Shown: positions 1-64,000 of the stretch, piece by piece | Position numbering within the stretch: position 1 is the first letter of the stretch | Layout: every line of letters begins with the position of its first letter | Program-made: the position numbers and the translations under genes | Virus record (IMG/VR): IMGVR_UViG_3300032167_000002 | Span: 24,286 to 88,285 of that record | Length of the DNA: 64,000 bases | Direction: 5' to 3' (one strand) | Source of the DNA: a virus | Taxonomy: Duplodnaviria; Heunggongvirae; Uroviricota; Caudoviricetes | The notes under the pieces: model-generated | The model's input: the letters and a program-made list of their open reading frames with translations, nothing else | Databases searched by the model: none | What the model was told of the DNA's origin: nothing

Positions 1-172
1 CAGCATCGAACTTGCAAGAACCAGTCTCGAAAGTCTCCTTGATAGCCTCGAACATCTCTCTCTTAGTAATCTTTTCCATAATTTGCACCTATACCTTTCA
101 AAAATTTATTTATTTCGTAAGGCTTTCTTTCTTTACCTTACATATATATTATATCATATTTTTTTGAAAAAA

Positions 173-1888
173 TCAATAGACGATTTTCCCGAGTAGGTCA
201 ATACGCTCTTCATCGCTCTTTGTGGCTTGCATTTGCTTTAGCCACTCGATGGTGCGTCGACTCAAATTGCCGGCATTGAAGCCGTCCTCAGTAACATTGC
301 GGATGTCAAATGCTTGGCGTCTATTACCCCAGCTATCTCTAACATCATACAACTGACCGAATAGAGGTTCATACTCTTCCGGATGGTTCAAACAATCTTC
401 ACAGATAGATACATAGAAGTTGTAATTAAATCCATCACGAATTTCTTCGTTTTCAGTATCTGCAAACTGAAGATAAATGTGTGCAACGCAATCATTTCTA
501 TGATGGTCGCCGCAAACCTCACATTCACTCAGTTCATTGTGGTAACACCAGTCGCAGGCGATATAATCGTCGTCAACTGTATAGGACTCATCATATGAGC
601 TGTGCCAGTCGCCGCAGAAATCGCAACGCCAGTGTCCGTCACACGCTCTGCACTGTACAACATGAGCATCGACCTCGTCAAGCTCAATAATATCGCCGCA
701 GCCAGTGCAAACTGCAGGTCCAGAGAAGTTGCAAGAATAATGGTCATCATCTTCAATCTTCTGGTCTGCCACATATGCTAAACGATAATCATAGACATCA
801 TTGTACATATAATTACAGTAGAAGTTGAAACGAATGTGTTTATCCTTGACAGTGTTCCAGCTGTCATTTTTCAGCTGAATAGTTTCTTCGGGATAAGGTC
901 CATATCCCGGAATCTGAGTCATCAAATCTCGAATCCATCTAATCGCTACACCCTGCAAATCATCGCTGATGTAAGGATACTGACGATTTCCAAGAATGAC
1001 TTCTCTTGTTACGATGTAAAGCTGACGCCAACGCTTACTATTCCAGTTACCGCCGGGAGTCCACATAGGCTCCTTGGACTCAACATATGCCACGATGACA
1101 CAAGGAGAGTTCATCATTTCGATGGTTCCCAGTCTGTAATCGCCAGGTTCGTCCATCCAGCTCATACAAGAGGTCCAGCCGCAGTTGTTATCACTCATAG
1201 TGATAAAATCAAGCGGGTGAATAGACAGGCAAAGATTACCTTTAATCTGCTTCTGGTTTAGAACTTGAGAATGTGCCTGTCGGAACAGCTCATATCCAGA
1301 AGACTTTTCTAACGGCCCGCAGCACTCTGTTTCGCCATCAGTGTAGTAGCAGCCACAACCGCTGCAGTACATGATGGGGAGTTCTACATTAAGAGCCGCC
1401 GCAATCTTACCAAGCATTTTAACAGCTTTGCAGTTAGCATTAACCACAAGAGGTCGTCCATCCTTAGTAAACTTGCCAGGGATTGTGAAACCAGGACCGG
1501 GATAAATATTGTCAACCAACATATCCCAATCTTCAACAAAGGACTTGAGGCGATAAGTCATATCAATATCGCCCATCTCGTTGCCGATATGTCGAGCAGC
1601 ATCCTTATAGGCAGAAATAAAGTTACGAATCATCTGGTGTCCGTTGTTTAAAGCGGAATACATATCATTGGACAGTTCATCTTTTGGCTTAACTAAACGA
1701 ACTTCCTTTTTTACGATAAACTGCTCTCCGAACGCCCGGAAGAACGGTTCTTTATTTTCGTCCCAAAAACGAAGGAAATATCCCATTTTGTCTAACGGAA
1801 GAGTTCCGTTACCTTCATCACCGTAGTGAGAAATATAAGACTTAAATTGTGACTTATCTTCGTCCGGGAGCCTTTCAAATATACTCAT
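173..1888 (-). CDS. Hypothetical phage protein with C-terminal Cys-rich (zinc-ribbon) repeats, 571 aa
   Basis: Long ORF with SD; multiple CxxC pairs (CTGC, CRAC, CDFC, CDWC, CEVC, CEDC). Confidence 0.8.
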   Translation of the reverse strand: MSIFERLPDEDKSQFKSYISHYGDEGNGTLPLDKMGYFLRFWDENKEPFFRAFGEQFIVKKEVRLVKPKDELSNDMYSALNNGHQMIRNFISAYKDAARHIGNEMGDIDMTYRLKSFVEDWDMLVDNIYPGPGFTIPGKFTKDGRPLVVNANCKAVKMLGKIAAALNVELPIMYCSGCGCYYTDGETECCGPLEKSSGYELFRQAHSQVLNQKQIKGNLCLSIHPLDFITMSDNNCGWTSCMSWMDEPGDYRLGTIEMMNSPCVIVAYVESKEPMWTPGGNWNSKRWRQLYIVTREVILGNRQYPYISDDLQGVAIRWIRDLMTQIPGYGPYPEETIQLKNDSWNTVKDKHIRFNFYCNYMYNDVYDYRLAYVADQKIEDDDHYSCNFSGPAVCTGCGDIIELDEVDAHVVQCRACDGHWRCDFCGDWHSSYDESYTVDDDYIACDWCYHNELSECEVCGDHHRNDCVAHIYLQFADTENEEIRDGFNYNFYVSICEDCLNHPEEYEPLFGQLYDVRDSWGNRRQAFDIRNVTEDGFNAGNLSRRTIEWLKQMQATKSDEERIDLLGKIVY

Positions 1889-1996
1889 ATCGGCTACCTC
1901 TCATCTCTTTCTTTATCTTACATATATATTATAACATATTTTTTATAAAAAATCAAGAAAGATTTTTATCTCCCACGAGGGGAGCCCTAAGGCTCC

Positions 1997-3286
1997 TTAC
2001 TCGTGATGCTCACCGCAGTGGCACTCATGAGCACCAGCGGGCTTATTAGCGTTCATCATCAGCATAAAGGGAAGCATATCACCCATCTTACTGTCACCGC
2101 TCATCAGAGCATACATCATCAGAGGGTTGGACATATCGATGTTGCCACCATTAGCCATCAGCATCAGAGGCAGCATATCCTTCACACCATTGCCATCCTC
2201 AGACAGCATCATCATCAGACCCAGATTACCAAAGGGATTATTGGCATCTGCATTGAAAGCATTGCCCAGGAAGTTGACAACCTTGGTAACGAAATTGAAG
2301 CCGAAGGGGCTCTTAGTCAGCATAATCTCCTTACGCTCGCCAGAAACAGGGTCGACTGCAACGACAGCCTTACCGTCCTCAGCCTTGCCAACAACGAACA
2401 TAGGAACGCTCATATGAACGATGATATCGCCAACAGCAACATCATTGATAGCCACAGGCATCTTATACATGAACTTGGAACCCTCGAAGTTGAACACATC
2501 GACGTCCATAATCTCGCCAGCCTTGGCATCATAAGACACCCAAGTACCGACCTTATTTTTCACAGCCATACCGTAAACAGACATACGGACGACATTGTTA
2601 TTCATAGGACCGAAGTCAAAATTGAAACCCTTCATAGTAGAATTCTCCTTTTTATTTTCATATTTATTCAAGACATTCTCAACCTTGGAGGTCAAGTCGT
2701 CCAGTCTTTTATCAAACTCTGCTTTATCGACCTTGGTGTCGATTACGCAAGAAAGTGTGGGACCGGTATCTGCCGCAATAGCAGAAATACCAATGTCTGC
2801 CAGCTTATCTTTTGTGATTGCCAAAGAATGCTTTAGAGCCTCGCCGCAATCAATAGCGATATTTTTTGCAGACTCAATGGCTGCAATATCCAGTTTATAA
2901 TTCTTAACAGGATATACACTACTGGAGGTGCATTGTACCGTTGCATCAATAGGCACCTCGAGTTCATTACTCAAAGGCATATTATAATAATTCCAGTCGT
3001 GGTCATATTCCTTGACATCAATCAGATTTTCAAACAGAAAGTCGCCAAAACTTTCATCACCACGACAAAAGCGATGATATTCATCTTCGTGACCAATAAT
3101 CACGACAAAGGAATCGCCGCACTTTTCAATGATAACTTGAGTTTCATTATCTCTGCTGTATTTCAGCTTTCGCCACATATGGTAATCCATCTTATGAAAC
3201 ACACCATCATAGACGAAATCTTCAAAATCTGATAGATAGCCACAAAAATCCCACCAACTCATATAGAGTTTAGAACCTGTCGGCAT
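1997..3286 (-). CDS. Hypothetical protein, 429 aa, with Met-rich MLPLMLM repeats at the C-terminus
   Basis: Long ORF packed against neighbours; possible internal start at 2635. Confidence 0.75.
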   Translation of the reverse strand: MPTGSKLYMSWWDFCGYLSDFEDFVYDGVFHKMDYHMWRKLKYSRDNETQVIIEKCGDSFVVIIGHEDEYHRFCRGDESFGDFLFENLIDVKEYDHDWNYYNMPLSNELEVPIDATVQCTSSSVYPVKNYKLDIAAIESAKNIAIDCGEALKHSLAITKDKLADIGISAIAADTGPTLSCVIDTKVDKAEFDKRLDDLTSKVENVLNKYENKKENSTMKGFNFDFGPMNNNVVRMSVYGMAVKNKVGTWVSYDAKAGEIMDVDVFNFEGSKFMYKMPVAINDVAVGDIIVHMSVPMFVVGKAEDGKAVVAVDPVSGERKEIMLTKSPFGFNFVTKVVNFLGNAFNADANNPFGNLGLMMMLSEDGNGVKDMLPLMLMANGGNIDMSNPLMMYALMSGDSKMGDMLPFMLMMNANKPAGAHECHCGEHHE

Positions 3287-3599
3287 ATCTTTTACTTACC
3301 TCTCTCTCGATATATTCTATATCATCGGAGGTCAAAGCATCTGGACTTAGACCTACCGCATATAGCAGATTTGCCTGCGTTGCACTGTCATTCGGGTCAT
3401 CAGCTGCCGCAAGCCTTTCAACATAATCATCAATGCAAGTCTGATGATATGCGTAGGCAGAAAATGCCAGATTGTTTATTGAAGTATGTCTGTCCGGTGC
3501 AAACAGACCAAATTCACAATGGCTGTGAACGCCGTGATTATTGTGGTCGCACTCATTATGCTCAGCGCGATGAGCATCACAAAACCAACTCATACGCAT
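3270..3599 (-). CDS. Hypothetical protein
   Basis: Tightly packed ORF with overlapping start/stop junctions. Confidence 0.7.
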   Translation of the reverse strand: MRMSWFCDAHRAEHNECDHNNHGVHSHCEFGLFAPDRHTSINNLAFSAYAYHQTCIDDYVERLAAADDPNDSATQANLLYAVGLSPDALTSDDIEYIEREVSKRYADRF

Positions 3600-3868
3600 T
3601 ACCCCATAGAGAAATGACCCGCTCCGAAGTGTTTGAAGTAATCAAACAGGTTTACTTCGGTGCTTTCGCCGCAGTCTTCGCAATGAGCTTCGAAAGTCAG
3701 CTCCACATAAGGATACTCATCTTTCAGAGCAGTCAGAGCCTCGGCCGCAGCCTTCGCCAGCTCATTGAAACGCTTTTCCTTACGATGCATCTTTTCAAAG
3801 TGGATAGCCTTTTCCAGAGCCTCCAGCTCGTCCCAAGACATATCAATGAAATCTACATTCTTACACAT
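3599..3868 (-). CDS. Hypothetical protein
   Basis: Start set at the ATG behind the GAAAGGATTGATACT leader; CxxC near the C-terminus. Confidence 0.7.
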   Translation of the reverse strand: MCKNVDFIDMSWDELEALEKAIHFEKMHRKEKRFNELAKAAAEALTALKDEYPYVELTFEAHCEDCGESTEVNLFDYFKHFGAGHFSMG

Positions 3869-4033
3869 AGTATCAATCCTTTCAAATGTGATGCGGTTTT
3901 GGATATTATTCTGGCGAGACCGCAAACTCCCAGGGGGATAGGTTTTGTCATTTTGGATTACCTGCCCACAACCTCACTAGCCAGTTTTACGACTCCATCT
4001 GCTGTCGGTCAAGATACAAGACATATTACATAA

Positions 4034-4113
4034 CGTCGCTCTAACCAGTTGAGCTACTGGGCCATGTGGCGACCCAGGCAGGACTCGAACCTGCAACCCC
4101 CGGCGTGACAGGC
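4034..4113 (-). tRNA. tRNA-Asp(GTC)-like gene in circularly permuted order (3' part, CAT linker, 5' part)
   Basis: Minus strand reads GCCTGTCACGCCGGGGGTTGCAGGTTCGAGTCCTGCCTGGGTCGCCA (4113-4067), CAT, then GGCCCAGTAGCTCAACTGGTTAGAGCGACG (4063-4034). The two parts sum to a 77-nt cloverleaf. Confidence 0.75.
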
Positions 4114-4218
4114 AAATTGAAATTGCTGTTAATGTCTTTCTTTATCTTACATATATATTATATCATATTTTTTTATAAAAATCAAAGAGAACTCTTTTCG
4201 CCAGGTGGCTGGCTGTCC

Positions 4219-4935
4219 TTACTTCACCAAAGAACAGCGAGTAAGGACAGTAGTTTCCACATTGCGAATGACCTTATGGTCTTTTACAGTACCCTTAATA
4301 TGACGCTTATCGCCAACTTCCCAACTCTTGGAAGCAGTGCTCCACAGATACTGATTGCCAGCAGCATCAACCATATAGTGAATAGTCTGCTCACCATAGT
4401 AGCCATCACGCTTATGAGCAACGATAACTTCGACCTCAAGGTCAAGTCTTTCACCTACAGTGCCCTGGAAAGTAGAATCGCCCTTGTCATACAGGATAGA
4501 CTCAACCGCAGACTTAACATCTGCATCAGGCTTCAGACAACCTTCTTCTTCACCAACCAGTTCCCACTTTAGCTCAATAGGCTCAAGGCCAGCAGGCAGG
4601 TCGAAAGGAACTGCTTCAGTAGATACAATGTACCAGCCCCACCACTTACAGTATCTTGCGATGGACTTCTGGAACCATTCCAGGTTAGCATATGTATCAC
4701 CCTTGAAGATAGTTACATAGCCATTCTCAAAGCCGAGAACCTGCTTCTGAGTCTTGAAAACTTTTGCAGGAGCATCTACTTTTTCGCCATACATTTTAGC
4801 GTACTCAGCTTCAGTATACCAACGAACCTTACGAACAGTGCCGGACTTTTCATTCTGAACATTTACATACATCTTACCTTTTTCGCAGAAAGGCTCGCCC
4901 AACTGTTTCATACTCTGAAAAGATTTTGCTACCAT
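4219..4935 (-). CDS. Hypothetical protein with probable C-terminal OB-fold
   Basis: GTVGERLDLEVEV...IKGTVKDH...TVLTRC pattern resembles phage OB-fold proteins. Confidence 0.65.
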   Translation of the reverse strand: MVAKSFQSMKQLGEPFCEKGKMYVNVQNEKSGTVRKVRWYTEAEYAKMYGEKVDAPAKVFKTQKQVLGFENGYVTIFKGDTYANLEWFQKSIARYCKWWGWYIVSTEAVPFDLPAGLEPIELKWELVGEEEGCLKPDADVKSAVESILYDKGDSTFQGTVGERLDLEVEVIVAHKRDGYYGEQTIHYMVDAAGNQYLWSTASKSWEVGDKRHIKGTVKDHKVIRNVETTVLTRCSLVK

Positions 4936-4936
4936 A

Positions 4937-5119
4937 TTATTCCTCCTCAATCATAGCTTCACAGACGGGGCAAATCATACCGACGCTGATATAGGGATAA
5001 TCACACTTGTAAATAGGCTCGCCACATTCGGGGCACTCGAAGAACTCTTCATCCCAGTCCACGTAAGCACCGAAATCTCTCTCAACAAAAGTTGCTACAT
5101 ACTGCCAACTCCATACCAT
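4937..5119 (-). CDS. Small zinc-ribbon protein
   Basis: CPECG...CPVC; GAAAGGAAATGATA leader. Confidence 0.7.
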   Translation of the reverse strand: MVWSWQYVATFVERDFGAYVDWDEEFFECPECGEPIYKCDYPYISVGMICPVCEAMIEEE

Positions 5120-5218
5120 ATTTATCATTTCCTTTCTCTTTCACTTTCTATATATATTATATCATATTTTTTTATAAAAATCAAAGAAGCCTACTAGCAT
5201 CTAGTAGGCTTCTTATCT

Positions 5219-5518
5219 TTACCACATTACATCAACGACCACATAGTCGTACTCAGGAAACATATCCCGCAGAAAAGTCTTGATGCAATTTTCCAGACGG
5301 ATGTGGGCTTCATCCTGCCAAGAATGACCCTCATATTCATCAAGCTCGTCAATGTAATATTTGCAGCACACATCGTTCATGTAGAAATTATCAAACATTA
5401 AACGACGAATACCATTGTGCTTTGCTCGAATCTCCTGGATGAATTCAGGTCCATATTGAGCTTCAAGAGCATTTTCTAAATCTCCAACCCAAAAACAGGG
5501 AACGGTTTTATATTTCAT
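5219..5518 (-). CDS. Hypothetical protein
   Basis: Packed ORF followed by a terminator hairpin. Confidence 0.7.
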   Translation of the reverse strand: MKYKTVPCFWVGDLENALEAQYGPEFIQEIRAKHNGIRRLMFDNFYMNDVCCKYYIDELDEYEGHSWQDEAHIRLENCIKTFLRDMFPEYDYVVVDVMW

Positions 5519-5838
5519 TATATACACCCTCCACATTCACCAGGACGGAAGTCCTCGGCTTGAAACGCCAAATAAATGTCGAACAAAGAAGCCGGCAGGT
5601 CATGAACCCAGGGATTCTCCGCAACCCACTCCTCAAATTCTAGACCATCCTCGTAGTTTCCAAACTGTTCGCACATATCGTCATCAAACCACCACTCTTC
5701 ATAAGTGCCGGCAGTGTTCATATGAGAAGTTCGCAGGTCTTCTGGAATCATATGGGAATAATTCACTCCTCCGATGAAGAGTGACCACTCACCAGAGCAA
5801 CGGCAAGGGTATTCGCCAGACCATTTTGCAATTACCAT
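5518..5838 (-). CDS. Hypothetical protein
   Basis: SD AAGGAGG; CRC and CGGC motifs. Confidence 0.7.
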   Translation of the reverse strand: MVIAKWSGEYPCRCSGEWSLFIGGVNYSHMIPEDLRTSHMNTAGTYEEWWFDDDMCEQFGNYEDGLEFEEWVAENPWVHDLPASLFDIYLAFQAEDFRPGECGGCI

Positions 5839-5848
5839 AGAAACCTCC

Positions 5849-6154
5849 TTACTTCACATAAATATCAATATCTTCACCCATAAAACAGTAATTAAACTCT
5901 ATCTTTTTGACAATATATCCATATTGCCAACCATTTAAGTGATGATAAAAGATGTTATTATTATATAGGTCGTAATCAAAACAACGCACAATATTATCAG
6001 AGCCACGATAAATGGTTACTGTTCCCCAAGTTTTTTGATTTTCCCGAAGCCACTTCAGAGCCTCTTCGAGCGTAACAGCATTTTGTTCAATTTCGATATG
6101 ACCAAAACCGCTGCCCATGTCAGACATCTGAGGTCTATCAATTATTCGTTTCAT
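5849..6154 (-). CDS. Hypothetical protein
   Basis: SD GGAGG before the ATG at 6154. Confidence 0.65.
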   Translation of the reverse strand: MKRIIDRPQMSDMGSGFGHIEIEQNAVTLEEALKWLRENQKTWGTVTIYRGSDNIVRCFDYDLYNNNIFYHHLNGWQYGYIVKKIEFNYCFMGEDIDIYVK

Positions 6155-6155
6155 T

Positions 6156-6461
6156 TTAATCCTCCAAATCAAACAACAGTTCTGGCGGGCAACAATACCC
6201 GTATAAACGGTACTTATCATTATACCACTTAGCAGTCTTCCGCAAATCTTGTTCTGCTTCGTTTAATTCCTCGATGGAGATAATGAAATCATGTCCAGTC
6301 TCATACTGGTCTTTGATGCGGCGATATTTAATCCATTTCTCAATGATAATCTTCTTATCTAGCCAAGCCTGCATACGAATTGTATCCATATGCTTAGCGA
6401 AAAGAAATGAACCTAAAAGAATACTCGCCACAACAATAGGGATAATGACTGTCTCCCACAT
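6156..6461 (-). CDS. Hypothetical protein with N-terminal membrane anchor
   Basis: Hydrophobic N-terminus; packed ORF. Confidence 0.65.
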   Translation of the reverse strand: MWETVIIPIVVASILLGSFLFAKHMDTIRMQAWLDKKIIIEKWIKYRRIKDQYETGHDFIISIEELNEAEQDLRKTAKWYNDKYRLYGYCCPPELLFDLED

Positions 6462-6751
6462 TAGAACATCCCCCTCGTACCATTTACAAGGAATTTCATC
6501 ATATCACACAGCTCAGATTGCTTTTTCATTTTCTCCAGAACTTCATCGGGAGTTGCCGCACCCTCTGTGAGATAAGTAATGGCCTCCCGCAAACTCTGAT
6601 TTTCGCATTCATATGCCAACATTTCCTGCTCCTGGGCAGCTATAATGGCTTGAGATTGATTATATTTCATACGCCACTCTTCAGCCTCGTGACGTAGCTT
6701 AGCTCGTTCTCTGTCCCAGGCTAAGTCTTTCGCAGTTTTTTGATATGCCAT
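6461..6751 (-). CDS. Hypothetical coiled-coil protein
   Basis: SD GGAGG; packed ORF. Confidence 0.65.
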   Translation of the reverse strand: MAYQKTAKDLAWDRERAKLRHEAEEWRMKYNQSQAIIAAQEQEMLAYECENQSLREAITYLTEGAATPDEVLEKMKKQSELCDMMKFLVNGTRGMF

Positions 6752-6760
6752 ACTTCCTCC

Positions 6761-7078
6761 TTACCACCACAGACGATTGGCAGAATTCCAAAACAGTTCA
6801 AAAATCAAATCGCCAATCATATTTTCGGGAAGACGACCATAACCAGTCATATAGTCAAACATAGAATTGACTTCTTCCTCTTCAAAATCTGCCAGACCGC
6901 CTTCCCATTCATCAACGATGGCAAACATCTTAACTTCAACCTGGCAATCGTGAGGCTTAGACAGGAAGTCTACCAGCTCCTTACAGGTACTAAACACAGT
7001 ACCATCCTCACAGCGGAAGCAAGGAGAGTGATTATCATCATCAAGACCCAGAATTCTCAAATTTTCCATATATATCAA
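6761..7078 (-). CDS. Hypothetical protein
   Basis: First gene behind the 7119-7147 promoter; GAAAGGAATTGAT leader. Confidence 0.65.
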   Translation of the reverse strand: MIYMENLRILGLDDDNHSPCFRCEDGTVFSTCKELVDFLSKPHDCQVEVKMFAIVDEWEGGLADFEEEEVNSMFDYMTGYGRLPENMIGDLIFELFWNSANRLWW

Positions 7079-7179
7079 TTCCTTTCTGAACTTTTCTTAT
7101 CCTTTACTTTCTATAAATATTATATCATATTTTTTTATAAAAATCAATAGACCCTCTGAAAACCAGAGGGTCTATTTTT

Positions 7180-7407
7180 TTACATATATTTAAAATACAT
7201 TTGGCAGACTTTACATTCTAATCGGTCCAATTCTCTTTGAACCTTTTCAATATTTTCTTTTGATACTGCGACATAATTATCGCTATAATGTTGATTAAAA
7301 TATCCCATTGCAACAATAGTGTCATCCACCCAGTCATGAATAGTTGCAGAACTCATGCCGCTAGCAAGCGCTTTTCTCAGCGCATTTACATTAATAATAT
7401 TCTCCAT
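7180..7407 (-). CDS. Hypothetical protein
   Basis: Has its own promoter (7463-7491), SD AAGGAG and terminator. Confidence 0.65.
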   Translation of the reverse strand: MENIINVNALRKALASGMSSATIHDWVDDTIVAMGYFNQHYSDNYVAVSKENIEKVQRELDRLECKVCQMYFKYM

Positions 7408-7681
7408 TTAAAATACTCCTTTATTAAAATTGTTTTTCGGTTTGGCCTCACCCTGTATTATTATTATACAAAAATTTTTTCAGAAAATCAACGGATGGAT
7501 GCGACCAACCGTACGACTTTTCCAGTGAACGGCACGCGGACAGTTTTAATGAACGGCTCCCGGACACATCTTAATTTTTATATGCTATGGAGCTTGCCCT
7601 CAACCGCACGCATCCGACAGTTGATTTTGGTTTAAAATTTTGGTATAATAAAAGTAAGAAAGTATAAAGGAGGGAAGAAAT

Positions 7682-8275
7682 ATGATAAAGTCTATCATGG
7701 CCGGCTTTATGATTACTCTCGCCGCAGCCATTTACTTAATCGTAGGTGGAGCGTTGGGTGCTTTCATGTTCTCTATTGGTCTGTTGACAATCTTATTTTT
7801 CCAATTCAATTTATTTACCGGCAAAGCCGGTCTGCTAGCGCAGCGCCAGATTAAACCTTTGTCTCTCGCCACGATATGGATTGGCAACCTAATTGGCTGT
7901 GCGTTATGCTCACTCTTGCTTTTGGCAACTCCACTGGGGGCATCTCTCACAACAGGGGCAGCCGCAATCACTCTGACAAGAATTTCCAATTTGTGGTTTG
8001 AAAATATTATTCTCGGTGTATTCTGTGGTATTCTTATGTATATCGGAGTGAAACAGTATCCAACGGCGCCATATGTTACGATTCTTTCTGTTGCATCGTT
8101 CATACTCTTGGGCGCAAACCATTGTGTCGCGGATATGGCATATATGTTTTTAGCCGCGGACACCAAGATATTACTCCCAGCATCCGCGGCTCTTTTATTT
8201 ACAACAGCCGGGAATGTTATCGGCTGTAATTTAATTCCTTATTCGCAGTAGCAATCTGCGTCATCGTCGTCATAA
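7682..8275 (+). CDS. Formate/nitrite transporter (FNT) family channel
   Basis: Multi-TM protein with LFTG and G(A)NHCVADM motifs typical of FocA/NirC. Own promoter at 7621-7649. Ends at TAG 8249-8251 in code 11 and at TAA 8273-8275 in code 15. Confidence 0.8.
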
Positions 8276-8610
8276 TCATCATCATAACCGTCGTAATCAT
8301 CGGGGAAGTCGTCGGCTACGGGGACTACGTGATAAGTAATCCAACCTTCGATTTCCTCGGTTAATGCGATGTCGACATCTTCGGGGTCAACCTGTTCGAT
8401 ATCTCCATCGTATTCATCGTCGGCAATGGTTTGACGCATAGAATCCCAGGTATAGAGTCCGTGGTAACCACCGTAAGACTCATATTCCTCAATGGCAACC
8501 TCGCGAGCATATGTTTCAGCTTCAGCCTGGCTGCCGCACTCATAGACTTCACAGAAGTGTGAGCCTCCAAAACCACCAGACAAGCCGGCATAAATTTTAA
8601 ACTTCGGCAT
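8239..8610 (-). CDS. Hypothetical acidic protein
   Basis: Packed ORF with Asp-rich tail; converges on and overlaps the FNT gene. Confidence 0.7.
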   Translation of the reverse strand: MPKFKIYAGLSGGFGGSHFCEVYECGSQAEAETYAREVAIEEYESYGGYHGLYTWDSMRQTIADDEYDGDIEQVDPEDVDIALTEEIEGWITYHVVPVADDFPDDYDGYDDDYDDDDADCYCE

Positions 8611-8950
8611 TTTCTACCTTCCTTCCTACGAGGTGGCAGTCTCGCCGCACACACTCGATTATCACTTTTTCAAGAGTATCTAAACCAGTATCTGGTTCAA
8701 ATGCGGTTAGCCAAACGGGACAGCTGCCGCAGTAGTTACAAGGATAGGTGTCCTTGTGGTCTTGCATGGTCATATACGGCGTATGGACCGCCGCATAGTT
8801 TGCACAGAAAGCCATTCCCCATTGTGCGGAGGCCGCATGAGCCTCCGTACATTCAAGGGCTTTCTTCCATTCTTCACTCCCGAGACATTTGAGCATTTGA
8901 CTCATAAACTCGTCTCGGTCGACATAGATTTTAGTCGTAGACTGGCTCAT
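8597..8950 (-). CDS. Hypothetical protein
   Basis: Packed ORF. Confidence 0.65.
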   Translation of the reverse strand: MSQSTTKIYVDRDEFMSQMLKCLGSEEWKKALECTEAHAASAQWGMAFCANYAAVHTPYMTMQDHKDTYPCNYCGSCPVWLTAFEPDTGLDTLEKVIIECVRRDCHLVGRKVENAEV

Positions 8951-9371
8951 AACTTACACCGCGGAAGTAGAACTCAATAGGACCCATGTTCTCAGACCAG
9001 TTCTTGGGGAAGAGAGTGCCGAACATAAAGTCTTCCTGTACAACAGCCAATCTGTCATACTCAGCATTAAAGTCTTCAATCTTCTCGTAGTGGCCGAAGC
9101 GCACCTGCTCATTGTCGCAATTACTTACGACTTCATGGTACAGCATAATGTCATCATACTGTGCCTGCAGGTTACTTACTTCATTGTGGTAGATACCGCC
9201 GAGTACCATGCAGAAAGTGATGAGGGCTGCGCAGATAGCTACGCCGACATAAATGGTTTTACGGTAGGCCTTGGTCTTGAGACGCCCAAACACGCCACCC
9301 AGCAAAATGGCTGCAGCGGTTATAATGAGGGCAATGAGCAGAATCCAGACAATCATTACTTGTTCCTCCAA
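8931..9371 (-). CDS. Hypothetical membrane protein
   Basis: Two N-terminal hydrophobic helices. Confidence 0.7.
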   Translation of the reverse strand: MEEQVMIVWILLIALIITAAAILLGGVFGRLKTKAYRKTIYVGVAICAALITFCMVLGGIYHNEVSNLQAQYDDIMLYHEVVSNCDNEQVRFGHYEKIEDFNAEYDRLAVVQEDFMFGTLFPKNWSENMGPIEFYFRGVSYEPVYD

Positions 9372-9817
9372 TTTATTTTAAGATTTTGGCAGCCACACCC
9401 ATATTCACGCATACAACCATGTTCTACGTGATAACATGGGCAACCTTGCGCGCAGGTGGCTTCAACGCGCTTGGGGTTCTGAATTTGTTGCTGTACTACC
9501 ATATTGCCTTGGCGTTGCTGAACCATCACATACGCTGGCTCCTGGCAGGTTTCGTCGGTATTGAACCGACATTGGATTACTTCCTTGCAAGTTTTGCAAG
9601 GGTGGCCGGTCGCGCAATTGTGGCAGAAAAGATGGAATACTCCATTTTCCTCTTGGAGGTAGCTATTGCTGAGAATGAGATTACCACAAATCTCACAAAT
9701 TTTGAGTTCTGTGGTAAAATACGGACAACCGCTTTCGTCCTCCATATTCGCATTAAAGACCGGGCACATCCCATTTTTTAGCGCCTTGAGGGCGCAGTCG
9801 CCGCATTTTCGTTCCAT
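9356..9817 (-). CDS. Cys-rich hypothetical protein
   Basis: Many Cys in CxxC clusters; SD AAGGAG. Confidence 0.7.
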   Translation of the reverse strand: MERKCGDCALKALKNGMCPVFNANMEDESGCPYFTTELKICEICGNLILSNSYLQEENGVFHLFCHNCATGHPCKTCKEVIQCRFNTDETCQEPAYVMVQQRQGNMVVQQQIQNPKRVEATCAQGCPCYHVEHGCMREYGCGCQNLKINWRNK

Positions 9818-9826
9818 ATTTTCTCC

Positions 9827-10180
9827 TTAGCAGTAACAATATGTTACGATATAGATGTTTGGATGACCCCACTTAGTATTGATTTCTTCAATGCTAATGC
9901 CGCAGTCAACCAACATTGCACCATACTTGGCACCAAATGTGCCGTCGTCCTGTAAAACAGGCAAAGTCGCCAGAGTTTCGAGGCTTTTGGCATCGCCCCA
10001 ACCGTCGAGTTCATAGACCATCTCACCGAAGAACCATTTCTCGTCCATATCGTAGCAGAACATTTCGTCCATAATTTCGTTATAGCGCTGAGGATTAGTG
10101 TCTTCGAGATGGCCCATTAACTCTTGTCTTTCTCTCTCAGAGAGAATATAACCTACGCCAACAAAAGTTCCGAAATCCAT
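9827..10180 (-). CDS. Hypothetical protein
   Basis: Start behind GGAGG; packed. Confidence 0.65.
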   Translation of the reverse strand: MDFGTFVGVGYILSERERQELMGHLEDTNPQRYNEIMDEMFCYDMDEKWFFGEMVYELDGWGDAKSLETLATLPVLQDDGTFGAKYGAMLVDCGISIEEINTKWGHPNIYIVTYCYC

Positions 10181-10425
10181 TATGCTTCCTCCAAGCAAGT
10201 CTTAATCTTTTCCCACACTTCGAAGGAAACGATAGGGCACGCATCAAAGAGTTCCATATGCTGGATTTCCAACAGGTTATCACCGTACAGATGCTGCTCC
10301 AGATACTGGACCGCACTGGTAAAATCATTGGCGAAACAAAAACCGTGTTCAACTTTATCCTGGTTGGCTACATCGTCAACGACGAGAACACGGAACATAC
10401 AAATAAAATTAAAGTCCTGCATCAC
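10180..10425 (-). CDS. Hypothetical protein
   Basis: Packed ORF. Confidence 0.6.
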   Translation of the reverse strand: MMQDFNFICMFRVLVVDDVANQDKVEHGFCFANDFTSAVQYLEQHLYGDNLLEIQHMELFDACPIVSFEVWEKIKTCLEEA

Positions 10426-10876
10426 GCTCTACTCCTTTCGTACAGGGGGTATCCAGGTCAACCGGCTCATTGTCCAGGCCGCACAGATACGTATTCAAAA
10501 CTTCATCGTAAAAAGAATTGTCACAATATTTACAGATGAGTGTATCACTGGGTACCTTATCAGCACAATCGCGGCAAATTCTATTGGCGTGTTTATAGTC
10601 TTCCGCAATCACGATAGTCCATCGTTTCCAATGGTATTGCGGGTCGTCGGTGATATCACCAGTAATATCGTAGATACGACCGTCAATTTCGGTTGCAAAG
10701 TGGTTTATGACTTCATCGTAAACGGGAGTTGTGCAGAATGGACCGAAACGCTTACGCAGGATAGTCATAAACTGATAACACATTCCGTTGGAAAAACAGT
10801 CTACGACTTGCGGCCCGAACTTCTGGAACTGCTCGATGAAGTTAATGATTACATCATGCTTCGTTTCGAGTTTCAT
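10409..10876 (-). CDS. Hypothetical protein
   Basis: G-C-Y...H...YDITG pattern; SD GGAGG. Confidence 0.7.
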   Translation of the reverse strand: MKLETKHDVIINFIEQFQKFGPQVVDCFSNGMCYQFMTILRKRFGPFCTTPVYDEVINHFATEIDGRIYDITGDITDDPQYHWKRWTIVIAEDYKHANRICRDCADKVPSDTLICKYCDNSFYDEVLNTYLCGLDNEPVDLDTPCTKGVERDAGL

Positions 10877-11141
10877 CTACTCTGATACCTCCATATATGC
10901 GGTCCAGCGCCCGCAGTTTTGCCATTAAGTCGAAGTTATCAAGGCTTCCACCTTCGCCGTTCATACCTCTTTGGATTGCGGCTGCCACGATTTCCGGTAC
11001 GAAAAAGCCAGGTACGAGATATTCTTTTTCGGCGTGAGCATAATCAATACGCACGATTGTACCCTCATCACACTCTTCACAGTTGATATCGTACATCGGG
11101 TCCAGATGAATGATTGAGGAGCCAATTCTCATTGTTTTCAT
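10854..11141 (-). CDS. Hypothetical protein
   Basis: Packed ORF with SD AAGGAGG. Confidence 0.65.
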   Translation of the reverse strand: MKTMRIGSSIIHLDPMYDINCEECDEGTIVRIDYAHAEKEYLVPGFFVPEIVAAAIQRGMNGEGGSLDNFDLMAKLRALDRIYGGIRVDETRNEA

Positions 11142-11428
11142 TCTTCATCCTCCTTCGGACAGAAAGCATCATATCGCACATTCAGTACGATATGATGGAG
11201 CTCGCCGCATTCAATCCAAGCGAAAGATACGGATGCACCGCTTTCATCAGGATAAGAATCCCAGATGCAGTTCCACTTGACGCGGCAGGACAGGAGGAAG
11301 GACTCCACGGCCCGCATACACTTCTCGGTGTACTCCTTGGAGGACACGATGAAATCCGCACGGTCAATTAAGTTGTAGATGCCATCTTCAATGGCGGAAG
11401 GGGTGAAACCCGCAGAACCGATAGCCAT
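11138..11428 (-). CDS. Hypothetical protein
   Basis: Start behind GGAGG. Confidence 0.65.
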   Translation of the reverse strand: MAIGSAGFTPSAIEDGIYNLIDRADFIVSSKEYTEKCMRAVESFLLSCRVKWNCIWDSYPDESGASVSFAWIECGELHHIVLNVRYDAFCPKEDEE

Positions 11429-11711
11429 ATAGTTTACCTCCAAAGTCGATTTTTTCAGCCTTTTTCTTTCGACGAGAGAAAATGACGGGAAACGATTTTT
11501 ACGGAGTCCGTCAGCAATCTTTCATCTTTTATCTTTATCTCTTTCTTTACTTTACATATATATTATATCATAAATTTTTTATAAAATCAATTAGCAAATA
11601 AATAGTTGCGGTTTGGAGAATCGTAGTGTCTAGGGGTCCAGAGACGAGAGATTGGTTTAGCTGACATAAAAGCGCTTTGGAGCCTCCCGGCCGCAAACTT
11701 TAAATGAAAAA

Positions 11712-11858
11712 TGTTAAAAAATTAGACAGCTATATTTTTGTTAAAAAATTAGACTTCTATGTATTTGGTTAAAAAAATAGACATCTATATATTTGTTAAA
11801 AAAATGTGTTAAAATTTTGTACATCTATATAAAATGTTAAAAATTTAGACTTCTATAT
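11712..11858 (+). repeat. Iteron-like direct repeats TGTTAAAA(A/T)(A/T)TAGAC-N2-CTATAT at 27-28 bp period
   Basis: Copies start at 11712, 11739, 11767, 11807 and 11835, with a partial copy at 11794. Confidence 0.8.
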
Positions 11859-11917
11859 CGTGGGTAAAACTTGTTAAATGGTTAACAACTTTTCTTAAGA
11901 ATAGTTGGAAGGGAGGT

Positions 11918-12538
11918 GTGATTGTGTTAAAGATTCAACCAAATTCAAGACAGGTTCCCAAGGCTAAAGATATTTGTTCGAATAAAAAGTATTATGATAT
12001 TCTTTATGCTTATCTTCAGTGTATCTCAACAAGAGATGAGAAGAGCGGAACTAGATATTTTTCAAAGAAAGATATAAATTTTAGTAAGCTTGGTGAGATG
12101 TTTAACTTATCGAGACAGACGGTTTCAACGAAGTTTAAGAATCTAAAGGAATTGGGTTTAGTTGTTGAAGCAGGAAAAGATACATATAGATTAGTTGAAT
12201 TAAGTGCTGATTTAGCTTCTTTGGTTCCATATGGGACATTAAAGTTAATTACAGACACTTTAAGTGAGAATTCTATTTCAACTTATATTTATTTATTGAA
12301 TTGTTATTATGCTAATGAGTGTCGTCCGTTTTAGTTTACATTAGACCAGGTAAAGAGTTATATTGGAATTAGCACAAGCACGAGAAGTAATAATGATACC
12401 GTAACGAATATCCTGTATGTATTAGAAAAGGTGGGGCTGATTAAGTATTCATTGACTACAATGAAACAAGAGGCGGACACTTTTCAAAATGTGAAAACAA
12501 TTTATCAATTAGACTGGTTAACTAATACGTTGAATTAA
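11918..12538 (+). CDS. Winged-helix DNA-binding protein, candidate replication initiator (206 aa in code 15)
   Basis: HTH-like FSKLGEMFNLSRQTVSTKFKNLKELGLV. The frame continues through TAG 12332-12334 to TAA 12536-12538. Confidence 0.65.
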
Positions 12539-12540
12539 AG

Positions 12541-12600
12541 TGTTAAAAATTTAGACGCATGAGTGTTAAAATTTTGTACATACTTTGTTAAAAAAATAGT
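12541..12600 (+). repeat. Three more copies of the TGTTAAAA.. repeat directly after the HTH gene
   Basis: tgttaaaaatttagac, tgttaaaattttgtac, tgttaaaaaaatag. Confidence 0.75.
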
Positions 12601-12703
12601 ATCCTTATAAATAGAAATAGAGAACTGTCAATCGTAAGAGGCTTTAAATGTCCCTTCGGGCCATTTAAATCCTCTATACGCGGGGCCGGAGGGAGGTATA
12701 GAA

Positions 12704-12922
12704 GTGATTATCTTAGATGAAAACAAATTAAGAAATGGAACTATTCGGATGATTGGAGAAGATTATGGTATGGAATTAAGTTCTCCAATTGAACATCCAG
12801 AATGGTATGAACAAGAAATCGATATGATTGTAGATAAATTTAAGTTTGATATTGATAGTTTCAAAGAAAGATTAATTGAAACTATTAAAAATGGTATTAA
12901 AGTAGAATTGAAGGTGAAGTAA
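12704..12922 (+). CDS. Hypothetical protein
   Basis: SD GGAGG; GTG start. Confidence 0.6.
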   Translation: MIILDENKLRNGTIRMIGEDYGMELSSPIEHPEWYEQEIDMIVDKFKFDIDSFKERLIETIKNGIKVELKVK

Positions 12923-13113
12923 TGGAAGGTTTTGAGATACCTAAGGGAGCAGTAAAATTCGCTATGGGTAGTTATGATAAATTACCAGAGAATGTGGTAG
13001 AAGTGAAGGTATATATGCGAAGTGGAGACCCAAAGATGTATATAGTACCAATTTAGAAAAATGAATCGAAAATTGAAATTGAACCTTTGCTAGATAATCC
13101 ATTTTTAATTTGA
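12922..13113 (+). CDS. Hypothetical protein, 63 aa (one in-frame TAG)
   Basis: TAATG coupling to the upstream gene; reads through TAG to TGA. Confidence 0.55.
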
Positions 13114-13204
13114 AAATTAAAATAAAATTTTGTATAATAATAGTAGGAAGAAAAACTGATTTCAAAATCTCGTTTGAAAATCTGAAATTGAAATCAAAAA
13201 TGAA

Positions 13205-13759
13205 ATGAAAATCGAAAGGAAAAATGAGATGACATTTGATTATAATACTTTAAAAAGAGCAGCTAGAGATGGATTAAGACTAGGTAACTGGAATGGTAAG
13301 GCTGTATTTGCTGCTCCCTCTAGTAGATTGGATAACTTGGGAAGTGGTGCTTATTATATTCTCTATGATGATGAGAATAAGATTGTCGCCAAGACCAGCA
13401 ACGGATGGAAGAGTTATGGTGAGGTAAGTGAGAGTGGTAGTGTAAGCGAGTACAGTAGTGTCCGCACTTATAGAACTCCCGCAGAGACAGCAGCAGCCGC
13501 ACGCAAGGCTTCTACTTCTGGAATGAGATACAGTAGTGAACCCATTCCGCAGGCTACTATGACTGTAAGCTATGCGGATTCCGCAGGAACTGGAGGTACT
13601 TACTCTCCTGGATATAACAGAACTGAAAGACCTGTGGGAGATGTGAAGCTGGGCCTTGATGTTGAAGGCACATTGAAGAAGGCAAGAGAGATGACGGTTG
13701 AGAGCCTCTTGGAGGGATTCTTGCCGGAAGTTGATTTTGGCGTAATGGCTAAAGGTTAA
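13205..13759 (+). CDS. Hypothetical protein
   Basis: Follows a rightward promoter near 13110-13140 and ends before converging hairpins. Confidence 0.7.
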   Translation: MKIERKNEMTFDYNTLKRAARDGLRLGNWNGKAVFAAPSSRLDNLGSGAYYILYDDENKIVAKTSNGWKSYGEVSESGSVSEYSSVRTYRTPAETAAAARKASTSGMRYSSEPIPQATMTVSYADSAGTGGTYSPGYNRTERPVGDVKLGLDVEGTLKKAREMTVESLLEGFLPEVDFGVMAKG

Positions 13760-14048
13760 GTCACTTCGCTTCGCTCGTGACTTTAGGGGAACACTGTAAT
13801 GGTGTTCCCCCCTTTTTTTGCTCTTTTGGAAGAAATTGTGTGTTTTGCGGAGGTTTTGCGAGAGTGTGGTGGCCGATCGGCCCCAGGTATATGAATCGTA
13901 TTTTCCACGTCCCCGTCACCGTTAAATTCACATATAAAAAAATAACTCCCAGACCTTTGACAATCTGGGAGTTTCTTTCATAATTCAATTTGCCTGCTCT
14001 TGGTCTTCGTAGCTAGCTATAGAATAAACAGACGTCTTTCTCATCACA

Positions 14049-14516
14049 TTAATTAAACATCTTGATAAAATCGGCCAGAATTTGCTCGTCGCTCTTTGCC
14101 ACAGGAGTAATTCTGCCGCTCGCAGGACCAGGGTGATGAAGACGCACTGAGCCGCTCTTGTCGGAGTCCAGCTTAGCCTCCAGGTCCGCAAACATCTTCT
14201 TCAAATCGCGCATGGCCGCAAACATCTCAGTGAAAGCCGCAACCAGCTGGTCCATTTCCTCGTCGGAAAGGGTCATCTCATCGGGGTCCATACCCTCCAA
14301 AATAGCCAGCTCCTTGATGATATCGACCATCTCTTCAATTAGGTCTCTCTTGGTGGCTTCCTTCTCTACCTCAGCCTGCTTTGCGGCCTCGGCCTCTAGA
14401 GCAGCATTGTGCTCGTCGATAGCGGCATTCATCATTGCGGCAATCTCGTTGCCGATAGCAGTCATATCCTCACCATTCTGCAGACGGGTCAGGAAATAAT
14501 TCTTATCAATAACCAT
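14049..14516 (-). CDS. Hypothetical coiled-coil protein
   Basis: Own promoter (14552-14580); SD AGAGG. Confidence 0.7.
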   Translation of the reverse strand: MVIDKNYFLTRLQNGEDMTAIGNEIAAMMNAAIDEHNAALEAEAAKQAEVEKEATKRDLIEEMVDIIKELAILEGMDPDEMTLSDEEMDQLVAAFTEMFAAMRDLKKMFADLEAKLDSDKSGSVRLHHPGPASGRITPVAKSDEQILADFIKMFN

Positions 14517-14897
14517 TGGTATATACCTCTTTCTTTTCTTATTGTATTATTATTATACAAAAAAATTTTATAAAAATCAAATGGCCGTTCGGCCTTGATT
14601 TTTATAAAAAAATATGTTATAATATTAAAAAAACATATTTTTACCGGTCGGCCCGCGTATATGCGGGCGGTTTTTGTAGGACCGGTCGGCTCCCGACCGG
14701 GGCTCACTTTACGGGAAAATTAAGTGCATATGAAAAGTCGCTAGAAGTAGCAAAAAATTTGCATATGGGGTGTACCGGTCGGAAAATCGGGCCTTGGCCT
14801 CCGTCCGCGGCCCGTTGAACCCCACCATTATTATACCATACCGGGCCGCACTTGTCAAGTGGTAAAATGAAAAAAAAATGAGACCCCTGCGGGGGTC

Positions 14898-15095
14898 TCA
14901 CCACCAATTCGGACCGAGGTCATCCAGCGTATAGCGGTCTTCGACTTCCGCAATGTCATCGAAAAACTCGCCATCCTCGCAACAGTTACAGCAAGCCACA
15001 TCGTCTGTGGTTTCCTGCCCCACATGGGTACACCGCATGCATCTATTTTCTGCGGTGGGCTTGGGGTTAATGAATCGGGTTTTCTTATTCTTCAT
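14898..15095 (-). CDS. Small Cys-rich protein
   Basis: CxxC...CCxCC; C-terminal LGPNWW. Confidence 0.6.
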   Translation of the reverse strand: MKNKKTRFINPKPTAENRCMRCTHVGQETTDDVACCNCCEDGEFFDDIAEVEDRYTLDDLGPNWW

Positions 15096-15222
15096 CCCAG
15101 TCATCCTCCTCACAGGGTGCTTTGCCGAAGCCATCGAAATGACAGCGGGGGTAATCTTCGTCCTCGTCCTGCCAGTAGTAGCCACAGCCACTATCAGCAC
15201 AGCCCAGATGCTTTTTGCTCAT
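15085..15222 (-). CDS. Small Cys-rich acidic protein
   Basis: MSKKHLGCADSGCGYYW...; overlaps its neighbours. Confidence 0.5.
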   Translation of the reverse strand: MSKKHLGCADSGCGYYWQDEDEDYPRCHFDGFGKAPCEEDDWDEE

Positions 15223-15340
15223 TGCCTTTGTCCTCGCTTTCTTTGGGGTTGGTGTTGGATTCTTCTTGGCATCCGCATCTATCGCATCGGCTTTCGTCAA
15301 TGTCGGTGCGCCAGTAGTTATCACATTTCAGACAGTTCAT
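15194..15340 (-). CDS. Small Cys-rich protein, 48 aa (not in ORF track)
   Basis: ATG behind promoter 15370-15398 and the AAAGGAACTGATAC leader; MNCLKCDNYW...CDRCGC. Confidence 0.6.
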   Translation of the reverse strand: MNCLKCDNYWRTDIDESRCDRCGCQEESNTNPKESEDKGNEQKASGLC

Positions 15341-15444
15341 TGTATCAGTTCCTTTCCTTTGATGAACTCATTATAGCACATTCTTGGAGATTTGTCAATA
15401 GGTTTTTGAAAAATATTTTTCGCCGGGGTTTCCACTCCCTGCCT

Positions 15445-16050
15445 TTAGAAAGGCAGTTCGTGGTGTTCCGCCGCCCACTGGCAAGCGATTTTGTTGTATT
15501 CCTCTGTGATGGAAGGAATGTCGATGAAAGAGCGACTTGCCATGTAGTCCGCCATGTGAACACATCTGTCCACGCTGGTGAAAGGTCTGTCCTCTCGTTC
15601 AGTAGACCATTGACCCATGTGACTTTCAACTGCGTTCAGCAGAAGAAAATGGGGAGTAAAATCGAACACCTGTTCGCACCAACCTGCAAAAGCCTTGCTT
15701 GCGTTTCTTGCGTGGTTCTTGTATTCTGCCTTGTCAAACCAATCGACACCATACTTTGCGGTATCATGGATGATACAAGCCGCAATTACGAAGTCCTTGT
15801 ACTCGTCTTTCATGTAGGCGTAGGAACTCATGCGGAGCAGTTCTTCAGCGAACATCACAACCGCCTTGGTGTGACGAACCAGACCGCCGATGCCCTGCGA
15901 AAACTGGGGATGATACTTGCCAGAAGAGGAAGCACCATCTGTCCAGAAGTAGTCAGGGGTGGCTTCTTCCATGTAAGACTTGACCGCCATACGCAGGTCT
16001 TCATTGACAATCAGATTGATTTCACGCTCAAACAGTTTAATGGTTCTCAT
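15445..16050 (-). CDS. HD-domain phosphohydrolase
   Basis: H(TKAV)...IIHDTAKYG...HMGQW...VHMADY metal-binding motifs. Confidence 0.85.
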   Translation of the reverse strand: MRTIKLFEREINLIVNEDLRMAVKSYMEEATPDYFWTDGASSSGKYHPQFSQGIGGLVRHTKAVVMFAEELLRMSSYAYMKDEYKDFVIAACIIHDTAKYGVDWFDKAEYKNHARNASKAFAGWCEQVFDFTPHFLLLNAVESHMGQWSTEREDRPFTSVDRCVHMADYMASRSFIDIPSITEEYNKIACQWAAEHHELPF

Positions 16051-16136
16051 AGTAAATTACCCTTTCTTGTGGAGCACTCGCTCCCTTGATTACATACTTA
16101 TTATAGCACAGACTTAATAATTTGTCAAGCACTTTT

Positions 16137-16307
16137 TTAATTTTCATTGGAAAAAGGAACACAAGCTAAAAGCTCATTAGACGCTAATTCGATAATGTAT
16201 CGATACATGGTTGCATCGTCATGGAGAGTTCCCCCAAAAGATAAAACAGTATCAATAATAACTTTGTGCAATTCAGCTTTAGCCTTGCGCATTTCTTCTG
16301 CGGTCAT
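16137..16307 (-). CDS. Hypothetical protein, 56 aa (not in ORF track)
   Basis: SD AGAGGTGAGG and its own promoter. Confidence 0.6.
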   Translation of the reverse strand: MTAEEMRKAKAELHKVIIDTVLSFGGTLHDDATMYRYIIELASNELLACVPFSNEN

Positions 16308-16496
16308 TTGCCTCACCTCTTAGGATTAGTATACCACCAATTGCGGGAAAAATCAAGATGACAAACTGCACAAAAAATTCGATTGGAAATTTACGGGGAC
16401 TAGTTATTTTGACGAATTCCGGGCGCCACACTCGTTGGCGCACGGCGCAAAAAAGCCCCTGCCCCACGAATTGGGGGCAGGGGGAGGAAGGGGTCA

Positions 16497-16865
16497 TCAC
16501 TGGATGACCCTGAAGAACGCCTTGCGCTTCTCCTCGATGCGCTCGACAGACACACCAATCATGCCACGCACGATGGCGCTCACTCGCTGATTAGTCAGCT
16601 CTGCGCAGGCAGGCACTTCCTTAATCAGCTCAGTGATGGAGAACAGACGATTGGGGTCTGCGCTCATGTGGGACAGAATGGCTTCTGCCACACCAGCATT
16701 GGCGACCTGCTGGGCAGTAGGCTTCTTCTCAGCAGAGTTCTTCTTCGCCAGGAGTTCCAGCTCATGCTCGATGAACTCGACCAGCGCAAGGTTGGACTTG
16801 ACCTCAGCCAGGGTCAGCAGGGTGTTGAAATGGTCCTTCTTAGTCAGCTTCTTAGTGTTTGCCAT
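16497..16865 (-). CDS. Probable winged-helix protein, paralog 1 of 3
   Basis: LLAKKNSAEKKPTAQQ...ITELIKEVPACAELTNQRVSAIVRG shared with 18032-18400 and 21070-21429. Confidence 0.75.
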   Translation of the reverse strand: MANTKKLTKKDHFNTLLTLAEVKSNLALVEFIEHELELLAKKNSAEKKPTAQQVANAGVAEAILSHMSADPNRLFSITELIKEVPACAELTNQRVSAIVRGMIGVSVERIEEKRKAFFRVIQ

Positions 16866-16974
16866 AGTATCAGTTCCTTTCTGGTTTTTTAGGGTTTTCC
16901 TTCCCTTGATTACATACTTATTATAGCACATGGTTTTGAGTTTGTCAAGAGGTTTTCAAAAAATATTCGCGACT

Positions 16975-17175
16975 ATTTTTTTTATTCCCACAGCATCCTT
17001 GCGCTCACTGGACTTGTTTCTGCCCCCTGCCTTGAGTCTACTCGCACCCTTTCGTTGCTCACCACTCACCCTAGTAGGGGGGAATCTTGCGTAGGAGTTG
17101 TAGAGTTTCAATTCGCCTGTGTCTGTTTCCACCATCTGTTGCGGTCTTGCCTCGAAGGAGTTCCCCTCTTGATTA
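16975..17175 (-). ncRNA. Candidate structured ncRNA (promoter-led, no SD/ORF)
   Basis: About 200 nt between promoter 17184-17212 and the next promoter; purine-rich with short stems capped by TTCG/GAAA/GCAA. Confidence 0.35.
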
Positions 17176-17543
17176 CATACTCATTATAGCACATCTTGTG
17201 CTGTTTGTCAAGTGGTTTTTCAAAAGTTTTTTGAAAAAGTTTCGGTGGTCTGATTGGTGGGACAATCTAACCCCTCTGCCCAACATTTTTCAACCCTCTG
17301 CGCCGACCCATCTGCGGGGGTTTACTTCATCCCCTTGACACTACTAATTATAGCAGATTTTTAGGAAAATGCAAGTGGTAATGTTGTACAAATAATTGGG
17401 TAAAAAACTTGTTGAACTTGTGCATTTTGCCGAATACCGGGCCGCACATCTGTGTGCGGCCGGCCGATTTTTGTGCAAATTGCACAAATTTAAATTTAAT
17501 TTGGAAAAAATAACGAAAAAATCGCCCTTTTGGGGCGATTTTC

Positions 17544-17915
17544 TCAACTTTTTGGCTTGCGTTTCTGCACAAGCGTCAGTTCGTAGGCATTTTCACCAAC
17601 TTTTAAGGCGATTTGACGCTCTTTATTGGTGATTTCGACCATTTCGTAGCCATTTTCAGCCAAAAACTGAGCAATTTCGGCAATTATCGTGGCTTTTGTG
17701 GGGTTTTCCTTGCGTTTTCGCTCGGTTTTCTGCCCATTTGTCTGCCTTGTGCCAGTATTTGCGAATTTTTTGGCTTGCTTTTCGGCTTCAGGTGAGAGGT
17801 CAAAAGCCATTCGCTCACCTCTGTCGATTGCCTTGTCGTCTGCGATAATCTGTTCGGCTTCTTCTTTGGAGCATTTCAGATTTCGCATAATGCGTTCGAC
17901 TTGACTTTCTGCCAT
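17544..17915 (-). CDS. Hypothetical protein, DDKAIDRG family, paralog 1 of 2
   Basis: EEAEQIIADDKAIDRGERMAFDLSPE matches 20585-20944. Confidence 0.75.
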   Translation of the reverse strand: MAESQVERIMRNLKCSKEEAEQIIADDKAIDRGERMAFDLSPEAEKQAKKFANTGTRQTNGQKTERKRKENPTKATIIAEIAQFLAENGYEMVEITNKERQIALKVGENAYELTLVQKRKPKS

Positions 17916-18031
17916 TGGTTTACCCCCTTTCTGTACTTACAGTATAGCACATCTTGGGCGGTTTGTCAAGACCTTTTTTGAAATTCCGTGCCCCATTTTG
18001 GGGGGGCTATTGCCCCCCCTTGGGGAGTGGC

Positions 18032-18400
18032 TCAGCGAATGGCTCTGAAATAAGCCTTTCGCTTCTCTTCCACACGCTCCACAGAGGTGCCGATGAGACC
18101 ACGCACGATTGCGGACACTCGCTGATTGGTCAACTCAGCACACGCAGGCACTTCCTTGATAACCTCAGTGATGGTAAAGAGGCGGTTGGGCTGGCTCTGG
18201 AGATGAGCCACGATGGCTTCGCCGATGGAAGCATTGGCGGTCTGCTGAGCAGTGGGTTTCTTCTCAGCGGAGTTCTTCTTGGCGAGCAACTCCAACTCGT
18301 GCTCGATGAACTCCACGAGCATTGCGTTCTCCGCAACAGCGGGGATAGCCTTGAGCATTGCAAACTTCTGAGCCTTGGTAATCTTCTGAGTAGTAGCCAT
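18032..18400 (-). CDS. Probable winged-helix protein, paralog 2 of 3
   Basis: Shared motifs as in paralog 1. Confidence 0.75.
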   Translation of the reverse strand: MATTQKITKAQKFAMLKAIPAVAENAMLVEFIEHELELLAKKNSAEKKPTAQQTANASIGEAIVAHLQSQPNRLFTITEVIKEVPACAELTNQRVSAIVRGLIGTSVERVEEKRKAYFRAIR

Positions 18401-18815
18401 AGTATCAATTCCTTTCTGGTTTTTAAGACTGTCCTTGTCTTTGTGTATTTATTATATCATAGGTTGAGCGATTTGTCAAGAGGTTTTTTTGATTTTTTTG
18501 AAAATCTTTTTTGAACCTTTGGCTTTCTCTCTCCCTTTGATGTATTCATTATATCACATCTTTGGGGGTTTGTCAAGAGGTTTTTTTAAGTTTTTCAAAC
18601 TTTTTTTCGGTCTGTCCGCTTGGGTCTCTCCCTTACTGACATAGATAGTATACCACATCCAAAAGCGAATTGCAATAGGCAAACTGCACAAATTACAGGA
18701 AAATTAAAAAGATTATTTTGTGCAACATTTCCTCTTGACAAATTGTGCGGGGCATGGTATAATGGTAAATTCGGCCGGGCACAGTCGCGCCCGGGCCGCG
18801 CAAAAAGCGAGGGTT

Positions 18816-19094
18816 TTACTCCTCGCTTTTCACCAGCTTCCGCACTTCGCCCAGAAGCTTCTTGATTTGTGCCATCTTTTCGTAGTCGTCCACGCAGGTT
18901 TCGATGGTGTCCACCAGATGGTCAATTTCGCCATTCAGATTGGCTTCGTACTTGCGGAAGCAGACAGTATCTCTGCCATCGATGAAGATTTCGAGGGGTT
19001 CGCCCTCGCGGATGCCCATTGACCGACGGATTTCTCTGGGGATAACCACTCTGCCGAGGTCATCAACTCTGCGGATAATTCCAGTTGCTTTCAT
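18816..19094 (-). CDS. AbrB/SpoVT-family transcriptional regulator
   Basis: MKATGIIRRVDDLGRVVIPREIRRSMGIREGEPLEIF is the canonical AbrB/SpoVT N-terminal domain. Confidence 0.9.
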   Translation of the reverse strand: MKATGIIRRVDDLGRVVIPREIRRSMGIREGEPLEIFIDGRDTVCFRKYEANLNGEIDHLVDTIETCVDDYEKMAQIKKLLGEVRKLVKSEE

Positions 19095-19162
19095 TGTATC
19101 AGTTCCTTTCCTCTTGGATTGTCTTAATTATAGCACATTTGGTGGAGTTTGTCAAGACCTTT

Positions 19163-19642
19163 TTACAAGGTCTTGCTTTCACTCACAAAGTATTTTGCAT
19201 CGTATTTTTCAAGCAAGGCTTTGACTTTCTTGCTTTTCTCTTGGCTGTCGCAGTAAATGTTGAACACAGACCACTTGCCGATTTTGGGAATGTAGTTGCA
19301 AGGGATTTCTTCTGCGGTCAAATCACAATGCAGGCTTTTGGTGTAGGGGTCAAAGACAGTTGCTTCAATCTTCCAAAGCTTGTCCTTGCGTGCCTTTTCT
19401 TCAATGAGTTTTACCACATAGACACCCACCAAATTACACAGAGCCACAATTCCTGCTTTGAGGTAGAGGTCAAGTTCACACATTAAGTAAACAGTGACGA
19501 TGGTGTACAGACCATAGGCAACCGCATTGATAACTGCGGCAGACACCTTTCCGCATTTAACAGTGGCGATAGATTTTACAGTTTGAATGATAACATTGGC
19601 GATGTTCAGAGCGATGAACACAATCAGCAATTTCGTATCCAT
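19163..19642 (-). CDS. Membrane protein, DUF5698/UPF0316-like, with small soluble C-domain
   Basis: Three hydrophobic helices (NVIIQTVKSIATVK...AAVINAVAYGLY) followed by a polar domain. Confidence 0.6.
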   Translation of the reverse strand: MDTKLLIVFIALNIANVIIQTVKSIATVKCGKVSAAVINAVAYGLYTIVTVYLMCELDLYLKAGIVALCNLVGVYVVKLIEEKARKDKLWKIEATVFDPYTKSLHCDLTAEEIPCNYIPKIGKWSVFNIYCDSQEKSKKVKALLEKYDAKYFVSESKTL

Positions 19643-19736
19643 TCACTTCACTTCCTTTCTGTGGTTATTATAGCACAAATCTCTCTGTTTGTCAATACCC
19701 TTTTGGAAATTATTTTTCCGGGCGGAGCCAAAGGGG

Positions 19737-19982
19737 TTAGAACCCCCTGGCATCCTTGTCGTTGTCCTTGGCAGGCATCGGCACCGCAGGAGTGGGAGCC
19801 TTTGGCTTGTTGATAATGGCATCCACCTGCTCATAGAGTGCGTAAGCCCTCTTGGACTTCTTGTACACCTTGCGGAGTTCGGAGTAGGTGAGGGAGTTGA
19901 ACTGCTCGTCGGTCATAGTGACACCGACCTTGCTGAGCTTGTTGCGGATGGACTTGAGGGACATTTCATTGAACATTTTCAT
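19737..19982 (-). CDS. Hypothetical protein
   Basis: Start behind the AAAGGAACTGATACT leader. Confidence 0.6.
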   Translation of the reverse strand: MKMFNEMSLKSIRNKLSKVGVTMTDEQFNSLTYSELRKVYKKSKRAYALYEQVDAIINKPKAPTPAVPMPAKDNDKDARGF

Positions 19983-20077
19983 AGTATCAGTTCCTTTCTT
20001 GTTTTCTGTAATTATTATAGCACACTTTTGGATGTTTGTCAATAGGTTTTTTGAAACTTTTTTTCTTTTGTGGGGAA

Positions 20078-20260
20078 TTAGTACCCCCCACAACCGCGGT
20101 AAGTGCGGAAGAGACTGTCAGCCTTTTCCTTGGTCATCGGACCGAACTCTTCGCAGTAGTAGCGGAAAGAGAGTTCATCCCAACACTCGACCACACAATC
20201 ACCGCCGTTGCAGTAGTTCTGCATTGCGTAGTCCATGAACTGCTTGTAAGTCATACCCAT
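20078..20260 (-). CDS. Hypothetical protein
   Basis: Own promoter; SD AAGGAGG. Confidence 0.6.
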   Translation of the reverse strand: MGMTYKQFMDYAMQNYCNGGDCVVECWDELSFRYYCEEFGPMTKEKADSLFRTYRGCGGY

Positions 20261-20584
20261 TGTTGTTACCTCCTTGACTTTGTACCCTTATTATACACCC
20301 GATAATGGGAAATGTCAATAGTCAATTTGCACAAAGATTTCGCCCCAAAAATTGTTGAAACTGGTTATTTCGCCGAAAAACCGGCGCTGGCGTACGTCAG
20401 CGCGCGGCCGAATTTTTGTGCAAAATGACGAAGACCCAAGGGCGCCCCCCTGGGTCTTTTCTCGGCTGTTTTGTTTTAGTACCATACCCCAGGGTTGGGC
20501 GCCTTCCCCCTAGTGGTTTACCTCCAGACGATGACAGCACACCGCCAATGGAATGGGGCCGATTGGCTCGACCCCTTAGGAGCC

Positions 20585-20944
20585 TTAGGAACGAGGGCAG
20601 GCAAGTGTGACCTTGTACTTCGTTCCATTGTGGATGAACAAGAACTCGCGTTCGGGGTTGTTGATGGTGAAATCTTCCACACCCAAAACTCGCAGACCAT
20701 CCATCATTGCGGAGCAGATTTCAGCCTTTTCAGGCTTGGCTTTCTTCTCTCGCTTCACTGGGGTGGTGCTGACCTTGCGCTCGGCTTGTCTTGCCTTTTT
20801 TGCGCCTTTCTCAAGTTCGGGGTCAAGCTCAAACATCTTTGCGCCCCTGTCGATTGCTTTGTCATCCTCAATCAACTGGATTGCTTCCTCTCGGCTGATG
20901 CCGAGGCTTGCCATGTGCTTGGCAATTAACTTTTCATCAAGCAT
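20585..20944 (-). CDS. Hypothetical protein, DDKAIDRG family, paralog 2 of 2
   Basis: EEAIQLIEDDKAIDRGAKMFELDPE. Confidence 0.75.
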   Translation of the reverse strand: MLDEKLIAKHMASLGISREEAIQLIEDDKAIDRGAKMFELDPELEKGAKKARQAERKVSTTPVKREKKAKPEKAEICSAMMDGLRVLGVEDFTINNPEREFLFIHNGTKYKVTLACPRS

Positions 20945-21069
20945 TGACTCACTTCCTTTCTGTGATTATAGTATAGCACAGACAGAGGGATTTGTCAAGT
21001 GCTTTTTGAAAATTTTTTCGCCGGGGTCAAGGTGGGCAGGGGTTACCCCCTGCCCTTGGGGGAGTAGGC

Positions 21070-21429
21070 TTACTCCGCAATCTTGCGGAAGTATGCCTTA
21101 CGCTTTTCCTCGACACGCTCAACCTTGGTGCCAATCATACCACGCACGATGGCAGAAACACGCTGGTTGGTCAGTTCCGCACACGCAGGAACAGTCTTGA
21201 TGAGGTCGGTGATGGTGTAGAGGACACCATCTTCCATCGCATTGACGATGGCATCAGCGACACCTGCGTTTGCCACCTGCTGTGCGGTCGGCTTCTTTTC
21301 CGCAGAGTTCTTCTTGGCGAGCAGTTCCAGTTCGTGGGCGATGAAAGCCTGCTCATCGGCAGTCAGAGGGTAGTTGGCAGAAATCTGCTTGAAGTAGTCA
21401 GCCTTGGTCATCTTCTTGTTGTTAGCCAT
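21070..21429 (-). CDS. Probable winged-helix protein, paralog 3 of 3
   Basis: Shared motifs as in paralog 1. Confidence 0.75.
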   Translation of the reverse strand: MANNKKMTKADYFKQISANYPLTADEQAFIAHELELLAKKNSAEKKPTAQQVANAGVADAIVNAMEDGVLYTITDLIKTVPACAELTNQRVSAIVRGMIGTKVERVEEKRKAYFRKIAE

Positions 21430-21554
21430 AGTATCAATTCCTTTCGGTTTTAACGACTTGAACCTGTCGATGAATTTATTTGTAAGAGGTTTTCCTCTTT
21501 ACATACTTATTATAGCACATCTTGATTTGTTTGTCAAGAGTTTTTTTTAATTTT

Positions 21555-21790
21555 TTTTTCTTTGGCTTGGCTGAGCCTTTAAGCCACAGTTAGGGTGAGT
21601 CCGCTTTCACCACCAAAGAAATTGGCTTTTGTATCCTGCGTATCCACGACATTTTTTCAGCCTGCGTGGTCTGGTTCACATTTGTATTCCGCAAACAGGA
21701 ACACCTTGCGGTCGGGTCATTGGTAACAAGGTCTTACTCGCTCTCGTGGGCACCCACCTTTTCGTGGTCGCCTTGCCCTCGCCTTTTGTA
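21555..21790 (-). ncRNA. Candidate structured ncRNA (promoter-led, no SD/ORF)
   Basis: About 235 nt after promoter 21796-21824; hairpins such as ACC-GCAA-GGT and CCAC-GAAAAG-GTGG; ends in a stem before an A/T run. Confidence 0.35.
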
Positions 21791-22102
21791 CCCTTATTGT
21801 ATCACACTTTAAGGGGTTTGTCAAGGGGTTTTCTCAATTTTTTTTGAGATTTTTTTTTCGCCCTTGGGGGCAGGCTCACCTATCTCCCCTTGACAATGAT
21901 AGTATACCACAGACCGCACCAAAAGTCAATAGGTAATAATGCACAAAAACAGGAATTCAAATCAATCAAACTTTGTGTAACTTTTCTCTTGACAAATTGC
22001 TGGCGGTGTGGTATAATGGAAATTCCGGCGCCCACATCCGAGGGCGCCGCGCCCAAAAATTGAAATGAAAAAGCCACCCCTTGCGGGATGGCTCTTGGTT
22101 TG

Positions 22103-22345
22103 TTACTTTGCCAGGTGTGCCATCAGCACACCCAGGGTCATCAGAGCGAACTCAGACTGGACGAACTGGTCGGGGTGGTTGACGAGGGCGAGGACTTCGC
22201 CAGTCAGACCATCAACGCAGTGGGCGTGGACACCATCCATGTCCCTCTGCATCATTTCCAGAACTGCGACCTCGGGGTCGTTGGTTTCGACAGTGACCTT
22301 GGCATCATCGTAGAAGCTCTCAACAACATACTTGTAGTTCATCAT
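22103..22345 (-). CDS. Hypothetical protein
   Basis: Start behind the AAAGGAAATGATACC leader. Confidence 0.6.
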   Translation of the reverse strand: MMNYKYVVESFYDDAKVTVETNDPEVAVLEMMQRDMDGVHAHCVDGLTGEVLALVNHPDQFVQSEFALMTLGVLMAHLAK

Positions 22346-22433
22346 GGTATCATTTCCTTTCTGGTGTTTGGGATTTTCCTTTCCCTTTGTTGTATTTATT
22401 ATAGCACACTCTTGGGGGTTTGTCAAGGGTTTT

Positions 22434-22841
22434 TTACATTCTTTCAGAAAAATATTTGAAACCCTTTTCGCAGATTTCGAGATAAACCTCTCGGCTTACT
22501 CTCACCCACTCTTCGCTTTTTTCTACCTTGCCTTTGCAAACTGCATACAAAATTGCGTGGCACTGCCATTCGGACTTGCCGACCATGGGGCGGGGAATGG
22601 TACAAAAATCAATGTGGAACATTCCAGGGTTGGTGGTGAGATAATCTTTCATTCTGCGTTGCAGGTTGTAGCTTTTACCAACCTTTACCAAATAGATTTC
22701 TTCATGGGTAAAGGGATTGAAATTGGTGCTACCTACAAGGTACAAACCTTCGCTTTCGGGTGCAGAGAAGCGCAGGGGGTTTGCTTCGTTAATAAATGCG
22801 GGAGTATTTCGCATAGCTTCCAAATGTTCTGCCCAAGTCAT
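22434..22841 (-). CDS. GIY-YIG superfamily (T5orf172-like) protein
   Basis: GLYLVG...LVKVGKSYNLQRRMKDY...EEWV. Confidence 0.65.
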   Translation of the reverse strand: MTWAEHLEAMRNTPAFINEANPLRFSAPESEGLYLVGSTNFNPFTHEEIYLVKVGKSYNLQRRMKDYLTTNPGMFHIDFCTIPRPMVGKSEWQCHAILYAVCKGKVEKSEEWVRVSREVYLEICEKGFKYFSERM

Positions 22842-22930
22842 TACTGTCAGTTCCTTTCTTGTTTTCTGAGTTAATTATAGCACATGATTTTGAATTTGTC
22901 AATACCTTTTTTCGCCCGGGAGGGCAGATT

Positions 22931-23590
22931 TTAGAATCTGCCCTTGACCACTTGGAAGCGATAGGCGGAATCGCCCTTGTGAACATTGCGAGTAAACTTG
23001 CGGTGAGTTGCCCAAACCGCACGCAGAATCTGCATTTCGATTTCACAATCTGCGAGGGCGGTGTGTTCCTCGACGAACTCAATGTCTCCGCTGATGAAGC
23101 GGTAGCAGATTTCTGCGGTCATCTGAACGTTTCCGCTCTTGGTTACAAAGCCATTTTCACAGCAGAATTTGTTGTACTTGGTGTACTTGCCGATGGTCTC
23201 GAAAAATGCCTGCCAAGTGTCGATGAATTCCATTCCCTCGATACACTCAGCAACGAAAGTCTTGTTGAAGTCAAAACCGCTGTTGTGGGCGCAGGCGCAG
23301 GACACATTGTTTTCAGCAAGCCACGCAGAGAAGATTTCGCTTGCCTCTGCTTCGTTGTAGCAGATAATAGTTGCAGGGTCGCGGAGCAGGTCGCGGTAGT
23401 AGTCTTTTTTGAATTTGCCATAGAACGCAGAATCCAAAAGTAGGTTGCCGATGACCACGATGTTGATTCTGCTGATTTCTGCTCTCTTGGTGAAAGCAAT
23501 GCCAGCGCAGTGGTAGGTAGGGCAGTGCGCCTGAGAAGCACCGCCGAGGGTTTCAGTGTCGATAATTGCAAAAGTTTTTTCAGTAAACAT
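22931..23590 (-). CDS. DEDDh 3'-5' exonuclease
   Basis: IIDTET, AHNSGFD and EHTALAD motifs. Confidence 0.85.
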   Translation of the reverse strand: MFTEKTFAIIDTETLGGASQAHCPTYHCAGIAFTKRAEISRINIVVIGNLLLDSAFYGKFKKDYYRDLLRDPATIICYNEAEASEIFSAWLAENNVSCACAHNSGFDFNKTFVAECIEGMEFIDTWQAFFETIGKYTKYNKFCCENGFVTKSGNVQMTAEICYRFISGDIEFVEEHTALADCEIEMQILRAVWATHRKFTRNVHKGDSAYRFQVVKGRF

Positions 23591-23674
23591 TGGTATCATT
23601 TCCTTTCACTTGATAAATTTATTATAGCACAGATTGTTTGATTTGTCAATACCTTTTTTTAATTTTTCCGGGGA

Positions 23675-24079
23675 TTAGCCTTGCTGTAAGGCTACTCCCC
23701 TTTCACGCAGGTATTCTGCGAACTCGTCCGCAGGAAGTTTGTCCATGAGGGTGGACATGGGCAGGTGGGAGACTTCTTTGGTGTAGTTCCACACGCACAC
23801 CTCTTTGAAGTTCCTCTTGGTGACAGTATAGTGGTTCATGCCACATTTCACCAATACCTTGGGGGTCTTGAACAGACCGATGTAGGCTTCTGCATTTCTT
23901 ACCTTGTTTTCACAGACCGCTTCAAAAAAGCTCTCGAAAGTGTCGTAGTAAGTGCGGTTGGTGCGGTCGAGGGATTCTTCCGCATCGAGCAGGTGCAGGT
24001 GCCACCAAATAGAAGTTTCTTCAAAATCTCTGCGAGGAGACAGAGAGATGGATTGTCCGCAATCGTAAACCAGTTTCAT
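23675..24079 (-). CDS. Hypothetical protein
   Basis: Own promoter and shared leader. Confidence 0.65.
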   Translation of the reverse strand: MKLVYDCGQSISLSPRRDFEETSIWWHLHLLDAEESLDRTNRTYYDTFESFFEAVCENKVRNAEAYIGLFKTPKVLVKCGMNHYTVTKRNFKEVCVWNYTKEVSHLPMSTLMDKLPADEFAEYLRERGVALQQG

Positions 24080-24249
24080 GTGTATCAGTTCCTTTCCTTT
24101 GTTGATACTATTGTATCACACCTTTTGGGATTTGTCAACTGTTATTTTGCACAAATAAATTGCACGGAAAATTGTTGAAACTGGTTATTCTGACGAAAAT
24201 CGGCGCGCCTGGACCGTGAGCGCGCCGCCAAAAACAAACGACTGCTTTT

Positions 24250-24519
24250 TCAGCAGTCGTAAGTATAACAACCTGCGAAGGGGTCGAACCCGCATTCGTC
24301 CGCATCGGGCTCGTCCTCGCTTTCGCCCTGGGTCTGTTCCAGGTCGCGGTATCCTGCAAGGGTGTATTCCTCGTGCCACTGGTAATGGTTTCCGCAGTGG
24401 TCGCACTCGCCAACCTTAAAGAGGGTCACAGTGGTGTTGTCCACCTCAATGTCGAGAGTATCGAACTCAACAACCTCGCCCCCGCAAGTGGGGCAAACTA
24501 CAATTCCAGTTTTCAGCAT
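24250..24519 (-). CDS. Small zinc-ribbon protein
   Basis: CPTC...CDHC; acidic tail. Confidence 0.65.
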   Translation of the reverse strand: MLKTGIVVCPTCGGEVVEFDTLDIEVDNTTVTLFKVGECDHCGNHYQWHEEYTLAGYRDLEQTQGESEDEPDADECGFDPFAGCYTYDC

Positions 24520-24662
24520 TCTTCATCATCCTCCAATCTTTCTTTGATTGCTTCAACGATTATCTTGCCGACCTTGACAGCCATCATCAAGGCGAATGCT
24601 CCGACAAAGCCAACCAATGCCCAGCCGATTTCTTCGGGGATTGCGCAAATCATTTCTAACAT
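24513..24662 (-). CDS. Small membrane protein, 49 aa (not in ORF track)
   Basis: Promoter 24694-24722, shared leader, one TM helix. Confidence 0.55.
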   Translation of the reverse strand: MLEMICAIPEEIGWALVGFVGAFALMMAVKVGKIIVEAIKERLEDDEEC

Positions 24663-24732
24663 TTTTATCAGTTCCTTTCTTCTTTGTGTCTTAATTATAG
24701 CACATCAATTGCCGTTTGTCAAGAGGAAATTC

Positions 24733-25185
24733 TCAGATTTCTCTGAGAATTTCCAAGATGTTCTGCACATCGTAGGCTCTGCCTGTCCAGTTCGTTCTGT
24801 TGCGTTCTTCATCGTCGAACAGAATGTCGAGAGGATTGTTGCAGAAGTTCTGCTTCGGAGTGCCATAGGGAACGATGTGGATTTCGTTCCAGTTCACGCT
24901 CGGCAGGTGCTTTCTCAGCCAGTTCAGCTTGACTTCGGTAACTGCTTCGTTGTATTCAGCAGTTCCACTTTTGCTCAACCAAGAGATAACTGCGAGGTTG
25001 TAGCCGTTCCGCTGAAGTGCGTTCAGCTTGCGAGCCAGTGCGGAGAGGTGGAGCAGAGGTCTTGCGTTTGCGTAGGGGAAAGTGTCACCTGCGATGAGGT
25101 ATTCGAGCCAGTTCTCTACACCATAGAGGTCAGCGATTGTGCCGTCCATGTCGAAGTTAATTGTGATGTTCATCTGCTTTGCCAT
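24733..25185 (-). CDS. HAD-superfamily phosphatase, 5'(3')-nucleotidase-like
   Basis: FDMDGTIAD motif I; K...LFDD motif III/IV. Confidence 0.8.
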   Translation of the reverse strand: MAKQMNITINFDMDGTIADLYGVENWLEYLIAGDTFPYANARPLLHLSALARKLNALQRNGYNLAVISWLSKSGTAEYNEAVTEVKLNWLRKHLPSVNWNEIHIVPYGTPKQNFCNNPLDILFDDEERNRTNWTGRAYDVQNILEILREI

Positions 25186-25275
25186 TTGTATCAGTTCCTT
25201 TCCTTTTTGTACCTTAATTATACACCCAAAACCGTGATTTGTCAATACCTTTTTTGAAAAAAGGGAAAGTTTTTT

Positions 25276-25749
25276 TTACTTTCCCTTTTTCATTTCTCTT
25301 GCCCGCTTCTGTGCCTTGTGGAGCACATCCACATTGGTCAGGCTTGCGTTTTCGTACTTGACCTGATACTGAACGCCACCGATTTCCACATCACCGCAGT
25401 AGTCAAAGCGGACATGGTCGGGAGTGTACTCACCCAGACCGCAAGCCTTGTGCAGATAGGCTTCGCACTTGTGACCCTTGTTCTTGTAAGGAATGGCTTC
25501 AAATTCAGCCTTGGTCATGATGGGGGTTGCACCCTTGGCAATCAGCTTATCCTTTTCGGATACGCTGATGTACATCTTGAATTTCTGCTGTCCGCCGTTC
25601 TTGGAGGACTCAAATTCTTCGTGTGCCCAACGAGGAGCGATGTGCTTGCAGTTGTAGATGTAGATGATACCCTTGCGCTCGAAGAAAATCAGAGTGCGGT
25701 CAGCGCCAGTCAGCTTGTTGTAGTAGCGGAAGAAATTACCCTTAGTCAT
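25276..25749 (-). CDS. Hypothetical protein, possible PD-(D/E)XK fold
   Basis: GDVEIGGVQYQVKY resembles a D...QxK nuclease motif. Confidence 0.55.
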   Translation of the reverse strand: MTKGNFFRYYNKLTGADRTLIFFERKGIIYIYNCKHIAPRWAHEEFESSKNGGQQKFKMYISVSEKDKLIAKGATPIMTKAEFEAIPYKNKGHKCEAYLHKACGLGEYTPDHVRFDYCGDVEIGGVQYQVKYENASLTNVDVLHKAQKRAREMKKGK

Positions 25750-26044
25750 TGTTATTATCTCCTTTTCAGTTCCTTTTTGTATCTTAATTATAACACCAGT
25801 TTCCCGGTTTGTCAAGAACTTTTTTTCATTTTCTTGAACTTTTTTTTGATTTAGTGGTCTCTCTCAACCACAAGAACATTGTATCACATCCGGAATAGAA
25901 AGTCAAGCACAATTTTAGGAAAAACAACTATTTATTTTTTGTGCAAATTGCCTATTGACAAATTGCTGGGGCTGTGGTATAATGGAAATAACGCGCGCCT
26001 GGGCCGTGGGCGCGCGACCGAAAAAGCAAAATGGAAAAAGCGCC

Positions 26045-26284
26045 TTAGTAGTAAGGCGCTTCGATTTCCAGTATCTCGGTTTGAATGAGTGTAAAATGTG
26101 CCCTGAACCGACACCCGCACCCGCAAATGTAATCGTCTTTTTTCTCTCTGCGGTTGCTTGTATTGTCCTGGTACACCAGTTCGGATTGGGCACTACTCCC
26201 GCAGTTAGGACATCTAATGCGAGGGTCACGCAATTGTGCTTGCCACTCTCGTGCTATTTCTGCTGCTGTTTTCATTGTTCTCAC
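26045..26284 (-). CDS. Small zinc-ribbon protein
   Basis: CPNC...CGC. Confidence 0.65.
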   Translation of the reverse strand: MRTMKTAAEIAREWQAQLRDPRIRCPNCGSSAQSELVYQDNTSNRREKKDDYICGCGCRFRAHFTLIQTEILEIEAPYY

Positions 26285-26320
26285 CTCTTGGCATTATTAT
26301 AACATGGTTTGGGGATTTTG

Positions 26321-26545
26321 TCAACCCCCGCAAGCACATTTTTTTTCGTAATGTTCTCTAACAAGGAGAGCATCCCGCACTCGCTTCTGGTTGAAATCTT
26401 CTTTGTGAATTACTGTGCAATAGTAGTATTTTGTGCGGAAAATGGGCCAATTGGGATGAATTATCTTTCGATAGACTACATGAACATAGTCTTCGCCGAG
26501 CTTCCATGTGGCTTCGTACTCACCATCTGCCCCTTTAATAATCAT
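26321..26545 (-). CDS. Hypothetical protein
   Basis: ATGA-type coupling to the upstream gene. Confidence 0.55.
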   Translation of the reverse strand: MIIKGADGEYEATWKLGEDYVHVVYRKIIHPNWPIFRTKYYYCTVIHKEDFNQKRVRDALLVREHYEKKCACGG

Positions 26546-26697
26546 CCATTATCACCCCTTTTGAATTTCTGTCTGTTGTATTTCTTCTTGCTTTCTACCA
26601 CAGAGCCACGCTTGCGAAAGTGGAGATACTGCTGAAGTTCTTCTCCCTCTTTCTTGAACATTCTGCGGTCGATTGTGTTTTTCTTTTTCTTACTCAT
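26542..26697 (-). CDS. Small, very basic protein
   Basis: 51 aa, K/R-rich; own promoter and SD AGAGG. Confidence 0.65.
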   Translation of the reverse strand: MSKKKKNTIDRRMFKKEGEELQQYLHFRKRGSVVESKKKYNRQKFKRGDNG

Positions 26698-26759
26698 TTC
26701 GTTTACCTCTTTTCTTTTTGTAATTAAATTATACCATAGATTTAGGGATTTGTCAACCC

Positions 26760-27086
26760 CTAAATCCAATTATTTTCACAGTCCCATGCTTTTGCCCGTC
26801 TGATGATTTCAGAGTAACCAGCAGGAGGATAACCACCAGTAGTTTCGTAGAACATCTTGCAGGCAATCTTCCATCTTGCAGGGTAGGCGGTGACAAGAAT
26901 GTTGCTCTTGGCATCCATTACCATTAAGATACCAGTGGAAGTCAAGCAGTTTCTCTTTCCTCTGTAAATTGTGGTGCAAATGATTTCGCCGAAGCCTAAC
27001 TCTCTATCCATTTTTACAAGTCTTTCTCTGCGTTCGGTGTAGCAGTGGTCGGTGAAACTCACGGTGATGCTCATGCTCTTTAACAT
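26760..27086 (-). CDS. Hypothetical protein
   Basis: Own promoter; SD GAGGAG. Confidence 0.65.
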   Translation of the reverse strand: MLKSMSITVSFTDHCYTERRERLVKMDRELGFGEIICTTIYRGKRNCLTSTGILMVMDAKSNILVTAYPARWKIACKMFYETTGGYPPAGYSEIIRRAKAWDCENNWI

Positions 27087-27153
27087 TTGATTTACTCTCC
27101 TCTCTTTTTGTATCTTAATTATAACACGGGAAAGGGGTTTTGTCAACCCCTTT

Positions 27154-27594
27154 TCAAAAAATTTTTTCGCCAATGTTTGTCACAACTGTGGCTTCAATCC
27201 ACCGCACGCAAATGCCCTTGCTTTCCAAAAGGCGATAGTATTGCAGGTCGTTGTCGAAATTTTGTTCGAAGTCTGCGATTGCCTTAAAGTTTGCGAGGAT
27301 GGGGTTCTTGTGGTAGCGGAACTCAAGACGAGCACGCCAAGCCTCTTTGCTCTGCGAGGGTGCGAGGATAACAAAGGGAATGTTGTTGTTCATGCAGTAT
27401 TCAATCACCACACGATGAGCGGAGATGAATACATTCTTGTCAGTAGCGAGGGCAACCGCCGTCCGCACATAGTTTTCTTCCCATCCTGCGACCTTGACAA
27501 ATGCGGAGCTGTCGAGGTCAACAGTAGTATTGGGGTTATTTCTACAGTAGGTAGATTTTCCACTACCCTGATAGCCACAGTAAATCATTTTCAT
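27154..27594 (-). CDS. P-loop NTPase, nucleotide-kinase-like
   Basis: N-terminal GYQGSGKST Walker A followed by DLDS. Confidence 0.75.
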   Translation of the reverse strand: MKMIYCGYQGSGKSTYCRNNPNTTVDLDSSAFVKVAGWEENYVRTAVALATDKNVFISAHRVVIEYCMNNNIPFVILAPSQSKEAWRARLEFRYHKNPILANFKAIADFEQNFDNDLQYYRLLESKGICVRWIEATVVTNIGEKIF

Positions 27595-27645
27595 TTCAGT
27601 TCCTTTCCTTTTGTACCTACATTGTATCACAGAGAAAGGCTTTTG

Positions 27646-27969
27646 TCAAGCCTTTTCTGCGAGAATTTCCAAAAGTTCATAGCCAGAAAGGAAAGTATTT
27701 CCTGCGAGGTGGTAGGCTCGGCAGTGCTCAGCCAGTTCTTCCCTTGCTCTGTCGTAGCTACGCAGAGCGGAAACCAGTACCCATTTATCCTCGGTTACAT
27801 CGCCCGCAAACATCTTGTATTCTGCGGACTCTTGGGGCAACATAGCCATTGCCTTCTGTCTGCGGTTGATGACTCTCACACAGTACTCAATCTTGTCCTT
27901 TGCATTGCGAGTAGCGATGACGAGTTCGTCTCTCTTGGTCTCTTCGGCAGTCTTGGTAATCTTCTTCAT
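27646..27969 (-). CDS. Hypothetical protein
   Basis: Own promoter; SD AAGGAG. Confidence 0.65.
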   Translation of the reverse strand: MKKITKTAEETKRDELVIATRNAKDKIEYCVRVINRRQKAMAMLPQESAEYKMFAGDVTEDKWVLVSALRSYDRAREELAEHCRAYHLAGNTFLSGYELLEILAEKA

Positions 27970-28181
27970 GGTGTTTAGCTCCTTTGTTCTTTTGTTGTAC
28001 TTAGTATACCACACGGAGACCGATTTGTCAATACCTTTTGGGAAAAATAATTATTTATTTTTTTTCTAATTTTCCTCTTGACAAAATGGCTGGGATGTGT
28101 TATACTGGCAATTAGGGCGCGCCAGGACCGTTGGCGCGCCTATGGCGGGATTCGTCACATTGCACAATTAAAGGGTGTGCC

Positions 28182-28403
28182 TTACTCTTGGCACACCCTC
28201 ATCAGCAGTCTCTCATAGGACACACCTGCTACCTTACACAGCACACGCAGGTTGTCTCTCACCATCAGCTTCTCTGCGTAGGTGATGTCCTCGTTGTCCT
28301 TGTTCAGTACCATGATGATGTACTTGTACTGATGGCTTGCCTGCACCTCAGGCTTTAGCTCTCTTACTGTGCTCAGCATCTTGTTGATAGGTCTCTTGTT
28401 CAT
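28182..28403 (-). CDS. Hypothetical protein
   Basis: SD GAGGAGG; terminator hairpin over the stop codon. Confidence 0.6.
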   Translation of the reverse strand: MNKRPINKMLSTVRELKPEVQASHQYKYIIMVLNKDNEDITYAEKLMVRDNLRVLCKVAGVSYERLLMRVCQE

Positions 28404-28420
28404 TGTCTTGTCCTCCTCTA

Positions 28421-28576
28421 TTAGTTCTTGTTGACAGCGATGATAGTGGCAATAGCAGCTACGCCAAAGGCTACGACTAGAGCCACAAGAGTGATACCCA
28501 GCCACTCAGGACAAGTAGTAGTATTGTCAAGGTTGCTGTTAGCAATCCACATAGCGATGTTGTTAGAAATGGTCAT
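28421..28576 (-). CDS. Small membrane protein, 51 aa (not in ORF track)
   Basis: SD AAGGAG; one TM helix. Confidence 0.55.
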   Translation of the reverse strand: MTISNNIAMWIANSNLDNTTTCPEWLGITLVALVVAFGVAAIATIIAVNKN

Positions 28577-28781
28577 TGTTGTTATCTCCTTTACTCTGTG
28601 AGGTTGTGTCCCTCTCTCTTTGTGTCTTTATTATAGCATTACGGGAGCTTTTTGTCAAGAGTTTTTTTGCTTATTTACGCAACTTTTTTTTAGCACCCCC
28701 TACAGTATGCCCCACTAGGGGACCTGACGCCTGTGCTCGGTGGCTACTACTACATAGTATAATAGAGTAAGGCTGTGTACC

Positions 28782-29063
28782 TTACTCTACATCTACTACT
28801 CTGTCATCATAGATAGTATCACTGCCCATGGCTAGCATGGTTAGCACTACCCTTGTGCCTACACATGGTACAGTGTCACCCTCTACATCATAGCACCACA
28901 CATTGCCTGTGGTGTCCTCTGCGCTGATGGTGTTACCCTCTACCTCTACTACCACAGCTTCTCTTGTGTACCTATCATTAAGCTGTGCTTGACCTAGTGC
29001 ATTGAAGGTCACTACCAGTAGTATAGCACACAGCACACACAGTACCTTCTCACTCATTGTCAT
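28782..29063 (-). CDS. Signal-peptide/TM protein with small beta-barrel-like domain
   Basis: Hydrophobic N-terminus, then VVEVEGNTISAEDTTGNVW. Confidence 0.6.
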   Translation of the reverse strand: MTMSEKVLCVLCAILLVVTFNALGQAQLNDRYTREAVVVEVEGNTISAEDTTGNVWCYDVEGDTVPCVGTRVVLTMLAMGSDTIYDDRVVDVE

Positions 29064-29425
29064 TACCTCACTGTTCCTTTGTTGTATCTACAGTATACCA
29101 CATTACAGGATGTTTGTCAATAGGTAAGATGCACAAATGTGTAGAACTTTTTTTGTGTAGGGTATTATTGCATGGCAGCTAGGGCCGCGCCGCACGTGCA
29201 CGGCCCAGCGTGTGTATTGTGTATGTATTATTGTGTGTGTATTGTTTATTATACATACATTATTGTGTATGTATGAGGATGTGTTGTGTGTGTCTTTGCG
29301 CCTCTTTGCCGGGGCTGGCAATACCTTTGCTGTGTGCGCTCGCCGCGACGCAGACTATAGACTTTGTGTTTTTCCCCAGATGTGAATAAAACCCCGGGGC
29401 CTATTTCGGGAAAAAAATTTTTTTG

Positions 29426-29452
29426 CCCAGACAAAACGCTTTTGTCTGGGCA
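29426..29452 (-). terminator. Intrinsic terminator of the folD operon
   Basis: gcccagacaaaa-cgc-ttttgtctgggc beside an A/T run. Confidence 0.7.
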
Positions 29453-29466
29453 TTATAATCTTGAAA

Positions 29467-30231
29467 TCAATTTTCAATTTCGGAAAACGATAATTCTGGG
29501 AAAAAAGATAATAGGTACCCTATTGTCAAATTATTATACTCAGTATATGGTATTCTAATAAGACGAATATTATTTTCCTTACACCATTGATTTTTTCTTG
29601 TATCACGCTCTTGTTGAATTTTTAACTGTTCTTCTCCACCCCATAATTCAACAGCTTCAAAATGTTGCTGACCATCATATTCAATCAATCCCAATAATTT
29701 ACCATCTTTAAAAATGGCGAAATCAAATGGTGATAAAATATTGAACTCTTTAATCCTATACTGTGTTTGAAAATCAATACCTGCTTTTACCAATAGCTGA
29801 GTAAGTTTTATTTCTCCGCTGGATTGAGAAGCGCATCCACAAGAAATAGTACGATTATGAAATTGACCTTTTAAATGCTCAACTCTGACATCAATAATGT
29901 TACCACACTCGCACTTACATTTAACATAACTGTGATTACCTTTTGATTCAGCTCTATCTATAATTTCTAATAAGCCAAATCTATCTCCTTTATGCCAAGA
30001 AATTAAACCTCTTTCTTCTGCTTTTTGTCTAATCTTTTCTCCTTTGCATTTATTACAACATTCACTTTTTCCATTTACTAAGCTATCTCTTGAAACACTA
30101 ATTACTTCTCCACATAATCCACATTTACAAAACCAAAATGTTGAATGCTGCTTAGAAGTTGGATGATAATCTCTTTCAATAACTTCCCATTCTCCAAATT
30201 TCATACCTGGTATAATTTTTAATGGTGGCAT
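29467..30231 (-). CDS. Homing-endonuclease-like protein: two CxC(G) DNA-binding repeats plus PD-(D/E)XK domain
   Basis: GxxFG..V/I...CKC(G) repeat twice; FDFAIF...LIEYDGQQHF...N.I.LIRIPY. Confidence 0.75.
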   Translation of the reverse strand: MPPLKIIPGMKFGEWEVIERDYHPTSKQHSTFWFCKCGLCGEVISVSRDSLVNGKSECCNKCKGEKIRQKAEERGLISWHKGDRFGLLEIIDRAESKGNHSYVKCKCECGNIIDVRVEHLKGQFHNRTISCGCASQSSGEIKLTQLLVKAGIDFQTQYRIKEFNILSPFDFAIFKDGKLLGLIEYDGQQHFEAVELWGGEEQLKIQQERDTRKNQWCKENNIRLIRIPYTEYNNLTIGYLLSFFPELSFSEIEN

Positions 30232-30354
30232 AATATTTCCTCCTTGTTTTATGCTATTATATATAATTTTCCCGAAACTCATATTTCGGGATTTTGTCCA
30301 AAGAAAAATGGGAAAATATGTTTTTATTATATTTTCCCATTTTTTAATTATTTT

Positions 30355-30879
30355 TTACGTACACGCTCTTACAGATGCCGTTTTACCGGTTGCCACGGCC
30401 GCAGTTAAATATTCCACGACACCTTGCAAATTGTCAATACTTGTTGTATAATCATTATACACTTTTGATTCCAGTCCAGAGACCGCTGAACCGGCCTCGC
30501 CGCAAGAAATCGTAATGCTGTATCCGGGGTCTGGCTGTCCCTTTGTTGTCAAAGTATAATCGTAAGGATTATAGTCATATTCCTATACTGTGATAGGCTC
30601 ATAGATAGAATCAGCCTCGCGCATGAAATAATGCCATACATAACCACCCAGGTCTTGCGCTGTTCCTAGATAGCTCATGAACATCAACTCGTCGGGAACC
30701 ATCCAGCCGGTACCCCAGGCCGCAATCTCATAGTTTCTCGCATTGCCATTTTCTTCGACGATTGCCCAGATGTGAGGCCAGCCATTTTGCTCTTGGATAT
30801 CTAGCCATTTAATTACATCCGCATGAATGGTAATTACTTCGCCATCTCTTGGCAATCTATATTTAAATATTTTCTTCAT
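30355..30879 (-). CDS. Hypothetical protein (one in-frame TAG joins two track ORFs)
   Basis: 30583..30900 and 30355..30552 share a frame and are separated only by TAG 30583-30585. Confidence 0.6.
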
Positions 30880-31090
30880 TTTTTGCTTCCTCTTCTTCAA
30901 CGTGCTTAGTTACACAAATAAACCATCTGCCATCAACAAAGGTGGTATAATAGTCCATATTGTCGCCATTTTCAATTCCAAATTTTGCTTTCAAATGAGA
31001 AGGTACGACAATTCGACTTGAACTATCAACCTTATATGGTCTGCCTTCTGGAATCAATTGCGCGTTGTTAATCCAATCACTCATTGGCAT
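30863..31090 (-). CDS. AbrB/MraZ-like swapped-hairpin regulator
   Basis: YKVDSSSRIVVPSHLKAKFGIENGD. Confidence 0.7.
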   Translation of the reverse strand: MPMSDWINNAQLIPEGRPYKVDSSSRIVVPSHLKAKFGIENGDNMDYYTTFVDGRWFICVTKHVEEEEAKNEENI

Positions 31091-31377
31091 AATGTACATC
31101 CTCCTTCCTTATAGTAGGCACAGAACATTGTGCACTAGCCGCCGTTCTGGTCACAGGGTTTATATTTTTCTATCATCTCTTGGATATGCGGGCACCGCTC
31201 TACAAATCGCAAGAAATAATCATATCCATAAAGGGCAAAAATGCGGTCAGCTTTAAAAGTATCTCGTTCTACCCGATACTTCTGCGGGTCGCAGCCAATT
31301 TGCCCTAGATATGCGGCATAGCTATCTGCTTCCCACATACCTTCAACTTCTAATAAAATCAAAGTCCATTTATCCAC
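31081..31377 (-). CDS. Hypothetical protein with Cys-rich C-terminus (TAG read-through)
   Basis: Reading TAG 31135-31137 as sense gives CDQNGGQCTMFCAYYKEGGCTLC and coupling to the next gene. Confidence 0.55.
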
Positions 31378-32182
31378 GTTTTAAACTCACCCTTGCTTTC
31401 GCATCAATTACATTCTCCAAAAGTGCGCATCTGGTCAAAAGACCGACCCCTCCTGGAACTGGTGTTACATCTCGTCCTTCTGTATTGAAGGCATCGCCGA
31501 CAAGTCGGCTTCTGCCTTCAGCATCTGTTACAAAGTTAATGCCGACGTCAATAACAGGCACATGAATTGGGTAGCAATTTAAAAAGCCTGCTTTACCTAC
31601 TGCTGTGACAATCAGGTCAGCCCCATACAAATGATGTGACAATTTTGATTTACTGTGGCAAAGAGTTACTGTCGCATCTGCGTCTGTCATCATTCTCGCC
31701 AAAGGCTTACCAACAATATTACTGCGACCAATGATTACGACGTCGCGTCCCGCAACGTCGTAATCGCAAGCACGAAGATATTTCATGATGCCTGCGGGAG
31801 TTGCTGGGTCATAAGGACTATCTGGATGAAATCCATCAACATCCTTCAAAGGATTGATTGCGGCAACCACGACCTTCTCGCGGATATGAGGTGGGAGTGG
31901 TAGTTGCACTATAACGCCGTCATAGTGTTCCTGGTCGAGCTTGATATTTTCACATAGCTCATGTTCAGTAATATCCTCTGGATATTGATAAACATCAGCA
32001 ATGATACCGACCTCTTCACAATCTTTCACTTTGTTTTTGATATAACGATTTGATGCTTCTACATTTCCAACTTGGATAATTGCTAACTTAGGTGCATCAC
32101 CAATTGCGGTAATGCGGTCTTTAAATTGTTCTTTCAGTGCTTTAGTATATTCTTTAATATTTCCAAGGACCATCGTCGTCAT
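31370..32182 (-). CDS. folD: Methylene-THF dehydrogenase/methenyl-THF cyclohydrolase
   Basis: S..YIKNK, GVIVQLPLP, KDVDGF, IGRSNIVGKP, TVTLCHS, VIDVGIN and TPVPGGVG motifs. Confidence 0.95.
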   Translation of the reverse strand: MTTMVLGNIKEYTKALKEQFKDRITAIGDAPKLAIIQVGNVEASNRYIKNKVKDCEEVGIIADVYQYPEDITEHELCENIKLDQEHYDGVIVQLPLPPHIREKVVVAAINPLKDVDGFHPDSPYDPATPAGIMKYLRACDYDVAGRDVVIIGRSNIVGKPLARMMTDADATVTLCHSKSKLSHHLYGADLIVTAVGKAGFLNCYPIHVPVIDVGINFVTDAEGRSRLVGDAFNTEGRDVTPVPGGVGLLTRCALLENVIDAKARVSLKRG

Positions 32183-32387
32183 CCCCCCACCCTTCCGGTA
32201 AAATACAGTCTAAAATTGCTTCAAGTACATTTGCGGCCGCGAATATTGGACCGCCAATAATAAAGATAATGCCTACGATTAATTGGTCTTTCCAATTTAA
32301 ATCTTTACAGGCTGGTGCATATTGAATCATCACCAGGAGTGACATGATTGCCCATAAAATAGCAATAATTAATCCGCTGGTTTCCAT
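32154..32387 (-). CDS. Small two-TM membrane protein
   Basis: Two hydrophobic helices. Confidence 0.6.
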   Translation of the reverse strand: METSGLIIAILWAIMSLLVMIQYAPACKDLNWKDQLIVGIIFIIGGPIFAAANVLEAILDCILPEGWGDDDDGPWKY

Positions 32388-32797
32388 GTCCACATTCCTT
32401 CCCAAGGAGCATATACAACAACATTCTTAAATATTGTCGGAGTTCCAAAAGCCTCTTCAAGGATTTCATCGGGAACATCATCACCTTGCGCACCGATATA
32501 TTCTCGTTCACTTTCTTTCGTACATATTGTAAAACCTACAATTTTCTTTTCATCATACATCGAAAAATCTGTAATCATCATTTCAGAATCTGAATTGAAT
32601 TTAACTTGCGAGATTACTGTTGCGGGATAATATTTACCATCATATGCTTTCCCGAATTTCGCGGAAGGTTTGCCGGAGGCCATATCTAAAGAGGCTTCAA
32701 CAATATCAAAGGTGTTTTTTAGCACCCCAAGTAACCAAAAAATAAAGGCGGTTGCGCCGACCAATAAGATACTTAGGATAACGATTGCGACAATCAT
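32369..32797 (-). CDS. Hypothetical protein with N-terminal TM anchor
   Basis: First gene behind the leftward promoter; SD AGGAG. Confidence 0.7.
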   Translation of the reverse strand: MIVAIVILSILLVGATAFIFWLLGVLKNTFDIVEASLDMASGKPSAKFGKAYDGKYYPATVISQVKFNSDSEMMITDFSMYDEKKIVGFTICTKESEREYIGAQGDDVPDEILEEAFGTPTIFKNVVVYAPWEGMWTWKPAD

Positions 32798-32830
32798 ATA
32801 TACTGCTCCTTATCTTTTATTTATATAAAT

Positions 32831-32970
32831 ATTATAACAAAAAATTTTTCTTTTGTCAAGTCGGTTGCTTCAGGTCAAATCCAATTTATTTTATTGTCAG
32901 AATTTTTAAATATAAGTTAGGGAAAAATTTTTCGGAAAAACTTGACTCAAGAAAAATTTTCTGGTATAAT
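32831..32970. promoter_or_regulatory. Divergent sigmaA-type promoters separating the folD operon from the morphogenesis operon
   Basis: Leftward TTGACA-N17-TATAAT (32859-32831); rightward TTGACT-N17-TATAAT (32942-32970). Confidence 0.8.
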
Positions 32971-32998
32971 AAAAGTATGAAAGACTGGAGGTAAAGTA

Positions 32999-34051
32999 AT
33001 GACCAAATTAAATTATACTTTAGAATCTCCAGAAGAAAGAAAATAGTTAGTCGAAAAAATTTTAGAAGAGTGTCCCAATCCTACTCCCTAGTACCTTGAG
33101 ACACTTGCGGACTACCTAGTTCTTTGCATGGAGAAACAAGAGAAAAAGGAGCGTAAGCTATTAACTGAGAACCGAATGGCCACAGTCAATAAACGTGAAA
33201 CTTCTTTCGAAGGTCTTGTTTCCCAACTCGAAAATGGCGAAGATGGCATTTATGGAATGATTAGTAATGATAAGAATTAGATTTTTCAACCAAAAGTAAT
33301 GATAACAAAGAAAGATGTAGAAGAGATACCTGGGTTAGCACAATTAAGAGAAGCCATTAAGATGTGGGAACAGAAGTTAAAGACTACTTCCGGGCGTGAT
33401 GCTTTTATCATCAAGACTGCGATTATCGAATTACGAAAGGACCAATATATTCTTAAAGATGCCTATCGTAAACCAATAATCCCCAAAAATATCACCCGCT
33501 CGAAACACTTTATACCTTTAGAAAGCGACTTTGATTTTGACGATGAAGGTTATGTGATTCCAGAGGGTGTTTCTTTATGTGACCCGAAAGTCGTTTCAGC
33601 AATCTTATGTAACTACTCCTTAATGAAGCAAGAAAGTTGGGGAGAGTTTGAAAAGGATTTGTGGTATCTTATGTAGGAATTTGATGAAGTTGCGGATGCA
33701 GCTTTAAAAGATTATCCTTTATATGACCGCATTTGTGAATACAAAGTTGATGGGTTGCAAAATATTGACATTCAAGAAAAACTTCAAATGGAATTTGGGA
33801 TTAAACATAGTGTTGAATATATTTCAAGTTTATGGAGAAATAAAATTCCAAAATTAATAGCTTCCGAGGCGGAAGATAGATTACTTAACTGGTATTTTTT
33901 AAATGAAATGAAAGGTAAGTATAAGAAGTGCAGCCGCTGTGGAGAAATTAAATTAGCACATAATAAATATTTTAGTAAGAATAAGACTTCAAAAGATGGC
34001 TTTTACAGTATTTGTAAAAAGTGCAGAAACTCTAAGGCCAAAAAGTCATAA
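32999..34051 (+). CDS. Hypothetical protein with HTH-like segment and C-terminal zinc finger, 350 aa (4 in-frame TAG)
   Basis: SD GGAGG; frame open except at TAGs; CSRC...CKKC at the end. Confidence 0.7.
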
Positions 34052-34093
34052 TTCCGGCCTTGAATTTTCATTATAAGTAAAGGAGGAATTTTT

Positions 34094-35311
34094 ATGGCTG
34101 AAAGCTTTTATTGTGAAAAATGTAATCGAACAATGAACGCTGATTAGTTCTATGGGTCTAATAATACAAGTAAGTATCCAGAAGGTAAGTTGCATAAATG
34201 TAAGAAGTGTGCGACGATGCATGTAGATAATTTTAATCCAGATACTTATTTATGGATTTTACAAGAATGTGATGTTCCATATGTTCCAGAAGAATGGAAC
34301 AAGTTACTGGCATCATATGGTAAAGACCGTTCTAAATTAACTGGTACGACTATTGTAGGTCGTTATCTTTCAAAGATGAAACTAAAGCAGTTTAGAGATT
34401 ATCGTTGGAAAGATACTGAGTTCTTACAAGAAGTCGCAAATAAGAAAATTGAAGAAACTATGAAGCGTTAGGGATATGAAGCTGCGGAAATCGCTCAAGC
34501 GCTCGCCACGGCTAGTGTTCCGATTCCCCAAGGGGAAATTGAAATTCCTGTTTACCAGGAAACTAATGATAATCCATTCCTGTCGTCTGGAGACGACTAC
34601 TTTGCGGAGCAAAGTGGAGGCCAAGACGATTTTGTGGATGATTTAACTGAAGAAGATAGAACATATCTTCGATTGAAATGGGGTAAAACCTATAAGCCAG
34701 AAGAGTGGATTAGACTTGAATAGTTATATGAAGAAATGATGCAATCATATGATATTCAAGGCGCCGGACACATTGATACTTTGAAATTAGTATGTAAGAC
34801 ATCTCTCAAGGCGAATCAATTAATCGACATTGGCGATATTGAGGGCTTCCAGAAGATGAGTAAAGTTTATGACAGTTTAATGAAGTCTGGTAAGTTTACT
34901 GCGGCTCAGAATAAAGCTGAGTCTGGCGAATTTATTGATAGTATTGGTGAATTGGTTGCTCTCTGTGAGAGAGAGGGATTTATTCCTAGATATTATATTG
35001 ATGAACCAAATGATAAAGTTGATAGAACATTACAAGATTTACAGAGTTATACACGCGATTTAATTAATGAAGAGACTAACTTGAGTTCTATGATTGAACA
35101 CGCTCTTCGTGAAATTGAAAAAGATAAGGAAAATGAAGCTAAACTTGAGTCCGATGATGGTTCTGAGGACGAAGATGCATTTGAAGCTTCTCTATTCGAA
35201 GATAATGCTGAGAAAGTTTTACATGATGAGGACTTTACTGCTTTTAATGATTTCGAAGATGAGCTTGCGGATGATGATGAAGCTTTCTTAAAATCAATTT
35301 TAGGTGGATAA
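34094..35311 (+). CDS. Zinc-finger protein before terminase, possible small terminase, 405 aa (in-frame TAGs)
   Basis: N-terminal CEKC...CKKC; abuts the large terminase; acidic tail. Confidence 0.6.
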
Positions 35312-35313
35312 TT

Positions 35314-37050
35314 ATGGCACTGCAGGATTTATTGAATTTATCACAATCTCGTAAAAAGGTTGGTCTTTCTGAAGAAAGAGTGCGTGCCATAATTCCTGTA
35401 GCCAGAGACTATGTAGCTTACTGGCGAGAATACCCAGATATGTTTATTGACTTCTTACAAGATGGTGGTAATCCAGAAGTTAAGAAGGAATTAAAATTTT
35501 ATTTCTATCAACGAGTTTTCTTACGTGCGGCAATGCGATATAAATATGTTTACATGGTATTCCCCCGTGCGTATTCTAAATCTTTCCTTTCTATTATGGT
35601 TTTGATGTGCCGTTGTGTTTTATATCCAGGGGCAAAGTTATTTGTTACATCTGGTGGTAAAGAGTAGGCAGCTGGCATCGTAAAAGAAAAGGTTCAAGAA
35701 ATTTGTACTCTAGTACCTGCGTTCCGTCGAGAAATTGACTGGGGTCGAGGTAAAACACTAGAGGGTAAAGACTATTGTAAATATGTCTTTAAAAATGGTT
35801 CTTATTTCGATAATATTGCGGCTCGTGAGAGTTCGCGTGGTAAGCGTCGTCATGGAGGACTAATTGAGGAATGTGTTGGCGTTGATGGTACCATCCTTTC
35901 TGAAGTTATTATTCCTACCACTAACGTTTCTCGTAGATGTTTAGATGGAACTGTTCATCCAGAAGAGACGCTGAATAAGAGTCAGATTTATGTCACAACC
36001 GCAGGATGGAAAAATACTTTCCCATATGATAAATTAATTACCTTACTTGTTCGTATGGTAACCGAGCCTGAAAAAGCAATTATCATGGGTGGTACTTGGC
36101 GAATTCCTGTTTTGGTCAAATTGCTTGATGCGAATTTTATTAAAGATTTAAAGAATGACGGAACTTTCAATGAAGCTTCTTTTGCTCGTGAATATGAGAG
36201 TCGTTGGTCTGGTACTGTTGAAGATGCATTCTTTAATGGTGAGTTCTTTGATAGAAATCGTAAGTTACAGAAACCTGAATATGAGCATTCCGGCAGGAGT
36301 GCGGCGAACGCCTACTATATCCTATCAGTTGACGTAGGTCGTAAGGGATGTGACTCTGTTGTTTGTGTATTTAAGGTAACCCCTCAAGCACAAGGTCCCG
36401 CAATTAAGTCTTTGGTTAATATTTATACTTTTGCGGATGAACATTTTGAGGACCAGGCAATTAGAATTAAGAAATTATATTATAAGTATAAAGCCCGCAC
36501 AATCGTAATCGACGGTAATGGTCTTGGTATTGGATTAGTTGACTATATGATTAAATCTCAAGAAGATGAAAATGGTGACTTCTTCCCAGACTTTGGTGTT
36601 GAGAATGATGAAGATGGTTATTATAAAAAATATCGAACTGCAAATACTGAGTTTGATGCTATGTATATTCTAAAAGCAAATGCTCCTATTAATACTGAGT
36701 GTCACGCAAATGCGCAGACTCAGCTACAAGCCGGTAAGGTAAAATTCCTTATTGACGAGCGTGGAGCTAAGGAAAAATTATTGGCAACTAAAATGGGACA
36801 AAATATGAAGCCTGAGGAAAGGGCAGAATATTTAAAACCATTTACCTTAACTTCCATATTAAAGGAAGAGATGATGAATTTGCGTGAAGAAAATGAAGGC
36901 GTAAATATCATCTTAAAACAAGCTAATCGTGGAATTAGGAAAGATAAATTTTCCGCTTTTGAATATGGTCTTTATTATATTAAGCAAGAAGAAGATAAAA
37001 AGAAAAAGAAAAAGAAGTTTAATGCCGCTGATTGGGCATTCTTCAATTAA
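35314..37050 (+). CDS. terL: Terminase large subunit, 578 aa (1 in-frame TAG)
   Basis: FPRAYSKS Walker A; SGGKE*A; RGKRRHGGLIEE Walker B; YVTTAG motif III; LSVDVGR and KDKFSA nuclease motifs. Confidence 0.9.
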
Positions 37051-37061
37051 GGAGGTTGACT

Positions 37062-37418
37062 ATGAGAGCTTCGAGAGGAGAAATTAAGATTGAAGAAATC
37101 TTAAAGGAAGCTGAACTCCCCTTTAAAATGGAGTATATCTTCCCCGACTTAAAGAGCCCAAATGGTCGCCCTTTAAGATTTGATTTTGTCGTTTTTGATG
37201 ATGATGGAAAAATTGATTTTATTATTGAGTATCAAGGTAAGCAACATTATGAGCCTAGTGCGAAATTCGGTGGTAAAAAAGGTTTCTTCCAACAATAGTA
37301 TAATGATAATCAAAAACGACGCTTTTGTGCTTTACATGATTTTAAGTTGATTGAAATTCCATATACTGACGAAAATTTAATCTCCTATGACTATATTATG
37401 AATTTAGCAGGATATTAA
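37062..37418 (+). CDS. PD-(D/E)XK endonuclease-like protein, 118 aa (1 TAG)
   Basis: LRFDFVVF...IIEYQGKQHY...KLIEIPY, similar to the C-domain of 29467-30231. Confidence 0.7.
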
Positions 37419-37432
37419 AAGGAGGTGGAGTT

Positions 37433-39088
37433 TTGGAGTTGAGTAGACAAGAAGAAATCCGTTCAAAAGGTTTTAATATGATGGATAATCGAATTACCGA
37501 ATATGGTAAGATTAAAATCAATACTAAAACTTTGGATGATGCTGTTTTAAATCTTGGCGCGATTCAAGGTGTTACCCGTGGCGTTATTAATAAGGCTATT
37601 ATTTATCGTGCTTTGATGGATAACGATGTTGTCCGTTTGCGTGAGATTTCTAATTATTTCTATAAGGCTAGCGGTATTTATCAACGTGTTTGTAATTATG
37701 CGGCAACCATGTATAGATATGACTGGTATGTTGTACCTGAAGTATTTGACGAGGCTGCTAAGACAAATGAGAAGATTTTAACTGATTTGAATAAAGTCCT
37801 CCATTATCTTGATAATTCTTACATCGCTAAAGTTTGCGGTGATATTGCTCTTGGAGTTGTGAAGAATGGCGCTTATTATGGCTATATTGTTCATAGTCCA
37901 AAAGGAGTAATCATTCAAGAACTTCCCATTAATTACTGTCGTAGTCGTTTCAACCAAGGTAATTTACCTGTTGTTGAATTTAATATGAAATTCTTTGATT
38001 AGGCTTTTCCAGACACCACTTACCGTATGCAAGTATTGAATATGTTCCCTGACGAGTTTAAGAAAGGCTATGTCGCTTACAAGAGTGGAAAGTTGAGTAG
38101 ACAGAAGTCTCTTGGTCAAGACCCAACCGTTGGTGGTTACTTGGGTAGCCGTTGGGTGGACGATTCTGGTTGGTGGATGCTGGAACCTCAGAACACTGTG
38201 AAATTCAGTTTCGCTAATGGTGGCAATGGTGCCGCCGACATCCCTTTATTTATCAACGCTATTCCTGCAATTCTGGATTTGGATGCGGCTCAAGATTTGG
38301 ACCGTAGAAAGCAAATGCAGAAATTGTTGAAAATTGTAGTCCAGAAGTTACCAATGGATAAAAATGGAGATTTGATTTTCGACGTTGATGAAGCAAGAGA
38401 TATTCATAATAATGCTGTGCAAATGTTAAAGCGTGCGGTCGGCGTCGATGTGTTGACCACATTTGCAGACATTGATAGTATTGATATGTCAGATAAAAAT
38501 ACCACTACTTCACAAGATGATTTAGCTAAAGTGGAGCGTAGTGTGTTTAATGCTCTTGGTATTTCTCAGAATATGTTTAATACCGATGGTAATTTGGCAT
38601 TAACTCAATCTATTTTAAATGATGAAGCTGCTTTACGCACATTATTATTACAATTTGAGATTTTCTTTGATAGAATCACTCAATCATTGAGTGGGGCAAA
38701 GAAGAAATATAACTTCAGATTATATATGCTGGAAACCACACAATATAATTATAAAGAGTTAGCTAAGATGTATAAAGAACAAGTCCAAATGGGATATTCA
38801 AAAATGTTACCCCAAATTGCGTTGGGTCACTCCCAGAGCTTTATCTTAAATACTGCTTACTTTGAGAATGAAGTTATGAAGTTGAGTGAGATTATGATTC
38901 CTCCTCTAATGTCTTCTACTATGAAAATGGAAGATTTAAAAGGTGGGGGCAATTCTAATTAGACTCAAACAAATAAAACTCAAACTAATACAGGAGGATA
39001 GACTTCTGAGAAATCTGCGGGCCGTCCGGAAAAACCAGACTCCGAGAAATCTGAAAAGACTATCCAAAATAAAGAATCTATGAGCTAA
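37433..39088 (+). CDS. Portal protein, 551 aa (3 TAG)
   Basis: Position after terminase, size, C-terminal low-complexity AGRPEK motif. Confidence 0.75.
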
Positions 39089-39101
39089 GGAGGAGATTAA
39101 A

Positions 39102-40640
39102 ATGCCAATGCATACAAGTATTAAATTGGACACACCTGTTGAATTTATCAATATCACTCCTCTTAATCCTTTGATTTCTAAATGTCAAATTAAAGTGTGT
39201 TATGTTGGTGATGAACCAAATCGTAATAGAAGTATTATTACCAAGGAGACTGCTAAACAAATGGCAAACTCCCTCCCCGGCTGCCCTATTGTCGGATTTT
39301 ATAATGAAGAAAAGGGCGACTTTGAGGAGCATAACCGCATTATTGATATTTCAAATGGTAAGTTTGAAATTAAGGATACAACTAGACCCTATGGATTTGT
39401 TGATTTAAATGCTAAGGTTTGGTTTCAAAAGTTTTTAGATGATGGAATGAATGAGCGTGAATATATGATGACTGAAGGCTGGCTATGGACTGGTCAGTAT
39501 CCCGAGTGTCGTAGAATTTTATCCCAGGGTAATAATCATTCTATGGAACTCGATGAAGACACAATTGATGCACATTGGTCAAAAGATGGTAATGGAGAAC
39601 CTAAATTTTTCATTATCAATGAAGCAATTATCTCAAAACTTTGTACATTGGGTGTGAATAATGAACCTTGCTTCGAAGGTTCTACTATTGGTGCCCCTGT
39701 AATTCAATTCGCTTTTGCTGATGGTTTTAAAGAGCAAGTATTCTCTATGATGAACGAATTGAAAGAATTACTAAATAAAGGAGGAGAAAAAGTGTTTACT
39801 AGATACGCTGTTGAAATCGGTGACGCTTTGTGGACCGCTCTTTATAGCCATGTAGAAGGTACTTACGGCATTGAGAGTGTCTGTGAAGACGAGGGACAGA
39901 AGCTATTTGCTGTTCTAACTGCCGATGAAAAGTACTATCGTCTTGATTTCTCCGTTGCCGAAGATGGCTCTGTTGTGTTTGCGGCCGAGGCTCAGTTATT
40001 GGAGGATTATACTCCAGCTGAAGAGCCACAGTTCGACGCAGCCGCAGTTGCTGAATATGCTAAGTCAAAGAAGGACGAGGGTAAGAAGCCCGAGGACGAC
40101 GATGATGAGGGCGGCGAAGAGGAAAAATGCCCTAAGTGTGGAAAGAAGAAGTCCGAGTGTGAGTGCGAGGATGACGACGATTCCGATGATGAGGACGAGA
40201 AAAAGAAAAAGCAGGGCAAAAAGGAAAAATACAATCTTGAGGAAATTCAAGAATATGTAGAGCTAAGCAATAAATATTCTGCTTTAGAGACTGATTATGC
40301 TAATGCACAGTCCACTATCACTACTCTACAGAGCCAGCTAAATGAGTTGACTACTTTCAAGAAGGGTATTGAGAAGGCAGAAAAAGAGAAGATGATTGCA
40401 AGTTTCTATATGCTTTCTGATGAAGATAAGAAAGATGTCGTAGAAAATATTGACAAATATTCTCCAAAAGAAATTGAAGCAGAGCTTTCTATTTTATGTG
40501 TTCGCAACAAGGTCAGTTTCAACCTTGATGATGATAAGAACGATGGCAAAGACCCAATGACCTTTAGTTTAAATGGTGGCATGAATGATGATGCTCCAGC
40601 TTGGATTAAAGCTATTCGTTCTGTTGCGAGTGAAATGTAA
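39102..40640 (+). CDS. Prohead protease/scaffold-like protein
   Basis: N-terminal globular domain (NRNRS.I...PIVG) followed by an acidic coiled-coil; lies between portal and capsid. Confidence 0.65.
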   Translation: MPMHTSIKLDTPVEFINITPLNPLISKCQIKVCYVGDEPNRNRSIITKETAKQMANSLPGCPIVGFYNEEKGDFEEHNRIIDISNGKFEIKDTTRPYGFVDLNAKVWFQKFLDDGMNEREYMMTEGWLWTGQYPECRRILSQGNNHSMELDEDTIDAHWSKDGNGEPKFFIINEAIISKLCTLGVNNEPCFEGSTIGAPVIQFAFADGFKEQVFSMMNELKELLNKGGEKVFTRYAVEIGDALWTALYSHVEGTYGIESVCEDEGQKLFAVLTADEKYYRLDFSVAEDGSVVFAAEAQLLEDYTPAEEPQFDAAAVAEYAKSKKDEGKKPEDDDDEGGEEEKCPKCGKKKSECECEDDDDSDDEDEKKKKQGKKEKYNLEEIQEYVELSNKYSALETDYANAQSTITTLQSQLNELTTFKKGIEKAEKEKMIASFYMLSDEDKKDVVENIDKYSPKEIEAELSILCVRNKVSFNLDDDKNDGKDPMTFSLNGGMNDDAPAWIKAIRSVASEM

Positions 40641-40667
40641 TAAAAACTAAAAGGAGGAAATATAGAA

Positions 40668-41552
40668 ATGCTTAAAGAGTTTTTAAGTAAGCATATTACT
40701 AGTCAGGCTTCTGTGAAGAATGGCGGATATGTTGAACTGGGCTACGGCCAGGTTGAGCCTAACCACTTGTCTGCACAGCGCACTGCTCAGATTTATGCTC
40801 AGTTACCTGCAGACCCCTCTATTGAGGTTCTGGAGCAGGGACAGTTTGTTAAGTATGACTATGCAGCTGGCCTTGTAAACTTTGGTTCTGATGACCATGA
40901 TACTGGTGAATGGATGCTGGTTTACAACGAAACTAAGTTGTATCGTGAGCATCAGTTGGATTGCGAATTCGCAATGATTAAGGGCAACTATCAGGCCCGT
41001 GTTTATAGTCCATTGGATGGCGATAACAGCAAGATGGCTGAGGAGCTATATGGACCTACTCGTTTGCTACAGGGTGTTAGCGAAGTGTATAAGAATGGCT
41101 CTTTTGAAGCAAGACCTGTTTTTGACGCTAATGGTAATGTTGTTGCGCCAGTTGTTGATGAAGAGACTGGTAAAGTAAGTTATCCTGGCGTTGACGATTT
41201 TGGTGTCGCTTCTACTGTTTATGACCCATATGAGATGAACGATATTAACAATCCTGAAATTAAGGAAGATTATCGTCGTCGTTTGTTTATGAAGCTGCGT
41301 GCTGTTAAGCATCCTGAGAAGATGATGCCTACTGGCACTACTATGGTACCTCGTGTATTCAAGACTAATGTTGGTGACCATTATACTACTAACATGATTC
41401 TTGAGTCTGAATTGGCTGTTGGTGATATTTTGGCACCTAATGCTAAGGGTATCTTGGCTAAGGATAACAGCCAGGCTATGAAATGGCAGGTTGTTAAGGT
41501 TTATACTATGCCCGACCATCAAAAGGGCGTTAAGATTCTACGTATTGCGTAA
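40668..41552 (+). CDS. Head structural (decoration/cement-like) protein
   Basis: Directly upstream of the major capsid gene; strong codon bias; no TAG. Confidence 0.55.
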   Translation: MLKEFLSKHITSQASVKNGGYVELGYGQVEPNHLSAQRTAQIYAQLPADPSIEVLEQGQFVKYDYAAGLVNFGSDDHDTGEWMLVYNETKLYREHQLDCEFAMIKGNYQARVYSPLDGDNSKMAEELYGPTRLLQGVSEVYKNGSFEARPVFDANGNVVAPVVDEETGKVSYPGVDDFGVASTVYDPYEMNDINNPEIKEDYRRRLFMKLRAVKHPEKMMPTGTTMVPRVFKTNVGDHYTTNMILESELAVGDILAPNAKGILAKDNSQAMKWQVVKVYTMPDHQKGVKILRIA

Positions 41553-41569
41553 GAAAGGAGAGAAGAGTA

Positions 41570-42682
41570 ATGGCTTTAGATAGAAATAATTTAGTACAGT
41601 TGGCTAAGACTGTTGCAAAGGCTGACCCTTCTGCTTCTGTGTCTTATAGCTTTAACGGTGAAAACTTTAGTTATGCCGCTTTGAACGAGACTCTACGTCG
41701 TGAGTTCAATGAGTTGGCTGGTACTTATTCTTTATATCGTGATAACAAGAATTTGATTTTCTCTGTTATCGAAGAGACTTTGGACGAGGTTCTGCCTAAG
41801 AAGGTTGAAATGGCTTATATGCAGTTCGCCGAGACTAAGCAGTTCGCTCAGGGCGACAAGCCTATTTTCCGTCGTAAGAGAGACGTTCGTTCTCGTGCTA
41901 AGCAGTTCATCACTCGTGTTGGATTGGCTGGTATTTACGAAGTATTTAAGCTAGGTCCTGCAGAAGAAGAGAGCTTCGAAGTTCGTACTTCTGCTATCGG
42001 TGGAGCTGCTCAGATTGGATTCGAGGAGTTCCTAGACGGTCGTGTGGACTTCGCTGAAGTAACTAATATTGTTATGGAAGGTATGGATGAGTTAATTATG
42101 AAGGAAGTTGGACATGCTCTAGCTGCTTCTGTTAACCAGTTACCTCCTGCAAATATTGTTGTTGCTACTGGCTTCGATGAAAAGGCTTTCGACAACTTGT
42201 TGGTTATCGCTTCCGCTTATGGTGAGCCTTCTATTTACTGCACTTATGAGTTCGCAGTTAAGATGGTTCCTGAGCAGGGTTGGCGTTGGACTGAGAATAT
42301 GAAGCAAGAGTTGTGGGATACTGGTCACTTGGCTATGTACAAGGGACGTAAGGTTATCATCCTACCTCAGGGCTTGGAAGACGAGACCAATACTCGTAAG
42401 GTAATCAATCCTGGTTATTGCTATATCATCCCAAGTGGTGCTGATAGCAAGCCTGTTAAGATTGCTTTCGAGGGTGGTACAATCGTTGACGAGTATGTAA
42501 ATGCTGACCGTTCTCGTGAGATTCAGGTTTACAAGAAGGTTGGCGTAACTGCTATGTTAGCTAATAACATCTGCGCTTATGCTGATACTGAGTTGCTAGG
42601 TCAGTATGATTTGGCTGACTCTATTTGGGACAGCTCTAACTATGTTGATATGTCCTATAACGTTAAGGACGTTAATGCCTAA
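41570..42682 (+). CDS. Major capsid protein
   Basis: 370 aa, high-expression codon bias, synteny, followed by a terminator. Confidence 0.8.
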   Translation: MALDRNNLVQLAKTVAKADPSASVSYSFNGENFSYAALNETLRREFNELAGTYSLYRDNKNLIFSVIEETLDEVLPKKVEMAYMQFAETKQFAQGDKPIFRRKRDVRSRAKQFITRVGLAGIYEVFKLGPAEEESFEVRTSAIGGAAQIGFEEFLDGRVDFAEVTNIVMEGMDELIMKEVGHALAASVNQLPPANIVVATGFDEKAFDNLLVIASAYGEPSIYCTYEFAVKMVPEQGWRWTENMKQELWDTGHLAMYKGRKVIILPQGLEDETNTRKVINPGYCYIIPSGADSKPVKIAFEGGTIVDEYVNADRSREIQVYKKVGVTAMLANNICAYADTELLGQYDLADSIWDSSNYVDMSYNVKDVNA

Positions 42683-42704
42683 TTAAATATTAATATATAA
42701 CTAA

Positions 42705-42745
42705 GAGGGGGAAGTGGGGATATCCCCTCTTCCCCCTTTTTTTCA
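42705..42745 (+). terminator. Intrinsic terminator after the capsid gene
   Basis: gggggaag...cttccccc followed by a T-run. Confidence 0.75.
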
Positions 42746-42776
42746 TTTTAAAAACAGAGAAAAAGGAGATATAAAA

Positions 42777-43397
42777 ATGAGTACAATGTATAGAGTAAAA
42801 AACCGTGGTGCAAGCACCGTTGTTTATAAGATTCCAGACAAGGGAATTCGTAGAGAATTCAAGCCTGGTCAGATTATTCCAATTAGTTCTGAAGAGTTAG
42901 AAGAATTAACTTTCCAGCCTGGTGGAGTTACTATGTTAAGTCAATTCTTGCAGATTTTGGACCTTGAAGGAATTCAAGCTGCTCGTATTAAGACTGAACC
43001 TGAATATCATATGAGTGAAGCTGATGTTGCCAAGTTGATTACTAGTGGTTCCTTGGATGCTTTCTTGGATGCACTTGACTTTGCTCCCATTGGAGTTATT
43101 GATTTAATTAAGAAGTTGAGTATTTCTATTCCTATGGTTGATATCCCAAAGCGTAAGGCTTTGAAGGAAAAGACTGGTTTTGATGTGGAAGCCGCATTGA
43201 AGCACAATGAGGAAGATAAAGAAGATGACCAGAAGACAATCTTGAAAACTAATAATGGTGGCGAGCGTAGAGTACAGCCTGCTGCAGCTCCTGCCGGACG
43301 TCGTACAGCACCTACTGTAACTGCTCCTGCGGCCGCACCTAAATATAATATTGTTACTAAACCTGCAGTTGAGGCTCCTGCTGAATCTGCTGAATAA
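42777..43397 (+). CDS. Hypothetical virion-associated protein
   Basis: SD AAGGAG; Ala/Pro-rich tail. Confidence 0.65.
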   Translation: MSTMYRVKNRGASTVVYKIPDKGIRREFKPGQIIPISSEELEELTFQPGGVTMLSQFLQILDLEGIQAARIKTEPEYHMSEADVAKLITSGSLDAFLDALDFAPIGVIDLIKKLSISIPMVDIPKRKALKEKTGFDVEAALKHNEEDKEDDQKTILKTNNGGERRVQPAAAPAGRRTAPTVTAPAAAPKYNIVTKPAVEAPAESAE

Positions 43398-43416
43398 TAA
43401 ATAAGGAGGCAATTAT

Positions 43417-43995
43417 ATGGCTGAGACACAATTTTCGGCTGTTTATAATCGCTTTCTTGGACAAGTTACCGATGATTTATACTTGGAATTAACTCCCGAA
43501 GATACTTTAAAAGATTTGCAAAATCTTTTAATTAATGCAATTCCTGGTTTTGAATTTCCTCGTCAAGATTTATACAATTATACGATTGAAGTTAGAACTA
43601 TGGGAGCGGATGAATTAACTCCCGATGATTTTGTATTGGGAACTGTTTGGGGAGAGTTACCAAGTGACACATTGTAGACTCCAAATGTTTTAGTTGATAA
43701 GTCTCGATTTAATGTTGAGCTTACTCAAGAAGAAATCAACATCCTGGCGCTTTTAATGAAGCAAGGTTGGGTTCAGCGCCAGGTTGCTTCTATCGAAAAT
43801 ACTCGAATGAAATATAGTGGCTCTGATTTTAAAATGACTTCTCAAGCGAACCACTTATCTAAGCTATTGTCTTTATTGACTGAGGCTCGCAGAGATTCGT
43901 TCCATATGCAACGCTTATATAAACGCAGAAAACCTGCGGAAGGCGGTTATAAGAGCAACTGGTCTAGCTTAATGGAGGTTAGTGCTCTTGACTAA
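43417..43995 (+). CDS. Putative head-tail connector, 192 aa (1 TAG)
   Basis: Two track ORFs in one frame joined at TAG 43675-43677; synteny. Confidence 0.6.
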
Positions 43996-44290
43996 ATATG
44001 GATTTGATTTTGATGATAGAAGCATTGATGTAAATGTTCGTCGTTTAACCAACCAACTTTGGAAATTAATTCCAATGCGCGAGCATGAAGAAGATTGGCC
44101 TAAACAATTAGATACAGTTATTTTAGAAATTGCGGGCATGAATGAAGTATTCATGAACCCGCAATTTTTACAGCTGCTATGTAAATTAGAGGGACTGAAA
44201 GCTCAAGAGACGAATTTTGAACTATACCGCAAGACTGTGTTTGAAAGCATTAGTCTTTTGTAGGAGTTAAGCCATGGCATCAGGTTATGA
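43982..44290 (+). CDS. Hypothetical neck-region protein (1 TAG)
   Basis: Overlaps both neighbours when TAG 44261-44263 is read through. Confidence 0.55.
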
Positions 44291-45491
44291 TTTAAGTAGC
44301 CGTGTCCCTTTTAGATTAATGAAAGGTCGATTAGGAGTTTACGATAAAAGACCGTTTGACCCAGCTGGTTCTACTGCCGAACAACTTGAATAGCAAAATC
44401 GTGTAGAAGAATTGATGAAAGTAATTAAAAATATGAACATTGATTTAGATACTGTAACAATCCAAAAGATTGAGAATTTGTTGTCACAAGATAAAATTGA
44501 TGAGGCTGGTATCGTATTGACGCAACTAGACCCCAAAATTACTGGTATTTGGGAACAAGCTACTCGTTTTCGTCAGGCGGGCGGTAACAGACAGCAAGAA
44601 CGTATGATTAAAGACAAGCGTCGTTCTTTAGACCATGCAGTTTGGAATTCTTATCAGGCTGCTGAGGTCGTGCGAGTGGATGCGGAGAACCGCAAGCCAG
44701 TTCGCGCACTTATTAATCCAAATAAACTAAAACAAGACTATGATGATAAAATCATTTCTGTGGGTTTTGAATATAATTTCAAATGCGGCGATGTGTTTGA
44801 GTGGTTAGGTACAAAAACTCACTGGTTAGTTTATTTACAAGATTTAACTGAATTAGCTTATTTCCGTGGTGATATTCGCAAGTGCTCTTATTAGATTGCT
44901 TGGGAGGATGAAGATGGTATTCATACCACATATGCGGCCGTGCGCGGTCCAGTGGAAACTAAAATTAACTTCATTCAAAAACATGGAATTAGTGTTGACA
45001 CTCCTAATCACTCATTGAGTATTTTAATGCCAAAAAATGAATACACAATGAATTATTTTAAACGATATAGTAAGTTTTATCTTCAAGGCGATGATACTTG
45101 TTGGCGTGTTGAAGCTTCTGATTGGATTTCGACTCCTGGAATCTTGGAAGTTATCGCAGTAGAGTATTATGCTAATGAAACTGAGGATGATGTAGATGCT
45201 GGTATCGTTGGTGGTTTAATTGAACCAATTAAAGACCCAAATGAAGGAACTGTTGATGAAATGGATATTATTGGAGAAACATTTATTAAGGTTAAGAAAT
45301 TGTATGATTATGAATTTAATGGTACAAAAGCTGATGAATGGTATGTCGACAAGAAATATCCTGTTGAATTAATTCCTGACCCAACTGACCCAAGACGAGT
45401 ATCTGTTCGATGGGTTAGTTCTTATAGTGGACAATTTGAATTACTATATGGAGATTATAGTAAAACAATTGTTGTTGAGTCTTTATTTTAA
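44274..45491 (+). CDS. Putative head-closure/neck protein, 405 aa (2 TAG)
   Basis: Single frame from ATG 44274 to TAA 45489-45491. Confidence 0.6.
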
Positions 45492-45518
45492 TAATTAAGT
45501 GATAAAGGAGATATAGAT

Positions 45519-46103
45519 ATGAAAAGAGAAGTTTATTCTTATCCTAAATCAAGTTTTTTGTCTACTGAAAAAGATATGAATTTGATTGTTCAGATGATTA
45601 TGAAAAATGAGCGTCTGAAAAAAATGTTATACTACACAACTCGTGATTGTATGAATAAGCCTAATTTAACCGAGGATGAAACTCTTGGTTTATTTGGTGA
45701 ATAGATTAAGATTGTACCTAAGCTAACTGTTGATGGTTCAGTATTGAATTATATTATTGTTAGTTTTGATAATTTTACTGGTAATCGTAAGAATCCCGAG
45801 TTTAGAGATAATATTATTGAGTTTGACATTATTTGTCATTTTGACCAATGGAAAATGAAAGACTTTGAGTTGCGTCCTTATAAGATTGCGGCAGAGATTG
45901 ATTCTATGTTCAATGGAAAACATTTAACTGGAATTGGTGAGTTGGAATTTTTAGGCGCAAATCAAATGATTCTTACGGATGAATTTGGTGGATTGTGTTT
46001 AATGTATCAAGCTATCCATGGAGAAGAGGATAAAAAGAAAATGCCTAATCCTAATGATGAAGAAGACTTCATCAAAAACTTTGATGCAATGTTTAATAAT
46101 TGA
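45519..46103 (+). CDS. Putative tail-completion protein, 194 aa (1 TAG)
   Basis: Joined ORFs; IEFDIICH...RPYKIAAEIDSMF pattern; synteny. Confidence 0.55.
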
Positions 46104-46825
46104 TGGATACTCGATTATCTTTAATGTGCGGAACGGATTATCCCGTTCCTGAATGTTAGTTAGTTATTCATCAACCTCGCATCAAAGAGATTGCATTTAT
46201 AGGGGAAGCAGATTTTTTTACAGGTATTTAGTGTTTGTGCTTAAATAAATCCATGTTTATCAAGGACGAATCTCTTTTAAGAGATACAAATAATTTTCAA
46301 ATATTTATGACGATAATGTCAGAAAAAGAAGCGGCAGATAAAAAGTTTGCGGTGCAGCAAGTCTTTACTTTAATATTTCCAAAATATAAAGTAATGATGA
46401 CTCCACGCTCTGTGCTACTTAGTGGAGATGGAATGACAATTCAAATTGATGAAAAGAATTTTGAGTCATTACAAGCAGCGTTGACAAATATCTGTTGTCT
46501 GAAAACTGGCCCTATGGATTAGTAGAGTTTTAATCCAGCAAATGCTAAAGCTCGAGAGATAGCAGAAAAACTTATGCGAGGACGAGCTAAGGTTGCTGCT
46601 GAAAAGGGTCAAAGTAATATCAGTATATTTAGCCAGTATCTTTCAATACTTACAGTGGGATTACATATTCCTATGTAGGAGCTAATGGATTTAACCATGT
46701 TCCAATTATATGACTTAGTTGAAAGATATATGCTATATATTAATTGGGATATGGACGTCCGTTGTCGTTTGGCTGGAGGCAAACCCGACAATCAACCTGA
46801 CAATTGGATGAAAAATATTCACTAA
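46103..46825 (+). CDS. Hypothetical tail-region protein, 240 aa (several TAG)
   Basis: TGATG coupling; open frame to TAA 46823-46825. Confidence 0.6.
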
Positions 46826-46851
46826 CTAAAATTTTAAGGAGGATACAAACC

Positions 46852-47856
46852 ATGAAATTTGGCGTTCGCGAAATTTGTGATGTTGTCTTAAAGGCAAAGG
46901 CTAACCAGAAGGTTGGTAACAAGATTTTCTATAAGAACGAACCTGTTATCTATTTTGATACTCTGAAGACTTCTAGCATGGAGGGTGCTGCTACTACCGT
47001 TTATGCACAGGGCGGCCGTGGTAACTCTCGTTTGATGGCTTGGGAAGGTGAGCGTACCATTACTTTCACTATGGAAGATGCTCTAATCTCTCCCGCTGGC
47101 TTCATGATTCTATCTGGCGCAGGTTTGATTGAGGCTAGTGATGCTAAGCCCATTATGGTTCATACTACTGAGCAGACTGATGCTGTTGTTGTTGGCGATG
47201 GTGAAGTAACTATTACTCTACAGGAAGCTCCTTATGTACCTGAGTTGGGTAAGAGTGGCTATGGTGAAGATTTCATTTATGTTATGTTAATGCAGAATGG
47301 TGAAATCGTTACTGAGCCTTTCATTCCTAGTTCTGTTGAAGGCAATGTAATTAAGTTAACTGAAACTTGGACTGATGAAGCTCGTAGTGAGGTTAATCAG
47401 CAGGCTCGTGCTAACGATTTGAGTCCTTTCTATGCTGGTTGTGTTGTATTGGTTGACTACTATGTTGCTCGTAAGTCTATGGCACAGCAGATTGATATCA
47501 CTCCCGACAAGTTCGGTGGTAACTATTACCTAGAGGCTTCTACTCTGTTCCGTAATACTGAGGGTGTTGATATGCCTGCAGAGTTCGTAATTCCTAACTG
47601 CAAGATTCAGTCTAACTTTACTTTCACTATGGCATCTTCTGGCGACCCATCCACTTTCACTTTCACTATGGATGCATTCCCAGATTATACTCGTTTCGAC
47701 CGCACTAAGAAGGTTCTGGCAGCTATTCAGATTATTGAATCTGCTGATACCGATAGCGCTATCGACCGTGTAAGCACTCATTCTACTGATACTATTGACT
47801 TCAATGGCATGGTAGCTGGTACTCGTCCCTTTGCAGGTTTTGCAACTGAGGAATAA
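46852..47856 (+). CDS. Major tail (tube) protein
   Basis: SD AAGGAGG, high-expression codon bias, no TAG, following terminator, upstream of chaperone and tape measure genes. Confidence 0.75.
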   Translation: MKFGVREICDVVLKAKANQKVGNKIFYKNEPVIYFDTLKTSSMEGAATTVYAQGGRGNSRLMAWEGERTITFTMEDALISPAGFMILSGAGLIEASDAKPIMVHTTEQTDAVVVGDGEVTITLQEAPYVPELGKSGYGEDFIYVMLMQNGEIVTEPFIPSSVEGNVIKLTETWTDEARSEVNQQARANDLSPFYAGCVVLVDYYVARKSMAQQIDITPDKFGGNYYLEASTLFRNTEGVDMPAEFVIPNCKIQSNFTFTMASSGDPSTFTFTMDAFPDYTRFDRTKKVLAAIQIIESADTDSAIDRVSTHSTDTIDFNGMVAGTRPFAGFATEE

Positions 47857-47876
47857 TTGACAATTAAATAAATTTA

Positions 47877-47912
47877 AGGGGAGAGATTAAGAAATTAATC
47901 TCTCCCCTTTTT
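47877..47912 (+). terminator. Intrinsic terminator
   Basis: aaggggagagattaa-gaaa-ttaatctctcccctt followed by T's. Confidence 0.85.
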
Positions 47913-47939
47913 GTCATTTGTAGTAAAAGGAGGAATAGA

Positions 47940-49109
47940 ATGGCTGAAGGTATTATTTTTGGTGGACATTTATTGGATAAAGATACTTTTATTCAAATAT
48001 TTGAAGAATGGTATAATGAAAAAAATCAAGAATTTTATCACGATTTAGTAATATTAAAAGATGAAATATCTCAAATGTATACTATGGAATTAAGAGAGAG
48101 TCAGTCTCATCCAGGAGTATGGAAAAATGCTATGAGACGTCAGTCATCTTATAGTGCAAAAAAGATATATGAAAGATGGGAATAGATTCAAAAAAAATAT
48201 TTTGGTAATAATGCTGTTACCTTAATTGCTATTACTAAATTTGGAGAAAAAGAATTGACTTGGTCCTAGAATATAGAAGAAGCAAGTGTAATGACTGAGG
48301 GTGGTATTAATGTTACTAAAACTCAATTAAATACGGCAGTTGGTTCTTTGGATAAAGATTTAGCTGCATATGCGGCCGCTCAAGAGATTTAGAATTTTTT
48401 TAGACGACATTATAGTGATATGTGTAATCAACTTTCTGGCTATAAAATGAATAATACAGATGCTCAATTATTACATAAAACAATTTCTTCAAAATCTCCT
48501 TTGTATTAGTCTAGACATGAATCTTTTACTGGACGTAGTTATGGAGAAATTATTTTTGCTTCTTAGGGCAATGCCGAAGGTAAATAGTTAGATGCTTTTA
48601 TGAATCATGTGGCTCAATACAATAAACAATTATTTGGTTTAATGTCTGCTAGTGCTGTTAATAGTAATTAGCTTGTAAATTTAAAAATAGATGACCACGG
48701 TGGATTTTCAGGGATTTTTAGTTCTCCACAAGTAGTATAGCCTTGGTTATTAGCATCATTAAACTCAGCTAGTTGGTTGACAGGAGGAGACGTTGTTGTT
48801 ATTGATGAGTCTGGAGCCGTAATTTATAATATTTAGATTAAATCAACATTAGCAGATTCAGGTAAAAACTTTGAATTAGCATTAACAAGACTTGAGAGTT
48901 TAATTAATAGACTTATTAAAAGAATGGAAAGAATGCATGAAAATCCAAGATTAAAACCTAAGTCTTTAGCTAATATAATGTATAAGTCTTTAAAAACTAC
49001 TAGTAGCAATGATGTTGCTAAAAGCGAATCTTTTATGGAGACTGAAGCTTATAATACTGTGCGTAAAAACTTAAATTTAGCTCCAATCAATATAAAGTTT
49101 AATGTATAA
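47940..49109 (+). CDS. Hypothetical protein, 389 aa (9 in-frame TAG)
   Basis: Hand translation shows no TAA or TGA between ATG 47940 and TAA 49107-49109. Confidence 0.7.
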
Positions 49110-49112
49110 AAT

Positions 49113-49141
49113 TTGACAAATCAGAAATTTTCTGGTATAAT
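49113..49141 (+). promoter_or_regulatory. sigmaA-type promoter
   Basis: TTGACA-N17-TATAAT with extended TG. Confidence 0.75.
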
Positions 49142-49176
49142 ATAATTGTAAAATGAGATAAAGGAGGAGTTTAGCT

Positions 49177-49716
49177 ATGGCTAAAGTACCATTTTCAAAA
49201 CTTCAAGCTAAAGTAGACGGAGGGGCAACAAGTGTCTTTTATTATAATTTAGCAGGAGAAGAAGTTTATTATGAAGTAAAACATTATTTACCTTTTAAGG
49301 AAAAGCTTGAATTAGTATCAAACATTATTAATAAGTCTATTGATGATAATGGATTTTACAATCCAATGAGAGTAAAATTTAATATGGTATTAGAAATTAC
49401 TTATGCTTATACTAATTTAAGTTTCACTGAAAAAATGAAAGAAGACCCATTTAAATTATATGATATTTTAGTAAGCACTGGTATTTTTACAGATATTGTT
49501 GATGTTATTCGTGAAAAAGATTGGCAAGAAATTCAAGAAAATGTTTGGTCTACTATTAATAATATTTATCAATATAATAATTCTGTAATGGGAATTTTAG
49601 ATACATTAAAAGCTGATTATGATAATTTAAATTTTGATGCTACTGAAATCCAAAAGAAGATTGGGGACCCAGAGAATATGGCTTTATTGCGTGAAGTCCT
49701 AACTAAATTGGGCTAA
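49177..49716 (+). CDS. Putative tail assembly chaperone
   Basis: Immediately upstream of the tape measure gene. Confidence 0.55.
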   Translation: MAKVPFSKLQAKVDGGATSVFYYNLAGEEVYYEVKHYLPFKEKLELVSNIINKSIDDNGFYNPMRVKFNMVLEITYAYTNLSFTEKMKEDPFKLYDILVSTGIFTDIVDVIREKDWQEIQENVWSTINNIYQYNNSVMGILDTLKADYDNLNFDATEIQKKIGDPENMALLREVLTKLG

Positions 49717-49761
49717 TTAAATTATTCTTATTATTTAGATTTTTAAATTTTAATAGGAATA

Positions 49762-49802
49762 GTCGGGGATGAGAATTTGATTATTCTCATCCCCGATTTT
49801 TT
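49762..49802 (+). terminator. Intrinsic terminator between chaperone and tape measure genes
   Basis: tcggggatgagaat...attctcatccccga followed by a T-run. Confidence 0.8.
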
Positions 49803-49848
49803 ATTTTGCAAAATAAAAAATTAGGAGAGAAAGGAGATAAAAATTTGT

Positions 49849-52800
49849 ATGGCAAAAAATCTTAATGTTAGTTTAGCTTTTACTGCGAATACGAATGAGG
49901 CTATTGCCGCAATTAAAAATTTGCAAAAAGAGCTTAATGGATTGGCTACTGGTTCTGCATTGAAAAATAGTGGAATTTCACAAATTACACCTGAAATTCA
50001 AAGAGCTATGACCGCAGCAGGAGAGTTATAGGCTAAACTAGAAGCGGCTACAAATTTAAAAACAGGAAAATTAGATTTAGGTCAATTTTCTGATTCCTTA
50101 AAAAAAGGCGGAGTTTCTCTTCAGCAATATGCTAATCAATTAAATGCTCTTGGTCCGGCCGGTCGTCAAGCATTTACGAATTTAGCTTAGTCTGTTTTAT
50201 AGGCAGAAGCTCCTTTAATTAGATGCAGTCAAAGGGTTAGAGAGCTTGGTACTACATTAGCAAATACTGCAAGATGGCAGTTATCTTCTAGTATTTTACA
50301 TGGTTTTATGGGAACCGTATAGTCTGCTTATGGATATGCTCAAGATTTAAATAAATCTTTAAATGATATTCGCATTGTTACTGGTGCTAGTGTTGCTGAA
50401 ATGGATGCATTTGCAGCTAAGGCAAATAAGGCAGCGCGGGCATTAAGTACAACAACTAATGAATATGCTAAAGCTTCTTTAATCTATTTCCAATAGGGTG
50501 ATACTCAATCTGAAGCTATGCAAAAAGCTGCTGTTACTGCAAAAATGGCAAATGTAACTGGACAAAGCGCAGATGTTGTTTCTAATCAATTAACTGCTAT
50601 TTGGAATAATTTTAACAAAGAAGGCGATGTTGCTTATGAACATTATGCCGATGTATTAACAAAATTAGGTGCTGCAACTGCGTCTAGCACTGATGAAATT
50701 GCTGGTGGATTAGAGAAATTTGCCGGTATTGCAGATACTATTGGTTTGAGTTATGAATATGCTGCATCTGCTTTGGCAACAATTACTGCAACATCTCGTG
50801 AAAGTGAAGAAGTTGTTGGTACAGCATTAAAAACAATCTTTGCACGTATTCAAGGTTTAAAGCAAGGAGACACCCTTGAAGATGGTACTACTTTAAATAA
50901 ATACTCTGAAGCTTTGCAAAAAGTCGGTATTAGTATTTTTGACCAAACTGGCGAATTGAAGAATATGGATAGTATTCTTGAAGAAATGGCCGCAAAATGG
51001 GTAACTTTAAATAAAGACCAATAGTTGGCATTGGCTCAAACTGTTGCTGGTGTTCGTCAATATAACCAAATGGTTACTTTGATGGATAATTGGGATTTTA
51101 TGGAAGAAAATCTTGCAACTGCTGGCGCAGCGGATGGAGAACTTAATAAACAAGCTGAGATTTATGCTGAAAGCTGGGAGGCTGCTCGAGACAGAGTAAC
51201 AGCAGCAGCAGAAAATTTATATACTAAAATTTTAGATGACGATTTTTTCATTGGTTTTTTAGATGGTTTAAGCCATGTTATTGATGGAGTAGGTAGTTTA
51301 GTTGATGCTTTTGGAGGTTTAGGTGGCGTTCTAGCAACTATTGGAGCTATTGCCACAAAAGTTTTCCATAAAGAAATTGCTTAGGGTTTAAGAAATGCTG
51401 CTTATAGTATTAAGCAATTTACTCCAGCGGGTAAAAAAGAACATGAAAAGACTAAAGAAGATGCTCTTGAGGGTATTCGTAACTTAAAATCTAATATGCG
51501 TGGTCGTGAAGGCGATGCAGAAAATGCTTCTCTTGATAGAGAAATTCGTATGCAAGAATAGCTACGTGCAGCTGCTGGTCGCGTAACTGAAGAAGAGCTT
51601 AAATAGCTTCAAGTTCAAATGGATTTAGTACGAGCAATGGATAAGAGAGCAATTGCTGCTGGTAAAGCAGCGGATGCAGCAAGGGAAGAAGTTGAAGACG
51701 CTCGAGATTTAGCAAAAGCCTATGAGAAAATTGAGGCTAGAGATAAGGCCAAGGAAGATTTTTAGAAGAAACATTAGGGTGAAGAAAATCAAAAACGAAA
51801 TGACGCAATATCTCAAGCCTTTGACGATGTAATAGATTATGGAGCAAATCACAGAAAGACAAAACATCATCGATTTGGTGAGTAGGGAGATTATATTAAT
51901 TAGCAATATGCTTAGGCTCGGTAGAGGGTAGTAGATTCTGGTGAAACAGTAACAGCTGATGCTGTTCGAGGAGAATTTTTAGCTGGATTAAGAGAGGCGG
52001 CCGACAGTAGAGATGAAATGGCGAAAGCTATTTTTGATAAAGTTAAAGCTGCTGGAGAAGAAGCTGCTTAGGCATATGGTGAAGCTATGAAGTCTGAGCT
52101 AGATGAAGCAATGAGAGATGCTGAAAGATAGGCTAGCGAAAAAATTGAAAATATTGGAAAAGCAGTGGATAAAGGTGCTATGACGGAAGTCCGTGCCAAA
52201 GATTTAAGAGAAACTGCTTCTAAACTTTCAGTAAAAACTAAAGACGATAATGGTAATGAAGTTTATAAAACTGCCGATACTGGATTAGGTAAAGTATAGG
52301 ATACATTAAAACAAAAGCTTGCTGCGACAGCTGCTGAAGCTAAAGAATTATAGGCTGCATTAGCTGCTTTGGGTAAATCTGATAGTGTATTAGATGGTAG
52401 AATTGCAGATTTAGAAAATATGACACAAGAATTAAATAGTACTACTGCTAGTGCTGAACGTCTTGAAGAAATTTTAGGATAGCTATCTAGTGAAGAGGAA
52501 GGCGGTATTACTTCAGTTCTTGAAGATTAGGCTCAAATGTTGACAGTGGATGCAGCAGGAACGCCTTATGGTGGAGAAACAAGCGCAGATGCAAAAACTC
52601 GTGGAGGAGAAGATTATCTTCGTTCTAAGCAAGCTGCTTAGAAACAAATGGATAGCGAAAACGCTAATTTAAATGTTGGCGGTAGTGAAGAAGGTTTAAA
52701 TGAATCTTTTAATAAGAGCGGTTTAACAGATTGGGCCGATTAGATTACTAATACTACTGATTTAATTATGGGACTAGGCTCTGCAATCAGTTCAGTATAG

Positions 52801-55800
52801 GGAGCTATTGATGTTTTTAATAATCCTGATGCAACAGCTTGGGATAAAATTAGTGCAGTAATCAGTGTTGTAATCGGTATTTTACCAGTTGCATCAACTT
52901 TAATGACAATGTTTGGTACTACTGCAGCAACAGCAGGTGCAACTGCGAGTGCGGGTATGACCGCTGCGTTAGGTTCAATTGGTTGGATTATTTTAGCAGT
53001 AACAGCATTGATTGCAATTTTTATTGCTTTAGGTTCTGCGATAGCAGCAAATTCTCCAGAAGGATAGCTGAAGAGTGCACAAGAAGCCACTGAAAAAACT
53101 GCACAAGCGGCACAAAATGCAAAAAGTGCTTATGAAGAATTGTTAGCTACTATCAATAGATATGATAGTGCAAAAGAATCGTTAGAAGGATTAGCTAAGG
53201 GTACCGAGGAATATACGGAAGCTCTCATGGAGGCTAATGCTGCGGCAAGAGAATTAATTGATACTTATGAATTAACAAGTGATTAGTTCCATGTGGATGA
53301 AAATGGTTTAATTCAAATTGATGAAAATGCTCTTTAGACAAAGAAAGATGAACATCGTGAAAGAGTTGAAAAAACTTCTAGTGCATTAACAGGCGCTTAG
53401 AAATATGAGAATGAAAAAGAAGACGATGTTACTATTTCTAATATTCGAAAAGAAGCTAATAAGGATTCCATGTATTATGGGTCTGATTATTAGAATTATT
53501 TAATCTCTGATACTAATATTGAAACTGTATTAGCTGCGGCCAGAAATGCAGAAGGTGGTTCTGATGCTTATTTCGCTGAAGGTGAAAAAAATATTGCAGC
53601 AACAATGGGATGGGACCCAGATGCATTAACAACTTATTAGCAAGATTTTATAAATGCATTAATGGAAAATTCCGCGGCCCTATCTGAAGCAAATGCAGCA
53701 ATTTTAGCAAACGCAGCGGCCAATGAAGCTGCTACAAAAGCATAGTTGGCGCAAAATTTGAGTGATGAAACTGCATTTTAGGACAGTGAATATCAAGATG
53801 AGTTATTAGAAGCTGCATTAAATACTCAAGGGACTGAGGAATCAGAAGCTCAAGATAAGCTTGACGGAATGACTCAAGACCAAATGTATGATGCTTATGC
53901 TGAAATGATGGGCTATACCAATAATGGTATAGGTACTTGGTTAGATGGTAAGCAAGAGTTCTTGGATGCTGACGGAAATCCAATTGAGTTAACTCCAGAG
54001 CAAGTAGAAGCTCAAATGCGTGAAATGTACGCGCAAGAGGGTATGGAAGAAAATGCATTAAATCTTGTAGATACTATGAATCAAGTAATGGCACGAGCTG
54101 ATGAAAATAAAGGTGTTATTAGTACTGCTATTACTGGAGATACAGAAAAATTAACTATTGGTTAGTAGGGTATGAGTGCAGATGAAGTTGCTGCTATGGT
54201 TACTGATGAAGAAGCTCAAGCGATGGGCTTTGAAAGTGCGGCAGCTTTTGGAGAATCATTTGCTTCTGCTACAGAGAGCTTTGCTGGTGAATGGCAATCT
54301 TTAATGGGAAATTATGTTGACTCCGTTTCTGATTAGATGCAAACCATGTTTGATAATGGAGAGTTAGATAATCTAACTCTTGGACAGTCAGAAAATTTAG
54401 CAAATGCTTTTGAAACTGCATATGCAACTAGTGGATAGGCTGGTATGGATGTATTGGCTAAGATGTTTACTGATGCTGGTGAATATTCTGACGAATTTGC
54501 AAATGCTCTTGGAACTATAGACTGGAGCACTGCTACCCCAGAGACTTTACAAGACGCATTGGATGCCGCGGGTGTTGCTACTCATTATACTGCTGATGAA
54601 TTAAATAATTTAATTAATGTAATGAACGAAGGAGCTATGGGCTTCGAAAATGCTGCAAATAAATATAAAACATTATCTGAGATTGTTGATTCATTAAAAT
54701 CTGGTGATACTATTACAGCTGAGCAATTTAAAGAATTGGGTCCAGGTATGGAAGATTATTTCATGCGAATGGCTGATGGTACTTATAAATTAATTGGTGA
54801 TGCAGAAGCTTTCTATGCTGCTGTTAATGAATAGTAGTTGGAAGGTTTTGAAAATACAATTACTGCAAAAACTGAAGATAATGCAGAAATTGAAAATGTA
54901 TTAAATCATGATATTAGCTCTTTGGGTAAGATGGATAGTACTACAATGGGTGGTCATGTTTACACTGGAAATGGACAATTTGTTTAGAATACTGATGTAG
55001 CTAATGCTCAATTAAATTTCTTAGAGTAGACTGGCTATGACCCCGCTCAAGTTCAACAATGGCGTGATGATATGTAGGCTGGCACTTTAGATGTTAAAGC
55101 ATTGACAACTGCTGTGAATGAACAAACAACGTCTCTTGGCGGAGCAGCAGCTGCAGAAGAATATTTAACACAATAGCTGGATGCTAATAATACAGAAATT
55201 GAACAAAGTAAAGAGGCTATTGCATCTACGGCTACATCTTTAGATGAATTAGATTAGATGTTGCAAGATGGTAAGATTTCTGTAGAAGCATATGATAAAG
55301 CTGCCTAGGGTGCTTTTGAAAAAGAAGTTGAAGCTGAGGGTTTCGACACTGAAGAACTTAATAATTATGTTGATGCATTAATTGAATCTGGTAAATTCTT
55401 AGAAGAAAATCGACAAGAAGCTCAAAAATTTGCTTTAGCTCAGTATCGGATGGAAAAAGGATGCACTGAGTTGGTTGAAAGTTATGAAGATTGGGACAAA
55501 GTTTTATCAGATAATGAAGCTAGTTTAAAAGATATTAATAAAGTTATGCCAAAAGTAAATTCTATGTTACAAGATATGATGGACTTATCTGATGAAGAAT
55601 TTGCTTTATTACCAGATAATTTTGCTCAAGATAATTGGAATTTAATTCAAGACGTTTATAATGAAGTTGATGGAGCTTATGAAGCTTTAAGAGCAAAAAT
55701 AACAGAAGAAATTGTTATGAAGGTTGTACTTGATGAATCTGCTTAGGGTCAAGTTATGACAGAAGTTAATAATTTTTTAGCCAATGTTAATTTGGATGAT

Positions 55801-58800
55801 ATTGAAGTTGGAGCAACTTTAGATTCCACTGGATTTGCAGCTGGTTTATAGGGATTATTGGATTCTGGCGCAGTAACTGTAGAACAAATGAATGACATTT
55901 TATCAGGTATTGGTTATGAACCAATTATTGAATATGAACAAGTAGCAGTTAGTTCTTTTGCCCGTCAAAGCCAATAGGGTTATATTCAAGTTGCAGGTGT
56001 TGATGGAAGCATTGAATATGTGCCAATTACATCTGACATGGATATTAGTGGTGAACAATATGTATATGTTCCAAAAATCGGTAGTTCTAAATATAAAGGC
56101 GGCGGTGGTGGTGTCGCTGATGCTAAAGCCAATAAAGGCGGTGGCGGAGGAGGCGGTGGCGGCTCCAAGCCAAAGAAAGCCGACAAAGTAAAGAAAACTG
56201 ATGTTGTTGACCGATATAAAGAAATTGACGATAAACTTGATGACATTGCAGATAAAATGGATGATGCTTCTAAGGCTGCTGACCGTCTATGGGGTCCTGC
56301 ACGTTTAAAGCAAATGAAAAAAGTTAATGATGCTTTAGAAGAAGAAATTGATGCATTAAAGAAAAAACGAAAAGAAGCACAAGATAATCTTGATATTGAT
56401 AAAAAAGCTTTGAAAGATACTATTAGTGCAGAAGCAGGAGTTACAATTACAGACGCAGATTTTGACGCAGAAGGCAATTTCACTAGATATGATGAAGTTT
56501 TAACTGATTTATATAATGAAATTGATGCTGCTATAGAAGCGGCCAATGCTGATGGTAATGCTGATGAAGATGAACAAGAAAAAATTGATAAAATTCAAGA
56601 GCGTATTGATAAAGTAAAAGAAGCAATTGACCAATATGATGAAACTCGTGAATTAATTGAAGATTTAGACAATGATATTCAAGATAAAATTTACGAATGG
56701 CAAGATAACAATTATGAACAATTAAATTATAAACTTGAATATGAAATTGAAATTAATGATTCTGAACTTGAATTATTAGAATATTATATGGGCAAAGCTG
56801 AAGGTAATATTTATAAAACTGCAGAAGCTTTTGGATATTTAGCTGGACAAGCCGATATTTATACTGATAATTTAAAGCATCAAGAAGAATATGTTAATGA
56901 ATTAACTAGGGCTTATTATGCTGGTGAAATTTCTATGGATGCATATAAGGAAGGTTTGCGTGAAGCTCAAAGTGCAACCATTGAAAACTTATAGGCATTA
57001 GAAGAACAAAAGAAAGCTATGCAAGAGTATTATGGTGAAGTAATGGATATGGCTCTTGAAGAAATTTCTTTGTATACAGATGAAATGGAAGAGTTAAATT
57101 CTGTTCTCGACCATTATTCTAATATTCTTGAATTAGTTGGTAAGCAAGAAGATTATGCAACCAAGGGTAAAGTTTTACAATCCAAAGCCGCAAATCTTCG
57201 CAATGAAATGCAAGTCCAACAAAAACTTTATGAAAAGTCTAATGCCGAAGCTGAAGATTGGGCTGCTAAAATGGCAACAGCAATTGAAGGTTCTAATGAG
57301 TATGAAACTTATAAAAAGAATTGGATTGCGGCCCAAGAGGCAGCTAATGAAGCTCAAGAAAATATGTTAAGTAAGACTGAAGAGTGGGCTGAAGCAATGA
57401 AGGCAGTTATTGAAAATGAATTAGCTGGATTAGCTAAGACCATGGAAGAGTCTTTAACGGGCGGAACTTCATTTGATGAGTTATTAACTTCTATGGAGCG
57501 CCGCAGTAGTCTACAAGAAGAATATCTAACAACTACAAATCAAATTTATGAAACTAATAAATTGATGCGTCAAGCTCAACAAGAAATTGATAAAACTACT
57601 AACTCTGTAGCAAAGCGAAAGTTGGCTAATTTCATTAATGAAACAGAATAGATGCAAAATCAAACTGAGTTAAGTCAATATGAGTTAGATATCCAGTAGG
57701 CCAAGTATGATTTACTTTTGGCTGAAATTGCATTAGAGGAAGCTCAAAGTGCTAAATCTACTGTTCGCTTACAGCGCGATAGTGAAGGCAATTTTGGTTA
57801 TGTTTATACTGCGGACCAGTCTGCGGTCGGTGAGGCCGAACAAGAATTGGCAGATAAGCAAAATGCTCTTTATAATCTTGGATTAGAAGGTGCTAATGAT
57901 TATAGTCAAAAGTATGCTGAAACCATGCAAGAAGCTCAAGATGCTATTACTGAATTAACAGAAATGTGGATGAATGGTGAAATTGAGTCTGAAGAAGAAT
58001 ATCAAAGACGCAAGGCTGAAATTCAGGATTATTATTATGAGAAATTAAAGCAATATTCAAGCTTATATCAAGTAGCATTAACTACTGATAGTAATGTTAT
58101 CAAAGATGCTTGGAGTACTGACTTTAGTGATATGATGTATAAGACTGAAGATTGGAAAGTCGCAACTGATGATTACTTTGCCGGAGCTGCTGAAAGCATG
58201 AAGACCTGGGCTGAAGTTTGTGGAACCGTTCTTGAGGAATCTGGTCTTGATGACGTAAGTAAAAAGGTTGAAGAAATCAATACCAAGAGTGAGAATTTGA
58301 AAAATACTCTAATTGGTGAAGATGGCGAGAGCGGCGTTGTTGGTGCAATGATGTCTGAAGTTGAAGCTGCGGGTAAGTTAAGTGAAGCTTATATTGGCAT
58401 TCAAAATCAAATTGATGAAGTTATTAAGAAGTATGAAGAAATGATGGGTGTAATTAATGAAGATTATACCAATGAAAATACTCCTGAAGTTACTCCTGCG
58501 ATTACTCCAGACCCTGAACCCGAGCCAGAAGAACCAGTTCCTGAACCAGAGCCTGAACCTGAGGAGGCCACTGTTCCTGAATTAAAGGTTGGTTCTACAG
58601 TTACCGTTAAGAAGAGCGCAAGCAGATGGGCTACTGGAGAAGGTATTTGGAATCCAGTTAAGGGCAACAATTTCAAAGTTAAGAAAATTAATGGAGAAAA
58701 AGTTCTTATTGGAGACCCTTCAGGTCCTAACTATAGTGCTTCTGGCATTACAGGTTGGATTAAGAAAACTGACCTAGAGGGCTTTGCTACTGGTGGCTAC

Positions 58801-59124
58801 ACTGGAGACTGGGAAGGTTCTTATGGTAAGTTAGCAATGTTACACCAAAAAGAATTGGTGCTAAATGCAAATGATACTGAAAACTTCTTGCAAGCAATGG
58901 ATATTCTTGATAAGATTGTTTCTGCTATTGATTTGTATAGTATGAATTCTCAGCTTGGTGGAGCTTTATCTAGTCCGTCTCTTGGAAATATGGGCGGTGG
59001 AGATGTCCTTGAACAACAAGTACATATTGAAGCTAGTTTCCCAGGAGTACAAGATAGAAACGAAATCGAAGAAGCATTTAATACTCTTATCAATAGAGCA
59101 TCTCAATATGCTAATCGTAAATAA
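49849..59124 (+). CDS. Tail tape measure protein, 3091 aa (about 48 in-frame TAG)
   Basis: All track fragments share one frame. TMP core (YAKASLIYFQ.G...KMANVTG...ARIQG), long helical repeats, C-terminal GFATGGYTG...LH.KELVL. Confidence 0.85.
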
Positions 59125-59130
59125 ATTTTT

Positions 59131-59215
59131 GGGTAGGTTATAGAAATATAACCTACCCTTTTCTTTATTTGGTCTAATTAAAAAAATTGACTTTTCACAA
59201 ATTTTATAGTATAAT
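59131..59215 (+). promoter_or_regulatory. Terminator (59131-59158) followed by a sigmaA-type promoter (59187-59215)
   Basis: gggtaggttata-gaaa-tataacctaccc; TTGACT-N17-TATAAT. Confidence 0.75.
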
Positions 59216-59248
59216 AGATTAAGGAGAGAAAGGAGAGTTTGAGTATTT

Positions 59249-62200
59249 ATGGCAATTGAAGTTGATAATCTATTTCAAGCACTAGATATTATTTTAGATT
59301 AGCGCTTGCAAAATATGAATTATGATAAAACCGATGTTTGTATTATTACTGATGATAGAGATGCTAAAAATGGTCACTATTGGGTTTCTCCAAACAATGG
59401 TGAAACTAGATATGAAGCATTTAGTGAGTCAGAAGAATATAAAAAAGGTGAGAGTGTCAGAGTTTCTATTTTAAATGGAGATTATACTCAAAAGAAATTT
59501 ATCGTAGGTAAATATGTAGTAGATGATGCTATTACTCCCATTACTTATGTTTCTCCTCTAGATACGGTTATTGATGTTACTGGAAATATGATTAGTGAAG
59601 CCAAAGCTAATGCTCAATATGGTTTAATTTCAAATGGTACAGTATCAGAAATTCCGATTTGGAGTGCGGATTTGGCTTTAGACCAATCTTATAAAGATTT
59701 ACAAGCCAGTGGCATTTATAATACTATTAGTTTATCTGCTAATTTTAAAACTTTATTAGATAACTATGATATGCGTTCAGGCTCTTTTGGATTGCGCCTA
59801 GATGTATATGTAAAATTAAATCCAAGTAGTGAAAAATATATTGTTCGCTCTGTGTATATGGATAGTTCTGAAATGTTTGGTAATCCATATGCTTTTACAC
59901 TATATTCTCCCCAGAGTAGAAAATATGATTTAAGTCAGCTTGGTGCCGTTGAAAAATTAAGTTTATGGTTTTATCAACGAGGAGATTTTTCTTATTATGA
60001 TTCAAATCAAAGACAAACAGTTAATATTGATTATAAAAAAATTCCAAGAGAAAATATTTTATTGAGAGATATTAAAATTGGATTTGGTAGCGATTTGACT
60101 ATTGTTCAAGATAATACAATTCAAGCTTTTACAACCAATTCTTCTACTTATAGATTAATTGTTACTAAAGCAGATAATGAAAAAGGATTAGGATTTTTGT
60201 GGTATAACAAAGATGAAAACAATCAATATTTGGGATACAGCGATGGCATTGTTGATTTTGAATATAAGGATGGAAATGTTGTTTATACCAATAAGCTTGA
60301 TAAAAATTAGAATAAAGTAACTCAAGATGTTCTTGATGAAAAGAAACGAGCTATTTTAGAATTTGCTAAGGATGATAAGGATAATGTTATCCTAGTCTCT
60401 GTATTAGATGATGATGGATATGAAATTTCTTTTGATGATTTAAAAATCACTATTGACGATGCTTTAATCATTTTAGCAAATGAGGTTAGTAATTTAAAAC
60501 TCCAATTACAAATTCAATATGACAATGAAGAAATTGGTTTTAATGAGTTCATAGCTCGTAAATCAGATATTGATAATTATGAGCGAGTTAAACGGACTTA
60601 TCTTAATACTAATTATTCTAATGAAGAGCTTGAGCAAGCTATTGAGAGCCAGCGTAGTGCAGAATTGGAGGGTTTAAGATTACAATTCGAAGCTGGTGCT
60701 TTTGGCGAAGGCGATGAAGCAAATTAGAGATATAATAAAGAAATAGCAAAAGTTAATGATTTATATAACAATAAGCGTGCTGAATTAAGAAATTATAGAG
60801 TTCAAAAAACCTATGTTCTTTAGAAGAAATAGCAAGATGTAATGATACAAAAAGTCGCTCCATATGATGAGTTTAAATATATGGAAGAAAGCGAAACAGA
60901 TGCTCGTTTAACCGCACAAGCCGGCAAAGAAGGCGTTCCTTCTGATGCTAAGAGTTTAAAATTATCTGCAGATTTGGCTGAAGTTAAGCCTTTAATGACT
61001 AAAACTTTTGATTTAGTTACCAAAGATTTAACTGCGGTGCTCCGTCAAATGCGCGACCGCACGAACTCTATCGCAGATATCACTACGGCTTTAAATGCAT
61101 TACTATTAACTCCTACCAAGGATGCCGCAGGACAAATCCACGGTACGGAAAGAAATAACATTCTTGCTTGGTATGATTTTACTGATGCAATGAGAGAAGA
61201 AATGTATGGTGTTTATACAGAACTTCTAGAATATAATTATTTACATTAGGAAAATTTAAAGAAACTTCCTGCAGAGCAAGAAACTGATGCTATCCTTAGA
61301 GAGAAAATGGGAGAGCATTTACAAGCTTGGAATAAATCTGATTTATATTTAAATATTCAAAATAGTTTTAAGTCTTCTTTAATTCCAATGATAACTAACT
61401 TTTTTACAAATGCTCAAACTACAATTGATGCAAATTATAGTGGTTATCAAGGTATTTATGATACTTATAAAACTAAGGCTGATAAAATAATTGTTCAAAT
61501 TAATGAGAATTTAAATAAAATGTGGGCAATTGTTGATGACAATAATGCTATTATGGTAGACATGAGACCTTATAATAATGGCCGCGTATATTTAGATTAT
61601 AATAAAAAAGATTTATCTAACTATGATAATCGTTATGCAATCTATTGGTATAGATATGAGCCTGGATACACAAGTGATGATAGATTATATCCAACTGAAT
61701 GGAAACGTTTAACGACAAAAGCTGATTTCGGTATTGATGAGTCTGATGAATTAGTATATAACTTTGGATTACCAATTTATGATGATTTTGTTTTAAGAGA
61801 TGGACAATACTATTTTTCTGATAAGGTTCAAGGAACCAATGTCTCTGCAATTCGCATGATGGATGGACAGAGAGTAAATGAAAAATATAAAATTGTTTTA
61901 TTCTATAATCACGAAATGTATGAAAGTAATGAAGTAGAATTTACTAATTTAGATGATGTAGTTGACCCAACCACAGCAGATAAGAATGATGCTATTGTTA
62001 TTACTCACGGCACGAATTCACAAGATACTTACCAGAGTTATGGTTTAAGTAATTTCTTGGTAAATGCGGCCGACGCAAGTAAGGTGCGAGAATTATCTGT
62101 GCATTATGAAGGTATTCTTGCAGGAGATGAAGCTTTAGCTAATACACAAGTATATTGGTATATTCCAAATACTGCTACTATGTTAACTTGCGATGATAAG

Positions 62201-64000
62201 CATTTAACTGAAACTTTAGGTTTTTATTCTGATTTAAATATTTCAGACGGAGAAAAACCTGATTATAGTAGAAATGGTTATACTTGTTATTATAAAACAA
62301 TTGGTGTAGAAACAGTGCAAATTACAGATGACCCAGAAACAGAAGAGGTTGAATCTGGAGAAAAAGTTACTGCAAAAGCAAGTGATTTAACATTCACTTA
62401 TAAGATTAAAGATTATTATTTATCTACCTCAAGCCGCAATGAAATTTTCTGTAAGGTAGTAAAGGATGAATATACATTTGAGACAAGTATTGTTTTGGCA
62501 TTTACGTCTCTTGGAACCAGTGGTACTGATTATACATTGGCAATTACTCCTTCTACAACTCAAATTGCAACTTATGCTTCTGGATATTTGCCATTAAATA
62601 TTGTTTTATATGATTATAAAAATAATACTATTCCTATGACTACAAATTTATTATCGACAGTAAAAGATGGAGCATCTAACTTTAAGTTAGGTTGGGAAGG
62701 ACCACACTCCTATGATTTTGCTACATTATCTGATGCCGATGATAATATCGTTGGAGCGAATATTCAATTAACAACTTAGCCATAGGATAATAATAGTTTA
62801 ATTTATGGTGTTTTAAAAGCAACTGTTGATTGCCCTATCGAATACACTGTAAATACAGAAGAGGATGAACAAGAAAATAAGGAAAACGCTAATAAAACAG
62901 CAAGTAGAAATGCAACTTTAACTTCTTATTATCCAATTCCATACAGTGCTGGTAATTACTATATTGAAGGTGCAACAACTATTGTTTATGATAGTATGGG
63001 AAGTAATCCTTCTTATTATAAAGACCCATATAAGATTTTTACTTGTAATACAAATGAAAACCTTGCAGACAAGAAGATTATTCGTGCAGGTGTGGAATCT
63101 GATAAGCCAAAATATGATATCCTGTGGCGAATTGTTTATTATAAAAAAGATAAAGATGGTAAGGTTGTAAAACTAGATAAAAATATCCATGCTGATTATA
63201 ATATTTGTCGTAGTTATATGCCCACTTTAAATGAGAAAAATGGTTTAAATGCATCAAATATGTACATGGGCAATATGGATTGTTGGTGCGCAGTTGAGTG
63301 TTGGTTAAAAGACCTTGAAACTGCTACTTATGATACTAAATATTCTTTAATTTGGGTTCAACCTATTTTTATCTTACAAAATCGCTATCCGTCTCCAATG
63401 CTGAACTCTTGGGATGGAAGCTTGACAATTGACAAAAAAAATGGTACAATATTATCATCATTAGTAGGTGCTGGTCGAAAAACTCGTGATAATACTTTTG
63501 AAGGTGTACTCATGGGAGATATCGAAGGCAGTGCCGGAATCGTAAATGCTGGTAATAAATCTGGTTTAGGTATTTATGGTTTTAATGATGGCGCTCAAAG
63601 TTTTGGTTTTAATGTCGATGGTACAGGTTTTATTGGTAAATCTGGTAGAGGTAGAATTTTATTTAATGGTAATGAAGGTATTATTCAAAGCGCTTCTTAT
63701 ACAGCAAATGAAGATAAACCTTATGGTATGAAACTTGACTTTGATGATGGTTGGCTTGAAATGCGAGGCGGCCTAGAGTATGATAATGATGATTGGGCAA
63801 ATGAGGTTGTCAATCATTATAAGGAAATCCTTGCCGCAAAAGTATATAAAGTTGATGAAAATACTCAAGCATTAGTAGCAACTACAAAATATATTATTGA
63901 TAGAGATATAATGGATTTGGATGTTCAAGAAGCATTGCTTGAAAAGATTAAGTATGATGCTGCTCATCAAGCAAATATGTATATTGAGGGTCGAGCCATT
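59249..64000 (+). CDS. Large tail/baseplate protein, more than 1580 aa, runs off the window (in-frame TAGs)
   Basis: One frame from ATG 59249 joins the track fragments. Gly-rich beta-strand stretch near 63400-63780 resembles tail-tip proteins. Confidence 0.7.

What the first reader, a model, noticed from the sequence alone, without database searches (positions are those of the whole stretch)
3905..4140. Two tandem stem-ACAGCA-insert-stem RNA elements, one enclosing the permuted tRNA
Seen (minus strand): element 1 opens AAGACAT-TA-ACAGCAA (4138-4123), contains the permuted tRNA and closes with the exact complement ATGTCTT (4024-4018). Element 2 follows at once: GACCG-ACAGCA (near 4010-4000), about 75 nt with internal hairpins (AGTCG/TGGCT; GGGCAGGT/ACCTATCCC), then CGGTC closing the stem. 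The true start of the next gene is 3868, so about 250 nt of promoter-driven non-coding RNA lies here. Inference: the shared stem-plus-ACAGCA frame could be an undescribed processing or circularisation signal that releases RNA cargo.
Basis: partly seen in the sequence, partly recalled or inferred. Interest (0 to 1): 0.78.

Follow-up and report, generated by a model that had tools for sequence, protein, structure and literature searches.

The report
Phage Y-RNA-like tRNA mimic, one real
The first element is a genuine small phage RNA: a tRNA look-alike held in a conserved "stem plus ACAGCAA" handle that recurs next to genes for a Ro60-shaped RNA-binding protein in many phages. The second element only resembles it by chance-level features.

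Summary
Element 1 (window 4138-4018, minus strand) is real. It has its own sigma-70 promoter and is a sub-threshold match to Rfam YrlA (41.9 bits against a cut-off of 69). It carries the exact signature [A/U]AG-N7-CAGCAA ... 3' arm-G, found 22 times in this record and 124 times in 80 related contigs, always on one strand. An orthologue in another phage and a strain variant show compensatory changes in the handle, D stem and T stem.

The handle sits beside DUF2828+DUF7788 genes in 10 of 12 cultured phage genera tested. That protein models as a Ro60 ring. The RNA lacks the canonical GNCGAA Ro-binding motif, and the phage has no TROVE or RtcB gene. I read it as a variant Y RNA, with the handle as a protein dock rather than a circularisation signal.

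Element 2 (4010-3918) is not supported:
- It fails every invariant of the family.
- Its 5-bp stem is expected by chance in about 85% of cases.
- It folds no better than shuffled sequence.
- My covariance model does not score it.
- It is absent from the orthologous locus.

This scan has already noted the same handle family on other DNA (32 findings in at least 30 genomes). I found no paper describing it.

The parts
4157..4185 (-). Sigma-70-type promoter (-35 TTGATT, 17-nt spacer, TG-extended -10 TATAAT). Predicted transcription start is near 4150-4146.
   Evidence: 10 of 12 consensus matches. The same roughly 50-nt promoter consensus recurs more than 60 times in the record. The G006 orthologue has the same promoter.
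4018..4138 (-). Element 1: Y-RNA-like small RNA, made of an ACAGCAA handle plus a YrlA-type tRNA-like module.
   Evidence: Rfam RF02553, 41.9 bits, E 9.8e-8, full model. Family signature. Model R1 top hit. 86%-identical orthologue with compensatory changes.
4132..4138 (-). Handle 5' arm, AAGACAU.
   Evidence: Pairs with 4024-4018. The orthologue has AAGACAC/GUGUCUU, a U-A to C-G change. There are 40 distinct 7-nt arms among 161 copies.
4123..4131 (-). Spacer UA plus the conserved ACAGCAA motif. CAGCAA begins 8 nt after the invariant G.
   Evidence: C, G, C, A, A are invariant in 136 of 136 unique copies, and the fixed position was not forced by the pairing criterion.
4078..4094 (-). T-arm mimic, GCAGG-UUCGAGU-CCUGC.
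   Evidence: Rfam alignment. A strain variant changes 4093 C>U and 4079 G>A together, turning C-G into U-A.
4057..4077 (-). Acceptor-like stem closed by a loop: CUGGGUC, then an encoded GCCA, then CAU, then GGCCCAG.
   Evidence: 4062 G>A turns G.U into A-U in a variant. The loop (4064-4066) varies while GCCA is kept.
4038..4054 (-). D-arm mimic, GCUC-AACUGGUUA-GAGC.
   Evidence: Rfam alignment. The orthologue has ACUC...GAGU, a G-C to A-U change.
4017..4024 (-). Handle 3' arm AUGUCUU plus the invariant following G.
3918..4010 (-). Element 2: GC-rich leader with a 5-bp GACCG/CGGUC closure and ACAGCAG. Not supported as a family member. It is part of the 5' leader of the ORF that starts at 3868.
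   Evidence: No homologue found. Absent at the orthologous positions.
3602..3868 (-). Downstream 89-aa ORF of unknown function, co-transcribed with the RNA region. AAAGGA lies 9 nt before the ATG.
   Evidence: An RNA-library contig spans 3771-4115.

Best explanation
Element 1 is a promoter-driven small non-coding RNA of a phage family that works like a Y RNA.

Shown: its two ends pair in a 7-bp helix whose sequence covaries. An unpaired ACAGCAA follows at a fixed distance, and together these form a handle. The interior is a tRNA mimic with a T arm, a closed acceptor stem carrying an encoded GCCA, and a D arm, but no anticodon arm, as in bacterial YrlA.

Inferred: the handle docks the RNA onto the phage's own Ro60-fold protein (DUF2828+DUF7788), in the way the GNCGAA/CGAA bulge docks canonical Y RNAs onto TROVE-type Ro60. 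The tRNA-like module would then present the particle to tRNA-handling enzymes or to an exonuclease such as PNPase, serving RNA surveillance or repair during infection. RNase P may cut the acceptor loop and leave a two-piece RNA, as reported for Mycobacterium smegmatis YrlA.

Element 2 is not a second copy. It is a lineage-specific, unexplained leader of the next gene.
For: Family membership:
- Signature and counts.
- A covariance model trained on other contigs finds element 1. It also gives 17 hits at E<=1 in 13 foreign loci, all on the DUF2828 gene strand.

Selection on structure:
- Compensatory changes in the handle and D stem in the G006 orthologue.
- A compensatory change in the T stem, and G.U to A-U in the acceptor, in a strain variant.

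tRNA mimicry:
- YrlA full-model match, E 9.8e-8.

Protein partner:
- DUF2828 is present in this record.
- In 49 related loci, all 101 frames lie 0-6 kb upstream of that gene on its strand.
- In 12 cultured genera there are 23 stem-enclosed CAGCAA sites within 450 nt of the gene on its strand (10 of 12 loci), against 0 on the other strand.
- The Enterococcus phage gene directly after three tandem frames is DUF2828+DUF7788.
- The AF2 model's top 13 PDB matches are all Ro60/TROVE rings, E 3e-7 to 2e-4.

Precedent:
- A TROVE-type phage Ro60 binds phage Y-like RNAs through a CGAA motif (PMC12135203).
- YrlA mimics tRNA and can be cut by RNase P (PMC4201824).
Against: - No binding data exist; the RNA-protein pairing rests on gene neighbourhood only.
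- This copy is not next to the gene. It lies about 10 kb upstream of the nearest tRNA/frame array, and the DUF2828 genes in the record are at 198.8-199.7 kb and 400.8-402.3 kb.
- The structure model is of moderate quality (pLDDT 72.5, TM about 0.5).
- The handle lacks the canonical Ro-binding motif, and the Rfam score is below the curated cut-off.
- 62% of family members carry no tRNA-like cargo, so the tRNA mimic is not essential to the family.
- RNA evidence is limited to low-depth metatranscriptome contigs, which may contain DNA.
Confidence: 0.6

Rival explanations
1. Processing or circularisation signal: the stem plus ACAGCA(A) directs cleavage and ligation that release or circularise the enclosed RNA.
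For: - Frames sit in polycistronic tRNA arrays and can enclose complete tRNAs.
- The conserved termini AAG...CUUG(U) resemble the mapped mature ends of Dictyostelium Class I RNAs, AAG and CUGU.
- The encoded GCCA in the acceptor loop suggests action by tRNA-end enzymes.
- DUF2828 neighbourhoods in other phages hold RNA ligases, an RtcB-like ligase and a CCA-adding enzyme.
Against: - There is no bulge-helix-bulge geometry.
- No RtcB in this record.
- No back-joined contig in four runs (weak evidence, contigs only).
- The conserved motif lies inside the RNA, not at a junction.
- Most cargos are short AU-rich sequence with nothing obvious to release.
- The idea does not explain the strict linkage to the strand and neighbourhood of the Ro60-fold gene.
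Confidence: 0.12
2. Canonical YrlA: the RNA is an ordinary Y RNA that hijacks the host's TROVE-type Ro60 (Rsr).
For: The best Rfam hit is YrlA, with the full model aligned. Some gut bacteria encode TROVE proteins; the control genome Bacteroides thetaiotaomicron is positive.
Against: - No GNCGAA/CGAA motif anywhere in the 5' part.
- The score is 27 bits below the gathering cut-off.
- No TROVE gene in the record.
- The same handle occurs in phages of Enterococcus, Listeria, Staphylococcus and others, always with DUF2828.
Confidence: 0.08
3. tRNA decoy: the tRNA-like module soaks up a host tRNA-targeting nuclease or tRNA-modifying enzyme, and the handle only stabilises the RNA.
For: The T, D and acceptor mimicry is conserved with compensatory changes.
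Against: There is no anticodon arm, which is the usual target of anticodon nucleases. Most family members have no tRNA-like part. The idea does not explain the invariant ACAGCAA.
Confidence: 0.1
4. Element 2 is a decayed or divergent second handle RNA, so the locus really is a tandem pair.
For: - It starts 7 nt after the G that follows element 1's 3' arm.
- Tandem frames do occur in this family (L089 and L091; Enterococcus, Listeria, Staphylococcus and mycobacteriophage).
- Its arms keep GAC.../...GUCU-N-G, as in the consensus.
- It shows no changes among strains, but these strains are 97% or more identical.
Against: - It fails A1, the N7 spacing, the final A of CAGCAA and the G after the arm.
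- CAGCAG sites show no excess of enclosing stems on the family strand compared with the other strand.
- Fold z-scores are positive.
- No model hit.
- No homologue anywhere I searched.
- The G006 orthologue of element 1 is followed by 21 nt and then a new promoter.
Confidence: 0.15

Closest known systems
YrlA-type bacterial and phage Y RNAs bound by Ro60/Rsr (Rfam RF02553; Chen et al. 2014, PMC4201824)
   Same: - A small RNA whose 5' and 3' ends pair.
- The interior mimics the tRNA T arm, a closed acceptor stem and the D arm, in that 'permuted' order.
- The acceptor loop could be cut by RNase P.
- The associated protein has the Ro60 fold (HEAT ring plus vWA).
   Different: - No GNCGAA(N)G motif; a fixed ACAGCAA next to a 7-bp helix takes its place.
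- Scores below the Rfam cut-off.
- The candidate partner is a DUF2828+DUF7788 protein, not a TROVE (PF05731) protein.
- This copy is not within 4 kb of the protein gene.
Thermus phage phiLo Ro60 with Yrl1/Yrl2 (PMC12135203; PDB 9KOP, 9L5Y)
   Same: A phage-encoded Ro60-fold protein with phage-encoded Y-like RNAs upstream of its gene. The 9KOP and 9L5Y structures are among the best structural matches to the DUF2828 model.
   Different: phiLo uses a TROVE-type protein and a CGAA bulge motif. Its RNAs are not reported as tRNA mimics with an ACAGCAA handle.
Class I RNAs of dictyostelid amoebae (Rfam RF01414; Kjellin et al. 2021, PMC7919456)
   Same: - A short terminal stem that covaries.
- An unpaired motif containing ACAGCAA directly 3' of the 5' arm. 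The Rfam consensus is GaUcuC-CUUACAGCAAU...GagAuC-UG.
- An AAG start and a CUGU-like end.
- A variable interior.
   Different: - Only 16-17 bits against a cut-off of 41.5.
- The motif sits 2 nt further from the conserved G.
- Class I RNAs are 42-65 nt, eukaryotic, and reported as unique to Dictyostelia.
- Their known binder is the RRM protein Rnp1A.
- They have no tRNA-like cargo.
Circularly permuted tRNA genes (Cyanidioschyzon merolae type; from my own knowledge)
   Same: The 3' half of a tRNA-like sequence (T arm, acceptor 3' strand, CCA) precedes the 5' half (acceptor 5' strand, D arm).
   Different: There is no anticodon stem-loop and no bulge-helix-bulge at the leader-trailer junction. 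It occurs in a bacteriophage, and ARAGORN calls nothing. It cannot decode.

Membership tests
YrlA (Rfam RF02553) | Score at or above the curated gathering cut-off (69 bits) | tested here: not met
   41.9 bits, E 9.8e-8, full model 1-114. No family reaches its gathering score in the window.
YrlA (Rfam RF02553) | tRNA-like module: T arm, closed acceptor-like stem, D arm | tested here: met
   Aligned with high posterior probability. Compensatory changes in the T and D stems.
YrlA (Rfam RF02553) | GNCGAA(N0-1)G motif near the 5' end (proposed Rsr contact; PMC4201824) | tested here: not met
   No CGAA in 4150-4100 on the minus strand. ACAGCAA occupies that place.
YrlA (Rfam RF02553) | Encoded within about 4 kb of a TROVE-type Ro60 gene, on the same strand | tested here: not met
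   No PF05731 match in the 402-kb record.
YrlA (Rfam RF02553) | Bound by Ro60/Rsr in vivo | not testable with these tools
   Needs immunoprecipitation or EMSA.
ACAGCAA-handle phage RNAs (defined in this scan, unpublished as far as I could find): element 1 | [A/U]AG start; covarying helix of at least 6-7 bp; CAGCAA exactly 8 nt after the G; 3' arm followed by G | tested here: met
   Model R1: 28.8 bits, top hit of the window.
ACAGCAA-handle phage RNAs: element 2 | The same four features | tested here: not met
   UUG start, N5 spacing, CAGCAG, 5-bp stem followed by U. No R1 hit at E<=10. The stem is at chance level.
ACAGCAA-handle phage RNAs | Co-location with a DUF2828(+DUF7788) Ro60-fold gene, on the same strand | tested here: inconclusive
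   Met for the family, and the gene is present in this record. This copy, however, lies about 10 kb upstream of the nearest array and far from the gene.
Dictyostelium Class I RNA (Rfam RF01414) | Score at or above 41.5 bits; 42-65 nt; 11-nt motif at the family's spacing | tested here: not met
   No hit on element 1. The only two hits in the record (16.7 and 16.1 bits) do both fall on short handle RNAs.
Permuted or split tRNA gene | A complete cloverleaf, including the anticodon arm, after joining the ends; a bulge-helix-bulge processing motif | tested here: not met
   ARAGORN finds 0 genes in the window. The joined ends form the handle helix plus ACAGCAA, not an anticodon loop.

The most novel reading that the evidence does not exclude
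The ACAGCAA handle is the docking signal of a second, unrecognised Ro/Y-type ribonucleoprotein system, made of DUF2828+DUF7788 Ro60-fold proteins with ACAGCAA RNAs. It runs parallel to the TROVE/CGAA system and is spread across phages of many bacterial phyla. The enigmatic Class I RNAs of social amoebae would be its eukaryotic counterpart. The window's free-standing, separately promoted copy, far from the protein gene, would show that these RNAs act in trans.
Probability: 0.35. Interest if true: 0.8.

Novelty: new variant of a known kind. Interest (0 to 1): 0.62.

Why it matters
Y RNAs and Ro60 are a conserved RNA-surveillance pair, but their bacterial and viral range has been tied to TROVE proteins and a CGAA-type motif. 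Here a different handle (a helix plus ACAGCAA) and a different protein family with the same fold appear linked in hundreds of cultured phages, including those of Listeria, Staphylococcus, Enterococcus, Bacillus, mycobacteria and the Felix O1-like group.

If the pairing is real:
- It assigns a function to a widespread 'hypothetical' or 'RNA-binding' phage gene.
- It explains many odd 'tRNA fragments' in phage tRNA arrays.
- It offers a testable lead on the partner and mechanism of the Dictyostelium Class I RNAs, which have been open questions since their discovery.

For annotation, it also means this locus should not be called a permuted tRNA gene.

Tried and rejected
- ARAGORN on the window: no tRNA or tmRNA.
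- Rfam at gathering thresholds: nothing.
- TROVE (PF05731) and RtcB (PF01139) in the record: none.
- Homologues of element 2: blastn against cultured phages gave only 19-22-nt chance matches. A pattern scan of IMG/VR found 0. Five related roughly 190-200-kb genomes had no match beyond element 1. There was no similarity within the record or in the 80 DUF2828 loci.
- Orthologous positions: the second genome copy and the relative L010 go straight from promoter or gene to the next ORF. L015 starts only 50 nt upstream of the 89-aa ORF, so it tells nothing.
- Read laying: only contigs were available, so RNA ends, strand and abundance could not be read. The listed joints belong to the repeated promoter or to other handle RNAs. 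No circular joint appeared, which is not proof of absence.
- The lower helix I saw by eye (AAGAUA 4146-4141 with UAUCUU 4016-4011) is not conserved in the G006 orthologue, so I dropped it.
- The 'anticodon-like' pairing ACGCC/GACGU is not maintained in G006. UGUC/GACG is an alternative, and this is left open.
- Joining the two ends of the record does not restore the DUF2828 reading frame, so I make no claim of circular adjacency.
- A second R1 hit in the window (48884-48992) has no CAGCAA and lies in probable coding sequence.
- The pairing percentages are circular, because the sequences were chosen for pairing. I use for significance instead.

Full report
**What is there**

On the minus strand, a strong sigma-70-type promoter (TTGATT-17-TATAAT with TG, 4185-4157) is followed by about 280 nt without a credible ORF, even if TAG is read as Gln. 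There is no terminator before the ATG at 3868. ARAGORN finds no tRNA or tmRNA in the window, and no Rfam family reaches its curated threshold.

**Element 1 is a YrlA-like tRNA mimic**

In an E-value scan, the best hit by far is Rfam YrlA (RF02553) at 4011-4122: 41.9 bits, E 9.8e-8, full model, below the 69-bit cut-off. The aligned core contains:
- a T arm (4094-4078);
- an acceptor-like stem closed by a loop (4077-4057), with an encoded GCCA;
- a D arm (4054-4038).

This is the 'permuted' order that defines the tRNA-like module of bacterial Y RNAs (PMC4201824). There is no anticodon arm. Instead the two ends pair (AAGACAU/AUGUCUU), and ACAGCAA follows the 5' arm. The YrlA hallmark GNCGAA(N)G is absent. 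The 402-kb record has no TROVE gene and no RtcB gene.

**The frame is a real, recurrent signature**

The record holds 22 copies with exact arms on the minus strand. Their cargo is a permuted tRNA-like module, a whole tRNA, or short AU-rich sequence.

- *Test from the stem side.* I took all [A/T]AG-initiated helices of at least 7 bp followed by G and asked which hexamer sits at offset +10. The answer is CAGCAA 22 times on the minus strand. The next hexamer occurs 4 times, and CAGCAA occurs 0 times on the plus strand.
- *Test from the motif side.* 77% of ACAGCAA sites on the family strand have an enclosing stem of at least 7 bp, against 25% on the other strand.
- *Related contigs.* In 80 contigs fetched through the DUF2828 protein there are 124 such frames on the gene strand and 0 on the other. 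Permuted control motifs give 0-2.
- *Pooled consensus.* Over 137 unique copies the signature is [A/U]AG-R-C-N2, 3 nt, CAGCAA, cargo, N2-G-Y-C-U-[U/A], G. There are 40 different arms, and the first pair switches perfectly between A-U and U-A.
- *Covariance model.* A model built from 20 short copies taken from other contigs ranks element 1 first in the window (4140-4015, 28.8 bits, E 0.002).

**Element 1 is under selection for structure**

A 185-kb relative (G006) carries an 86%-identical orthologue behind the same promoter. The differences are:
- U-A to C-G in the handle;
- G-C to A-U in the D stem;
- changes in loops and linkers.

A strain variant seen in a metatranscriptome contig changes 4093 and 4079 together (C-G to U-A in the T stem) and turns a G.U in the acceptor into A-U. 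The GCCA is kept while the 3-4 nt after it vary.

**Element 2 is not a second copy**

- It reads UUG-N5-CAGCAG with a 5-bp stem followed by U. The family invariants are A at position 1, N7 spacing, CAGCAA and a following G.
- A stem of at least 5 bp within 30-200 nt is found for 85-89% of all CAGCAG sites on either strand, and CAGCAG shows no strand excess.
- Its fold is no more stable than shuffles (z +0.39 and +0.84). The GACCG/CGGUC helix appears in the minimum-energy fold only when the sequence is cut exactly at those ends.
- The model gives no hit at E<=10.
- I found no homologue.
- At the orthologous place in G006, element 1 is followed by 21 nt and then the next promoter. In the second genome copy and in another relative there is no RNA region at all.

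The segment is invariant among strains, but these are 97% or more identical, so that says little. It may be a decayed handle (I give this about 15%) or simply the leader of the 89-aa ORF. Its function remains unexplained.

**What the handle goes with**

Earlier notes of this scan pointed to DUF2828, and I tested this myself.

- PF11443 is present twice in the record. One copy is full-length and runs off the record end. The other is a 316-aa version without DUF7788.
- In 49 related loci with full flanks, all 101 frames lie 0-6 kb upstream of the gene on its strand, and none lie downstream.
- The protein occurs in 694 cultured phage records.
- In 12 genera I counted CAGCAA with an enclosing stem of at least 7 bp within 450 nt of the gene. 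There are 23 on the gene strand, in 10 of 12 loci, and 0 on the opposite strand. Background is 7 in 78.7 kb. The 10 loci include phages where no tRNA array is nearby (mycobacteriophage MiniLon, Campylobacter CP30A, Fusobacterium Fnu1, Aeromonas 4_4572).
- In Enterococcus phage vB_OCPT_CCS1, three tandem frames, two of them with YrlA-like cargo, directly precede a DUF2828+DUF7788 gene.
- The gut-phage model finds 17 hits at E<=1 in these foreign loci, all on the gene strand.
- An AlphaFold model of the protein (pLDDT 72.5) matches, over its full length, only Ro60/TROVE rings in the top 13 PDB hits. These include Deinococcus Rsr, Xenopus Ro with Y RNA, and Thermus phage phiLo Ro60 (E 3e-7 to 2e-4, TM about 0.5).
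- The neighbouring genes in other phages are often RNA ligases, an RtcB-like ligase, a CCA-adding enzyme or phosphoesterases.

**How it most likely works**

*Shown:*
- a promoter-driven, structurally constrained RNA with a conserved handle and a tRNA mimic;
- family-wide linkage of the handle to a Ro60-fold gene.

*Inferred:*
- The handle is the docking site for that protein. This is analogous to the 5'-strand motif of canonical Y RNAs, which Ro60 contacts directly (PMC4201824), and to the CGAA bulge of phiLo Yrl RNAs (PMC12135203).
- The tRNA-like module recruits tRNA-handling enzymes or an exonuclease.
- RNase P may open the acceptor loop, as in M. smegmatis YrlA.

**Comparison with Class I RNAs**

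The Rfam consensus of Dictyostelium Class I RNA is a 6-bp terminal stem followed by CUUACAGCAAU and ending ...CUG. The paper reports an AAG start, a CUGU end and a covarying stem, and states that the class is unique to Dictyostelia. The only two RF01414 hits in the 402-kb record fall on two short handle RNAs, but at 16-17 bits against a cut-off of 41.5. This is a striking resemblance, not membership.

**Novelty and literature**

Searches of the library I could reach for DUF2828, ACAGCAA, and phage Ro60 or Y RNA found no description of this RNA family or of DUF2828 as its partner. Some GenBank records already label the protein 'Ro-like RNA binding protein'. The same handle family has been noted before by this scan on other DNA and elsewhere in this genome.

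I class element 1 as a new variant of a known kind (a Y RNA / Ro60-type particle). The 'tandem pair' reading is not supported.

Noticed in passing
whole record G000 (the window is G000:24286-88285): The 402-kb record is two colinear genomes of about 200 kb at roughly 65-84% nucleotide identity, laid end to end. Each has its own minus-strand tRNA array in the same gene order (81 tRNAs in all). Relatives with terminal repeats are 190-201 kb. It looks like a chimeric or concatenated assembly rather than one 402-kb phage. Joining the two ends of the record does not restore the cut DUF2828 gene.
   Followed up: partly
window 4135-4186, with more than 60 other places in G000 (for example window 123-187, 1903-1967, 5117-5192, 7093-7150): A promoter block of about 50 nt, with consensus TTGATTTTTATAAAAAAATATGATATAAT...GTAAGATAAAGA, is repeated throughout the genome. 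It includes a conserved transcribed leader that overlaps the 5' flank of many handle RNAs.
   Followed up: partly
G000 18190-18079, 12791-12676, 216461-216347, 213983-213872 (minus strand): Some handles enclose sequences that ARAGORN calls as complete tRNAs in normal order: Arg-CCU, Asn-GUU (twice) and Gly-UCC. If RNase P and RNase Z process them, the handle would be left as a two-piece RNA.
   Followed up: no
G000 2265-2436 and 206027-206176 (minus strand): There are four tRNAs with a CUA anticodon, which ARAGORN labels 'Pyl'. This is consistent with TAG being read as an amino acid in this phage, as earlier notes of the scan say.
   Followed up: no
L009 2760-2815, 2945-3000, 3125-3185 (Enterococcus phage vB_OCPT_CCS1): Each of the three tandem handle RNAs is preceded by a second conserved module of about 55 nt: a short palindromic hairpin, then GTTCC...GGAAC enclosing an ACCT-loop-AGGT hairpin. 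It is unannotated and has no Rfam match.
   Followed up: no
L107 1650-1925 (G006, downstream of the element 1 orthologue): Two further copies of the promoter drive about 250 nt of apparently non-coding sequence, including a GAGAGAAAACCTCAC hairpin-like stretch, before the next ORF. These may be additional small RNAs.
   Followed up: no
G000 198791-199741 and 199919-201106 (L012 931-1881 and 2056-3246, minus strand): One of the two DUF2828 genes is a 316-aa version that lacks the DUF7788/vWA half. Directly upstream of it lies a 396-aa GmrSD-N plus HNH endonuclease gene, possibly a mobile insertion.
   Followed up: partly
L097 6848-8059; L104 1940-3196 and 8914-9449; L106 9116-9404; L096 6107-7348; L103 3654-4832: In cultured phages the DUF2828 gene sits among RNA-repair genes: an RtcB-like ligase (Listeria LP-124), an RNA ligase and a CCA-adding enzyme (Pectobacterium CBB), Rnl2 (Aeromonas 4_4572), and metallophosphoesterases (Bacillus, Staphylococcus).
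   Followed up: no
window 3602-3868 (minus strand): The 89-aa ORF after the RNA region has only a weak, sub-threshold Pfam hit (T4_baseplate, E 0.004). Its only homologue in IMG/VR is an identical copy. The orthologous slot in the second genome copy holds a different ORF. The whole promoter-RNA-ORF unit looks like a lineage-specific cassette.
   Followed up: partly

What the first reader, a model, noticed from the sequence alone, without database searches (positions are those of the whole stretch)
4034..4113. Circularly permuted tRNA-Asp gene in a phage
Seen: on the minus strand, just after a promoter, the 3' part of a tRNA (anticodon loop CTGTCAC, T-arm, acceptor 3' strand, encoded CCA; 47 nt) comes first. 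A 3-nt CAT linker and the 5' part (30 nt) follow. The parts complement each other with no gap or overlap: GGCCCAG pairs with CTGGGTC, the D-arm is intact, and joining ACG to GC rebuilds the anticodon stem with 4 of 5 pairs (one A.G mismatch), 77 nt total. Known: permuted tRNA genes occur in Cyanidioschyzon, some other algae and Thermofilum, and mature through a circular intermediate; I know of none in phages. Inference: the transcript may be back-spliced into a circle and reopened at the linker, or act as a two-piece tRNA or decoy whose discontinuity sits beside the usual anticodon-nuclease target.
Basis: partly seen in the sequence, partly recalled or inferred. Interest (0 to 1): 0.92.

Follow-up and report, generated by a model that had tools for sequence, protein, structure and literature searches.

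The report
Phage Y-like RNA with permuted tRNA-Asp
The back-to-front tRNA-Asp is real, but it is most likely not a tRNA gene awaiting splicing: it is the tRNA-shaped head of a small phage RNA whose conserved stem probably docks onto a Ro60-like protein, one copy of a widespread and apparently undescribed variant of bacterial Y RNAs.

Summary
Observation confirmed. On the minus strand, 4113-4067 (47 nt), CAT and 4063-4034 (30 nt) re-join into a 77-nt tRNA-Asp(GTC) cloverleaf, just downstream of a strong promoter.

It is not a lone oddity. The module sits inside a conserved "handle": a 7-bp stem (4138-4132 with 4024-4018) followed by the motif ACAGCAA. A covariance model built only from other phages scores 4141-4014 at 94.9 bits. 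This 402-kb record holds 8 such RNAs, and at least 74 distinct ones occur in other viral contigs. Their acceptor, handle and split anticodon stems co-vary.

Rfam's nearest family is YrlA (41.9 bits, below its threshold of 69). The genome has no TROVE gene, RtcB or splicing endonuclease. It does encode DUF2828 proteins whose predicted fold matches Ro60. That gene lies on the same strand as the RNA, at a median distance of 632 nt, in other phages.

Best reading: a Y-RNA-like tRNA mimic for a Ro60-like protein. Circularisation into a working tRNA is unsupported. RNase P opening into a two-piece RNA remains possible, because the encoded GCCA with U(-1)/G(+1) is retained.

This scan has flagged the same family before, on this genome and on others. 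I found no published description.

The parts
4157..4185 (-). Sigma-70-type promoter TTGATT-17-TATAAT with TG extension. Transcription start inferred near 4150.
   Evidence: The same ~50-nt promoter block recurs more than 80 times in the record.
4014..4141 (-). Whole handle-plus-tRNA-mimic RNA as delimited by the family covariance model. True 5' and 3' ends are unknown.
   Evidence: Model R2, built without any sequence from this genome: 94.9 bits, E 2.9e-16, full length, all modelled pairs canonical. Rfam YrlA: 41.9 bits at 4122-4011.
4132..4138 (-). Handle 5' arm AAGACAT, which pairs with 4024-4018.
   Evidence: The seven handle pairs co-vary across phages.
4123..4129 (-). ACAGCAA motif, the family's signature. 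It follows the handle 5' arm after a 2-nt gap.
   Evidence: It was used as a search anchor, so its invariance in my alignments is by construction.
4114..4122 (-). 9-nt 5' linker TTTCAATTT between the motif and residue 30.
4067..4113 (-). tRNA-Asp 3' part, residues 30-76: anticodon-like loop 4111-4105, T-arm 4094-4078, acceptor 3' strand 4077-4071, G73 at 4070, CCA at 4069-4067.
4064..4066 (-). CAT linker that closes the acceptor hairpin. It places U at -1 before G+1.
   Evidence: The linker differs in the strain seen in run X1, while the CCA is kept.
4034..4063 (-). tRNA-Asp 5' part, residues 1-29: acceptor 5' strand 4063-4057, D-arm 4054-4039, A27 C28 G29 at 4036-4034.
4025..4033 (-). 9-nt 3' linker TTATGTAAT.
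4014..4024 (-). Handle 3' arm ATGTCTT (4024-4018) and the family-typical tail GTAT.
3918..4010 (-). Possible second handle element: GACCG, ACAGCAG, a 76-nt non-tRNA cargo, then CGGTC. The stem has only 5 bp, so this is weak.
Evidence: Sequence. Not detected by R2.

Best explanation
The locus encodes a small non-coding RNA of about 130-140 nt with Y-RNA architecture. Its two ends pair into a 7-bp handle, followed on the 5' side by the single-stranded motif ACAGCAA. On that handle sits a complete tRNA-Asp-shaped module written in circularly permuted order. The chain enters in the 5' strand of the anticodon stem between residues 29 and 30. It then runs through the anticodon loop, T-arm and acceptor 3' strand, crosses a 7-nt loop (GCCACAU) and returns through the acceptor 5' strand and the D-arm.

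Shown here:
- the anatomy;
- membership of a large co-varying phage RNA family;
- genomic linkage of that family to DUF2828 genes, whose predicted fold is that of Ro60.

Inferred:
- The handle plus ACAGCAA docks on the phage's Ro60-like protein, as Y RNA stems dock on Ro60.
- The tRNA-shaped head is displayed to tRNA-recognising proteins. It would act either as a tether that brings such enzymes to the ring protein, or as a decoy for tRNA-targeting host nucleases.
- In this copy, host RNase P may cut between 4064 and 4063 and leave a two-piece RNA ending in CCA. I put this at about 30-40 %. The grounds are the encoded G73-CCA and U(-1)/G(+1).
For: Architecture
- The leader pairs with the trailer. 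RNAalifold on 59 sequences recovers the handle, T-stem, closed acceptor stem and D-stem, and 17 of 23 pairs show double-sided changes.
- The unbiased acceptor count is 74/109 with 7/7 pairs, against at most 1/109 in the slid controls.
- The split anticodon stem reaches 5/5 pairs in 49/60 members, against a permuted maximum of 24.

Membership
- The leave-out model R2 gives 94.9 bits.
- Paralogues that were not in the training set score 66-92 bits with R2 (56-95 bits with R1).
- Two tandem units in the cultured Enterococcus phage vB_OCPT_CCS1 score 89-93 bits.

Y-RNA likeness
- YrlA is the best Rfam match, E 6.5e-08.

Partner
- DUF2828 genes lie just downstream of both tRNA arrays.
- The AlphaFold model has pLDDT 91, and its 13 best PDB matches are all Ro60/TROVE proteins, TM 0.5-0.58 over the full length.
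- DUF2828 is present in 38/49 records carrying the RNA and in 13/14 complete ones.
- Inside the fetched loci it is on the same strand in 39/39 RNA-gene pairs, at a median distance of 632 nt.

Processing precedent
- M. smegmatis YrlA, which has a 7-bp acceptor stem, is cut by RNase P and CCA is added in vivo (PMC4201824).
- NCCA in register occurs in 12/74 members, against about 1.1 expected by chance. It occurs in 6 of the 8 copies in this record.
Against: - There are no binding, expression-end or processing data. The RNA-library evidence is contigs only and may include DNA.
- This copy lies about 28 kb from the nearest DUF2828 gene, unlike the usual distance of under 1 kb.
- It fails the YrlA gathering score, lacks the GNCGAA/CGAA motif of published Y RNAs, and the genome has no TROVE-family hit.
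- I did not measure how common DUF2828 is in large phages that lack the RNA.
- The nearest relative has the same promoter and handle arms with only about 20 nt inside, so the tRNA module is dispensable at this site.
- My family collection required three exact anchors (ACAGCAA, GGTTCGANTCC, TAGCTCA), so it samples only part of the family.
Confidence: 0.7

Rival explanations
1. A genuine permuted tRNA gene. The transcript is joined at ACG|GC into a circle or a contiguous chain, opened at the CAT linker, and used as tRNA-Asp in translation.
For: The joined sequence is a good tRNA-Asp. From my own knowledge of E. coli identity elements, G73, G10, G34-U35-C36 and C38 are all present. CCA is encoded. 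One weak Rnl2-like match exists at 186.4 kb.
Against: - No RtcB and no splicing endonuclease; the Rnl1 search was silent even in its controls.
- No back-joined contig.
- The record already has four canonical tRNA-Asp genes.
- Most family members have a sealed acceptor without CCA and could never be charged.
- The handle and ACAGCAA, which this model discards, are the conserved parts.
- The break point varies among members, and the number of stem pairs supplied by the 3' strand ranges from 0 to 5.
Confidence: 0.04
2. A two-piece, CCA-ended tRNA-Asp made by RNase P cleavage and 3' trimming. It acts on its own, as a chargeable split tRNA or as a nuclease decoy, without needing the Ro60-like protein.
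For: - GCCA is retained in 6 of the 8 copies in this record. Two of them have a structured 55-60 nt insert between CCA and the 5' acceptor strand, which makes sense if that segment is removed.
- U(-1) occurs in 10/12 NCCA members.
- The M. smegmatis YrlA precedent.
Against: It does not explain why the handle and ACAGCAA are conserved, nor the linkage to DUF2828. G73 accompanies Gly-like and other loops as well, so it does not track amino-acid identity. There are no processing data.
Confidence: 0.1
3. A non-functional scar: the decayed remains of two tandem tRNA-Asp genes, or an att-type duplication of a tRNA 3' end.
For: Tandem tRNAs with 1-3 nt spacers are common in this phage's arrays. The permuted order could have arisen from a tandem pair of handle-bearing tRNAs (inference). 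The module is absent in the closest relative.
Against: - The two halves abut exactly, with all tertiary-pair residues intact.
- The locus has its own strong promoter.
- There are 8 paralogues and dozens of co-varying homologues.
- No integrase is present.
- There are no flanking tRNA halves.
Confidence: 0.06
4. A cis-acting 5'-UTR element of the downstream mRNA. The handle hairpin would be a processing or stability signal and the tRNA module a passenger.
For: No terminator follows the RNA. In relative L129 an empty handle hairpin lies directly before a ribosome-binding site and a start codon. Handles with non-tRNA cargo exist.
Against: Most handle RNAs lie within tRNA arrays, not in front of genes. 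The tRNA-like cargo is conserved in structure across phages.
Confidence: 0.08

Closest known systems
YrlA (Y RNA-like A; Rfam RF02553; Chen et al. 2014, PMC4201824; Wang et al. 2018, bioRxiv 10.1101/312249)
   Same: The terminal stem is formed by the 5' and 3' ends. The tRNA-like module has the order T-arm, closed acceptor-like stem-loop, D-arm. It is found in phages as well as bacteria. It is encoded on the same strand as a Ro60-fold protein gene. It is the best Rfam match.
   Different: - It scores below the gathering threshold, 41.9 against 69 bits.
- The motif is ACAGCAA, not GNCGAAN0-1G.
- The partner candidate is DUF2828, not a TROVE-family Ro60.
- It keeps a full anticodon stem-loop, with the chain break inside that stem, whereas the YrlA model continues the anticodon-stem position into the terminal stem.
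- It is multi-copy inside tRNA arrays.
- This copy keeps an encoded CCA.
M. smegmatis YrlA, processed form (PMC4201824)
   Same: A 7-bp acceptor stem closed by a loop. It is cut by RNase P at the tRNA +1 position and given CCA in vivo, which yields a two-piece tRNA-like RNA bound by Rsr.
   Different: There the CCA is added after cleavage. Here GCCA is already encoded, followed by a 3-nt spacer. Cleavage here is only inferred.
Thermus phage phiLo Ro60 with Yrl1 and Yrl2 (PMC12135203; PDB 9KOP, 9L5Y)
   Same: A phage-encoded Ro60-fold protein with small RNAs encoded just upstream on the same strand. The phiLo structures are among the best structural matches of the DUF2828 model.
   Different: The phiLo protein was found as a Ro60 homologue by database search, and its RNAs carry the CGAA motif. 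'tRNA-like' does not occur in that paper's text.
Circularly permuted tRNA genes of Cyanidioschyzon merolae and other algae, and of Thermofilum (own knowledge; reviewed in PMC4090602)
   Same: The 3' half is encoded upstream of the 5' half in one transcript, with a short linker between CCA-proximal sequence and residue 1.
   Different: Those mature through a bulge-helix-bulge motif, a splicing endonuclease and a ligase into working tRNAs. Here there is no such endonuclease and no junction evidence, and a conserved handle occupies the termini.
Two-piece (permuted) tmRNA of alpha-proteobacteria and cyanobacteria (own knowledge)
   Same: A bacterial precedent for a circularly permuted gene of a tRNA-like RNA that works as two base-paired pieces.
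   Different: tmRNA has no D-arm or anticodon arm of this kind and carries a tag reading frame. ARAGORN finds no tmRNA here.

Membership tests
Phage handle-plus-permuted-tRNA RNA family (defined here; models R1 and R2) | Full-length match to a covariance model built without the query genome | tested here: met
   R2: 94.9 bits, E 2.9e-16, model positions 1-129, at window 4141-4014.
Phage handle-plus-permuted-tRNA RNA family (defined here; models R1 and R2) | Terminal handle stem of at least 6 bp, with ACAGCAA 0-3 nt after the 5' arm | tested here: met
   AAGACAT/ATGTCTT, 7 bp, 2-nt gap, ACAGCAA at 4129-4123.
Phage handle-plus-permuted-tRNA RNA family (defined here; models R1 and R2) | Module order: T-arm, 7-bp acceptor hairpin, D-arm, with a split anticodon stem | tested here: met
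   7/7 acceptor pairs, 5/5 T-stem pairs, 4/5 anticodon-stem pairs.
Phage handle-plus-permuted-tRNA RNA family (defined here; models R1 and R2) | DUF2828 (Ro60-fold) gene nearby on the same strand | tested here: inconclusive
   DUF2828 genes are present on the same strand in this record, but about 28 kb from this copy. The family median is 632 nt.
YrlA (Rfam RF02553) | Score at or above the gathering threshold of 69 bits | tested here: not met
   41.9 bits, E 6.5e-08.
YrlA (Rfam RF02553) | GNCGAAN0-1G motif near the 5' end (PMC4201824) | tested here: not met
   The leader 4150-4114 has no such motif. ACAGCAA stands in its place.
YrlA (Rfam RF02553) | Within 4 kb of a TROVE-family Ro60 orthologue, on the same strand (PMC4201824) | tested here: not met
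   No PF05731 match in the 402-kb record.
YrlA (Rfam RF02553) | tRNA-like D-arm, T-arm and acceptor module with tRNA tertiary-pair residues | tested here: met
   U8, A14, A15 with U48, G18 G19, T54 T55 C56 and G53-C61 are all present.
YrlA (Rfam RF02553) | Bound by Ro60/Rsr | not testable with these tools
   Needs immunoprecipitation or a gel-shift assay.
Circularly permuted tRNA genes (C. merolae type) | The 3' half lies upstream of the 5' half in one transcription unit and rebuilds a cloverleaf | tested here: met
Circularly permuted tRNA genes (C. merolae type) | Splicing endonuclease and ligase available to join the termini | tested here: not met
   No PF01974 and no RtcB. The only ligase-like hit is a sub-threshold Rnl2-like match. 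Host genes could not be examined.
Circularly permuted tRNA genes (C. merolae type) | Circular intermediate, or mature RNA contiguous across the permutation point | tested here: inconclusive
   No back-join among contigs of four RNA-library runs. Contigs drop rare forms and no raw reads were available.
Ro60/TROVE proteins (for the DUF2828 partner candidate) | Ring of helical repeats plus a vWA domain, structurally superposable on Ro60 | tested here: met
   Model pLDDT 91.3. The top 13 PDB matches are all Ro60/TROVE, TM 0.5-0.58 over 543-595 aligned columns.
Ro60/TROVE proteins (for the DUF2828 partner candidate) | Sequence match to Pfam TROVE (PF05731) | tested here: not met
   No match at E <= 1. 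phmmer against PDB finds no Ro60.

The most novel reading that the evidence does not exclude
In this phage lineage the acceptor loop is opened by host RNase P and trimmed back to the encoded CCA. That would give a two-piece, handle-tethered tRNA-Asp that retains its anticodon loop and the Asp identity elements. Such a molecule could be aminoacylated, or presented on the Ro60-like ring as bait for anticodon nucleases. It would be the first split tRNA described in a bacterial virus.
Probability: 0.2. Interest if true: 0.85.

Novelty: new variant of a known kind. Interest (0 to 1): 0.55.

Why it matters
Ro60 and its Y RNAs are a conserved RNA quality-control system whose bacterial and viral roles are still poorly understood. 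This locus belongs to a second, apparently undescribed branch:
- a Ro60-fold protein that sequence models file as DUF2828;
- several small RNAs per genome that share one handle;
- many of those RNAs carry a complete, rewired tRNA with a recognisable anticodon loop.

The family sits in the tRNA arrays of large gut phages and of cultured Enterococcus phages, so it can be tested at the bench. It may bear on how phages protect or police tRNAs during infection, when host defences often cut tRNAs. It also shows that genome annotation pipelines miss a whole class of tRNA-derived genes.

Tried and rejected
- **ARAGORN and Rfam at gathering thresholds** find nothing in the window.
- **Pfam on nine neighbouring ORFs** gave no informative hit.
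- **TROVE, RtcB, Rnl1, splicing endonuclease, integrase and CCA-adding enzyme** all gave no match in the record. The Rnl1 and Vault searches rang in no control genome, so they do not show absence.
- **Metatranscriptome runs** were held as contigs only. They show neither RNA ends nor strand nor a back-join, and depth was dominated by the repeated promoter and generic T-arm sequence. A loose end at 4113 turned out to be an ordinary bacterial tRNA-Asp from another organism, not a junction.
- **Orthologue hunt through the flanking 243-aa gene**: the slot is not syntenic. Only L129 keeps the promoter and handle arms, and it has no tRNA module.
- **Pattern for Asp-type copies** returned two chance matches in coding DNA.
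- **Mimic versus canonical tRNA identities** were too close (0.77 against 0.75) to decide the origin.
- **Literature searches** for 'permuted tRNA' with bacteriophage, for DUF2828, and for Ro/TROVE RNA-repair terms found no description of this family.

Full report
**1. Observation**

- A 47-nt tRNA 3' part comes first: G30 C31, loop CTGTCAC, GCCGG, a 5-nt variable loop, the T-arm, acceptor strand CTGGGTC, G73 and CCA.
- The linker CAT follows.
- A 30-nt 5' part comes last: GGCCCAG, TA, an intact D-arm, G26 and A27 C28 G29.

ARAGORN finds no tRNA in the window as it stands. When the two parts are joined in silico, it calls a 77-nt tRNA-Asp(gtc) with one G.U pair in the acceptor stem and one A.G mismatch in the anticodon stem. 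The residues that form the tertiary pairs of a tRNA are all present: U8, A14, A15 with U48, G18 G19, and T54 T55 C56. A strong promoter, TTGATT-17-TATAAT with a TG extension, lies at 4185-4157. It belongs to a block repeated more than 80 times in the genome.

**2. The larger unit**

A permissive Rfam scan gives YrlA, the bacterial Y RNA-like family, as the best match. It scores 41.9 bits against a gathering score of 69, with E 6.5e-08, over 4122-4011. Folding the transcript pairs the leader with the trailer.

The sequence shows a 7-bp stem, AAGACAT (4138-4132) with ATGTCTT (4024-4018). It is followed on the 5' side by TA and the motif ACAGCAA (4129-4123). Two 9-nt linkers connect this "handle" to residues 30 and 29 of the tRNA module. 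So the RNA's own ends lie in the handle. The acceptor stem is closed by the loop GCCACAU, and the chain break of the tRNA lies inside the 5' strand of the anticodon stem.

**3. A family, not a singleton**

The window lies in a 402,311-bp virus record. That record has 81 ARAGORN tRNAs in two parallel arrays on the minus strand.

With a model built from other phages only (R2), window 4141-4014 is the best hit at 94.9 bits, E 2.9e-16, full length. Seven further copies in the record score 51-92 bits. Four copies re-join into ARAGORN-recognised tRNAs: Asp, Gly, Pro and His. A census finds about 22 handle elements, all on the minus strand. All lie inside the tRNA arrays except this one, which is 10 kb beyond array A. 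About half of them carry a T-loop cargo.

Outside this genome:
- A DNA search hit Enterococcus phages vB_OCPT_CCS1 and Bop at exactly this RNA.
- The CCS1 locus has two tandem units of the same design, at 89-93 bits with model R1.
- A pattern scan of viral contigs returned 118 or more stretches.

**4. Structure support**

Among 109 distinct pattern matches taken without any pairing filter, 74 have 7/7 and 17 have 6/7 acceptor pairs. With the 5' strand slid by 1-3 nt, at most 1 of 109 reaches 7/7.

RNAalifold on 59 sequences recovers the handle, the T-stem, the closed acceptor stem and the D-stem. 17 of 23 pairs show double-sided changes. Those rows had been pre-filtered for pairing, so what counts there is the diversity of pair types, not the fraction paired.

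- 49 of 60 members reach 5/5 pairs, against a mean of 17.9 and a maximum of 24 in 500 permutations.
- 36 of 60 have all three pairs between the post-D-arm strand and residues 41-43, against a mean of 7.3 and a maximum of 16.
- Three to five pair types occur at each of those positions.
- Many members carry canonical-looking 7-nt loops, with U33 in 49/69 and a purine at 37 in 65/69.

**5. The candidate partner**

The record has no TROVE match. Prompted by earlier notes of this scan, I searched for DUF2828. I found genes above Pfam's cut-off immediately downstream of each tRNA array, on the same strand. One is cut by the record end and one is shortened.

A full-length 98 %-identical homologue was folded with 84 diverse sequences and gave pLDDT 91.3 and pTM 0.91. 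Its 13 best PDB matches are all Ro60/TROVE proteins: Xenopus and human Ro60, Deinococcus Rsr and Thermus phage phiLo Ro60. They align over the whole length with TM 0.5-0.58.

DUF2828 occurs in 38 of 49 records that carry the RNA, and in 13 of the 14 that are at least 90 % complete. Within the fetched loci it is on the same strand in 39 of 39 RNA-gene pairs, at a median distance of 632 nt. In the Enterococcus phage it is the next gene downstream. I did not measure the background rate in phages without the RNA.

**6. What is known**

- Chen et al. 2014 (PMC4201824) described YrlA next to TROVE Ro60 in 254 bacteria and 22 phages. It has a GNCGAAN0-1G motif and a tRNA-like D/T/acceptor module. TruB and DusA modify Salmonella YrlA. 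M. smegmatis YrlA, which has a 7-bp acceptor stem, is cut by RNase P and receives CCA in vivo.
- Thermus phage phiLo Ro60 binds two CGAA-motif Y-like RNAs encoded upstream of its gene (PMC12135203).
- The present family differs in the protein family (DUF2828), the motif (ACAGCAA), the retention of an anticodon arm, its copy number and its place in tRNA arrays.
- I found no paper describing it.
- This scan has flagged the same design repeatedly, on this genome and on others.

**7.

Circularisation and re-opening is unsupported.
- The genome has no RtcB and no splicing endonuclease, and only a sub-threshold Rnl2-like hit.
- No back-joined contig was seen in four RNA-library runs, though contigs cannot exclude rare forms.
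- The record already has four canonical tRNA-Asp genes.
- Most family members have sealed acceptor loops without CCA.
- The part that splicing would discard is the conserved part.

The scar and att-site ideas fail on the covariation, on the locus having its own promoter, and on the lack of an integrase.

**8. What is special about this copy**

It keeps G73-CCA in register, followed by a spacer ending in U before G+1.
- NCCA in register occurs in 12 of 74 other-phage members, against about 1.1 expected by chance, and never one base out of register.
- It occurs in 6 of the 8 copies in this record. Two of those have a structured 55-60 nt insert between CCA and residue 1.
- From my own knowledge of RNase P substrate preferences, and given the M. 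smegmatis precedent, opening into a two-piece RNA is plausible but untested.

The module is 74-77 % identical to the phage's canonical tRNA-Asp genes, so it is an old paralogue. It is strain-variable.
- One assembly keeps it with a G2-to-A change that turns the G.U pair into A-U, a changed linker and an unchanged CCA.
- Another strain replaces the handle interior with 19 nt.
- The closest relative I fetched has an almost empty handle directly before a gene.

A simple origin, by inference, is a tandem pair of handle-bearing tRNAs from which the outer halves were lost.

**9. Verdict**

- The locus is best read as a Y-RNA-like tRNA mimic belonging to a DUF2828 (Ro60-fold) system.
- Confidence is about 0.95 for family membership, about 0.6 for the protein partnership, and low for any specific cellular role.

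Noticed in passing
whole record G000 (window = C1:24286-88285): The 402-kb record consists of two parallel, diverged ~200-kb units. Each has a ~40-tRNA array, and window DNA matches the second unit at only about 67-72 % identity. Close relatives are ~200-kb contigs, but other IMG/VR records of 401-413 kb also carry the RNA. This is either a real double genome or a join of two related phages.
   Followed up: partly
G000:C1:2908-3098 and 221655-221838 (loci L144, L141), minus strand: Two paralogous tRNA mimics carry a 55-60 nt insert between the encoded CCA and the 5' acceptor strand. It forms two hairpins. The second hairpin shows a compensatory A-U to C-G change between the two copies. No Rfam family matches it.
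   Followed up: partly
G000:C1:198791-199741 and 400847-402295, minus strand: The two DUF2828 (Ro60-fold) genes differ. One is only 316 aa and lacks profile positions ~123-269. The other is cut by the record end (482 aa, against 516-519 aa in homologues). A GmrSD-plus-HNH nuclease gene lies directly upstream of the short copy.
   Followed up: partly
G000:C1:2265-2436 and 206027-206176: There are four tRNAs with anticodon CTA, which ARAGORN labels Pyl. A close relative's gene translates to its database protein only with TAG read as Q. This suggests TAG reassignment in this phage group.
   Followed up: no
L129:3135-3230 (relative from an ENA metagenome): This locus has the same promoter, leader and handle arms as mine, but only about 20 nt between the arms. 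A ribosome-binding site and start codon follow immediately. Handle hairpins may therefore also occur in mRNA leaders.
   Followed up: no
L001:3760-4260 (Enterococcus phage vB_OCPT_CCS1, ON113170): Each handle RNA in this unannotated stretch is preceded by a conserved ~50-nt element of two hairpins (GGTTTT, hairpin, ATAGTTCC...GGAAC). A third unit carries non-tRNA cargo.
   Followed up: no
window 4136-4186 and more than 80 other places in G000: A ~50-nt promoter block, including the first ~14 transcribed bases (GTAAGATAAAGAAAG), is repeated throughout the genome. It looks like one dominant phage promoter class.
   Followed up: no
L132:3340-3720 and the P0347 locus (relatives): Thg1-like genes (3'-5' nucleotide addition, tRNA 5'-end repair) lie a few genes downstream of the homologue of the window's 243-aa gene in related phages.
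   Followed up: no

Follow-up and report, generated by a model that had tools for sequence, protein, structure and literature searches.

A recurrent promoter and hairpin module at early-gene unit borders of a large gut phage, tentatively read as a cis-acting boundary cassette

Introduction

The 64,000-nt stretch of DNA analysed here (the window) comes from a large uncultured gut phage. Ten junction modules separate its early-gene units, and the question they raise is what a GC-rich hairpin, repeated with promoters, short boxes and terminators, does at such borders. An earlier note on this DNA had placed all ten modules, each of which was found at or near the same position, and the two hairpin sequences that it quoted proved exact. 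It had explained them as a family of promoter-driven hairpin RNAs or as cruciform recombination sites, two proposals that fared less well.

Results

Distribution of the modules

The 402-kb record that contains the window holds two related phage genomes and two early-gene arrays. A covariance model of the hairpin (R1) identified 20 copies in the record, all on the plus strand and all within the two early arrays, and the next match had an E-value of 0.7. Strict GC hairpins (16 of 20 in the record) and TGCACAAA occurrences (15 of 16) likewise fell in the two arrays, and 64 promoter-like sites were counted in the region, against 20.8 ± 5.2 in shuffles. By box, hairpin, R1 and promoter counts, the modules are clustered beyond chance. 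Five related phages carry the hairpin according to R1, with 4-9 copies apiece. Its orientation is uniform per genome, and it always stands at unit borders and is confined to one genome block. No Rfam family matches the element. Of 150 Clostridia genomes, 149 contained nothing similar, and the single match was a phage fragment. The hairpin element is real and kept throughout a phage group, while its role we can only infer.

Layout of the modules

Read leftward, a module begins with the intrinsic terminator of the right-hand unit, followed by the 27-nt GC hairpin element, in four window copies by a backward promoter whose -10 box ends 7-8 nt short of the stem, by an A/T-rich spacer with TTTGTGCA boxes at its bounds, 9-10 bp upstream of -35 boxes, and finally by the leftward promoter that comes first in the next unit. 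Every hairpin has a minus-strand terminator on one side, without exception 5-40 nt upstream of it, and the following promoter cluster on the other. Hairpins abutted by a rightward promoter, P_R, are termed class A (hairpins 4, 6, 8 and 9); class B hairpins, half of the copies, lack a credible promoter to the left or right. A credible rightward promoter is missing from five window modules. The features are as follows, in window positions.

14789..14813, +: hairpin 1 (GGGCC, 15-nt loop with CCGT, GGCCC), diverged and missed by R1
14830..14858, -: perfect leftward promoter of P_L2 type (12/12, TG-extended), into hairpin 1 from the right
14877..14902, -: intrinsic terminator of right-hand unit, module 1
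16328..16356, -: first leftward promoter, module 2 (TTGATT / TATACT)
16367..16374, +: TGCACAAA box, module 2
16419..16445, +: hairpin 2, class B, without rightward promoter
16456..16483, -: terminator of right-hand unit, module 2
17385..17392, +: box variant TGTACAAA, module 3
17440..17461, +: hairpin 3, class B
17470..17488, no strand: perfect operator-like palindrome TTTGTGCA-AAT-TGCACAAA, module 3, identical in related phage G005
17514..17546, -: terminator of right-hand unit, module 3
18647..18675, -: first leftward promoter, module 4 (TTGCAA / TATACT)
18685..18692, +: TGCACAAA box, module 4
18717..18724, +: TTTGTGCA box, module 4, 10 nt ahead of the rightward -35 box
18735..18763, +: perfect rightward promoter P_R (12/12), module 4
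18773..18797, +: hairpin 4, class A, starting 9 nt past the -10 box
18807..18826, no strand: terminator hairpin, module 4, A run before and short T run after, partly bidirectional
20290..20318, -: first leftward promoter, module 5
20328..20335, +: TGCACAAA box, module 5
20381..20407, +: hairpin 5, class B, the sole copy also scoring as a minus-strand terminator (20403-20384)
20415..20422, +: TTTGTGCA box right of hairpin 5
20431..20458, -: terminator of right-hand unit, module 5
21901..21929, -: first leftward promoter, module 6
21940..21947, +: TGCACAAA box, module 6
21972..21979, +: TTTGTGTA box, module 6
21989..22017, +: perfect rightward promoter P_R (12/12), module 6
22026..22049, +: hairpin 6, class A
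22073..22092, -: terminator hairpin of right-hand unit, module 6, A run on plus strand
24110..24138, -: first leftward promoter, module 7
24148..24155, +: TGCACAAA box, module 7
24201..24227, +: hairpin 7, class B
24238..24260, -: terminator of right-hand unit, module 7
25878..25906, -: first leftward promoter, module 8
25938..25945, +: TTTGTGCA box, module 8
25955..25983, +: perfect rightward promoter P_R (12/12), module 8
25992..26016, +: hairpin 8, class A
26037..26062, -: terminator of right-hand unit, module 8
28003..28031, -: first leftward promoter, module 9
28078..28106, +: rightward promoter P_R (11/12 to consensus), module 9
28115..28141, +: hairpin 9, class A
28173..28198, -: terminator hairpin of right-hand unit, module 9
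29092..29120, -: first leftward promoter, module 10
29130..29137, +: TGCACAAA box, module 10
29182..29206, +: hairpin 10, class B, final element of the array

Module 1 had been described as inverted. Its hairpin is oriented like the others and is the positional ortholog of hairpins in the second genome of the record and in the close relatives G001, G002 and G004; the difference lies in the leftward consensus promoter at 14830-14858, which enters it from the right. The relatives often have a further leftward promoter directly to the right of the hairpin, its -10 box 2-4 nt from the stem, so that two consensus promoters converge on the hairpin. None of the ten window modules has both convergent promoters.

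Promoters, boxes and terminators

Four rightward promoters had been described as firing into the hairpin and then meeting a terminator. The promoters held up, those at 18735, 21989, 25955 and 28078 matching the consensus at 12/12, 12/12, 12/12 and 11/12 positions with TG-extended -10 boxes, but the terminators serve the leftward strand. None of the hairpins beyond these promoters passed a plus-strand terminator scan, and among the four terminator hairpins a short T run follows 18807-18826 alone. No ORF follows the rightward promoters, and the predicted plus-strand RNAs consist of a 5′ hairpin and a 3′ hairpin with fold z-scores of -2.2 to -6.1. Across seven arrays, all 24 P_R-family promoters have a hairpin 7-8 nt past the -10 box. 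On the minus strand, one of the ten GC hairpins passed the terminator scan; the tail that follows the hairpin there, AAUUU, is poor for termination.

The boxes keep the phase that had been claimed for them. TGCACAAA occurs at 16367, 17481, 18685, 20328, 21940, 24148 and 29130, its start lying 10-11 nt past the leftward -35 box, and its mirror, TTTGTG(C/T)A, ends 9-10 nt ahead of a rightward TTGACA at 18717, 21972 and 25938. The general form TTTGTRYA lies 9-10 nt upstream of the -35 box in 36 cases and 19-20 nt upstream in six, and is found at 15 of 24 P_R and 18 of 43 first leftward promoters versus 4 of 214 internal promoters; TTTGTGCA boxes are nearly confined to module promoters. This pattern supports the TGCACAAA box as a promoter-linked site at fixed phase. 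A single DNA-binding protein may serve all modules, and a winged-helix paralog family adjoining them is a candidate, and only that.

Pairing in the hairpin

The consensus of the element is AAATT, CSGSSCGC, an 11-nt loop with CGT, GCGSSCSG and then CC. Stems are 8-10 bp and loops 7-11 nt, the G within CGT is invariant, the flanks are AAATT and CC-N-AA, and GCGC-type cores are kept among the hairpins. Over 49 distinct copies, 83.4% of cells were paired versus 35-42% in slid controls, eight of nine pairs had changes on both sides, and none of 500 shuffles reached the observed pairing. RNAalifold recovered the same stem register from a structure-blind alignment. These comparisons support selection of the hairpin for pairing, and they support the modules as a single homologous, structured family. 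The stems are 96% G-C, and G-U pairs (n = 13) are no more frequent than A-C mismatches (n = 13), a lack of excess that does not favour a plus-strand RNA. The hairpin sequence diverges faster than its flanks.

Class B hairpins match the others in pairing (7.2 versus 7.0 of 8 pairs), so whatever the hairpin itself does cannot depend on the backward promoter. The loop motif, moreover, stays on the same strand even where a leftward promoter alone abuts the hairpin. Since promoter-less hairpins are as well kept and the loop strand is constant, the promoter-driven hairpin RNAs that the earlier note had proposed cannot cover all copies.

Breakpoints among related phages

Rearrangement breakpoints, predicted at the modules, are present there among related phages. 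In G001, G002 and G004, indel breakpoints cluster at hairpin edges (+3, +7, +31, +75 and -36 from the hairpin start). One locus is graded: G004 has one hairpin, G001 has two, 122 nt apart, and G002 has both with a 673-nt gene between them, the junction lying directly past the hairpin and GKCCA. No tyrosine recombinase, serine recombinase or Y1 transposase was found in either genome. Homologous recombination in the conserved promoters abutting the variable hairpin gives an equal breakpoint picture. Since conserved promoters flank a variable hairpin, related phages would swap, gain and lose units at the cassette.

Discussion

Tentatively, and with considerable doubt, the module is read as a cis-acting boundary cassette between early units that works by antisense or convergent interference and yields short 5′-hairpin RNAs, and that also serves as a PeSL-like recombination joint. 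The module would be the junction of two leftward early units in a phage of ~200 kb that uses the host housekeeping RNA polymerase, and the cassette would act there in cis. The backward promoter may yield a short RNA of ~65-100 nt, headed at the 5′ end by the hairpin, that would be antisense to the 3′ end of the adjacent unit and would end in the neighbour's terminator or pass through it. The polymerase from this promoter would occupy the junction and could meet head-on those leaking past the terminator or starting at a convergent promoter. The hairpin, present in every copy, would be the fixed core, probably a protein-recognised structure or a stop or pause signal for leftward read-through, and at the boxes a putative phage regulator would bind to balance the promoters. 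Against a boundary, an all-early array has no obvious need for insulation between its units.

Several other explanations share part of this evidence. The invariant promoter-hairpin register (24/24), the lack of an ORF, the strong structure of the predicted RNAs and the conserved loop and flank with a covarying stem, as in protein-bound RNA hairpins, would all suit trans-acting small RNAs, the main idea of the earlier note: abundant, very stable 5′-hairpin transcripts of the backward promoters that serve as decoys or sponges for a host or phage protein binding the AAAUU flank, stem and CGU loop. Such RNAs are improbable, however: hairpins without a promoter are kept equally well, RNA conservation ends at the hairpin, G-U pairs are not in excess, a decoy would not require a differing stem in each copy, and neither Rfam nor 149 of the 150 Clostridia genomes holds a like element. 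About the same low weight is given to a back-up terminator or pause site, in which the complement of the hairpin halts leaked polymerases ahead of the next promoter cluster and the flanking promoters are incidental. Only three U's follow the stem on the minus strand, with two A's between, nine of the ten copies do not pass the terminator scan, and the invariant loop G, 27-nt geometry and promoter register would be superfluous for a terminator, as against a terminator-like GC-only stem, a short conserved U run (AAUUU), the one passing copy (20403-20384) and a position always 5-40 nt past a minus-strand terminator.

The hairpins may also be DNA recombination joints, either folded single-stranded or cruciform DNA used by a structure-specific enzyme in the manner of attC, or a preferred site of homologous exchange like PeSL. 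This is rather unlikely, even though structure is kept as the sequence changes, orientation is uniform in each genome at unit borders, pairing persists without promoters, mismatches are not biased toward G-U, hairpins outpace their flanks in divergence, and both the indel breakpoints at hairpin edges in G001, G002 and G004 and the graded series from G004 through G001 to G002 fall at the element. The breakpoints are spread and share no single nucleotide, near-identical promoters beside a variable hairpin would put homologous crossovers right there, and unit borders tolerate insertions anyway. Cruciform extrusion is poor for short stems with 11-nt loops; with stems of 8-10 bp and neither a tyrosine or serine recombinase nor a Y1 transposase encoded in the two genomes, the cruciform site-specific recombination suggested earlier finds little footing. 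Quite improbable, and speculative, is a strand-specific signal in the DNA of the genome as it enters or replicates, such as a priming, nick or exonuclease-attenuating site that transcription into the palindrome helps to expose. One orientation in a single genome block, conserved GCGC-type cores and flanking promoters that would melt one palindrome arm accord with it, but neither a supporting gene nor a known motif turned up, and ten copies in 15 kb are unlike known origins or packaging sites.

Among the known systems closest to the module are the PeSL (promoter-early stem-loop) cassettes of T4-type phages (Arbiol et al. 2010, PMC2839356; Comeau et al. 2014, PMC4122927), an analogy already drawn in the earlier note and one that suits the array taken as a whole. 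Each is a recurring composite motif between genes in which a strong early promoter of host type stands beside a GC stem-loop, each is concentrated in a hyperplastic block of small early genes whose function is unknown, and in both, indels and replacements among related phages end inside the motifs. The PeSL stem-loop, however, is a terminator or attenuator that may overlap the promoter, whereas here a separate canonical terminator accompanies a distinct 27-nt hairpin whose stem covaries and whose loop and flanks are conserved; the PeSL promoter drives the next gene, whereas the hairpin-fused promoter here points against the genes. Only about one quarter of the array promoters belong to modules, and neither the phage lineage nor its Firmicute-type host is related to T4-type phages. 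Integron attC sites are likewise structure-conserved, sequence-variable hairpins that share one orientation and stand at the edges of exchangeable gene cassettes, but they are 57-141 nt long versus 27 nt, and here no integrase was found, R/L core boxes and extrahelical bases are lacking, and the cassettes have their own promoters and terminators.

Lambda OOP and P22 sar are cis-antisense small RNAs of phages. In phage K, antisense and intergenic small RNAs arise from the early terminal-repeat region (PMC9241854). The predicted RNAs resemble all of these in being short and non-coding, with their own promoter against early genes, and in ending at or overlapping the 3′ end of the neighbour. Each of those RNAs comes from one locus and has a defined target, whereas the element here has 4-9 copies per genome, a shared 5′ hairpin, no conserved target-pairing region and, in half of the copies, no promoter. 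Transcriptional interference under dual convergent promoters has been described for Bacillus subtilis helD and pps (Sudzinova et al., NAR 2026, PMC12802891). The rifampicin response of that system is irrelevant here, and the window modules, unlike it, never carry both convergent promoters. A stronger antisense σA promoter lies opposite the sense promoter, a few tens of bp from it and upstream of genes, in G001, G002, G004 and the G020 contig, and by this analogy interference would be expected in these relatives. Their -10 boxes are ~38-41 nt apart, versus 45-55 nt in B. subtilis, and the gap, for which no palindrome is reported in PMC12802891, is here occupied by the GC palindrome.

The early-gene array and its promoters

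The IMG/VR record that holds the window (402,311 bases) comprises two colinear ~200-kb phage genomes, head to tail at an offset of ~203 kb and 65-88% identical in nucleotide sequence, and probably represents an assembly that is chimeric or concatenated, not a single genome. Genome 1, which includes the window, carries a block of small genes at window 14.8-29.2 kb, every one on the minus strand, and a matching block lies at 243-259 kb in genome 2. The window block contains 22 perfect (12/12) and about 10 near-perfect minus-strand σA-type promoters; promoter-like sites number 64 in total, compared with 20.8 ± 5.2 in shuffles. The array promoters have a TG-extended, Firmicutes-like consensus, and a capsid-region protein (window 39102-40640) has relatives in gut-metagenome and Bacillus phages. 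A megablast search against GenBank phages gave no match, and host assignment through the phage FolD gene was set aside, the best matches being only 44% identical and from many phyla. All ten modules that the earlier note had placed in the cassette array are present; each forms the junction of two leftward early units.

A covarying hairpin at the junctions

The GC-rich hairpins described at these modules are concentrated in the arrays, which hold 16 of the 20 strict GC hairpins of the record. A MAFFT alignment of 18 copies from both genomes was almost gap-free, which fixes the hairpin geometry at 27 nt. The covariance model built from it (R1) located 20 copies across the record, every one of them plus-strand and within the arrays, the next match having an E-value of 0.7. 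A strict IUPAC pattern was too insensitive for collection scans; 16 IMG/VR loci were retrieved by a promoter-plus-flank pattern, and R1, then run on five of those records, found 9, 9, 4, 7 and 7 copies, on a single strand in each record and clustered within ~17 kb.

Across 49 distinct copies, 83.4% of cells were paired, compared with 35-42% when partners were slid by 1-3 columns, and none of 500 shuffles reached the observed pairing or covariation score. Changes on both sides were seen in eight of nine pairs, three pairs being near 50:50 for C-G to G-C, and RNAalifold returned the same stem register from a structure-blind alignment. The consensus runs AAATT, CSGSSCGC, C-A-C-R-N-N-C-G-T-S-R, GCGSSCSG, CC-N-AA, with one 5′-flank A, the loop G and one stem G invariant. 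Stems are 8-10 bp, near-perfect and GC-only (96% of Watson-Crick pairs are G-C), and loops are 7-11 nt long. No Rfam family reached its gathering score in the window, and the chance-level matches in 14-30 kb (E 0.2-5) lay off the hairpin.

Promoters around the hairpin

The hairpin occurs in four arrangements. In class A, with four window copies, a perfect rightward promoter has the end of its -10 box 7-8 nt ahead of the stem, which predicts a transcript start 2-4 nt before the hairpin. This 7-8 nt coupling held for 24 of 24 rightward promoters of this family in seven arrays. The consensus rightward promoters that the earlier note described in four modules (here 18735, 21989, 25955 and 28078) proved perfect or one base off consensus. 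Class C has the class A promoter and also a leftward consensus promoter, with 2-4 nt between the -10 box of the latter and the right arm, so that the two converge on the hairpin; the predicted leftward transcript starts inside the arm and therefore lacks the hairpin. Class C is common in three related phage records (G001, G002 and G004) and in a contig of a Clostridia genome bin (G020), and is absent from the window. A leftward promoter alone is found, for example, at window 14830-14858 and in locus L026. The first module had been called inverted; its hairpin (14789-14813) is oriented like the others, and the difference lies in the promoter at 14830-14858, which fires in from the right. Class B (five window copies) has no credible promoter on either side; the -35 and -10 boxes are gone from its segment homologous to the rightward promoter, a segment nonetheless kept between genomes.

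Class B hairpins are paired as well as the others (7.2 versus 7.0 of 8 pairs), and positional orthologs between the diverged genomes keep their pairing with different stem sequences. For both reasons the hairpin is the constant, selected core of the module, and promoters firing into it are frequent, precisely placed and optional.

The hairpin-linked promoter faces away from the genes and has no ORF after it; downstream of the module's leftward promoter there is often a further promoter instead of a gene. The rightward promoters had also been thought to run through the hairpin into a terminator. Downstream hairpins do exist; they are the terminators of leftward units, with an A run ahead of them in plus-strand sequence, and none qualified as a terminator for that strand.

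A promoter-linked box and a candidate binder

As claimed earlier, the TGCACAAA box starts 10-11 nt past the leftward -35 box, and its mirror ends 9-10 nt ahead of the rightward one. Within the 402-kb record, 15 of 16 occurrences of TGCACAAA fall in the two arrays. Over seven arrays the box, read as TTTGTRYA, lay 9-10 nt upstream of the -35 box in 36 cases and 19-20 nt upstream, one helical turn further, in 6. It accompanied 15 of 24 rightward, 18 of 43 first leftward, 4 of 18 convergent and 4 of 214 internal leftward promoters. A perfect 19-bp palindrome, TTTGTGCAAATTGCACAAA (TTTGTGCA-AAT-TGCACAAA), occupies window 17470-17488 between hairpin 3 and the terminator and recurs in the related record G005; it looks like a full operator of which the boxes may be half-sites. 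Phasing and palindrome fit a putative protein site acting on polymerase from one face of the helix. Two kinds of array protein with possible DNA-binding folds or relatives were noted:

Window 16497-16865, 18032-18400 and 21070-21429, minus strand: 122-aa protein, three paralogs, 68-71% identical
Window 18816-19094, minus strand: AbrB/SpoVT-type 92-aa protein (phrog_4681, 'antitoxin', E 1.9e-19)

The 122-aa paralogs, of which each relative has at least two, are the first real gene left of a module in every position-checked copy. Sequence searches of Pfam, PHROGs and PDB sequences gave no matches. In the predicted model (pLDDT 88), helices at the N-terminus precede a winged helix at the C-terminus, and matches to solved structures were weak but consistent (E 0.02-0.1: PagR, Fur, ArsR/SmtB, AspA, Z-alpha and DsrD). 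The protein is a candidate binder of the box. In genome 2, the AbrB unit sits at another module.

Rearrangement at the modules

Outside their indels and replacements, the G001, G002 and G004 arrays share 88-97% identity. The expectation that rearrangement breakpoints would lie at modules was borne out: counted from the first hairpin base, they lay at +3, +7, +31 (twice or more), +75 (three alleles), -36 and -143/+100, with two more distant, at about -140/-270 and -690. One locus was found in three states:

L048:2255-2620, L049:1830-2790 and the reverse complement of L050 (first 420 nt): three-state locus

G004 has one hairpin there, G001 has two, 122 nt apart and gene-free, and G002 has the same two flanking a 673-nt gene, with the junction directly after the hairpin and GKCCA. 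Whole units have also relocated between genomes 1 and 2. On this comparison of alleles, the modules are where these arrays are cut and pasted, in the manner of the promoter-early stem-loop (PeSL) cassettes of T4-type phages.

Comparison with known elements

The PeSL analogy drawn in the earlier note stands in part. The concept of the array is similar, breakpoints of close relatives fall within the motif, and a strong σ70-type early promoter lies inside the repeated motif (25 promoters scoring 12/12 in window 14-30 kb). In a PeSL, the stem-loop acts as terminator or attenuator of upstream transcription, and the motif closes with a Shine-Dalgarno sequence and the start codon of the driven gene; here the hairpin is probably not the terminator, and its promoter, without an ORF, is directed away from the genes. 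We rate the cassette as a variant on a known type of phage regulatory cassette, PeSL-like in concept. The helD convergent switch places sense and antisense σA promoters face to face within about 45-100 bp, ahead of a gene; such a facing pair, about 40 bp apart, is present in relatives and in none of the window modules (four have the rightward promoter only, and 14830-14858 is leftward only). Integron attC sites share only a structure-conserved border hairpin; their R″/L″ and L′/R′ boxes and extrahelical bases are absent here, where the flanks are AAATT and CC-N-AA.

Several other identities were rejected. DNA hairpin promoters of the N4 type have a 5-7 bp stem and a 3-nt loop, unlike the 7-11 nt loops here, and were set aside, as no phage RNA polymerase was found (no match to PF00623, nor to PF00940, a weak test whose control matched nowhere) and each genome has a single σ70-family gene (~307 aa; G000:C1:190018-190230 and 388237-388449, minus strand). 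A σ28-like reading of the class B flank GCCGAAAA was dropped; the genome does not reuse this motif elsewhere, which makes it an improbable promoter for the phage σ70-family factor. Stems differ in every copy and a repeat-like tail is not conserved, against a CRISPR-repeat mimic (RNA anti-CRISPR). The genes facing backward promoters encode soluble proteins of 73-92 aa, one AbrB-like, not the small membrane toxins of type I toxin-antitoxin systems. Against mimicry of a host element, R1 had no match in 5 gut Firmicute genomes and one in 150 Clostridia genomes, on a phage contig. That match (L133, G020:C51:1339-4390) is a complete module with convergent promoters in an early-promoter array; the contig is a phage fragment that was binned wrongly, or else it hints at the host.

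Possible functions of the cassette

From anatomy alone, we tentatively favour a cis-acting boundary cassette. The backward promoter would load host polymerase at the junction and produce a short RNA with a 5′ hairpin, antisense to the neighbor's 3′ end; head-on interference from this polymerase would act on right-hand leak-through and on the convergent promoter, and one regulator, through the boxes, could tune the promoters. Convergent σA promoters in Bacillus subtilis do interfere head-on (PMC12802891). The weak point of the boundary reading is the role of the hairpin itself in promoter-less copies. That the hairpin mainly pauses or stops read-through is unlikely. It lacks a U tract on the plus strand, one of ten copies passed a minus-strand terminator scan, its 3′ context (GCCGAAAA on the plus strand, AAUUU on the minus strand) has no U-rich tract of an intrinsic terminator, and a separate canonical terminator stands beside each hairpin. 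It is equally improbable that the hairpin is the working part of trans-acting RNAs. A cis-antisense small RNA gene would have its own promoter and a defined 3′ end; a promoter is present in four of ten copies here, and the 3′ hairpins face the opposite strand. Parts of the stretch occur in two metatranscriptome runs, as contigs that carry no strand, ends or levels and whose joints are ambiguous, the modules being repeats, also as to mini-circles of the kind that exchange between PeSL motifs forms. G-U pairs and A-C mismatches were equally common (13 each), a comparison uninformative as to which strand, if any, acts as RNA. Some other strand-specific DNA signal, for an element found on one strand throughout each record, is the least probable reading.

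A folded-DNA recombination site, even when counted together with plain homologous exchange, we regard as doubtful. A site-specific mechanism is not established, because the breakpoints are not at a single nucleotide, because near-identical promoters abutting a variable hairpin would themselves put homologous crossovers there, and because neither genome encodes an IntI-type or other tyrosine recombinase, a serine recombinase or a Y1 transposase (PF00589 matched neither genome and did match control genomes; PF00239 and PF01797 also matched neither). The specific proposal that the 27-nt hairpin is a folded single-strand DNA site where a novel enzyme of the phage puts in and takes out gene cassettes that drive their own expression, the flanking promoters aiding unwinding and folding, is very unlikely; if true, it would be an integron-like cassette system working without a tyrosine recombinase in the early region of a virulent phage.

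In large uncultured gut and rumen phages, arrays of tiny early genes take up 15-20 kb and probably serve host takeover and counter-defence. The cassette is conserved wiring across this clade, in which perfect host promoters, aimed the 'wrong' way, are fused to a covarying hairpin. An insulator or interference device would let the phage grade and time dozens of genes by host polymerase alone, and a recombination joint would explain the reshuffling of such arrays. Under either reading, R1 is a searchable marker for early regions of this phage group, and the modules offer compact parts (promoter, hairpin, terminator) for use in Firmicutes. This work contributes a model-based census, covariation statistics, the four arrangements, the box phasing, a breakpoint map, the persistence of promoter-less hairpins, and the recombinase and polymerase negatives.

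Other features of the array

Consensus promoters are stacked 60-100 nt apart without an ORF between them at 18451-18479, 18548-18576, 18647-18675, 21796-21824, 21901-21929 and 25878-25906, and a module's own leftward promoter often drives no more than a short leader reaching the next one. A 135-aa protein inside the array (window 22434-22841, minus strand) has a T5orf172 (GIY-YIG-like) domain (E 9e-7) and is a possible nuclease. The left array border (window 14640-14790) is ORF-free, adjoins plus- and minus-strand promoters at 14552-14623, and has three CCGGTCGG palindromes, at 14644, 14682 and 14775; several copies of CCGATCGG occur at the same border in genome 2, G001, G002 and G004.
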